In this document: positions 1 to 64,000 of the stretch, piece after piece
Layout of the letters: every line of letters starts with the position of its first letter
Position numbering within the stretch: the stretch's first letter is position 1
Assembly: GCF_026571515.1 (NCBI RefSeq)
Contig: NW_026856986.1
Coordinates: 310,001-374,000 of the forward strand
Origin: Ruditapes philippinarum
Lineage: Eukaryota
Reading direction: 5' to 3'
Length of the DNA stretch: 64,000 nt
The notes under the pieces: generated by a model
What the model saw: only the letters and a program-made list of their open reading frames with translations
What the model was told of the DNA's origin: nothing
The model's database searches: none
Program-made: the position numbers and the translations under genes

Positions 1-10
1 CTGACATATG

Positions 11-92
11 TTTGCGGTTCGGATCGGAATAGCCTCGTTACTGCCAAATGGGCGGGTCACCTCGGGACGGATATTCCGATCCGAACCGCAAA
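11..92. repeat. 21-bp perfect inverted repeat (hairpin), probably the end of a non-autonomous DNA element
   Basis: tttgcggttcggatcggaata (11-31) pairs with tattccgatccgaaccgcaaa (72-92); 40-nt GC-rich spacer. Confidence 0.7.
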
Positions 93-839
93 ATATATCA
101 GATATTACTATTCTGTTATTGAATACTGGTATGTCCGATGTAAAATATTTAAATACTTATTTACTGTTCGTTTTTAAGATATTCCCTTTGTTTTAGTCCG
201 ATACAAGCTCTCTTCATTCATTTGTTTTGATTAAAGATATGCATGTACTTTCCTCACCTGTGAGTAAAATATTAATATCGCCCAAACCTATTAAAGTCAA
301 CAAAATTCTTACTGAATATGTTTAATTTGAATAAAGAAATGTGCCACTATGTGTGGGAAGTAAAGTTGGTCCTTTGGTTTAAAAAATAAACTGCCATTTT
401 TATTGACATTTTGTATACATATAAATTTATATCATGTTTATCTACAGTGAGTAGAGTTTTGAACAAAACATATCTACTTTGTGTGAAGCTAAAACATGTT
501 TATTTTATATTTACAAAGAGACTAAGTATATAAACTGATTGTCATTATTGTCGGTTCAAAACCCCTGTTTTATATTAATTTTTATTTTATTTTATTCATA
601 TATTTATTCAGTTTTCTTGTTAAATAATTTTATTCAACTGTTTAGCTTATCAGTAAAGCTATCATAATAGCAACTTAATTAAACCACAGGGTCAGTTTTA
701 TGAAAAAGGTTTACTTGTCTACTACAGGCAACAAATGGTGTTTCAGATTGAAATGATTACAGCATTTATGCCATCATTTCTTTAACTTTGTAACAAATCT
801 CCATGAATCGAAATATCAATATAAGACACGGATATTTAC

Positions 840-3560
840 CTGATGTCCATTCAAATTTCTCCTCCGCGTTTCTGTCATGGAGTCCTAACCATATGGTATG
901 ACTCTTGATACTTTCAAGATAGTGAAATAGGAAATCCTGCTCCTCTTGGCTTCTTATATCAACTAATTGACCCTTTTTGCTCAAACAATTCTTTTCCGCA
1001 TGTATCCACGAGACTTTTGTTTGAACAACTTCGTAACATTTGTTTCTGAATTGAGCAAGCGTAATTGATGGGGTATGCTTTGCTTCCGACTGTAAAATCA
1101 CAGGGCAGAGATTTGTATGACCTATGAAAAATGATGAATCAATTTCTAGTTTTGGTTTTAACATTATGATTACATTTTCAATAATAAACCGTTCAAGACA
1201 TTGGTTTTAACTTTCTAAAAAAAATAGAGACTTATGTATAATATAGATTTTGTCTACATTTCACGATAAATGCATGTGTTATAAGCTGTAGTTAATACTT
1301 TTACGAAAGAATATCTATAAACATTGCGTATTTAAACACTTTATTTTATTCAGACTGTACCTTCTATTAGTGTAACAGTTGTCTGAAATGTAACTCGTGG
1401 TGTACTTGGCAAAGTGCTTGTAGTGACAACAGTTGTTGATGTCTTAGCAGACGTTGACGGGGAAACGGTTGTTGATTCAACAGTAGTAACATTTTGTACA
1501 TAATTGCTTAACGGTGATGAAAATCTATCAGTAGTTGTTGGAGGAACTGTCGGTTGTGTGACTTTAATTTTGAATGGCGTGCTTGAACCAATAGTGGACC
1601 TTGATGTGGAATTCATTGCAATGAAGCTCGGTGTAACTTTCGTTGATGAGGTGACTGATGTAACATTCATTGAAGGATTTAATGTTGTCAGGTTTGATGG
1701 TGCTGTTGAAGATGGTATCGCTGCGCTTAAAGTTTTTGAACTAGTGAAAGGTATAACTGTTGATGCTTCGGGAGTAGTAGTGGTAACATTAAATCTTGAA
1801 ACCGTTGTTTGTCTAACTGTGACAGGTTTGGTAGATGCAGCTGTCGTGGTCGTAACAACAGTTGTTCTGGTGCTTGAGGATGTTGTGGGAGAAAGAGTTG
1901 TTGTGGAAGGCACTGAAAATATACGTTTGGGGTTAACTATTAATAAAAAACTATAAGAAGATAAGCAGATTATTTAAAGGTTCATTATATTAATATTTCT
2001 TTTTTTTTCAATAACAGGGTTTTCTTCTGCTACAATTTTTTAACATAAGGAAAGTACCACGAAGCCACAACGAATTTTAAACAGAGAAACAGTGTTCACA
2101 TGTATACAAAAAGACCTCAGATTTTTGTTTCGCTCAGAGTTTTCACTTTATGAAAAACACAATTTATCCAAATCATTAGTATTACCAATTGTCACCTGAA
2201 ACCGAACTAACAATACTAAATTATATTGGACAAGTTGACAGCTGTTTAGCAAATGCAAACAATAGAATGATATTGGTACTCGACGATGTATAATGATCTC
2301 TTTATTTCACACGATCAATTCCTAAACAGAAAACATAGTAAACAGTAAAATTAAGGAAAAACCTCAATATATTATATATAAGATACAGTTATTTTGAGTA
2401 CAATACGAATTTAATACGGAATTGATTGACATGGGGCTTAACTGAAAAAATTACATGATAAAATTAATACATTTATCCTCGTCCGGTATGCTCCCTGGAC
2501 ATGTTTGTACTTGTAACTGCGCATCTTCTTCAACAAAACCTAACTGAAACAAAACGTAAAATTTTATGTTTAATGGTCATTATCAAATGTGCTGTAGCTT
2601 TAGTGAATATACTCCCCTGAAAGTAGTCATTCTTGTTTTGAATTTTATTAAAAAAAGAAACATCCTCAAATAATTATAATAATAGACCCTTGAAATACTT
2701 TAATGGAAGTACCATTTGACAGGAAATATATTTGCATATTTGTCGGGAAAGAACATTTGAGATGTCCTTAAGTCTCCGTAACATATGTTTATTCAAGTGC
2801 ACCATGTGGATATTTTTTCAATTTATCAAAATGCATCTAAAGATCCACCGTCATGTTCTTATTTGAATCATTTCTTAATTGATTATCAAACCAGCTTTAA
2901 TCATCAATTCAAATGTAAAACATAAAAATAAAATGGCAAATACGAGCAAGTAATACATATTTGACTTTAAAACTAAAGAAATAATGAATGACATTAGACT
3001 CATACCTTATGTTCAAATGCTAATGCCAACCAACCACTAGCTGCTGTGACCCCAGCCGATGGTTTACAGTCAAACTCGTACATATATCCTAATAACTTCC
3101 CACTACTGGAGGTCTGTTAAAAATTTAAGCATGAAATAAATAACGCTGAAGTAGGAACCATACTTTGCTTATTATTTAATGATTTCTTATTTGACAGCGA
3201 AAGAGATTTATTTTGAAACTGTACATTAAATTTCAAAAGGTCAATTGGAAAAACGCTTAGAAGTTACTTTTTATTCACAATTCGAAGTAAGCCAAATCGT
3301 TTCTATTCAATCATCGGAAAAGGAAAAAAGGTGCTCTTGTATTTTGTAAAAGGTCTCAATATTTCCATCTTTGATATATGGAAATGCATTTTTATCTGAT
3401 TTAATCTGGTTTAATTTACAGTTGAAGAACAATTAAAAAATTTGTATACAATTACCGTTTGAAAAACAGACTTTTCGACATTGTAGTTGCAAATACATTT
3501 GTAGTCGCAATTAACTCGTACTAGAACCGCGGATAGAATGGAAATGATGAACGTTAACAT
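840..3560 (-). CDS. Gene A (3'-partial): secreted SH3b-like domain + mucin stalk + C-type lectin domain protein
   Basis: Phase-compatible GT-AG exons: 3456-3560 (MLTFIISILSAVLVRVNCDYKCICNYNVEKSVFQT, signal peptide), 3006-3113 (TSSSGKLLGYMYEFDCKPSAGVTAASGWLALAFEHK), 2471-2543 (LGFVEEDAQLQVQTCPGSIPDEDK), 1361-1912 (Ser/Thr/Pro-rich mucin), 840-1121 (CTLD first half: LCP..CYEV..SWIHAEKNC..IWLGLHD..FEWTSG). Exon-for-exon paralogue of gene B; the remainder is presumably left of the window. Confidence 0.85.
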
Positions 3561-6010
3561 GCTTTCTGAAATGTAAATCGTTCAAAGTCATACCTTAAGA
3601 CACATTAAGCTCTGTTCAATTTTTTACCCCTTAAAAATTTATGTCTTAGAATTCTAAATTTTTTTTAAATGAGTTTTAAAAATAACTTTTAAGATGAGAT
3701 GCCGGAGAAAGTTACTGCATTTAAAAATTTTTTGCATAAAAAATACCAAATGTAAAAAAAGTAGTTTTTGATTTTCCCAAAATAAAATTTAAAAAAACTT
3801 TCTTTTAATTGTTTAAAAACAATGAAGCATTTGCAAATGAATATTTTTTTATTCTTTAAAAACTATAACAAGACACTAAAAATAAAAAGCTTTAACAAAA
3901 ATAAAAACATTTCTTGAACAATATTGTTATTAAAAAAATCATTTGCTTAATAGGATGTAATTAAATGTTGCAATATGATTTTAAAATCGCATATAATCAT
4001 TTATAAAGTAAATATTAATAAAATCAATAAATATCTAAAATAAAAGACTCAGTAAGCATTCCTATGATTTCTTCCATTCTTAGATTATCTTCCCTTTCTT
4101 TTCCATATATGTAACTTTATATAGTACATAATATTAATAAAGTAATGATAATATCATCTAAACCATCATGATCTAGCAATGTTATATAATAATGAATAAA
4201 AATGTGTTTATTATAAACCTAAAAACACATCTCAAATACTTATCATATAAACCCTTTGATGTCTATATCGACTTATTGTAACAACTTTTTTTATTTTATA
4301 TAGACGTTACTTTATACCACAACGTATCAAGACCTGAAACTGTAATGAATAAATTATAATTTAAATTATTACATTTTAACAAAAATAGATTTTGGTAAGT
4401 ATAAAAATCATACCTTTTGAAAAAAAAATCAATGTTGTTTTTTATCTTCTTTTCAGTTACAATAATATAAGCACTAAGTATGATAAAGATCTTACTTGTA
4501 AACAAAGACTTTTTTCCATAAGGCCACTATTTTGTCACCTTACTTTCAATAATACTCTATTTTTTCACCTTACTTTCAGTAATACTCTAAAGATAATAAA
4601 AACAAGGACTGTTTAAATTCGTACAAAGATTAACCTAAAATATCATAATAGACCTAATTTAAGGTTGTCTATATGTTGAGTTACACTTTGAGACCTCTTC
4701 TAGCTCCGTTCAAAGCCAATGTTCTAACGCAGCGCCAGTTCTTCTATGACCAATTTCCATAAAAAACTGTTCAGATATCGCTTTTTGAGATGCCGTTATA
4801 TATTTTGAAAGAGAAATTTAATACAATATGATTCATAGAAAAGGAGGATAAAGTATAAATTGGCGCTTATTAAAACATTTTCAAGTATTTGTAAATAAAG
4901 TAGAGTATAGGAGGATTAAATAATAGAAATATTTTATAACTTTAATGGCTCTGGACCGATGTAATAATAACAATAACTTGATGAGTGGGAAAGTCACTTG
5001 TCACTGCTTTAACATGCAGAGTAACTGCTATACACAATGTGTACGCAGATTCTTTTTTACTTCGGATAACTATTCGATTTTCTTCTCATTTTTATAAAAT
5101 TTTGATAAACCGATCGTCATGACAGGCATTTATATGGTCAATATTTGTAAGTATATAACTTTTAAGAACATAATTTCTCTTTAGTCAGTATTTTTTTTGT
5201 ATGTTTATTTGTTTGTTAGCTTGTTTAAAACTCCGACAGTTTTTGGTAATATCAAAAATTACCATTTTCTCAGCAAATAAGCTATATCTAATCCCCGGGC
5301 ATAAAAAGAAGAAACATTTTAAAATATTGTTTGAAAAAAAAAATTTTACAAGGGGAATTTTTTTGCGCCAGGGTCTGACCAGGAATGCTGCTTTAAAAAA
5401 CCCATAACCTCCCTTTTTCAGCGATAAATTAAAAATTTTTGTCGGTACAAACCTTGCGTCTCCTTGTTTCGCTTTTACAAAAGGGACTTTTATAAAGAAA
5501 TAATTATTCATAAGTTGTTTGATTCAATATTATTTGTATTTTGATCAGCCAAAAAAAATTTGCGTGTATTAAATTTACGGGAAAAAACATTAAATTTCAG
5601 AAAAATTATCAAAAACCCCTTAAACCTGGAAATAATAGCCCTTTTTCTACCGGACTTATACGTTTGCTAAAAAAATTCACATCTTCACCCTTTACCCCCA
5701 AAAACTTAAACGTTTCCCAAAAATTGCAGTTTTGGGGTTATTTATGTAAAGAATTAAGTAGATTAAGCTTAGTGATAACCAGTTAGCGTTATGTAGTTAA
5801 AAAAAGGTAAAAATATATGTTCAGGGCTGTAACGGAGGCATCCGAAGATATTAATCTGTAAAGTGCAAATGTTTACAAATCGAAAGAACAAAATTCATAC
5901 TAGTATATAAAGTACAAACTAAAGTAAGGCGATATATAAGGTCCTTTATTTTTTATTTTTTGAGATGCCAAAGATTATGTATTGCAAAGACAAAACAATT
6001 CCAAGAAGAC

Positions 6011-9000
6011 CTAGCCAATAAAGGAAGGCCCTGATACAGTATCTGAAAAAGAAAAATTAAATTTTAGATTCATGAATAATTTCAAATGATAAAGAAGTAT
6101 GTATATAGATAAATTTAAATTTTTTAACTAAATAATAATGTCTTTCAAATCAACCCTTTACCAGTCTTCCTTAGAATGTAAATCTAAGAACTCCGATGAG
6201 TTTTTCACATATATTCAGTGTTTGGTGTTAATTATCTGAAAAGAAGAGATACACCTTTTACCATAAAATAAGCAATCATTCCATGATAACAATATATTTC
6301 ATATTGATTAAATAAAGGCTTAATTCGGGCTAAAATTATTGTTCTTTAAAACCAATAATTCGCTATAACCGTGCTTATCATATCAATCTAGGATACATAT
6401 CGTAGTCAATCATTGTATACATTTTATATTTGTTTATATTATTATTGATGTTGTTTTTGCATTTGTGGATAAGGAATTAGATTTTTATTTCCAACGTTAC
6501 AGTTTTCATTTCCGTACCACTTGTTATAACGATAATAATATAATCCTTCAAATTTAAAGCTTAGAACATTTTATTGATTGACAATTATGAAAAACTTGCT
6601 CACTGTATTGACAAAGAACGGGGTGAACTTCACCAACAGCATGGCTATGATGGTGAGAGGATACTGTATGTCCGCACGGGATATCGTCCCACTCCCCATT
6701 TTTGTACGGAATAAACGCAACACAGTCTTCAACACTGTGATCTACAAAGTTACTCAGATGTCCTGGTACCCAGTTAAAGTAGTGAGCAGCGTCCCCTGGG
6801 TCAGAAAAATAATGTTAACAAATCATGGAACGGCTCATGTGCCTGGTATATGACTTTTCTTTTTTTAAATTCACGGCTGTATCTTATTCATTACTAAATT
6901 TCATATGTCTGGCTAAACTCTTTCAAACAGTACATCCCAAGTAAGTAAACTGTCTAAAATTCGACCAGTCTGTTACTTATATAGATTTCTTTATTGTTTC
7001 CTTATTTCAAGAACATGGTTTTACAAGATTCGAGCAATATGACACTCTCACGACCCGTGTCACTGATTGTGAAAGCTATCCAGCTAGCTTTAAGCTACTT
7101 TAGGAACGCCCGTAGGTTTTTTAAGCTTTTTCCCCGTGGGGTCCCTAAAAAATTTGCCCCGGGGCACCGGAGGTCTTCCCCAAACCAGAAAAGCTAGAAA
7201 ATCTTTCATATGACCTCCCACTTTTTTGGGTTTATGATTTTAAAACCAAAAAAAAAAAGCTTTTGACTTTAATTATTCTTATTTTTTTTTAGGGAAATTT
7301 ATAAACCCTTTCCCATCATTTGCATTTAGAAAATGAAATTTTTAATTTAGAATATTACATTTTTTACCCCCAAAATTTCGTGGAAAGTTTGTAAAAATGC
7401 CATTTCAGTTTTTATCTCAAAATATGAAAGGTTTATATTTTATCACCAGATAATACAAAAATTTTAATTATAAAATGTCTCCCGGGCAATGCCCTATTAA
7501 CATACCCAAACATTTAAAAGTGTTTAACCCGATGTCCAAATTTGGGAAAGTGTTTCATGGAGCGATAGTAAAGGCCGATCCAAACAGCATGATGGGGAGA
7601 ATACCTGTGCATAAAACCCTGAAGAAACTTTTGTTCTTTAGCATTACGTATGTGTGCTAGATGCCCTCCTCTATTGTGACAAAATTGTTCTGCTTGGTGC
7701 CAAGTCTTTTCAATATCGGGAACAACTTCGTAACAGTTCTGACCATACTGACCAAGGGAACCACCGTCTCTTGATACTTGCGAATGTAAATGCTGCGAGC
7801 ATAGATTCAAATTCCCTGTAGGTATGGCAAATGCGTTGGAAATTTAACAGTTTGACACAAAAACAAAGATATTGGCAATAAATTATAGGTATAAAATAAG
7901 AGATACTTAAAAAATAATATAATTATTTCCGTGCATATTACTCACATATTTATATAAATCATTGAATATTTCATTTGTCTAGCAGTTGTACGTATGCTCA
8001 CTTTATTTCCGTTCAAATATTTCCGTGCCATCAGCACATCCTGGAGGATATATAGTTAACATTTGCAATGGAATCGGCAAATTAGTTTTCATACCTGTCA
8101 GCTATTATGATAATTTTTAGTCATAAAGATAGAACTATTACAGTAGCAAAATAACAAATATAATTTAAAAGATAATTATAATTATTAAAAAACGATAATT
8201 GAGCATATACGCAATTAAGAACGCTACTTTACCGTCCGGAGCGTGACCGGAAGTTGAAACTGAAAACAAATAATTGAGAAATAATATAACAGGGATTATC
8301 GTTTATTTTATTTTAAGAATTAATCTAAATATTTCTAAATTTAAATGAAATATGTGTATAAAATCCACGTGATTTTTAGATATTAATAATATTTCTGTAT
8401 TAACAGCCAAGCAAAGTTAACCACGGCCAAGTATTTCTTGCTCCTTGACATAAGAAAATTATAGCTTATAGTAATAACAACTTAATGCAAGTCATAGTTA
8501 AGTCCTGACAGCAGATTCAACACTTGAGTCTAAAAATAAACCGCATGGCCACTATTTATTGTATAACTATTTTGTAAAGAAGAATAAACATATGTTGAAA
8601 ATCAAAAATTAAAAAATACTAACTTACCTGCAGTTGCATTTTTAATAGCTGTAAAGATCAATTATTGTGTTAAGGCCAATTTGAAGTATACCATTGACGT
8701 CATATAGTGTGACATATTACATTGACGTCATACCAAATGAAGAATAATAATGATTTTAAAAAAGTGAAGTTTAACATTGACTTCATGTAAAGTGAATTTT
8801 AACATTGACATTATATTAAGTGAAGTATTACATTTACTTCATATCAAGTGAAGTATGACAATAACCTTATATAAAGTGAAGTTCAACATTGACTTCATAT
8901 CAATCAAATATTTACATAGACTTTTAAAAATTAAGTGAAGTATTACATTTACTTCACATCAAGTCAAGCGAAGTATAACATTGACTTCATATTAAGTTAT

Positions 9001-12000
9001 AATAAGCATGATATATACCGAAACAAAGTAGCTCATTTTCTTTACATAAAGCTAAGACTAACATTGACACCATATGATATCGAGTTCTTTTTATACGCAG
9101 TCATTACGCATTAATCAGAAAAGGGGCAAAACAAAAGTAACTTCAAATTTTCTTAAATTAAATATACGACAATCAAATAATTGAATATTTGATGAATCTA
9201 GAAAGTATAACTGATAGAAGATGATCAATACAGGCAAAAATAGTATTTTATCTTCTCATCTCTCGTTCGAGAAAACAAATTAAAAAGGAGGTTAACTAGC
9301 TGTATTCTTCTTTACTTAGATATGACTCTGCAAAGAACATTTATTTTTTTTTGTTTCTGCCAGGAGTAACTTTTTTTTCTAAACTTTTAGAATTAAGATA
9401 ATCAACAAAGTTCACGATTATCAAATGGAGAGGAAAAATAGAAAACGGTTGTCTATAATGAATAAATTCGTGTCATAGAGAAGGTTAATGATAACAAAAT
9501 AATAGAAAACACCGAGGTATTTTGACAATAAGGGACTGGAAATATTTCAACGCAATTTTTATACCAACGGATCTATTTCTGGACAAATATCATGTGTGCA
9601 AATATTCAGCTGATTCCGTCACCCCGTTTTTTCAAGAATATTTTTTTTATTGTGAAAATAACTGAAATATGAATTGCTTTCCACTTAAATTTGGCTAAGA
9701 ATTGCACAATTAATTAATTTAATTTCAAGTTTATTTCTATGTTACCCATTGCAGATTTTTCCAATTTAATTGCTTCACTTGATATTTGTAAGATTTTCAA
9801 ATGTTATGTTTTATGCCTTTGGACCTCAGATGAGTTCATTTAAGATGTTTGAAAACATATACAAACCATATTGGCAAATATATGCATGTCCATGTCCGTG
9901 AACAACTTCGGTATGATGGGTGTCCCCTCCGCAATTTACGTCATCCCATTGGCCAGTAGTTGCTTGCATAAATACACAGTCTTGATGACCATGGCGATGA
10001 TTCTTGCGACCAGGTTTCCAGTTTGTATAATTCAAGGAATCGCCTGAAATATTTATTTGTATATTACATTTTTTATCGTTACGCAAACGATTTTTGACAT
10101 TTATATCTCAAACTTTACATTCATGGGATTAGTATACTAAAATGATGTTTAAGTAAATAAAGATGCACAATTCTTTGTGAGTAACTTATCAAAGTAATAA
10201 CTACTGAGAATGGTTTGTTTTATGACATAATGATAGATATAAATCGTCTTTTTCAACTACTTTATTGCACAGCTATAAAAATGTACATTTCAATAAAAGG
10301 CATTGCACGTTTTTACGTGCATTAACATCTTCAGAAGTACGGGGACACATTTTAAGCCCGAGCCCGCAGAACGAGGGATTTTATTAGTCTGAGGTTAAAT
10401 GTATGCGTCCAAATTGGTAATTCCGCGTTTCGTTATTCTGTATTTCGTACAAAGAAAACATTGCTTTTGCCATTCGTTCCACGTGCTAGTGCAATGTCAT
10501 TTGTCAATTGTTTTGATTATATTACGTTGCATTGAACTGTCTTACATTGCACCTTGAGTCTCGCATTTTAAAATACGCAACAGCGGCCCGCGGTCATGAG
10601 AATCTATCCGTCAATGCATGTTTTCTTCTTCGTAAATGTATACCTGTGAATACATTTGTTATGCAATAATAACGTTTAAAAACCTGTGCTGTAAGGATTG
10701 CAGATTGTATGAAATACATTTATTCGAAAGACGGAGATAAATAATTGAAAATGAATATTTTTTGCCTTACCAGAAGACCATTCAAATTTCTCTTCATAAT
10801 TCCTGTCGTTTAAACCAATCCAGGCAGTATGTCCACGATGTTTCACAAGAAAGTTGTAAATGAAAGCTTGCTCCTTTTGATTAGCAATATGCGCTAAATG
10901 CCCGCCGTTATGTTGACAAATGGACTCTGCGTGTGACCAAGTTACGTTAGTTTGGTCAACTTCGTAACAGTTCTCTCCAAATTGTGCAAGAATTGCATGA
11001 TCTCTCTTAGCAGCTTGATGAGTCCGGCGCGAACATAACTCTAGATGTCCTTGAATTAGAAATAAGACAGACATTTACATTTGTTCCTAAATACCCTATA
11101 TGTAAAACTTTTTTCACACACTTCAGACAGATTGTCAAAAAGCAAGTCTAAATGTAACACATAACTAGCACTCTATTTCTGTGATGGTTTGCAGTAATAG
11201 TTTTCTTTCAAATACCATAACATACCATGTTGAACTAATTCTTTAAGGCCCACCTAGTCCCTAAAATGCCATCTTTTACATTTTGCACACTCATTTCATA
11301 TTTCGCATTCTGTTTCATTTAACAGAAAAACACTCAGTGATCATATACCTGTTACATCCTTTGCTCTTTTTTATTTGCTTTTTGCAATAACAACAGTTAC
11401 GATGATTAAGTATTTTTTTTTAAATCAAAATGCCACTTTGTTTACATTTTTGTGACGATATGCCAATTTATTTAATATATTTGGCGATACTAATTACCGG
11501 TGATTAGCATATAATATGTTTTTAAATTATTATCTAAACAATATTACACATAAGTTGGACATTTCCACAAAAATCAGAGGCAAAATGCACCTTACGTATT
11601 TGTATATACAAAATAAGCAGAAGGAGTATCATGCATTCTTTATCCATGACTTTCATTATAATATTATAATAAGCTAGCTAAAATGTCTTTTGAAGATGTT
11701 ATTGAAAGTATATGTTATATACTCTTATTATTATTATCATCAATTCCCCTTCCAAAGGTATAGTTATAATTATTTATATACAAAATTCCCTTGTTCTCTT
11801 GTTAACTCTATGCTATTATAACGCTGACGTTTTGTACTTAATATAAAAAAACAACTAAGCTGTTTTTTTTTTGTAAGTTTGTTTTGTTTTACGAAAATAA
11901 ATCTACCTTTGATTGTATTTGAAGTTATATACGGAGTGCTTGTTGTTGAAGATATTGCAGTTGTCGCAGTTGTTGGAATTTCTGTCGCTTGAGTCGTTAA

Positions 12001-14411
12001 CTTCATTGCTGTGGTAGCTAGCACTCTTGAAGTTGTTAATTCAGGTGTTGCCATCTTAGTAGTTGGCGTTGTTGTTTCTTTCAATGTAGTTTGTTCAGTC
12101 GTTGGTACAGGGGTGCTTGTTGTTGGTTTGACCGTGGTTGTTGAAGTTGTGGTTGTAGGTCGCGTTGTTACAGTAGTTGTTGGTCGCGTTGTTACAGTAG
12201 TTGTTGTTGTTGTTTTTGGTGGTGGTGGTGTTTGTTTAATGGTAGTAGTTTGTACCGGAACTGAAAGCATGTTAATGTAATTTAACGTTTACTGTTATAA
12301 CAAACGTGATGTTGCTTCTTATTGTTGTTCTTTTTCTCTCACTATTTGCACTGTTTCTCCTTTGCAACAACAACTGTTATATTTTGTCATAGTGTGACTT
12401 ACACCAATCGTTGCACAGATAATGTACTTAGAAAGATGATTAATACTTCCTTTAGCTCACGTGTTATGTTTTGGATTGTAGATTTAAAAAAATAAAAAAA
12501 GTATTAACGTGTACAAGTTTTAATTTTGGTTCCTTTCTACGCGTATGATTTGTAGAATACAAATGTATAGGCCTTGGTAAACCATCACACACAGCCCTTA
12601 TTATACACCAATATTATAAAATCTAACCCTTATTTGTATAAAGCGTGTTTTCTCTGCTTGTGTACATACTTGTAATAAGCTATCTCATAAAATCATATGT
12701 AAGGTTATATTTTAGTTATTATGATCTTTGACATAGTTTATGGCGTTTTAAGCAAATATAAACCAATCAGTTAAGCAACCGTTTGTTCACAACCCTATGA
12801 CCTGTCAAAGTCTTTATCACCGCTTGTTTTATTTCTAAGGGTCTATATTTCAAGAGGCTAATATTAAAAGCCTTTAACTTCAAAACTCTTGTCTTTACCG
12901 CATTGGTTTTGAACCCCGCCATGGCCTTCGGAAAAAATGTAGGAGCCGTGTTTAGAAGAACTATAAACGTAAGGATAATCGAATGAAAATCAATGTTGTA
13001 AATATGCAATAATATAGTTATTTTTAATATCATACGGAATGAGAAAAAATGACAACGTACGTTTGTCTTCATCAGGAACGCTTCCTTGGCATGTTTGTAT
13101 TTGCAGATCAGCGTTATTCTTTACAAATCCGAGCTGAAATTTATCAATACTCACACCATAGTGATCCATTTGATGTTAGCATCACAAACTAAATGTTTTT
13201 AATTTGATATTAGAATGAATAAATGAATGAATGAATGAATGAATGAATAATTGTATAAATGAATATTCTTTGTGTGGAATATATTTTCACTTATTATTAT
13301 TGATCATCATCATGTTATACGAGTACATGCTTAAATAATTGTATTATTGGTTGCTGGTCGCGTAGATGAAAGATCATTTCCGTTGACATATATTTTCCGT
13401 TAAATGAAAACCCCTGGCTATACAGCATTGGTTTCGAACCCCGCCATTCGTTTCATTCATAAACTGGTTATTTTCCTTGAATGATCATTTCCTTTGACAG
13501 ATCATTTACTTTGCGTAGATCAATTAACTTGACCGATCATTTCCCTTTGGCAGATCATTTCCCAACACTGAACATTTCCCCTTGAAAGATCATTTCCCTT
13601 GTTTGAACATTTCCCCTTGAAAGATCATTTCCCTTGTTTGAACATTTCCCCTTGAAAGATCATTTCCCTTGTTTGAACATCTCCCCTTGAAAGATCATTT
13701 CCCTTGTTTGAACATTTCCCCTTGAAAGATCATTTCCCTTGTTTGAACATTTCCCCTTGACGGACCATTTCCCTTGTTATAAACAAACTAAACTGAAGAA
13801 TAATTTATCTTACCTTGTGCTCGAAGGCAACCGTAAACCATTCATCATCAGACTGTCCGACATCAGGTTTACAGTCGAATTCGTACAGATAGCCTAAAAC
13901 GTCGCCCTGCTCGGAAGGCTTGAATAAAATTTACAAACTATAACCAATGTAATTTTCATAACGAGTTGTTATTCGGTTATCTTCATATTGTGTTCTTATG
14001 TTATGTTTTTAAAAGTATTAAAAGACGATTTTCTTTTGAAAAGAATCTGCCACGTTTTTGTTACAAAGATAACTTGTTTTACAATATTAGACGACATCAA
14101 ATATCTTATTCGTACATGATGATTGATATCAATGCAAATATTTATACTGGTACAGTTTTGTGTTTTAGAGCAGTGTATGGAAATTATTTTCGCAGATTTT
14201 ATGATTTATAATATTATTTTTCTATAAAGAACAAATACTGTTTTTTTTTTTACCGTCGAGTATTTAAATTATGACATATAAAATATCATGAATACTACTC
14301 ACTTACCGTAGCGTAGACGTTTGTTTCCACGCTGTAACTGCACACGCATTTATAATCAGAGCGAACATTTCCAAATACCGTAAACAAAATTGTCACAAGC
14401 AGCCAAAACAT
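6011..14411 (-). CDS. Gene B: secreted SH3b-like domain + mucin stalk + tandem C-type lectin domain protein
   Basis: Exons 14307-14411 (MFWLLVTILFTVFGNVRSDYKCVCSYSVETNVYAT), 13814-13918 (PSEQGDVLGYLYEFDCKPDVGQSDDEWFTVAFEHK), 13061-13133 (LGFVKNNADLQIQTCQGSVPDEDK), 11907-12260 (Thr-rich), 10771-11049 + 9867-10043 (CTLD1), micro-exons 8628-8648 and 8233-8259, ~7529-7815 + 6604-6795 (CTLD2; the 3' end of the first exon is garbled, probably consensus error), 6011-6042 (NTVSGPSFIG*). Confidence 0.85.
7045..7250 (+). mobile_element. Degenerate copy of the tRNA-derived SINE family
   Basis: aagctatccagctagctt..ggggcaccggaggtcttcc..aagctagaaa..atatgacc matches the body of the full copy at 40848-41118. 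Confidence 0.6.
8683..9000. repeat. Degenerate ~28-bp minisatellite in a gene B intron
   Basis: Recurring aagtgaagt(a/t)taacattgacttcatat units, roughly 10 diverged copies. Confidence 0.7.
13215..13250. repeat. (GAAT)n microsatellite
   Basis: gaatgaataaatgaatgaatgaatgaatgaatgaat. Confidence 0.85.
13470..13778. repeat. 35-bp minisatellite built from two related 17/18-bp subunits
   Basis: About 6 near-perfect copies of gaacatttccccttgaaagatcatttcccttgttt (13571-13778), preceded by diverged gatcatttcc(c)ttga monomers. Confidence 0.9.
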
Positions 14412-15093
14412 TTTGCCTGAATTACATATTTTATAGACAGTTCATAATACAGATGACGTTTTAAGATTTATCTTTAATACTTTGACAGTATTTCAGATTG
14501 TCTTCTAATTACCACTAGTGATTCGAATCATTATGATGACCAATGACCATATTGATAAAAAAAGTGATTCAACAATGGTATTTAACTGTATTCCTCAGAG
14601 TTTCATGCCGTAACAGTAACCCCATTCAATAGTGTCTTGAATCATTACCATATGTATAAGAAATTCAAATTATTACAATAGCGCTTTTTACTTAACAAAT
14701 AGAGCAACTTTTTAAGTCTTGACCATGAATATGTATGTTTATGATTTAAGCCGCAAATGGTAGAACTTGCAATATTTGTTTTAAAAAGTAAGTTATAAAT
14801 CTTTCTTAGGCATCCACAAAATTATTGTGCAACGATTAAACGTACTTATACGTATAGAAGCAGAGTATTTTGTTCCGAAACATGTTATGCTGTTTACGTA
14901 CCAATATTCATGTGTGTTACACAACACATAGATTCTATGTCACAACTGTTTTAGAATCTCACATACGATTCATACATTATTTTTACTGTTCAAAACTTTT
15001 ATAAATTAAGAATATTTCACATGACATAGCTTTATGCCCTTTAAGTACAACGCAAAAGTTGTTATAAACATGACCACTTTTATACATGCTATA

Positions 15094-16345
15094 ATGTTCG
15101 TGAAGTTGGCAGCCTAGCAGCCTGAAGTTGACAGCCTAGCAGCCTGAAGTTAGCAGCTTAGCAGCCTGGCAACCTAACAGCCTAAAGAAAACTAAGGATA
15201 GTACAAACATGAAAACCGTCGGAAATACATCAGTAGCACTTCCTTAGATCATTCCACGCCTTTTTTCAATATCGTGATCTTTATTTTATTTAAATATTGA
15301 ACTTTATTTATTGTTTATTTTTTTTATTTTGACGTTTCGAAATTTGTGAAGTTAGCAGCCTGGCAGCCTAGCAGCTTGAAGTTGACAGCCTAGCAGATCT
15401 TTATTTTTTTTAAATATTGAACTTTGTTCTTTTTTTTTATTTTGTCGCTTCGAAATTTGTGAAGTTAGCAGCCTTGCAGCCTAGCAGTCTGGCAGTCTAG
15501 CAGCCTGGCAGCCTAAAGTTGGCAGCCTAGCAGCCTAAAGAAAACTAAGGATAATACAAACATGAAAACAGTCAAAAAAATGAATCGGTAGCACATACTT
15601 AGACCATTCCACGTCTTATTTCAGTTTTTTTTTAATCTGTTTTTTTTTTTAATAAAGATTTCGATATTTGAATAAGACGTGGAATTGTCTAAGTATGTGC
15701 TACCGATTCATTTCCGACGGTTTTCATGTTTGTATTATTCTTAGTTTTCTTTAGGCTGCTAGGCTGCCAGGCTGCTAGGCTGCTAGACTGCAAGGCTGCT
15801 AGGCTGCCAGGCTGCTAGGTTGTCAGACTGCTAGGCTGCCAGGCTGCTGACCTCACAAATTTCGAACGTCAAAATAAAAAAAACTAAGTTCAATATTTTA
15901 AAAAATAAAGATCGCGATACTGAAATAAGACGTGGAATGGTCTAGGTATGTGCTACCGATTCATTTCCGACGGTTTTCATGTTTGTATTATCCTTGGTTT
16001 TCTTTAGGCTGCTAGGCTGTTAGGCTGCTAACTTCACAAATTTCAAAACGTCAAAATGAAAACAAAAAGTTCAATATTTTAAAAAACTAGAGATCACGAT
16101 ATTTAAAAAAGGCGTGCAATGATCTAAGGAAGTGCTACTGATGTATTTCCGACGGTTTTCAGGTTTTTACTATCCTTAGTTTTCTTAAGGCTGTTAGGCT
16201 GCCAGGTTGCTAGGCTGCCAACTTCAGGCTGCCAGGCTGTTAGGCTGCCAACGTCAGGATGCAAGGCTGCCAACTTCAGGCTGCTAGGCTGCCAGGCTGC
16301 TAGGCTGCCAGCTTCAGGCTGCTAGGCTGCCAACTTCACGAACAT
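15094..16345. mobile_element. Foldback-like element: ~1.25-kb modular inverted repeat with 9-bp gcagcct(a/g)g subrepeats
   Basis: Left end atgttcgtgaagttggcagcctagcagcctgaag is mirrored by the right end cttcaggctgctaggctgccaacttcacgaacat; the internal module (aagaaaactaaggat..acaaacatgaaaaccgtcggaaat..ccattccacg) occurs twice forward and three times reversed. Confidence 0.8.
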
Positions 16346-18351
16346 CATGCTGAAGCCAGTTTCTTTACAATACATTTTGTATTAAATGTTATAACATGAT
16401 AAAAAGCCTACCTGTGTTCAATTAATCAATAGCATATATTTATATTTCTTTTGCTAAATTAGTACATTCTTTTGTCTATATTAAGCAAAATAAAGTTCAA
16501 AGATAAGAACGAATGATAAAGTACAGTCATGTATAGAGAAGGTGATAGTTTAAAGCTTTGTTGTTCATTTCAAACTATTATCATGATCTTAACAATTTAA
16601 AGATTTTAAGTTTGAAAGTCTAAGTCATCCGAGCCTACAGGACTTACAATTTTGCCTCTCGGCGACCTTTTAATGTCCAGACTTATCTATGTATTTATTA
16701 GGACACCGTAACTCAGTATTTCCTTATAAAGAAATAATCCGAAGTTATGCTTTTTTTGCGGCAATAGTGCACGAGTTTGTTTTTTTTTGTTTTTAGTAAT
16801 AAGTTTATTTGTCAAGCAGTTTAGATGTGGAATTTTCGAAAATATTGAAATATTTTCGACTATATAATACAGAAAGTTTTGTATATGTTTCTTAATGTTG
16901 TCTTCGTTTTCAGGGTTATATACAGTCCGGAGCAAAAGTATAAATGTGTCTTAATAAGCGAAATAAATATAATCCATGGACTTTTAAAAATCGATAAGGC
17001 ATATTCATTTGATTCTGTTTTTATTCCAGGTTTATTATCACTCTGTTTGCATATATGTACATGAAATGAGTTTTTTTCAGGGAGATATGATCTGTGCCTT
17101 TTCCGCATTTATAATTTTCAATATCCGTTTCCTTTTTCAATTATGACTTAAAAGTTTAGACCGTTAAATTCGGATTTTATATCAGAAGGGTTTGAAGGAG
17201 CCGCTGGTATTGAGCCTGGATTCATCCTTTTAAATACTTCCCACGCCCACATCGGAGAAGGGTTGGGTATCCCGCTCGCAGCAACCCGACTTTTAATTTT
17301 TTTTTTTCAAAAAACGTCATTTTTTTCAAAACTCCTTTATACATTTATATTGGAATGTCATTTTTCATTTCTTTTACACGAAGTATTTGGCCTTTATTAA
17401 CAGATAAATTTCTTAGAAAGTTTATTGCTGTAAGTCACGTGGAAGCTTTTGGATTCTTTTGTCATTACACAAACTGATATGTAGCTTTATATTCAGAATT
17501 TTGACTTTGTTGGTTGGGAAAACACCCGGTTAGTGAAGACGGTTTACAAATACCCCTCTAGCCTTTTTTTAACTCTATGTTATGTTGTTTTATTATTTAT
17601 AAGGTGCATTATTAAAGAATGTAAATGATTTATGCTCGTTTTTGAGTGTAACGAATTAGAGCATTAGTTTTAATTCCTTTTGAGAGATAAAATTCATTGG
17701 CGTTCCTATGAAATTCATTTTGTTCTTATTAGGTGACCGCCATGGCGTAACTTGTTTCATTTATTTGTGTTGGATCAAATTGTGACGAGCTGTCGTTCAT
17801 TCGATTAAAGTCACAATCGCTTTGTTACAAGATCACCGGACACAGTGATACAAAAAATAGAAGACAGAAGCCTTAGGAAGGGTGTATATTAGTTTTCTAG
17901 AGTTTGAATATACAACCGCGGCTTTAAGTCACAGGGGCTCCATATTTTACCCGACGCAAATACATCATTTTTATATTATTGTATGTGAGTTAGACATTAT
18001 TTTCTTTTTGACAATACCAAAATTAATGCAAATAAAAGAAAGAATGTACAATTAATGAGTTATCACTGTGTCCCGTCACGTGGTTTATTGCGCCATGTTG
18101 TTGCTGTCCACGCTTACAAAAACGTAAATAAAGCGACACATTTAAACGAAGGTCACATTTTTCTTTCAGAACCATTCACGTTAAAAATGCAAATACTTGT
18201 TCTATTTTTCCCTAATAGATTCTAATCAGAAACTGTTGTATTATTTTTTTATCTTAGTAGGCATTCATTTGCAAACCGAACAATTTGATTGACATTTGAT
18301 AGTATACGAGTGATAATATTCATATATTAAAATCTATTGTAGTATGCGTCA

Positions 18352-18480
18352 ATGTGTTTGTTTGTTTGTTTGATTGGACTTTAAGCCACACCGACATTGC
18401 AGCTTTACGCTTTATTTGTGGTGAATGATTTCAGGTACCACTCGTACGAACGGGCACCCGAGTGAAACAATCGATATTCT
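18352..18480 (-). mobile_element. Degenerate 3' fragment of the SINE family
   Basis: (tttg)n tail followed by acaccgaca..cagcttta..tttcaggtac..acgaacgggcacccgagt, homologous to 40848-40985. Confidence 0.55.
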
Positions 18481-18745
18481 TACAGCAGGATATGCATTAA
18501 CTATCCAGTTATTGACTTAATTTGTGAACGTAACTTAAGACTGTGGTTAGCCTTTTAGCAAAGATAAATGATGATAATTAGATAATTGGATTAACATTAT
18601 TGAAATCTTTAAACCGTAACCTCAGTGCCTTGGAACTTTATACAACTTTAAGAATATAATACGTGGTATGAAATCTAAACATGGGTCGTACCGGGGTTCG
18701 AATAACAAATGTATATTTTTTTTCAAAGCGTGCAATATATCAATT

Positions 18746-19078
18746 TTAACCCTTTCGCTGCCAAAGGGTTATTGTTTTATTGATCATCTATTTGCCAGAG
18801 GCTTTTCTAAGAAATTACTATATTATTAATTAATATAATTATTATTATTTGTTATTAGTATTATAATAATTATATATGTTTCCAAATCTGTTAGTATAAT
18901 AATAATTATTGTTGATGGTATAATTTTATTTATATTTATTATTATTTTTATTATTATAAATATTTATTTATTATTATTACTATTATTATTATAGAAACTG
19001 CTAAAGCCGTCCATATGGCAAATACGCCGAAAATAACAGGGACGGCATAAGCCGTCCCTATGGCAGTGAAAGGGTTAA
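18746..19078. mobile_element. piggyBac-like MITE (TTAA target, CCCTT termini, AT-rich interior)
   Basis: ttaa|ccctttcgctgcca ... tggcagtgaaaggg|ttaa; second copy at 51782-52151. Confidence 0.75.
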
Positions 19079-19970
19079 AGGCAGATTTTGTAGTTCAATA
19101 TGATAATCTATACCAATATAAAGGTCGATCCATCGCTAGAATATAATTCATATACACGATTAGATATGCTTGATACTTTATTAGTGTCTTCATTAGTGTC
19201 AGTCTTTATGAATAAAATATTTCTAATATGAAAGATCAAGATAGAGAAAAGAAACACACAAAGGATTAGTAACGTCATCACTCCATACAACACTTCATTA
19301 TTGCAATCGTATTCAGCCAATAAGTAATGATCCAGTTGAAATACCTATTATAGGAAATTAAAACAAATCAAAAGTGATTATCGGTTTCATAATAATAAGA
19401 TGTTGCGAAAAGACTGCTCATCAATAATCAATAATTAGAAATGTCAACACTTAAGTACAAGGTATAATCCTTAGGGACTGTTAGTTTAATGTAAAGTTTT
19501 AACTAAAAGTATTAAACGTTTAATTCAAACCTCTATAATTATTTCGTAAGTAAAATGTTACAAATGATGGTAATCTTGACGGAAACCTTTATTATAAATT
19601 TATTAATTAGATGAAATTGTATATAGGTATACTATTCATTTGTTAACAGATTATTTCTAAACATAGTCTACTTACTATATTCACATAATAGGGTGTGTTT
19701 CACCGGAGGAAGAGGTGCCGCCAAATAAGGTGTGGTGTACATGTCCACATGGCATATCATCCCATTGGCCATGTTTATACGGTATCATTACCACGCAATT
19801 TTCTTGTCTAGGCTTTTCATGGTTCGCAATATGTCCCGGAATCCAATTTGTATAGTGTACAGCCGCACCTAGAAAACAGTTTTAAGTAAACAGTAATGTG
19901 AAGCAAAATATTTGTCATTTCATTACAATTGTCTGGTCGTTCCTTATAAACCGATGATGGAACTTTATAC

Positions 19971-20213
19971 ATTTGAGCCGCGTCACGACAAAACCAACAT
20001 AGTGCGTTTGCGACAAGCATGGATCCAGACCAGCCTGCGCATCCGCGCAGTCTGATCAGGATCCATACTGTTCGCTATCAGTTTCTCTACTTGTAATATA
20101 GTTGGTAAGCGAACAGCATGGATCCTGATCAGACTGCGCGGATGCGCAGGCTGGTCTGGATCCATGCTGGTCGCAAACGCACTATGTTTGTTTTGTCGTG
20201 ACGCGGCTCATTT
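19971..20213. mobile_element. Palindromic ~240-bp MITE, copy 1
   Basis: ~100-bp TIRs tgagccgcgtcacgacaaaaccaacatagtgcgtttgcgac..ggatccagaccagcctgcgcatccgcgcagtctgatcaggatcca. Confidence 0.9.
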
Positions 20214-20739
20214 CGATTCCTCTCCTGGAGTCTTATTCTGCGGTATTCGCATATTCATGTCTTTTTTATTGTCTTTTATATTGACATCAAAGGCTCTGTC
20301 ACAATGTCTGCAATTTATGTACTTCATTGATATTTAGGGATGATCTCCCCTCTTTTAAAAATGTACAAAAAGGCCAAAACATACTTAATATTCCAACCTG
20401 AAGCCCAGTGAAAATGTCCCTCTGTTTTTTGGTCTGTGAGACCAATCCAAACAGCATGATCAGGGAAATGACTCTTCATAAAGCGTTTGATAAAATTCTG
20501 TTCTTGTGAACTAGTTATAAAAACAAGATATCCACCTCTAGAAGAACATATTTGTTCAGCATGTTGCCAGGAAACTTTTTCATTTGGAACCAGTTCGTAA
20601 CAACTTTGATCATGCTGTGCAAGTGTTCCGTGGTCTCTTTGTGCTTGCAGTTGAAGTCTGTGTGGACACATGCTAATGTTTCCTAAAATTATCTTTTTGT
20701 TTACTGAGACTGAACGTTTCAACGTATGAAGCAAAGACA

Positions 20740-20982
20740 ATTTGAGCCGCGTCACGACAAAACCAACATAGTGGGTTTGCGACCAGCATGGATCCATACC
20801 AGCCTGCGCATCCGCACAGTCTGATCAGGATCCATGCTGTTCGCTTACAAACCCTATAACAAGTAGAGAAACTGATAGCGAACAGCATGGATCCTGATCA
20901 GACTGCGCGGATGCGCAAGCTGGTCTGGATCCATGCTGGTCGCAAACGCATTATGTTGGTTTTGTCGTGGCACGGCTCATTT
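20740..20982. mobile_element. Palindromic ~240-bp MITE, copy 2
   Basis: Same TIR structure as the copy at 19971-20213 and highly similar to it. Confidence 0.9.
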
Positions 20983-23900
20983 CAAAGGTAATTCAAAGAT
21001 TCAATTTGATTGGTCAACAATGGGCATATTTCTATAACTATTAAAATTGATAAAAACAACAGAAATAAATTATTTGGATATACTTATGAAATATTGCTTG
21101 AAAAAAATGTTGTTCAATTTCAAAGTGATATAAAACTGAAAACTTTATAGGATCAATAATAATATTTTGTTCTAGAACATTTTATTACCTGCCAAGTAAC
21201 TATATGTTTTATCGGATCATGAACTTGTACAGAGCATGCATATATAATTCTTCTGTGGTTTGTTTTTTTGTTTGTTGTTATGTCTGATTCAAATCATATC
21301 GAAGCAATTATGCTAACCTGTCATTATATATCAAGTCACTTTGATGCTCCGTTTATCAAATATGCAAATGTTGCTCAAAACAGTTCATTTTTGTTATAAC
21401 TATATTAATGCAATACTAACGTTTGGATCAGTTTGAATAATATCGGTAGCAGCTATACTTCTACAATCAATGATTCCAAGACAACGCCTTTGTTGCTACA
21501 TGTACGTGAATAAAACATGTTTTTGTAACTCCGATATAAACTTACAATTTTAAGTGAATTAAATCAGATTTTTGACTAAAATCAGACAAAAACGGTTTTG
21601 TTTACTCACCATACATGCTTGTGTTTGGTGGAATGACAGCGGCTAAAAAAAGAGAGGAAATAACGGTGAACTTGTGTTACAAAACAGGCACTTTAAAACT
21701 AATTTAAATTGAATCGTTACGATAGGGAACCAATATTTGTTAATTGATAACGTTATTTATCAAAGAAACCAATTTTGTAATAATCAATATGTTAAAAGAT
21801 GATATGACAGGACAGCAAAGTTGGTATTACATAAGACCTTACTGCCAGCGTCTTGAAATATTGATATACAACTAGTTTACGAAACGTCAGTGGTTCTAAA
21901 CATGTGCCTGTGTTTGCTTGAAATAATACAAAAAGGGGCACCTGAGGTTTTTTCTCTATCAGTAAAGATGGAATGTCGCCATAAGACCCATACTGTGATG
22001 GTTCGATTAAAATCAAAGCAAAAGAAAGAAAGCAAGACAAAAGAAAGAAAAGAAGAAAGAAAGAAAGAAATGCAAATTCAATGCAAAGACATTATACAGG
22101 AAATCTAAAACTTTATGACGATAAAACATGAAAGAACAATACCATATTGACATATGAATGCATGACGAATTCCCTTTATAGACTCCGATATAGCGTTATC
22201 ACCACCGCATTCTACATTGTCCCATTTCCCTGTAGTTGATGACATAACTACACAGTCCTCGACATTGTGATGCAGATTATCTTTTCTCCCATGCTTAAAG
22301 GTCTTGTATTTTACAGTATTACCGAAAAGAACATAACATAAATATGTCGCTACATTACATATTGATACGCAATCGTATCTCCTTCTTTTCTTGACATGTA
22401 CGTTTTCACTTCCTCTACCATATAAGTATTATTTCAAACTGAACATTAATGGAATCATAGTAAATATAAAATTTGACAGTATTTTATGTTTGTGCCGGTG
22501 TTTGAACATCTTTAGTTTATACATTGTTGTGTACTTTTTTATTCTAATTTGATTGTGTTCGAAGCTATAAATATTCTCGAATCCGTTCCTGAAATCAACC
22601 AGTTCTATACAATGAATGTAAAATTTATTGCTCAGGGAAACAACTGCTTGCCACTGACGGATATTGAACCAACATGGCCAGCAATCCTTAGATTACTAGT
22701 TTCACACTAGTTGTAGTTAATTAATTACCCGGGAACGCCGTCACTCCAAAGAATTTTATGAAAGTGATACTTAAGAGAAGTCCAAATGTTACCCGACGTC
22801 CATTCAAATTGCTCTTCATGGTGTCTGTCATTCAAACCCAACCATACTGTGTGCGTGTGATGCTTTACTAGGTAATCAAAAATAAAGTCCTGTTCTTGTT
22901 GGTTTGCTATGTGTAACAAGTGTCCACCGTGACCTTTACAAATTGCCTCCGCGTGTGACCATGATACTCCTGAGTTAACAATTTCATAGCAATTTTGTCC
23001 AAACTGTGCTAAGTGTTCACCCCCTTGATCCAGCAGCCAGCTGTTGTATTCTTTCCGGGCATAATTTTACATTACCTTTATAGAAGTACACAATATGAAT
23101 AACAAAATATAAAATGAAAATATTAGTTGGCATTTCATTCGGGTTTTTCTCTGCATGCCTGATAATATATCGCATAAAATCCAAAATAAATAAATAAATT
23201 TAATTCAATGATATAGAGACAAATATGTTTCTCGTATCAATGCATATGATCAGTAGAAGCAAATTTAATATTAAAGCTAACAAAGCTTAAGCTCTACGTT
23301 TTTATGCAGTCGAAATGGCAGTAGAATATCAAGAATCCAAGCCGAATTGTTTTACAGAAATGTTGGATATGAGTGATTTTCGAAATTTGCTAAAGAAAAC
23401 AATGCTTTTTAGCTTATTTCATGGGAAACTATTTTCATCATTATTATATATACAATAAATTTGATGATTTAAAAGATGTATAATGATTTATAAGGCCAAT
23501 GAAAAATGAAGGACACCTTTCATACTGTCCATTGTGGTAGTTCTTGTCGGTCTGGTACTTGTTTGTGAAACGACTGTAGTTGTTCTTGTGGACACAGCTG
23601 AAATGGATGAACCTTAAGTTAGTGAAGATGAAGATTTATCCGACATCGGACCTTATAAAGAAGTGATATCTTGTGGAAAGAGGGACCTGGCTATTTTTTC
23701 GATTACTTTAAACATTTAAGATATACCTTTATTACTGAAACTTTGACGCCTGTTCAAGCAATATCTTTAGAAGCATGAAACCACCTCCGGCTTTTACATG
23801 TATGATGGATGAATATTAACTATGGATATGCACACTATTTCGTACATCAGTAAAGTTTGTAACGGAAGACACACAAATAAAGATTTCTGAAAATCCTTCT

Positions 23901-24231
23901 GTTTTTTTACCAAGGTAATGGCTATGAGTCTATGGTTTTTGTTTACTTCACAATTTAAAAAATATTTTTGAGATACCCATTTTGAGATGCATCATTAAAT
24001 CTATTCAAACCAGGCATGTCAAAGTATATTGAAAACTTATACTCGGTCTGCAGCACAGGACTTTAAGTAAATACCTATCGATTAATGACATAGCATTCGA
24101 CAATTGTTACAACAATATTCTGTTGATTTAGCTACTTTTATTACATAATATGAAACTGGAAAATGCACATTTTATTGTACAAAGATCACAATATATTTTG
24201 TGTTATTTCGGGAATAATATTTAAATGATAA

Positions 24232-24768
24232 CAAGTTGAACAAAGCAGTCTGAAAGACAGCTAAATTCTCTTCCTCAGCAAACATGAATGTGTACTTTTT
24301 GACCTTTAACAGACCATGGCCTTGATGCAGTGTCATGTATATTATAGCATATTAGTCTCATGATAGAAATCATTTGTACCAAGGTATTTATTTAAAATCT
24401 TCCATAAAGTTAAAAAGTTATGGAGAACATTTAACCTTGACCTTTGGGGTAGCAACCTGGATGTTGAGTTCTGCAAATCATGTCATAATGGTGATCATTT
24501 CTGTCAAGTTATTTCATTTTTTTCAGCGGTTTAACAGTTGTGGAGCAGACACGAAATGTAGACTGTTTAACACTTTAAGTGTGACCTTGATCTTGGGGTA
24601 GCAATTCAAATTTGCACTCTGCACATTGTCTTATAATTGTGATTACTTATGCCAAGTCATATCAAAAAAAAAAAAAAAATAGCGGTCAGAAAGTTATGGA
24701 GCGGACTGACAAACGGAGGCCATTCTTATAATCCGTACATGTCCGCTATGCGAAAGGGGATTAACAAA
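24232..24768 (+). mobile_element. Probable non-autonomous Helitron/Helentron-like (HINE/pearl-type) element
   Basis: Begins aacaaagcagtctgaaagacagc, contains tgacctt/accttgacc repeat units, then gttatggagcggac, a ggactgacaaacgga microsatellite remnant and a terminal ggggattaa. Confidence 0.55.
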
Positions 24769-37795: not shown

Positions 37796-39590
37796 TATCA
37801 GTTGCAAATTACTTAAAATATCAATATAACTACATGTTAAAACGTTCATAAAGCATATTCATTATATGTTTATGTCATGTTGTATGACTGAGTATACGAC
37901 CTCCTAAAATATGCTTACCACTTACAGAAATAGTAAGTATAGTAATATCAATACAGGGTCACTATCTTATAATACTTACAATTTAAAGTTCTTGATAATT
38001 TAACAAAGTGGACGTATATCATAATGTAAGTCTAATTGCACAAGTTTAGGTATTGCAGTCTGATCTATAGGACAAATAAGTAATGTATATTCTTACTATA
38101 GTTTTTTTTTAAAGCAGCATGCCTCCAGATTTATGCAAAATCATGACAAATTCTTAAATGTATTTAAAATGTCAAATTATGTCGAGTGAACAAAGAAACT
38201 AATTCACACATTTCAAAATTTGGAAAATTATCAAACAGGGGTCAAACTATGCAAAAAAAGCCCTTACTGCGTTTGTCACGCAGTAGAAATATGGCGATTA
38301 ATACTACCGAATCGGTCATTAGTTGCATATAACATGTAGATCAATTCTTGAATCGGGAATATTTTTTAAATTATCAGATTTTTGGTATCATATTAGGTGT
38401 TTTGAATCTATGATGAAAAGATCGAAGCCTTTTTTTCTATTGACCTATGCCCTAAAATGACTTACGTTTGTCAAATTAAGAAGAAAAAAAAACATTTTTT
38501 TTTTTTTTTTTTTTTATAAATTTGTACTACAAATGTACTTCATTAAACCCCTAGAGTTTACTTAACTTGCATGAATGACATTATTGAAAAATGTTGAAAT
38601 AATAACATTCCAGTACAAGGAGTCTTTAAAGTGTTTAATTTTAATAAGATGGATTAGTGATATTTAAGGGATTCTACAAAAGCATTTTGCTGCTAAGGGA
38701 ATATTATGTGATTAAGACATTCACAAGTAATGACCGAGAATTATGATCTTAAGTATACATAATGAGGTTATGGATTAGATTTTGAGGGCAAATTGTATGC
38801 ACCATAACCTAAAATTTCTGTCACTTATTTCAACAACTTTCATCGACAAACAGCTTAGAATTATGTCAAACACAAATAACGGATCTTTCAAATTCGGCCT
38901 TCTCCTGTCCAACATGCTTTTACATTACTAATTTTTACGATATAATTTTAAAACGCATAGCTCATTAAAAGAAATGATACATTTCTACAAACTATATATA
39001 TATTGAAAACCCTCAATTGAAAATAATTAGTTCACACGTAATTTCAAATATTTTGGAAATCCGAACTACTGTAAAATATCAGTAAATAACAATTTATAAA
39101 AATAAATCATTCAAAGCTTCAAATGTAAGGTTTAATCCGTTTAAATTTTGTTGTTCAATAGTTATTTCCTCAATAAGTGTTAAGTCCATAACCTGTATCC
39201 ATACGGCTTACAGACTGATTGTAACATGATATACAAGAACAACAAAGAAAGGCGGTGTTCAATGAACGCAACACCCACACGACCCAGCAACAAGGACCAG
39301 CGGCAAGGAGCCCAGGAGCACCCCAAACAAAAACAGGACAGGGCACAAGGCAGGGCACGGCCATGATAATCACTTTAAAAATACATAAAAGGAAATAAAA
39401 GTAACCGACAAGGAAATAAAATTAAATTAAATAATTATAATTATATATAAAGACCACGTTTTATTTTCAGTTCTATTCTATAAAGTTATGTCATACATAA
39501 TTTCAAATATGAATACTCAAGTTTGAGAAAGTTAGCACTCTTTATTCACTACAAATCATTTCACAAGAGACTTCATCGATACAGTCTTGT

Positions 39591-42500
39591 TTATCCAATA
39601 AGTGATGGTTCCGTTGAAATACCTAAAATCATAAACGTAGAAAAGATATCAACGGTACATGCATGTTCTTTGATTCACTGTCCCATTCAAATACTGTAAT
39701 GCACGTGGACACATTAATTATTGTTGTATAGTTACATGAATTAAACAAACACTTTCTTTACACATTTCTATTTTCAATGATGTCAATTTTAACATTTAAT
39801 TATTATTTAGTAGATTTTATAATGCAACGTAGTTTTATATAAATCTGATCAGAAAATAAAATAAACCATGAAAAATGGCTTTATAGCGGATTTAAAAAAG
39901 TTAAAAGGAAATATGGAGTACTTACTGTATTCACACAAAAGTGGATGGGTTTCACCGGAAGAAGATGTGCCAACAAAAATTGAGTGATGTGTATGCCCAC
40001 ATGGTATATCATCCCATTGACCATTTTTATACGGTATCAATACAACACAGTCTTCTTGACTAGAGCTTGCATAGTTCGCAATGTGTCCCGGAACCCAATT
40101 TGTATACTGAACATTTTGTCCTAGACATATTCATAGCAATGCAAGGTCTGTTAAACTACTTCTTTATAGGAAGATCAAAATGTTGGTATAATTTTAATTG
40201 TAATTATATTTATGTAACTGAAATTGCATAATATAACCAATAGAGAAAAACTAATAAAATGAATAATATTGCTTGTTCTTTCTGCCACATAAAGAGTTGT
40301 TATAATTTATTTCTAGGCTTCTAGCAAGCAAAGAGATACTTAATGACATATGACAGACAATAAAGTTTGAATAAACGTTTAATATGAATGGTCAACCTGA
40401 TCCCCAATGGAACTGTCCCTCCGTGTGTCTATCTGTGAGACCAATCCAAACAGAATGATCTGGGAAATGACTCATCATAAAACTTTGGATAAAATTCTGT
40501 TCTTGTGAACTAGTTATAAAAACAAGATGTCCACCTCTAAAAGAACAAATTTGTTCAGCATAATGCCAAGAAACTTTTGAATTTGGAACCAGTTCGTAAC
40601 AACTTTGATCATGCTGTGCAAGTGTGCCATGGTCTCTCTGTGCTTGTTGATGAAGTCTTTGTGGACACAGGTTAATGTTACCTGAAAATAGTTTAGTGTA
40701 AACTGAATAAAATTGAAGAAAAATTCCTATCTTATTTTTTAAATTTCCAGTACACAAAATATTCTATATTATGCTAATCGGGCCAAGTGTGTTTTAAAGT
40801 CATTTAAACAAGAAGAGGTAAACTTTGAAATGCCTAACTTTTTGTGTTTGTTTGTTTTGGGTTTTACGTCACATCGACACAGTATAGGTCATATCGCGAC
40901 GTTCCAGCTTTACTGGTGGAGGAAGACCTCATGTGCCCTTCCGTGCATTATTTCAGGCACGAACGGGCACCTGAGTAGAACCACCGACGTTCCGTAAGCT
41001 AGCTGGATAGCTTCCTCACATGAAAGAATCCAAAGTCCCTGTCGGGATTCGAACCCACAGCGGTGAGGGGCAAGTGGTTTGAAGTCAGCTACCTTAACCA
41101 CTCGGCCACGGACGCCCCAACTTTTTGTGTAACCAAATGAGAAATATATTGAATTAAAATGTAACCTTAAAGTTAAACTGGATATTAATTTATATCAGGT
41201 AAATAGTTCTTCCTCACCAGCATTAATTGGATTTGGTGGAGTAACTGCGGCTGAAAGAAGAATAAAAATCTTATGTATTATTCTTATGAGAAATAATATT
41301 TAAACAATAATAATGCGTTGACACGTTTCAGTAAGCTTTTATTCCACTTATCATTTTTATCTAAATAATTTATTTTTCCAATTTTTTTTAATCATGCATG
41401 AAATGTTGCTTTTAAAATAGATGGTCATCATTTTTTAAAGAAAAACGGCATTTGGCAGGTTTAACAATCTCTTTTCACATACAATGCCTTTAAAATTTGT
41501 ATTTAATTGATACAGTATTTTCCAAAACCACTTTCACACTTCTTCCGCATTTCAAAATTGAAAAAATTCATATATCTGAATTAAATTGAATTTAATAGTA
41601 TTTTATAAACCAAAAATATCAAACCATATTGACATATGAACGCATGGCGAATTCCCTGTTTTATTTCCGATAGACCGTTATCACCACCGCATTGTATATC
41701 GTCCCATTCCACTGTAGTTGGTGTCATAAATACACAATCTTCAGAGTTGTGATAACGATAATCCTTTCGTCCAGGCTTCCAGTTTTCGAACGTAACAGCA
41801 TTGCCTTGAATGCAGTTATTATTGCATTATATGATAAAAGATTTATGCCATTTTATAACAAGTTTGATAAGCTATGTGTCATCATATTTTTATCTTATTA
41901 TCGTTTTTCAACGACAATTTTTAAAATAAGTGATATGCAATGAAAATTGAGAATATTGAAATGTATTCTCGGTAAATATTTGGTTTGTGTTATAATTGTG
42001 AAGGTGTTAAGGTGTCAGCATTAATGATTTACACAAAAGTGATAGTTTACAACAGAAAAAAATATATTACCTGACGTCCATTCAAAACTTTCTTCAGTGT
42101 TTCTATCATGCAAACCCAACCACACTGTGTGCGTATGGTGCTTTACAAGAAAATCAAAAATAAAATCTTGTTCCTGCTGGTTTGCTATGTGTATCAAGTG
42201 CCCTCCATGACCTTTACAAATTGACTCCGCGTGAGACCATGATACGCCTGAGTCAACGATTTCGTAGCAATTTTGTCCAAACTGTGCTAAAAGTTCTCCC
42301 CTTGACTGAGCGGCCAGCTGTTGAATTTTTTGTGGGCATAATTCAACATGACCTAACAATGGAATAGAGATACATGTATACGAAAGTAATATGAATAGAG
42401 GAACAGGCATCATGCTTACTTTGTGAATTATCATTTTAAAACTTCTTAAATTAGAGAATTTTTTAGATCGTATAATACGATATTAGTGTTGCGTTCACGG

Positions 42501-45500
42501 AATGTTACGTGCCCTTAATTCGATCATTTTCTTGTTTCTGGTGGTACTAGTTTTCTATTAAAATACTAGTTCATCACCCATGAGAAAGTGGTATCTGCAT
42601 TTTAATTTCTTCTTTAAGCAACTATTTGTTGTATGCAACCTTTATTACCACCATCGACATTTTAAAAATCTCCTACAATATTTTCACGTGTACATTTTGT
42701 GTTAGAGGACCAATTGCGGCTTTCAATGGAAGAATGTCACGAACATATCGCCTTACAGGTTCTATGTCGTTAGAACATATTGTGTTTATGTTGTTTAGTT
42801 CAAATGTTCACCTTTGAACAGGCTTCATCAAAACTGCCTACAAGTATTCAATTTTGTCGTATTTATTCTAATTTCACATTAAATAATAACATTTGTTTTT
42901 AATATACTCATACCTTTCAGAAAACTTGGTTTTGGGGTGGTTATTTGTAGTGTTGCCGTAGTCAATTTTGTCGTCGTCGTTGTTGGTAAAGTAGTACTTG
43001 TACTCTGTGGTGGTGGTGTGTTGTTGTTGTTGTTGTTGTTGTTGCTGTGGTTGTTGATGTCGTGCCTGTGGATAATCTTGTGGTTGCTACTGATGTTGCA
43101 TCAGTGGTTGTTGTTGTTTGTGTAGACGGCATTGTTGCTGTAGAAGAAGCTGTAGTAGGCACCGTTTTTGTTGTTTGGGCTTGTGTTGTTGGTAATGTTG
43201 ATGGTTCTGTAACTGTTGTTGATTCTGTTGTTAATGCTTCTGTTATGGTAAAAGTTGTAATAATGGTGGTTGTTTTTGTCGTCGTTGGTTTTTGGGTAGT
43301 AGCAACTACTGACGTTGTCTGTGCAGTTGTTGTTGGTTCTTCGGTTACTTGTGTCTTTTGATGTTTGAGGCATTGTTGTTAGTGGAACTGACGTGGTCGA
43401 TACTAAAGACGAAGAATATTGAATATGTATTTTTCTATCTAAAAGACACCTTGAACAAAAGTCCTTCAAAATTATTAGACGACACGACCCCCTAACCATC
43501 CCACCATATGCGGTTCTAAGGAATTGAGCCTGGGTCTCATAGGGACAGCCGGAAATTGCAAGATATGAGCTAAAATAAACCAGTTATCTTTTGCCCAGGT
43601 AATGTATCATCTCTGGCTAGCCAATCCAGCCGGGAACAGCCGGACTAGCCATAAAGTGTTACGGCTGCGCCGGCTGTCTTGGTAACTTTATAAACATGTT
43701 AACGCACATAATGAGTTTTTCTGGGATACTAATTTTCAGTCATTGTAAACAACTGAAAATTGAAAAGATTAAGAAGACTGGTCTACTTAGATACCTGGGC
43801 ATGGTTGAATTCTGCAATTTTTAACGTCTGTTCCATTTCCGGAGCAGTTTAAACCTCCACTAGTAGGCGCTGGGTTTGTACATGTTCGTATTCTACTCTG
43901 TTTTCCATTTCCACATGTATTGCTACAAGAGAACCACTCGGACCATTCAGACCAGTTTCCATCAACTAGAAAGAACATTAAAAAGTTTAGGCAATGCAAT
44001 ATGAGAGAAACATAGAGAAATCATGGATACTGCATGTACAATTAAAGCATTTTCATACTTTGCAACAACTCTAAAGTCAAATAATTTTCTTTTTGTTATA
44101 AAATAGCATATTAAAAATTTATTAGTGGCATTTATGTAATAATATGCACTTTCTACTTTAATGGGTACATATTCTCTGTACAGACTACAGAGTTATATTA
44201 TGACAACAAGATTTTACAAATTACTTTCACCTTTTATTGTTTAGTTAACAAACTCAAATACTAAATTATGAAACAAAAAACGATTAACCAAAATATTATC
44301 ATCAATCATACCTAGATTACATAGATCACAAAATCGAGGGCATATAATCCGGGCATGCTGAGTATCACTGCAAACATTTGTCACGGTATTGAGGTAGGCA
44401 CAGTCGATTTTATGATCGTCAATACAAGATGATGCTGAAAATATAGAGCTGTAGTACAATATTTTATGTGATATTTTAAATATGAAATCTTCATTGTTAA
44501 ACTGATGAATTAACCATTGTTACAAAGATTCTTATTCAATACTCTAAAAACTCTTGGTCAAATGTTTATAAGGTTAGAAACTACATAGTACGGAAAATGC
44601 TGATCTTTGTCGGCAAGCTCAAAGACATATGTAAATGCAAACATACACGCGCACGCATGCCCACGCATCTAATATATCAAGTTTTAGGCATAAAACATTG
44701 TTAAAAGTTAAAACAATCATACGTTTAAAATGTTCACAAAGTGGTTTATTGCATCTATCTGAGCTGCAACACTCATGACAGTCATTATGTTGTCCATGTA
44801 AACCACGGCCAACAAATCCTGTCGCAACTCCTCTATGAGTACCACATTGCTGTAACAGAGTGACAGAAAACACACAATTATGCAATGATAGACTTCTGAA
44901 AAAGACATATAGATTGAGCAATAAATAACAGTCATTAAAATTAAAAATACAAAATGATGGTCAGTCCCTTTATTATGTTATCAATTATGAAATTCAATAT
45001 CTAAATTGACTACTTAAATTGTTATTTACATGTTTGTCAATGCATCCTAATGAATACATCTGATTCTGTCCAACTGTTGACAAATCATGGAAACATGACT
45101 GCAAAAGAAACGCAAAAATTGAATTAAATGATATTATGAAATTAGACTGGCTTTGACGCAGTAAGATTATTCGTCAAATATTTATTTCTCTGATATTAAT
45201 TCACAGTACTCAACTTCCTTTTAATCAACGCCATTACGTTTCATCCACATGCAGAAATTAAATAAATGAAAAATATGCACAATCCATTTTTAACAGTCCT
45301 TTCATATTTGCATCGAGCCTGTATTTTATTAAAAGATTCTGCATCCTTTTGTGGTTCTTACACAAAAGTAAACCGAAGTCCTAATTAATCCGGATCAAAA
45401 CTTGAATATTGCTTAAATTCTATTGGTCTTTCTATGAAATAACCAGGGCCCTAGGTTTGTACATACCATCTAATAAAATTCATACTACATTGAATCTCAT

Positions 45501-48143
45501 ATAGTAATAAGTATGAGTGTTTCACTCTTAAACGTAGTGTTTTCGAAATAAAAATATAGCCATTATTATCTCTTTTAAAAAAGGTTAAATTTTTACTTAT
45601 CCACTATTACATGGGTAATATACTGCCAGGTAAAAGAAAATATTTGAAATAATAACACGAATATACACAATTTCATTCAGTTAGCATGCCTTTCAGCACT
45701 GATTAAAATTTAGAAACTATACGTTTTCAAACCTTTGAAATCGACTGATATAACAGAAAAATGTCAACAAATGTTTAAAGATTTAAATATTGCAGTAACA
45801 TTCTGCTGAATAAATTAAAGATTGTACTAACCGGAAGATAATTTATATAATACATGGCTTACTTGACCAGTGTTGCAATGAATAACATCGTTGCACTGGT
45901 TGATATTTGTTGAGTTTGATCATACATAACACTCCAGCGATGCTATAAATTAAAATAACTCTACTAATATTTATATGTAATAACAATTTATAATGATTTT
46001 ACAAAATATGTTTGTTCAAATAAATGCAAAATGAGCTAATTTTATTTAATTATAAAACTTTTAAATTTTAATCTGCCACCTTACAGGAACACGTACATAA
46101 TAGAGCATCGCTATACATATTTTTCTTTTTACTTTTAATCACCGTGCTTTTGATCCGAAGAAGGAAAACATATAACTCTCTTTACGCTGTTTTCATGCGA
46201 AAACATATATATGAATAATCTAAATAAAAAATTCTAAAAAATATCAATTAATGTAAATACATGTACAATAAAGAAAAAGAAGCGTAATTATCAAAAAGTA
46301 TTTTATAACTAACCTGCGTTTCTTGTATAAGCATACAATATGAGATACACTTTGATAGCTGAAAAGTACAATGTGTATTAATGCATACATAACTGTTGTT
46401 GTAACAGAAATTTCTGTATTTGTTATTTTTAAAATTTTACATACGTTATGTTGTAAGTTACAATATAGAAAGACTGTTTTACATGAACTCGTCTTATAAG
46501 GGGGCGTTATGCATGAGTTTAAGCCAGTAACTTTTTTCTAAATAAATAGATAGGTATAGATAGGTAGATAGGTGTTCTCACTCTTCAAGACCTGTGATCA
46601 GCCTTGGATCAAGGGGAACAAGTAGACGCCATACTACTAGACTTCAGTAAGGCATTTGACATTGTGCCTCACCAACGACTCTTTTCCAAGGTGATCTCTA
46701 CAGCATCAAGGGGACAATCAGAAAATGGATCGAGAGCTTCCTGTCTGACCGCAGTCAACAGATCGTTGAACGCCACTCGTCTGTATCCTTCCCAGTCAAA
46801 TCACGGGTACCCCGGGGCACAGTACTAGGTCCTTTACTGTTCCTCCTTTACATCAACGACCTACCAATGTGCGTGACTTCCACCAGCCGCCTATTTGCTG
46901 ACGACGGCCTGATCTATATGAAAATCAAATCAGAAGCTGACGCATTAGCCCTCCAAGAAGACCTTGATCGACTCCAGGAATGGGAACGCAAGACGATGAT
47001 GTCTTTCATTCCCAGCAAATGCGTAGTAATACACATCACCAAAAAAAACCCCATCATTTATACCTACAAGGTCCACCATCAACTCTTCAATCAGTCAAAA
47101 GTGGAAAGGACGTTTGTGTCAACATCGCAAATAATCTCTCATGGAACATACACACAGAATATACCATCAAGAAGGCCAACAGCTCCCTTATTCCTTAGAA
47201 GAAACATCACAAGCTGCCCACAAGACATCAAGGCCCAGACCTACAAGACCCTTGTAAGACCAATCCTGGAGTACACAGACACAGTCTGGGACCCACACAC
47301 TGCCACCAACACCAAACAGCTGGAAGCTGTCCAAAGGCAAACTGCGCCACGGCAATGATAGCAGACCTAGGCTAGTCAAGTCTACAGCATCGCCGCTCCA
47401 ATGCCAAGCTAGTAATGGTCTACAGGGTCACGCACAACCTCACAGCCATCCCAGCTGCACTGTACTTCCACCCCAGACACTTGGTGGCCATGGCTACGGA
47501 CACATATTCAATGTCCCATTCTGCAGAACAGACACCGTGAAGGTCTTCTTTATACCTTCGGCTATCTGCTTGTGGAACCAGCTTCAAGATCACCTAGCCA
47601 CAGCAGTCAACCTTGAGGCCTTCAAGGGAGGACTAGTCATGGTGCCCTTATATGCCGGAGTTGATTTTATTTTTAACATGGTTTTCTTGCACTTATTTGC
47701 CGCACAACACCTTGTACATACACCCTGTACGTTAATGCCCGGAGTGGTTTATGGACAGTATTGGAAGAAGAAGAAGAAATATGTATTGCTTAAATTCTAT
47801 TGGTATATGTTCTATATATAGTATTCTCCTACCGGTTTCTCATAATGATAATTTCCATTTCGGTGCTACTTTCTCATAGTGTTATACATATGATATGCTC
47901 TTAACCCATTTTTTAAACGTTAAAGAATTCTTGTTTGTTCTTTCTATCGAAGGACAAAATAAATCGTTTCTGGTAATGTGCCTTTAATCCGAAAATATAA
48001 GGAAATGAATATATCAAATAACGATATTTCAAGAATGTTGATGATTTCAAAAGAGAAAAAAAAGAAAGAAAAGAAAATAGAACATCTGGTATAAATGTTC
48101 ACAACAAATTAAATACCTACTTACTAATTATTTTCAAATCCAT
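39591..48143 (-). CDS. Gene E: secreted Ly6/uPAR-like + ShKT + TSP1 + mucin + tandem C-type lectin protein
   Basis: Exons 48125-48143, 46314-46358 (signal peptide), 45863-45942, 45030-45098, 44723-44849 (Ly6), 44312-44434 (ShKT), 43795-43965 (TSP1, WSEWSEW..CSNTCG..R.R.C), 42914-43402 (Thr mucin with two compensating frame slips, possibly errors), 42071-42352 + 41625-41804 (CTLD1), 41218-41250, 40397-40681 + 39926-40120 (CTLD2), 39591-39622 (ISTEPSLIG*). Confidence 0.85.
40848..41118 (-). mobile_element. Full-length tRNA-derived SINE with 12-bp target-site duplication
   Basis: Minus strand: ggggcgtccgtggccgagtggttaagg (A box) ... gggttcgaatccc (B box), body, (caaa)n tail; TSD aactttttgtgt at 40836-40847 and 41119-41130; empty site in paralogue F near 52690. 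Confidence 0.92.
43485..43700. mobile_element. GC-richer transposon remnant shared by the E and F TSP1-mucin introns
   Basis: ctaaccatcccaccatatg..cagccggaaattgcaagatatgagctaaa..cggctgcgccggctgtc, also at ~55255-55455. Confidence 0.5.
46572..47778 (+). mobile_element. 5'-truncated, frameshifted CR1/L2-group LINE (reverse transcriptase remnant) in intron 1 of gene E
   Basis: RT motifs DAILLDFSKAFDIVPH, G(V)P(R)GTVLGPLLFLLYINDLP, RLFADD, LQEDLDRLQEW, YKTLVRPILEY; (gaa)n 3' tail; absent from the same intron in D and F. Confidence 0.9.
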
Positions 48144-48155
48144 TGTTATTGTCTC

Positions 48156-48243
48156 GAGATAGATAAGATAAAAAATGCATACGACACACATTATAATTTA
48201 TGTCACTTGATAAGAAAGCCAAAATCATCAAAGGGGCGATAAT
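48156..48243 (-). promoter_or_regulatory. GATA-site cluster upstream of gene E
   Basis: agatagataagataa..cacttgataag..ggggcgataa. Confidence 0.5.
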
Positions 48244-48956
48244 ATGAGTTCAACGGATTGTTTTAGACGAATAAAACGTTGACTTTGCTACCAACACGAT
48301 GCATTTAATTAGCTATAGATAAAATACAATACGTTATATCGGTTGAAAAACATTTGATTTATAATCTAGTTTAATATTATAATTTGTTTAAACGTTCGTT
48401 ATTTATATATATTCATTTTAGCTTTGTGGCATTTTATCGGACTAAGCATACAATCACCTTAAATATTGTAATACATGTAAAAAAAGTAGTATTCTTTATG
48501 TAATATTTCCAAAAGGGTATGTCATTGTCGCAATCTTATAATACCTACATTTCAAAATACTTGATCATTTTACAAAGTATGCATATATTATAATATTGAA
48601 AAACAAATGAACATGTTTATATATTGCGAAATGATCTATTGGATAAATCAGTAATGAATATGTTTTTTTTTAGTTTAATTCATTACTTTGACTTTTATCA
48701 ATTCACTTGCCAATTTTGTTTGTGTTGTGCTTGTGTGGCATTCTTGAACCATGCGGATACGATAACAATCAATTACCACGATTCTCTGAAGATGTTGAAT
48801 TCTAATTAGGTGGAATAGTTATGTTAAAGGGATTCTATAAAAGCATATTGCTGCAAAGCTCAGCAAGAAAATGTTACATTCCTTCAAACTATATTGTGAT
48901 AATACTCCAGGTCTAAATTCAAATATTTTGGATATCTGAACAATGTATACTATATA

Positions 48957-49891
48957 TACAAGAGCGATCCGTAATCACATGTGTCGCCTTATGATGGCCA
49001 ATTTCATGTTGGGACAAATTTTGTGACAGACGGAGACAGACAGACAGTGCACAACTAGACTTGGTACTGATCATTCCTGTAAAGTTTGGATAAAATTGCA
49101 CCAGTAGTTTATGAGGAGTAGTCCATACAAGCTTTTGCGTATCTGGCAACACACAGAAAAAACACCTTTTTATCAAACGGCCATAAATCGGCAAAAAATC
49201 ATTCAACAAGAAAACCCGTGCAATATGCGCAAGGACTTGAGCTACAGATCAATCCTGAAAAGTTTCATTGAAATTGCATTAGTGGTATAAGAGAAGTAGC
49301 CCGGACAAACTTTAAAAATAAAAATTATTAAAGGGCCATAACTCTGACAAAAATCATTGAACCGAAAAATGCTGACAATATGAACAACTAGACTTGGTAC
49401 TGATTATTCCTGTAAAGTTTGGATGAAATTGCACTAGTTGTTTATGAGGAGTAGTCCGGACAAGCTTTTGTGTATCTGGCAACACACAGAAAAAAACACC
49501 TTTTTATCAAAGGGCCATAACTCGGCCAAAAATCATTCGACCGGAAAACCCATGCAATATGCGCAAGGACTTGAGCTACAGATCAATCCTGTAAAGTTTC
49601 ATTGAAATTGCATTAGTGGTATAATAGAAGTAGTCCGGACAAACTTTAAAATTAAAAATTATTAAAGGGCCATAACTCTGACAAAAACCATTGAACCGGA
49701 AAATGCTGACAATATGAACAACTAGACTTGGTACTGATCATTCCTGTAAGTTTGGATGAAATTGCACCAGTAGTTTATGAGGAGTAGTCCGGACAAGTTT
49801 TGTGACGGACGGACGGACGGACAGACAGACAGACAGACGACGGAGAAGTGATCCCTATATGTCGCCACTACTCCGTAGAGGCGACACAAAA
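48957..49891 (+). mobile_element. Non-autonomous Helentron-like (HINE/DINE-type) element carrying a ~334-bp dimeric tandem repeat
   Basis: 5' acaagag..tgtgtcgcc; repeat anchors caactagacttggtactga at ~49052, ~49385 and ~49720 alternate with a related subunit; aagggccataact motif; (gacg)n(gaca)n microsatellite; 3' hairpin tgtcgcc..ctac..gtag..ggcgaca followed by a-tract. Confidence 0.8.
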
Positions 49892-50165
49892 ATCAGCATA
49901 TAATAACATATTATTCAAAGCGTTACCATGTAAAGTAATCAATTTAAAAAAAATGTTCAATATTTTGTTACCTGCATCCATAAAGCCTACAGACTGATTA
50001 AACAAACCTTCAGTGATATTTAATAGACCACGTGATATTTGTCGGTCCTTTTCTAAAAAGTTATGGAACAGATAATTTCCAATATGAATACTTAAGTTTG
50101 TGAAAGATAGCACTCTTTATTCACTACAAAACATTTCACAACACACGTCATCAATACAATCGTCT

Positions 50166-53100
50166 TTAACCAATGAGTGATGGTCCGGTTGAAATACCTA
50201 AAAACGGAAACGTAGAAAAAATATCAATAGCATATGAAATTTTTTTTATTCCCTTTCACAATAAATATTGTAAAACAAGTTCATAAAATTATAATAGTCA
50301 AATATCAACATGAATAAAACAAAACTTTCTTTACACCTTTCTGCTTCGCATAATATAGATTGTAAAATATAATCATTTTTAGAAAAATTAATAATGCAAC
50401 AAAGTGTTAAAAACAGATAATGAAAAAGATTATATAAATTGGCATAGAGGCGGTCTTAAAGACATAACATTAATCAAAGGGCTGCAAGCTCTGTGGTATT
50501 TTCTTTGCAATCTAAAAAGTACAGTATATATGTATGTATTTTCCTGTTTAAGTTTATTTGTATATACTATAATTCATCCTGCAGGGCACCGAGATGCAGC
50601 GACTGTGTTTACAAGACAAGCTCTGTTATAAAATTCAAACATGTTTGCATATCATTTACTAGTAAAAGTAAAAAAAAAAGACCGGAGGAAAAAAAGTATA
50701 GACTGTGTTTAGATTTTTTACTATAACAGTTTGAGTTTGATACATACGGAATTTTGCATGACTAGAGTTGCATTAAAAAATCATTTATTTTCATTTTGTA
50801 TGACAGCAAACACTTTATCCTTGCATATCGTGGCTTCTACCTTAAAAAAGACACTTAAATAAAAAGTTCCCCTCGGCTGGGATTTGAATCCCAGACCTCT
50901 CACACCTTAAACGGTGGGTTACCCCTGCATTTCGGGGAAGTTATACGAAGAACGCCTGAATAGAATCAAATAATTCTAAATTCAGAATTTCCATTTAGGG
51001 TTTGTAATCCTTAATATTTTCGAGGTATTTTGTTCACGATAGATCTGTTGTTTAACATTGATATAAATACTTTAGCGAAACTTTTCTCGCCAAAACAGCC
51101 CGACATGTATATATTCCACTTCTTGAGAGTCAGTTTTATTTGTGTAATACGCTCTGAAGTATTCGGTTATCGACATCGCTAAAAGTACCATTTTCATTGA
51201 TTAAAATCATATTTATCCGCCTAATTTGTGAATGTGCATTTAGTGACAATACTATAAGCCAGCGCTACTTTTAAACTTTGAATGCGTTGTAATTTGTCGG
51301 ATACTTTAACAACAACAAAAATGTTTCTTTAACATCGCTAGTTTCAAGCTGTTTTGTGAACCAGTTGTTGTTAGGTTTGTCGTGTAGCGCTATGCCAGAG
51401 ATTGAATATCAGCATAATATTCAGAAAATACAAAAACGAAATACTTACTGTATTCACACAAGAGTGGATGGGTTTCCCCGGAAGAAGACGTGCCACCAAA
51501 CAAGGAGTGATGTGTATACCCACATGGTATATCATCCCATTGACCATTTTTATACGGTATCAATACAACACAGTCTTCTTGACTAGAGCTTGCATAGTTC
51601 GCAATGTGTCCCGGAACCCAATTTGTATAATGAGTATATTGCCCTAAACATGTTTATGCAAATGCAAGGTCTGTGAAAATACTTCTTAATAGTAAGATCA
51701 ACGCGTTTGTATTATTTCAATTGTCATGATATTTATTTAACTTAAATTGCATAATATAACAATAATATATATTGTTAGTTCTTAGCCCTTTCGCCGCCAG
51801 AGGGTTATTAATTTATTGATCACCTATATGCCAGAGGGTTTTCTATGAAATTTCTATATTATATTATTAACATAATCATAATAATTATTTGTTATAAGTA
51901 TTACAATAATTAAATATGTTTCCAAATCTGAAGTAAAATAATAATTATTGTCGATGGTATAATTATCTATATATTTATTATAATAATCATTATTATCATT
52001 ATTATTATTTTTATTATTAATATTATTTTTATTTTCATTATAATTATTATTATTATTATTATTATAGAAATGACAAAAGCCGTCCAAATGGCAAATACGC
52101 TGAAAATAACAAGGACAGCATATGCCCTTCTTAATTCAGTGAAAGGGTTAATGTTACATAAATATTTGTAATGTTATTATAAAACGTAATGTAATATTGT
52201 CGCATAGTATTTCTAGGCTCCTAGCTAAAAGATACTTAATGACAAATGAAAAACAATAAACTTTTATTATATAAGTTCAACCTGATTCCCAATGGAACCG
52301 TCCCTCCGTGTGTCTGTCTGTAAGACCAATCCAAACAGCATGATCAGGAAAATGACTCTTCATAAAGCTTTGGATAAAATTCTGTTCCTGTGAACTAGTT
52401 ATAAAAACAAGATGTCCACCTCTAGAAGAACATATTTGTTCAGCATGTTGCCAGGAAACTTTTTCATTTGAAACCAGTTCGTAACAACTTTGATCATGCT
52501 GTGCAAGTGTGCCATTGTCTCTTTGTGCTTGTAGTTGAAGTCTGTGTGGACACAGGTTAATGTTACCTGAAAATAATCTTCTGTATACTCATCTGAATTG
52601 AAAAGAGGTTTTTATCTAAATTTATCAATTTCTCATACAAAATACATTATTAATTATGATAGTGTGTGTTTAATCTCATGTAAATAAGGAACTCTTTGTG
52701 TAACCAAATAAGGAATATATACAGAATAAAAATGTAACCGTAATGTCAACTGAATAGTAATTATATTAATTTATATCAAGTGAAAAGTTTTTCCTCACCA
52801 TCAATAGTTGGATTTAGTGGATTTAGTGGAGTTACTGTGGCTGAAAGAAGAAGAAAAATCTTATATGCTATTCTTATGAGAAATAATATATCAACAATAA
52901 TAACACAAGACACGTTTCGTTTAGCTTTTATTCCACTTATTATTATATCTAAATAATTTATTTGTTTAAATATTAAGCTTTTAGTTATACATGAAAGGTT
53001 GTGTTCAAAATAGATGGTCATCACTTGTAGAAAAAACAGCATCTGGCAGTTTCAAAAATGTCTTCACATCTCGTTTTAATTTCTTGACTTTAATGAAGTT

Positions 53101-56100
53101 TGTATTTAATTGATACAGTATTACCCCAAACCACTTTCACACAAAAAATTCCATAATTCGGAATTGAATTGAATAGATTTTTTTCAAACAAAAAATATCA
53201 AACCATATTGACATATGAACGCATGGCGAATTCCCTGTATTAGTTCCGATAGACCGTTATCACCACCGCATTGTATATCGTCCCATTCCCCTGTAGTTGG
53301 TGTCATAAATACACAATCTTCGGAGTTGTGATAACGATAGTCTTTTCGTCCAGGCTTCCAGTTTTCATACGTTACAGCATTGCCTTGAATGCAATTATTA
53401 TTGCATTATACGATAATACATTAATGTCACTTTATAACAAAGTCAATAAGCTACGTGTCATCATATTTTAATTTATTATCGCTTTTCAACAACAATGTGA
53501 AAAAGTTATATGCACCGAAAATTAAGAAAATTGAAAATGTATTTCCGGTAAGTATTTGGTTTGTGCTATAAATACGTAGGTGTTTAGACAGCATTAATGA
53601 TTTTAACAAAAGTGATATTTTACAACAGTTCATTGATTACCTGACGTCCATTCAAAGCTTTCTTCAATGTTTCTATCATGCAAACCCAACCACACTGTGT
53701 GCGTATGATGCTTTACAAGAAAATCAAAAATAAAATCTTGTTCCTGCTGGTTTGCTATGTGTATCAAGTGGCCTCCATCACCTTTACAAATTGACTCCGC
53801 GTGAGACCATGATACGTCTGAGTCAACGATTTCGTAGCAATTTTGTCCAAATTGTGCTAAATGTTCTCCCTTTGACTGAGCGGCCAGCTGTTGAATTCTT
53901 TGTGGGCATAATTCAACATGACCTAACAACGGAATAGAGATATACGAAAGTTATATGAATGGAAGAACAGGCATCATGCTTACTTTGTGAATCATCATTA
54001 ATTTTTAAAACTTCTTAAATTAGAGAATTTTTTAGATTGTACAATACGATATTAGTGTTACGTTCATGTTATGTTACGTGCCCTTAATGTGATCATTTTC
54101 TTGTGTCTAGTGGTACCAGTTTTCTTTTTAAATACTAGTTCATCACCCATAAGAAAGTGGTCTCTGCCTTTGATTTCTTCTTAAAGCAGCTAGTTGTGGT
54201 ATGCAACCTTATTACCACCATCGACATTTTAAAAATCTCCTCCAATTTTTTCACGTGTACATTTTGTGCTAGAAGACCATATGCGTTTTTCCTACATGGA
54301 ATGTCACGAACATGTCACCTTAATTTTTTTATGCCTTTAGAACATATTTGTGTTTATGTTGTTTAGTTCAAATGTTCACCTTTGAACAGGCTTGATCAAA
54401 AACCGCCCACAAGTATTCAATTTCTGTCGTATTTATTCTTAATTTCACATTTAAATAATAATTTTTGTTTTTTAATATACTTATAGCCTTTCAGAAAACT
54501 TGGTTTTTGGGCTGGACATTTGTAGTGTTGCCGTAGTCAATTTTTGTTGTCGTCCGTTGTTGGTTAAAGTACTTGTTACTCTGTGTTGTTGTTGTTGTTG
54601 TTGTGACTTGCTGTGGCTGTTTGATGTTGTGCTTGTTGGTAATCTTGTGGTTGAACTTGTCGTTACACAAGTGGCTACTGTTGTTTGTGAAGACGGCCCA
54701 TTGTTGTTGTAGAAGAAAGCTGTAGTAGGCACCGTTTTTGTTGTTTGAGGGCTTGTTGTTGTTCGGTAAGTTGGATGGTTCTCTATAACTTGTTGTGATT
54801 TGTTGTCAATGCATTTCTGTTGTGGTAAATTACCTGTTGAAAATGGTGGTGTTTTTGTTCGTTCGTAAAATTTGTATATGTGTTTTCTATCTCAACAGAA
54901 AACCCTTTTGAAAAATCCTTCAAAATTCAGCACAGAAAAGGAAAACATTGAAGCATTTGTTTATATTAATTATCATGCTGGATTTCAATCCATCTCATAT
55001 TCGAAAATATGCCAAAAAGTGTACAATAACATCAACTTAAAGCCATAAATAAATCAGAGTGAAAGGGGACGGTAAAATTGAAAAATCGATGATTACAAAA
55101 ATAAGGGTTATAATATTTTCGGAACTAATCCTGTCACAGGGATCAGCCGAAAATAGCGAGATATGTGCTTAAATGACCATTGACAATCAATTATTGGCTT
55201 AACGTGGGCAAAATAACATGGTATTCCCGACGGACACACATATAGATGACCAAACCCACTAACCATCCCACCATATGGGGTTCTGCGGAATTGAGACTGG
55301 GTCTCATAAAGGGCAGCCGGAAAATTGCAAGATATGAGCTAAAATTAACCAGTTATCTTTTGCCCAGGGAAATGTTATCATCTCTGGCTAGCCAATCCAG
55401 CCGGGAACAGCAGGACTAGCCATAAAGTGTTACGGCTGCGCCGGCTGTCTTGGTTACTTTTATAAACATTGTTAACGCACAAAATGAGTTTTTCTTGGGA
55501 ACTAATTTTCAGTCATTAGTAAACAACTGAAAATTGAAAAAGATTAAGAAGAAATGGTCTACTTAAGAATACCTGGCATGGTTTAATTTCTGCAATTTTT
55601 AACGTCTGTTTCATTTCCGGAGCAGTTTAAACCTCCACCAGTAGGTGCTGGTTTTGTAATGTTCGTATTCTACTCTGTTTTCCATTCCACATGTATTGCT
55701 ACAAGAGAACCACTCGGACCATTAAGACCAATTTCCATCAACTAGAAAGAAATTTAAAATTTAGGCAATTTTAATGAGAGAAAATAGAGAAATATGGATC
55801 GCTGTACAATTAAAGAAATTATACTTTGAAAAAAACCCTTTAAGTAAAATAATTTTTTTTTTTAAAAAAGCATTTTTAAATGTTTTTAGAGATTTTGTAA
55901 TCAATTACTTTTAATAAAATGGTAATATTTTGTACAAGTTATATATACAAATTTTGCAAATTACTTTCCCCTTTTTAAATTTTAGTTAAAATAATACTAA
56001 AATTTAAAACAAAAAACAAAAAAAAATGTTATTTCAATCATACTGTTTGCAAGATCACAAAATCGGGGCATATAACCCGGGCTGCTGAGTATCACTGCAA

Positions 56101-58972
56101 ACATTTGTCACGGTATTGAGGTAGGCACAGTCGATTTTATGATCGTCAATACACGATGATGCTGAAAATATTGAGATGCTATGTAATAAGGATACATTTT
56201 GTATGTTTATTATATTTCATTGTAAACTATTCATCTATAGTGAAGTGGTATTTAAATAAATTTGTCAATAAAGCATTGATAATTTTGATCCGAATTTAGT
56301 ACTTAAAAACAAAACAAACAGAAAACACACGCGCATGTTTGCATGCAAATTTAATGTAAAAGTTGTTTGCATAAAACATGATAAAAAAACAGTTGCATTC
56401 GTCATTAAAAGTAGAATAATTATACGTTTGAAATGTTCACAAAGTGGTTTATTGCATCTATCTGAGCTACAACATTCATGACAGTCATTATTTTGTCCTT
56501 GTAAACCACGGCCAACCAATCCTGTCGCAACTCCTCTATGAGTACCACATTGCTGTAACGGAGTAAAAGAAAGCACACAAGTTAAACATTATTTAATGAT
56601 ATACTTCTGAAAAAAGAAATGCATTGCATCGAAAGCACGTGGGTTGTATTTATAACGAAATCATAAAAGCTAAAGCAAACTTTGCACATCATATAACTTT
56701 AAATATTTAATGTTAGCTCTTATTTGAGTTGCAAATTTAAAAAAAAAACATAATTTAAATTGGTATTTACATGTTTGTCAATACATCCTAGTGAATACAT
56801 CTGATTCTGTCCAACTGTTGACAAACCATGGAAGCATGTCTGCCAAAAAGCAAAAATTGAATTAAATCATAATGTTTAAATAAATTGGGTTTAACCCCAG
56901 TAATTTGTTTGTCAATATTTAATTTTTTTCTTTTTTTTTAAAATTTACTGTTATCTTAATCCCTTTTTAACAAAAAGTCATCCAAAAATTTATTTAAGGG
57001 TGGCCCGAAGTGTTTTTCAAATCATAAAAGGGGGTTTTCGAAATAAAACATTTAAAAACCCAAAAAAACAATTTTTTCTTAATTTAAGGATGTTTTACTT
57101 GTTTATGTAAAAACATTTTTTGAAAATTTTACATTGAAATACACCCAAATTTTAGCATTTTCCATTAAAAAACAAAAATTTTGAAAAATTAAAAGGGAAA
57201 AAAACCCCCCCCCAACCCCTTTCCCAATGAAAGGGTTTTGAGCCAAATTTTCTAAAAAAAAGATTTTAAATTCCCCCCGGAAAACTTTTTAAAAAAAAAT
57301 TTGTTTAAAAACCAAAAAAAGGGGGAAAAAAAAAAAATTTTTAACCCTTTTTTGGTTTAATTTCCCTGGTTACTTGAAACCAGGCGCATTTAATAATGTC
57401 GTTACACTGATTGATATTTGTTGAGTTAGTGCATACATAACACTCCAGCGATGCTTTAAAAGAGAAATAACGGCACGAATATTTGAATTTTATAACATGA
57501 AGGATAAGGATTTTTACCAACACTATATTATATGTTCAAATAATTGAATAACAAGCAAATTGAATTACATATTGTAACTTAATATGAGAAAACAATGCTA
57601 ACTTTTTAAGACAAAAAGAAAGGAAAAAAGGCAACCAATAACATACATGTTTAACACGCTTTACAATGGTTTCATGCGAAAAGATATTCAAATAATGATA
57701 TAATACTTTAAAAAATAACTAAATAAACATACTATTATAAAGTACAAAAATGATTTAAAAAGATATTTTAATAACTAACCTGCATTTCTTATATAAGCAA
57801 ACCAAAAGAAAAACACTTTGATTGCTGTAAAGTAAAATAAGCATTTTTACAGAACGGTTTTGTCACGCAAAATTATGTATTTGTTAGAACTTTCGATTTC
57901 ATATACGCTATGTTGTAGATAAGAATATAAAGAGGCTAATTTACATTTACTTGTTTTATGAGGTGGCGTTATGCATGATTTTAAGTCAGTTCCTATTCTA
58001 AATAAGGATAAATATATTATATTATCCTAACGATATCTCATAATTTGAAATAAATTACAAAGACCCCATTATTGAAACAAACCACAAAAAAATGTGGCCT
58101 TTGATCGGATATAAAGTAATGTTTCCTATCATTTTCTTTTCAAATAGAATCTTATGATTAAGCACCTGTGAATAAAACAGTTCAAGAGGTTTGTCTACTT
58201 TTCAGCAATTGTATGTCGGAAGCAGTATACCTATATAGTGACATATATAGATAAGGATTCATTCAAAAGGATAAGAAATTTCTTTTAAGTCATCATTACT
58301 AAATGCGAGAAAGTTATCGTATAATTCTTGACATATTGTAACAGGTCTGTAGAGTATCTTAATAATATATACATGTAGTTTACTAACGTGAAATAAAGCA
58401 AACATTTACTAAATGTCTTTTAAACGGGCATATAAAAATTTTAAAAAAAGTCATTGGTTCATATATTTTTGTAGTTTTTAGGGCACATCAAGTCTTTTAT
58501 TATCTTTTGGTGTCCTGTTATGAGTTCTAAATAGGACCCATTGGCATTTTCTTAACTGTTCAACCATCTTTTGCTTCTGTTACTTTTTTTGCCATCAGTT
58601 CAATGATCGTGATTTAGTATTTTGTGAGGAAGTCAAATACTACTTTGTTTGCATTTTACTAGTACATTCACGACACAAGATTTTACCTTCAACGCTACTT
58701 CCTCTAGATTATATATTTTCACCAGGTAATATGCATATGACATGCTCTAAAACCATTCTTTAAACGTTGAAAGAACTCTTGTCTATCGAAGGAAAAATTA
58801 AATCGTTTCTGATAATGTGCCTTCGAAGTGGTCCGAAAATATTAGAAAATTAACATATCAAATTACGATATTTCATGACTATTTGTGATTTCAAGAAAGA
58901 AAAAAGAAAGAAAAGATATTTTTAAATGTCCACAAAAAAAATTAAATTCCTACTTATCATGTTCAAATCCAT
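50166..58972 (-). CDS. Gene F: secreted Ly6/uPAR-like + ShKT + TSP1 + mucin + tandem C-type lectin protein (middle exons garbled)
   Basis: Exons 58954-58972, 57780-57824, 57374-57453, 56771-56839, 56426-56552, ~56043-56161 (ShKT), ~55574-55741 (TSP1), ~54488-54860 (mucin), 53641-53922 + 53204-53383 (CTLD1), 52799-52840, 52282-52566 + 51449-51643 (CTLD2), 50166-50197 (ISTGPSLIG*). The ShKT, TSP1 and mucin exons carry many 1-nt indels within a visibly low-quality stretch; closest paralogue of E. Confidence 0.75.
50440..51398. mobile_element. ~950-bp insertion in the last intron of gene F (unclassified)
   Basis: The intron is 1251 bp versus 303 bp (E) and 287 bp (G); short inverted ends tggcatag / ctatgcca. 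Confidence 0.45.
51782..52151. mobile_element. piggyBac-like MITE, copy 2
   Basis: ttag|ccctttcgccgcca ... cagtgaaaggg|ttaa; interior homologous to 18746-19078; absent from the E and G paralogous intron. Confidence 0.75.
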
Positions 58973-58985
58973 TTTTTTTTGTCTA

Positions 58986-59074
58986 AAGATAGATAAGATA
59001 AAAAAAGGCATACGACTCATAGAAGAATTAATGTCACTTGATAAGAGAACCAATGTCATTGAAGGGGAGATAGT
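58986..59074 (-). promoter_or_regulatory. GATA-site cluster upstream of gene F
   Basis: agatagataagataa..gactcat..cacttgataagagaa..ggggagatag. Confidence 0.5.
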
Positions 59075-60634
59075 ATGAGTTAAACGGCTTGTTTTGGACG
59101 AATAAAACGTTGACATTGCTACCGAGACGATGCAATAATAAGTATAGATAAAATACAATATGTTATATCAGTTGAAAAAAAACAACATTTAATTACAATC
59201 TACTTCAATCAATATTATAAAATATATTTTAAACGTTCGTTAATTATATATATTTATTTTAGTTTTTTGGCATTTTGTCGGACTAAGCATACGGCCATCT
59301 TAAATATGGTAATACATTTAGAAGTATTTACTGTAGTAGTAATCTTTATGTAATATTTCCAAAAGGGTATATTGTCGCTATCTTGATAATTTTACAAAGT
59401 AGGCATATATTATAATATTGATCTAAATGCACATGTTTATGTATTGCAGAATGTTCTAAGTAATGAATATGCTTACTATAGTTAAGTCCATTACTTTGAG
59501 CTTAATTATTTTACTTGACAATTTTGTTTCTGTTACATTCAGTAAATTTGTTTTCTTCTTTAAATTGGGGTTTTAAATAATAGAAAGTAAACCTTCAGAA
59601 TGCTGATATCATAGGTGTTTTGCAGCTATTTTTTGACAAATTTAGAAAGATTATTTTTGTATATTTTTTTGAATAATTGAATTTTTGTATTACAAATGAA
59701 GTTTATTAAACCCCATTACTGTACTAAGCTTGAGTGACATTCTTGGACCATGAGGACATGATAACAATTAAACTAAAGGTGTTGAATTCTAATTGGGTAG
59801 AATAGTTATGTTTAAAGCATTCTGATTAAAATCATTTTGTTGTTAAGAGAATATTAAGTCTGATTCCCTGCCTACATTAAGTATGGAAATAACACAGTTT
59901 AAGGGAAAGGAACTCCAGACTAAGAGAATATTATGCAGATTGAGACATGCTAGAGCTATGATCTAAAGTATACTTAATAATGTTTATTTTAAGTTATTGA
60001 TTAGACTTTGTAAATAATATGTTACATAACTTACCATGGATATAACATAACATTACATTCCTGTCAAATATGTCATCAAATTTCATCTAAAAAGGTAGGA
60101 AAATGTACAGTCATGTTCAAGGCAAATAACATATCTTTCGAATTCGGCATTCTCCTGTCCATCAAGCTTCTACATTACTAATTTTAGGGATAAAATTTAA
60201 AAAGCAAAGCTCAGCACGAACATATTACATTCCTAAAATCTATATTGTGTTAATCCTCCATTGAAAGTAACTAGTTAACACGTAAGGTCATACATTTTGG
60301 AAATCTAAAATATTGTCAAATATTTGTAAAAGTCAATATACATAAATAAAAATATATCATTCAAAGCACCAAATGTAAAGTTTAATCCGTTTTCGTTTTG
60401 TTGTTCAATAGTGATTTCCTAAATAAGTGTTTGGTCCATTACCTTCATCCATTATTCCTACAGACTTATTATATCTTCAGTAATAATATTTTAAAGACCA
60501 CGTTTAATTTTTGGTCATAGTCTACAAAGCAATGAAACAGATAATTTCAGATATGAATACTCAAGTTTGAGAAACAAAGCAGTCTTTATTCACGACAAAA
60601 CATTTCACAACACTTGTCATCGATACAATCGTTC

Positions 60635-63600
60635 TTAACCAATGATTGAAGGTCCGGTTGAAATACCTAAAAACAGAAACGTAGAAAAGATATCAATGGT
60701 ACATGATGATTCTTTTATTCCTTTAACATTCAAATACTGTAATGTACGTGAACACATAAATTATTGTTATATTGTAACATGAATAAAACAAACACTTCTT
60801 TTCACATCTCTGTTCTCAATTATGTCAATTTTAACATTTAATTATTATTAAGTAGATTTTATAATGCAACTTAGTTAATAAATCTGAACAAAAATAATGT
60901 AAAATGGCTTAATAGCGGATTCAAAAAGTTAAATGTAAAAACGAAATACTTACTGTATTCACACAAAAGTGGATGGGTTTCACCTGAAGAAGATGTGCCA
61001 CCAAACAAGGAGTGATGTGTATGCCCACATGGTATATCATCCCATTGGCCATTTTTATACGGTATCAATACAACACAGTCTTCCTGACCAGAGCTTGCAT
61101 AGTTCGCAATGTGTCCCGGAACCCAATTTGTATACTGAGCATTTTGTCCTAGACATGTTCATAGAAAAGCAAGGTCTATGAAAATACACGTAATTGTAAA
61201 ATTGGAATTGCGTGATATAACAATGTAGGAAACTACATTATAATGCTGTTTGTTCTTCTTGTCACATACATATTTGTAATAATTTATGTATAGACTCCAA
61301 GCAAATAGATACTAAATGGCAAATGTAAAACAATAAACTTATAATACAAAGTTCAACTTGATCCCCAATGAAACCGTCCCTCCGTGTTTCGGTCTGTGAG
61401 ACCAATCCAAACAGCATGATCCGGGAAATGACTCATCATAAAGCCTTGGATAAAATTCTGTTCTTGTGAACTAGTTATATATACAAGATGTCCGTGTCTG
61501 GAAGAACAAATATCAGATGCGTGCTGCCATGAAACTTTTGCATTCGGAACGAGTTCGTAACAACTGTGTCCATATTGTGCAAGAGTGCCCTTGTCCCTTG
61601 CGGCTTGTTGATGAAGTCCGTATGGACAAAGGTTAGTGTTACCTGAAATTAAATGTTGATTGATAAAGATTTCTATTGAACAGTATCAAATCAAACTGCA
61701 TATAAACTGCATTCAAATTGAAAATGCCTTTCTTTACTCCTGAGTTCATCAGATTATTTGAAAGAAATGATTCTCTTTTGGGTCTATAAAGGCCTTATGT
61801 TGTGACTAATACAAATGTCAAAATTGACGAAACTATGTCTTGAACAGATTATTTTTATTTTTTTGTTCTATTTTTTTTCTAATCAAGGCAGTTGTAATTT
61901 TAAGATATTATACTAAATCAAAAACATAAAAAATCGTTATAACATACAGTGTTTATGATAAAACAGCTTTCAATACATTTTGTATGTTAAGTGAACCTAC
62001 AACACTATCGTTTCTCATTAACTAATCCACGAATTATGAATTAACTTCTTTTACAAAATACCTGAACATATGTTACTCACCATCAACGTGTACATATGAA
62101 GGACTTGTTACAGCTGAATCAAAGAAAAATATTTCTTGTTGAATAATTTAACAAAAATTGACAATTGTAAGTTATAATCATATAAAGCGTTAGAAACTGT
62201 CTGTTCTTTTTCGTTTGTAAAGATTTTATGTTTCCATCAAAATACTGTATCATTGAAACGTGTTGTAAATACAATTAATTTCTTATCAATATCTAAAAAT
62301 ATTTTACCAACCATCAGTAACAGTTATTGTATTTGTTGAGGGTTTCACGGCTGAAAAAGAGACAAATTCTTGTATCAAAAAATCGGCAATACCGTTTTAC
62401 GTAAACAACTGTTTAAATATCATCAGCAAGACACAAATGTCGGCATTAACAATCAATTTTTTCACAAAAGAAAGGTAAGAAATAGACATACCATACTGAC
62501 ATATGAATGCATGACGATGTCCCTGAAATAGCTCAGAGAAAGCCTTATCACCACCGCATTGTATATCGTCCCATTCCCCTGTAGTTTGTGTCATAAATAC
62601 ACAATCTTCGGAGTTGTGATAACGGTAATCTTTTCGTCCAGGCTTCCAGTTTTCGTATGTTACAGCATTGCCTTGAATGCAATTATTATTGCATAATGTG
62701 ATAATAGATTTATGTCATTTCATAACAAGTTTGATAAGCTATGTGTCATCATATTTTTATCTACTTATCGTTTTTCGAAAAAGCGATATGCAATTAAAAT
62801 TTAGATTATTGCAAATGTATTCCCGGTAAGTATTTGGTTTGCGTTATAATGTAGGTGTTTAAACATCAGCATTAATCATTTTAATCGAAAATGATAGTTA
62901 ACAACTGTTACAGTAAAATGTATTACCTGACGTCCATTCAAAACTTTCTTCAGTGTTTCTATCATGCAAACCCAACCACACTGTGTGCGTGTGGTGCTTT
63001 ACAAGAAAATCAAAAATAAAATCCTGTTCCTGCTGGTTTGCTATGTGTATCAAATGACCACCTTGACCTTTACAAATTGACTCCGCGTGTGACCATGATA
63101 CTCCTGAGTCAACGATTTCGTAGCAATTTTGTCCAAACTGTGCTAACAGTTCTCCTCTTGTCTGGGCAAGCTGCTGTATTCTTTGCGGACATAATTCCAC
63201 ATGACCTAACAAAGGAATAGAGATATGCGAAAGTAAAATGACAGAAGATCAGACATCTCAAACGTCATGCTTATTTTGGGTATAATTTCAAAACTCTTGA
63301 ACTGCAATATTGATGATGAACATTTTCTGAACATTTTTTAACTTTTTAATATTAAAGATACATGTGTATTTAAAGATAATTGATGGTCGCACAATGTGAT
63401 ATCAGTGTTGCGTTCATGGTGTGTTATGTGCACTTAATTCAATCACTTCTTGTGTATGATTGTTCCAGTTTTCTATTTAAATACCAGTCCATCACTAATA
63501 AGAAAGTGTTCCCTGCCTTCAAATTTGACTCAGCAGCTATTTGTGTTATGACCACCGTCGACATTTTAAAATTGTACTCCCATATTTTCTCGTGTGCGTT

Positions 63601-64000
63601 TGTTTCATTAGAAGATCACACGCGGCTTTCCATGGAATGCCACAACCATGCCACTTTTAAGGTTCTGTGCCGTTAGAACATATTGTGCTATGCTGGTTTT
63701 CAGGTCAAATTGTTACTTTGAACAGGCGCGTTCAAGTATTAAATAATGCCGTATTTCAACATCCTTCTCCAATTAATTATAATTTCACATTAGATAATAA
63801 TATTTGCTTAAATATACTCATACCTTTGAGAATACTTGGTTTTGGGGTGGTAATTTGTTGTGTTGTCGTGGTCAATTTTGTCGTCGTCGTTGTTGGTAAA
63901 GTACTTGTACTTTGAATTGATGTAGTTGCTGTGGTTGTTGATGTCGTGCTTGTGGGTAATCTTGTGGTTGCACTTGTTGTTGCAACAGTGGTTGTTGTAG
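60635..64000 (-). CDS. Gene G (5'-partial): mucin + tandem C-type lectin protein of the same family
   Basis: Exons 63824->64000 (Thr mucin), 62927-63205 + 62492-62671 (CTLD1), micro-exons 62312-62350 and 62081-62113, 61358-61642 + 60954-61148 (CTLD2), 60635-60666 (ISTGPSIIG*). Confidence 0.85.

Follow-up and report, generated by a model that had tools for sequence, protein, structure and literature searches.

Analysis of the 64-kb window of Ruditapes philippinarum DNA (the whole stretch of 64,000 nucleotides, in whose coordinates all positions are given) revealed seven co-oriented paralogues, A to G, all on the minus strand, in which a common mucin and double-CTLD body follows one of two unrelated heads, SH3b-like in A, B and G and Ly6-ShKT in C to F. 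The reading that we favour, with a probability of roughly 75%, is that the SH3b-like type is ancestral and the Ly6 head derived, that the front end was swapped by recombination within an intron and that the products function as proposed below. Homologous exons were identified in all units (C without mucin), and the original prediction of seven co-oriented modular genes carrying two unrelated heads on one shared body was thus borne out. Contig-wide, at least eight array paralogues form a tandem cluster of about 80 kb.

The exon order of the shared body is mucin, CTLD1a, CTLD1b, a 33-nt micro-exon, CTLD2a, CTLD2b and tail, and the exons are homologous across the seven units, the tail-exon peptide reading ..ISTGPSLIG* in C to G and ..SG(A)P(S)..(I/V)G* in A and B. 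Each of the CTLD half-exons of E, four in all, was matched by Pfam Lectin_C (3e-12, 0.023, 8e-12 and 7e-4). Since exon identity among the units was 82-95% and intron sequences were also similar between E and F, the resemblance is far beyond chance. Every between-module join of gene D was phase 1. Its RNA-supported positions showed AG/GT, as did the homologous positions of A, B, E, F and G; the phase-1 joins anticipated earlier, which are what exon shuffling requires, were therefore recovered. Phase 0 introns lay within the Ly6 domain and within the SH3b-like head. As far as seen, the array family would comprise secreted proteins of heterodont bivalves only.

Gene A (5' part, 840..3560) has head exons at 3560-3456, 3113-3006 and 2543-2471, mucin at 1912-1361 and CTLD1a at 1121-840; the remaining body lies below the window start, and its CTLD1b, CTLD2a, CTLD2b and tail were located in sequence L006. 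Gene B (6014..14411) has head exons at 14411-14307, 13918-13814 and 13133-13061, mucin at 12260-11907, CTLD1a at 11049-10771, CTLD1b at 10043-9867, CTLD2a at 7815-~7534, CTLD2b at 6795-6604 and tail at ~6036-6014, and the locus is matched at 96-98% identity by RefSeq model P0162, named 'aggrecan core protein-like'. Gene G (3' part, 60638..64000), which had been described as head-less, has mucin at (64261)-63824, CTLD exons at 63205-62927, 62671-62492, 61642-61358 and 61148-60954, used exactly by RefSeq isoforms P0169 and P0170, and tail at 60666-60638; an SH3b-like head was found for it just outside the window, at window-equivalent 64760-66801.

The three head exons of A (3560-2471) and B (14411-13061) are homologous, G has the same head type, and four cysteines were invariant in 25 homologues. 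The Pfam scan of this head gave no Pfam match, with no SH3 family at E<=0.1. The Atlas structure search with head residues 18-95 retrieved bacterial SH3_3 domains at TM 0.73-0.79 (feature score 0.90), the AF2 model (pLDDT 93-97) showed a head spanning seven strands, and Foldseek matches of the model included phage SH3-domain proteins (TMt 0.74, 68 columns). The head is thus predicted to be a small all-beta domain of bacterial-SH3-like fold, and because no Pfam SH3 family was matched the relation to bacterial SH3b is put no higher than fold likeness. Homologues with this head were found in Mercenaria, Mactra and Mya and in an intron-free 1,708-nt JGI contig (P0157) that encodes the head, the stalk and both CTLDs; Dreissena homologues were recognised by the body. 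The RefSeq models of the SH3b type, overlooked in the original prediction, include orthologues that carry automatic names only.

Gene D (30351..37310) is intact and transcribed. Its 13 exons are the ATG exon (37310-37292, conserved among D, E and F), the signal-peptide exon (36297-36253), three Ly6 exons (35875-35796, 35452-35384 and 35124-34998), ShKT (34731-34609), mucin (33894-33748), CTLD1a (33408-33130), CTLD1b (32865-32686), the micro-exon (32546-32514), CTLD2a (32057-31773), CTLD2b (31541-31350) and tail (30382-30351); the TSP1 exon is absent. RNA contigs from three studies (runs X1, X2 and X4) contained GT-AG joints connecting the signal-peptide exon, Ly6-1, Ly6-2, Ly6-3, ShK and mucin in the head, and CTLD1a, CTLD1b, the micro-exon, CTLD2a and CTLD2b in the body. 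The RNA runs are represented by short Logan contigs; for three of the runs the RNA origin is a guess or the depth is low, and some contigs may derive from paralogues. The canonical ShK-to-mucin joint was seen at depths of 65.6 and 47.8 in run X1 and of 5.1 in run X2, and at the mucin-CTLD1a joint a 14-nt contig overhang at the CTLD1a start corresponded to the end of the mucin exon. The head and body of D are therefore a single transcript, as the prediction of one gene had required.

That heads and bodies are instead separate genes, joined in contigs by read-through or assembly chimerism, is very improbable: the Ly6-ShKT-TSP1 cassette does form the 5' part of other genes and Logan contigs are too short to show whole molecules, but the ShK-to-mucin joint is canonical in both X1 and X2, the mucin exon starts in phase 1 behind a good acceptor and itself lacks both an ATG and a signal peptide, and for the SH3b type the intron-free contig P0157 spans head, stalk and both CTLDs.

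Gene E (39594..48143) has the ATG exon at 48143-48125, the signal-peptide exon at 46358-46314, Ly6 exons at 45942-45863, 45098-45030 and 44849-44723, ShKT at 44434-44312, TSP1 at 43965-43795, mucin at ~43412-42906, CTLD exons at 42352-42071, 41804-41625, 40681-40397 and 40120-39926 and tail at 39622-39594. In its first Ly6 exon (45863..45942) the second Cys codon TGC reads TGA, an in-frame stop, and its mucin exon (42906..43412) carries indels of +1 and +23 relative to G, neither a multiple of three. A reverse-transcriptase ORF fragment (46598..47818, plus strand) lies within intron 1 of E, between exons 48125 and 46358. Gene F (50169..58972) has the ATG exon at 58972-58954, the signal-peptide exon at 57824-57780, Ly6 exons at 57453-57374, 56839-56771 and 56552-56426, decayed ShK at 56161-56039, decayed TSP1 at ~55741-55571, decayed mucin at ~54876-54470, intact CTLD exons at 53922-53641, 53383-53204, 52566-52282 and 51643-51449 and tail at 50197-50169; its lesions (54470..56161) lie in the ShK exon, with two 1-nt deletions, in the TSP1 exon, with stops and frameshifts, and in the mucin exon, which has many 1-nt indels and has lost its GT donor.

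Gene C (19316..26884) is decayed, with Ly6 exons at 26884-26805 and 26287-26219, ShK at 25287-25165, TSP1 at 24971-24801, CTLD1a at 23071-22793, CTLD1b at 22322-22143, CTLD2a at 20682-20398, CTLD2b at 19868-19674 and tail at 19344-19316; no mucin exon and no third Ly6 exon were recognisable in it, CTLD1a is frameshifted, the CTLD1b acceptor reads CG and CTLD2b terminates in HPIM*. The heads described earlier for C to F were thus right in type, Ly6/ShKT, and not in completeness, given the loss of the third Ly6 exon in C, the frameshifted TSP1 and ShK exons of F and the stop in Ly6-1 of E. Gene B carries a frame shift at the 3' end of CTLD2a (7534..7600, ..WIGLYYRSMKHF..*); direct reading gave an alternative frame ending ..IWTSG followed by gt, and model P0162 extends into the intron at this place. 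Some of the damage to B, C, E and F could stem from errors of assembly or from allelic differences. With C, E and F disabled by lesions and B frameshifted in this assembly, the array looks like the birth and death of copies, not a working repertoire. Pairwise dN/dS of the bodies was 0.15-0.30 (D and G, 0.22), and the description of a diversifying family was not upheld.

The head of C to F consists of Ly6/uPAR (three exons) and ShKT, with or without TSP1. TSP_1 scored 51.8 bits in Pfam; in single-exon searches ShK scored 13-16.6 bits against a cut-off of 20.9, all copies being covered over positions 1-37 of 37, and Toxin_TOLIP scored 17.6-18.5 bits on the first Ly6 exon of the window copies against a cut-off of 21.2, reaching 21.6 bits in a neighbouring donor-family copy (L002). 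The Ly6 domain starts with LxCYxC and ends with CCxxxxCN, and in C, D and E the head exons (Ly6, ShK and TSP1) showed 88-100% protein conservation, every cysteine being retained except at the stop of E.

This head, as had also been missed earlier, is a cassette that belongs to a large immune-type family of C1q/fibrinogen genes. The genome search returned 67 matches for the Ly6-3 exon and 132 for the ShK exon, paired on many contigs; the donor family has at least 60 copies in this genome, some of them on the array contig, 104-138 kb away, and Ly6-ShK genes on that contig lie on the opposite strand, 45-75 kb from the array. Among 19 sampled loci most have three TSP1 exons, at least 12 continue into C1q and 3 into EGF and Fibrinogen_C, and judging from order, strand and spacing the cassette and the C1q or fibrinogen exons probably form one gene. 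The exons match those of the array exactly in size and phase. The donor was assigned at the level of the family and not of the copy, because the nearest copies share only 60-70% protein identity and their introns do not align to the array. Outside the array contig the genome search found no contig with both the body and a Ly6 exon.

The tree placed A with Mercenaria P0023 (orthologous, 100/98*), B with P0155/P0159, and C to G in one Ruditapes clade (96/95*) sister to SH3b-headed Mercenaria proteins, so that a relationship between the CTLDs of A/B and those of C to G, the point for which a phylogeny had been proposed with the prediction, is supported. Homology to G begins 136 nt (F) or 59 nt (E) upstream of the mucin acceptor, inside the intron, and in neither comparison reaches the last head exon. 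The ancestral order would have been signal peptide, four-cysteine SH3-like domain, stalk (Thr/Ser/Pro-rich, of variable length, presumably O-glycosylated), two CTLDs and a conserved tail ending ..(L/I/V)(I/V)G. After the Ruditapes/Mercenaria split, recombination in a G-like copy, within the phase-1 intron upstream of its mucin exon, would have imported a 5' part with the promoter, two signal-peptide exons, the three-exon Ly6/uPAR, the ShKT exon and the first TSP1 exon, the reading frame being preserved because both introns are phase 1. The transfer would have run from donor family to array, a direction that rests on copy numbers and the tree. The Ly6-headed chimera would then have duplicated to give C to F, with the TSP1 exon lost from D, which stayed intact with one mRNA from head to tail, and C, E and F damaged afterwards in this assembly.

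A less likely explanation, though one with some claim, is a cassette locus in which transcripts begun at one head are spliced across the phase-1 boundaries to the following unit's CTLD exons, giving several head/body combinations from few promoters, with E and F kept as donors of body exons. Four RefSeq isoforms each start at the head and mucin exon of G, two continuing into the G body, one into G CTLD1 and F CTLD2 and one into the whole F body, but models spanning tandem paralogues are a frequent artefact. In one X2 RNA contig a CTLD2b donor (31351) is fused precisely to the acceptor of the second exon of D (36297), but the contig stands alone at a depth of 5, compared with 77 for the exon, and may be a back-splice or assembly chimera. 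E and F retain intact bodies (dN/dS 0.15-0.30) despite their broken heads; however, the two diverged recently (dS 0.13) and the bodies perhaps had too little time to decay. A second head occurs at residue 550 of Mercenaria model P0156.

It is somewhat more doubtful still that the Ly6-headed copies, D included, are debris, a transcribed chance fusion with no function of its own, which would leave the SH3b-headed genes as the only ones of importance. Damage affects three of the four copies with the Ly6 head, the protein collection holds no model of this architecture, and body and Ly6 exon share no contig except that of the array. Against this, the 13 exons of D are open with intact splice sites, their correct splicing is seen at depths comparable with other exons, the D body shows dN/dS of 0.22 with G, and the head exons of C, D and E are conserved in protein and cysteines as given above.

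Searches of the literature and the protein collection found no characterised protein with either architecture, in agreement with the original prediction. Vertebrate collectins (CTLD), ficolins (fibrinogen domain) and C1q have a common collagen-like N-terminal stalk. By analogy only, the clam cassette likewise puts one N-terminal handle on CTLD, fibrinogen or C1q domains, preceding C1q, EGF-fibrinogen or mucin-CTLD tails, the CTLD version in one array only; unlike the defence collagens the handle is non-collagen, and any part in oligomerisation or protease recruitment would be by analogy. Toxocara surface-coat mucins have Ser/Thr-rich cores flanked by ShKT/SXC domains and, like the Ly6-headed clam proteins, are secreted with a ShKT module adjoining a mucin stalk, but these nematode-parasite proteins have no Ly6 or CTLDs and no relationship is implied. 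CTLDs are common to the array and to macrophage mannose receptor, C-type mannose receptor 2 and aggrecan, the automatic RefSeq names, and the best solved Foldseek matches of CTLD1 include MR, Endo180, CD23 and lectican CTLD; the array proteins have two CTLDs and not 8-10, and ricin-type, FNII, Link, EGF and CCP domains were absent from the SH3b-type models scanned, in which Pfam gave Lectin_C only. Multi-CTLD secreted bivalve lectins, such as CfLec-3 of Chlamys farreri (PMC4432315), and the expanded bivalve CTL/CTLD-containing repertoires (PMC10140915) share with the array secretion, tandem CTLDs, tandem-cluster expansion, shuffled-in extra domains and a presumed pattern-recognition or mucosal role, while the array differs in an SH3b-like or Ly6-ShKT head and mucin stalk before exactly two CTLDs, both without EPN/QPD; the main text of PMC10140915 makes no mention of ShK, TSP1, SH3 or Ly6. 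MgPGRP5 of the oyster Magallana gigas (SH3b and PGRP), which binds peptidoglycan and LPS and agglutinates microbes (PMC11810698), is likewise a secreted bivalve recognition protein with an SH3b-type module ahead of a recognition domain, but its SH3b is detected by standard domain tools whereas the array head has no Pfam match, and its partner is PGRP and not mucin and a CTLD pair. No contig of the Ruditapes genome carried both the array head and an Amidase_2 domain.

That SH3b-type proteins exist as automatically named RefSeq models was already known; new are the proposed ancestral SH3b type, the derived Ly6 head and the C1q/fibrinogen-family donor of the head cassette. Both CTLDs have KPG/VPG in place of EPN/QPD, with WDD retained; canonical Ca-dependent sugar binding is therefore unlikely, and the term lectin pair proved too strong. 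The proposed role of bifunctional tether is plausible. The products would be secreted multi-site binders of mucus or haemolymph, in which the CTLD pair and the head would bind different partners with the stalk as spacer. Bacterial and phage SH3b domains suggest, by analogy, a cell-wall or glycan ligand for the SH3b-like head, and the Ly6-ShKT head would give D the same partner that the cassette serves in the C1q/fibrinogen families.

Examination of stop-to-stop frames and local alignments, with the reference exons taken by coordinate, revealed seven units, A to G, in the window (G000:C5473:310001-374000, within a contig of 624,455 bp), which is AT-rich (about 31% G+C), contains no N and carries every gene on the minus strand; the letters run from low to high coordinates, so that on the coding strand the 5'-most unit is G. 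The exons of each unit encode a Thr/Ser/Pro-rich mucin stalk, CTLD1 (two exons), a micro-exon (33 nt in D), CTLD2 (two exons) and a tail ending ..ISTGPSLIG-stop or in a close variant. Tail exons were located at 6036-6014, 19344-19316, 30382-30351, 39622-39594, 50197-50169 and 60666-60638 (minus strand), while the A body runs on immediately outside the lower end of the window, its tail lying in the adjoining genome piece L006. The RefSeq protein P0162, named 'aggrecan core protein-like [Ruditapes philippinarum]', maps on gene B with 96-98% identity. Joins between modules are all in phase 1, and phase 0 is confined to two introns within the Ly6 domain and two within the SH3b-like head. The original prediction of a modular architecture shaped by exon shuffling was thus upheld, with two heads on one body and phase-1 joins throughout, and the tandem array itself was confirmed and extended by an eighth unit, H, upstream of G (L001:7058-9610 and L005:243-1155, window-equivalent 71058-75155, minus strand). 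Unit H, 7-11 kb further up, encodes an SH3b-like head, a short Thr/Ser-rich stalk exon and one diverged CTLD-like exon, and no second CTLD was seen in it.

Every member has a separate phase-1 tail exon of about 10 residues ending in ..(L/I/V)(I/V)G-stop, and homologues from Mercenaria and Mactra end alike, as does P0065, a homologue without a label (..PSLIG, ..GSIIG, ..VAIVG, ..SIVIG); the conserved C-terminal Gly could be an amidation or sorting signal. The introns and spacers of the array also contain two repeated ORF-bearing elements (..RTAWILIRLRGCAGWSGSMLVAN.. and ..FTSHRHSIGHIATFQLYWWRKTS..), at window positions 19820-20207 and 20676-20897 and L001:9692-9838, and at window positions 30576-30797 and 40743-40994. 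One of them flanks the damaged CTLD2 exons of C, and both are probably transposon relics.

The Pfam search indicated that all four CTLD half-exons of E match Lectin_C (PF00059), with half-exon scores of 47.7 and 46.3 bits against a cut-off of 22.6 and scores of 79-175 bits for the full models, and the AF2 model of CTLD1 aligned with solved CTLDs at TMt 0.76-0.87. Among 25 homologues the VWLGL/VWIGL motif and the CTLD cysteines were invariant or nearly so. In all copies CTLD1 reads NWKPGRK ... WDD and CTLD2 reads NW(V/I)PGH ... WDD, and the canonical Ca-site-2 motif, EPN/QPD with WND, is absent from both domains, only the Pro and the W-D being left. Since the EPN/QPD position is occupied by KPG or VPG, Ca-dependent sugar binding at the usual CTLD site is unlikely as judged from the motifs, and 'lectin' is a courtesy name for the family. 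Gene B carries His-rich stretches ahead of the last cysteine in both CTLDs (..GGDTHHTEVVHGHGHAYICQY and ..CGHTVSSHHHSHAVGEVHPVLCQY; window 6605-6781 and 9868-10041).

Two known families suggested by automatic names were rejected. Proteins of the mannose receptor family have a ricin-type Cys-rich domain, FNII, 8-10 CTLDs and a transmembrane segment, and membership of the macrophage mannose receptor was dismissed on finding Lectin_C alone by Pfam, two CTLDs and a tail of 9-10 residues at the C-terminus. Lecticans carry Link modules, a GAG region and a C-terminal EGF-CTLD-CCP; in the clam family Xlink matched weakly (15-17 bits, under the cut-off) and inside the CTLD only, with no EGF or Sushi domain, and membership of the lecticans (aggrecan) was likewise rejected.

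Three head exons are common to A and B. In a search of a library of 1.8 billion proteins the closest relatives of the body were proteins of 450-650 residues, most of which start with the same domain, (D/E)YxCxCNYNVE..GYMYEFDCKP..W..AFEH..GY...Q.C.G..P..D. When ten family proteins were scanned, most of them with the head, no SH3 family, SH3_3 (PF08239) included, was matched at E<=0.1 and Pfam returned Lectin_C only. In the Atlas, residues 18-95 of P0162 were placed beside bacterial SH3_3 (0.90 by language-model features, TM 0.73-0.79 by structure). The AlphaFold (AF2) model built from 25 homologues showed a head of seven strands with pLDDT 93-97 and a stalk below 50, and a Foldseek search of viral models, after many CTLD matches were set aside, matched the head to phage SH3-domain proteins over 68-83 columns, with TMt 0.74 and an rmsd of 2.7 for a match of 68 columns. 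The Atlas placement, the AF2 model and the phage matches together support a predicted SH3b-like fold, a beta-barrel of about 65-70 residues, in the sense of a likeness of fold and not of homology to bacterial SH3b. Foldseek against the PDB listed CTLDs alone and gave no solved SH3b structure as nearest to the head. The four head cysteines are invariant among the 25 homologues. A homologue search with the head alone returned 2 proteins among 9 candidates, a figure that is no measure of how widely the head is spread.

The RefSeq proteins encoded in the window as the cluster P0154, P0168, P0169 and P0170 start with this domain, whose exons are located just above the window end (window-equivalent 64760-66801, minus strand), and G therefore has an SH3b-like head. 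No remnant of such a head was seen within C-F. An intron-free JGI contig of 1,708 nt, which yields protein P0157, encodes the head, the stalk and both CTLDs and provides independent evidence that the SH3b-type product is one mRNA.

The heads of C-F are of a different kind. A LxCxxC start, a CCxxxxCN end and at least 8-10 cysteines within some 90 residues are the signature of Ly6/uPAR domains. The domain in D, encoded by three exons, runs SLECYKC ... CCSSDKCN with 12 cysteines, opening LxCYxC and closing CCxxxxCN. Pfam and Atlas searches of the Ly6-ShKT modules were performed exon by exon. Ly6 exon 1 alone scored 17.6-18.5 bits for Toxin_TOLIP in the window copies (18.5 in D; cut-off 21.2), while the corresponding exon of L002, a neighbouring Ly6-ShKT-TSP1 gene, reached 21.6 bits for Toxin_TOLIP and also matched CD59 and UPAR_LY6; the score of the exon for UPAR_LY6 was 15.8 bits. 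Exons 2 and 3 searched singly gave no profile match, and the Atlas hit of exon 3, 0.82 to an unnamed cluster, was uninformative. The six-cysteine ShKT spacing C-x7-C-x9-C-x9-C-x3-C-x2-C is kept in all intact copies, and the ShK profile (PF01549) was covered from 1 to 37 of 37 in every copy at 13.4-16.6 bits, under the cut-off of 20.9. The TSP1 exon of E matched TSP_1 (PF00090) at 51.8 bits against a cut-off of 21.6; this module is intact in C, broken in F and absent from D.

Read contigs were mapped on D only, chosen as the most compact full unit, and matching contigs came from three runs of three studies (one declared RNA-Seq library, two guessed to be RNA). The contigs of these runs revealed canonical GT-AG joints on the minus strand from the signal-peptide exon to the first Ly6 exon (36253 to 35875), within the Ly6 domain (35796 to 35452 and 35384 to 35124), from Ly6 to ShK (34998 to 34731), from ShK to mucin (34609 to 33894), from CTLD1a to CTLD1b (33130 to 32865), from CTLD1b to CTLD2a via the micro-exon (32686 to 32057) and from CTLD2a to CTLD2b (31773 to 31541). 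The ShK-to-mucin joint had depths of 65.6 and 47.8 in run X1 and 5.1 in run X2, and an X1 contig bears, at the start of CTLD1a, a 14-nt overhang that matches, as its reverse complement, the end of the D mucin exon. The joint and the overhang together indicate that the head and body of D form one spliced RNA, and the expectation that both belong to a single gene was borne out for D by the GT-AG joints in the three runs. No contig covered the ATG exon (37310-37292, minus strand; MDMKIL and one further base), which was recognised by its conservation in D, E and F.

Phylogenetic trees were constructed exon by exon, from 'a' exons and from the shorter 'b' exons, the domains not being joined. The 'a'-exon trees separated CTLD1 from CTLD2 (98/94*) and showed that A clustered with Mercenaria P0023 (100/98*), that B clustered with Mercenaria P0155 and P0159 (97/88* and 99/93*) and that C-G formed a single Ruditapes clade (96/95* and 94/95). 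The sisters of this clade come from Mercenaria, and SH3b-like heads are present in two of these three proteins. The 'b'-exon trees were concordant wherever resolved, and the family reaches Mactra, Mya and Dreissena. These groupings indicate that lineages A, B and G predate the divergence of Ruditapes and Mercenaria. The CTLDs of A and B are thus related to those of C-G, as had been expected, with the Ly6-headed copies nested in the G lineage; according to the exon trees these copies arose later, within that lineage.

Two Mercenaria mercenaria RefSeq models depart from the common layout: in P0010 a segment of the stalk recurs between the two CTLDs, and in P0156 another SH3b-like head lies at residue 550. 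Like the G-F models, they are either annotation chimeras or genuine products that conjoin units of a tandem array.

Searches of the clam genome gave 67 matches for Ly6 exon 3 and 132 for the ShK exon, paired on many contigs, and 19 for the SH3b-head exon, on contigs also holding the double-CTLD body; outside the window's own contig, no contig carried a Ly6 exon together with that body. On the window contig itself other Ly6-ShK genes occur 45-75 kb from the array, on the opposite strand. Flanks were sampled at 19 Ly6-ShK pairs (L009-L027) and at three neighbours on the window contig (pieces L002, L003, L007 and L028, C5473:414000-447999, + strand). Most of the sampled loci have three TSP1 exons, followed in at least 12 by C1q (Pfam 38.9 bits) and in at least three by a fibrinogen domain (24-47 bits) behind two or three EGF exons. 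This donor family comprises at least 60 loci with a signal peptide, Ly6/uPAR (three exons), ShKT, three TSP1 modules and then C1q or EGF-fibrinogen, a layout for which no description was found in the searchable literature.

Exon sizes and phases are equal in the donor family and in C-F (Ly6-3, 127-130 nt, 0/1; ShK, 123 nt, 1/1; TSP1, 171 nt, 1/1). The DNA of E aligns with that of G from a point 59 nt before the mucin acceptor, and the DNA of F from a point 136 nt before it; both alignments cross the mucin exon and go further, and neither reaches the last head exon of G, about 500 nt further up. Since the alignments start between head and mucin exon, the break is placed in the phase-1 intron preceding the mucin exon. 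At the protein level the closest donor copies show 60-70% identity, and their introns do not align.

The copies, whose lesions were read from one assembly, differ in their state. D is open throughout, and A and G are apparently intact in the part seen. E has TGC>TGA in Ly6 exon 1 and frameshifting indels in the mucin exon. In F the ShK exon has two 1-nt deletions, TSP1 has stops and frameshifts, and the mucin exon has many 1-nt indels and has lost its donor, while the four CTLD exons and the tail are intact. C is without Ly6 exon 3 and the mucin exon, its CTLD1a is frameshifted, the CTLD1b acceptor is CG and CTLD2 ends early, and B has a frame shift at the end of CTLD2a, where the RefSeq model continues into the intron. 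Pairwise dN/dS of the body was 0.15-0.30 and dS was 0.13 between E and F and 0.36-0.60 in the remaining pairs; the E-F value and the differing lesions led us to reject E and F as haplotypes of one gene. For CTLD2b in D, E, F and G (31350-31541, 39926-40120, 51449-51643 and 60954-61148) dS was 0.09-0.18, against 0.4-0.7 in other exons of the same pairs, which suggests that this exon has undergone gene conversion. The body evolves by purifying selection with birth and death of copies, and the description of the family as 'diversifying' is not supported at a dN/dS of 0.15-0.30.

A predicted signal peptide and the lack of a membrane anchor, together with a folded head, a long disordered Thr-rich stalk and two CTLDs, fit secretion of a protein that would bind at two separate ends, for which the 'tether' of the original prediction is a plausible role. 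Bacterial and phage SH3b domains bind cell-wall polymers. In an oyster, a PGRP that carries SH3b agglutinates microbes and binds both peptidoglycan and LPS (PMC11810698). By analogy, microbial surfaces may be the target of the ancestral SH3b-like head. No contig of the clam genome held both the head and a PGRP. For the Ly6-ShKT(-TSP1) cassette, which also precedes C1q and fibrinogen domains, a common host-side partner is more likely than a microbial ligand. The fullest reading, to which we give a probability of roughly one in five, is that in this clam Ly6/uPAR-ShKT-TSP1 would be an N-terminal handle shared by the three great families of invertebrate recognition domains, C1q, fibrinogen-related and, by way of the array, CTLD, with one downstream partner, for example a protease, a receptor or a factor in assembly, combined with mixing of heads and bodies by read-through. 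Such a handle would be likened in function to the collagen stalk common to vertebrate C1q, ficolins and collectins.

A similarly low probability, about one in five, is given to cassette splicing that would produce transcripts mixing heads and bodies across the units of the array. The four RefSeq isoforms all open with the G head and stalk and continue with the G CTLDs in two, with G CTLD1 and F CTLD2 in one and with the whole F body in one, and this pairing of the G head with F exons is a hint of such mixing. Another is a contig of run X2 (depth 5) in which a CTLD2b donor at window 31351 is joined exactly to the acceptor of the second D exon at 36297, as expected of read-through from an upstream unit, here the paralogue E, or of a back-splice yielding circular RNA; an assembly chimera could also explain it.

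Among the papers found on SH3b with C-type lectins in bivalves, on Ly6, ShKT and CTLD, and on C1q with ShK and thrombospondin, none describes either architecture, in agreement with the original remark that neither was recognised as a characterised protein. ShK, TSP1, SH3 and Ly6 are absent from the main text of a survey of bivalve C-type lectins (PMC10140915), a paper on a Manila-clam 'mannose receptor' lists other domain sets (PMC12321717), and no protein in the protein collection combined PF00090 or PF01549 with the double-CTLD body.

The array is an unusually complete natural case of exon shuffling; one contig holds the acceptor and donor families, the break intron, matching phases, an expressed intact product and decaying copies. 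A compact, disulfide-stapled SH3b-like domain that is invisible to Pfam fronts a conserved family of heterodont bivalves, whose SH3b-type proteins now carry only automatic names that are misleading. C1q, fibrinogen and CTLD tails all follow one Ly6-ShKT-TSP1 cassette in a clam of commercial importance, in which Vibrio and Perkinsus diseases give the recognition proteins practical interest. If the cassette is indeed a shared effector handle, it would offer a direct route to how the recognition proteins of bivalves signal.
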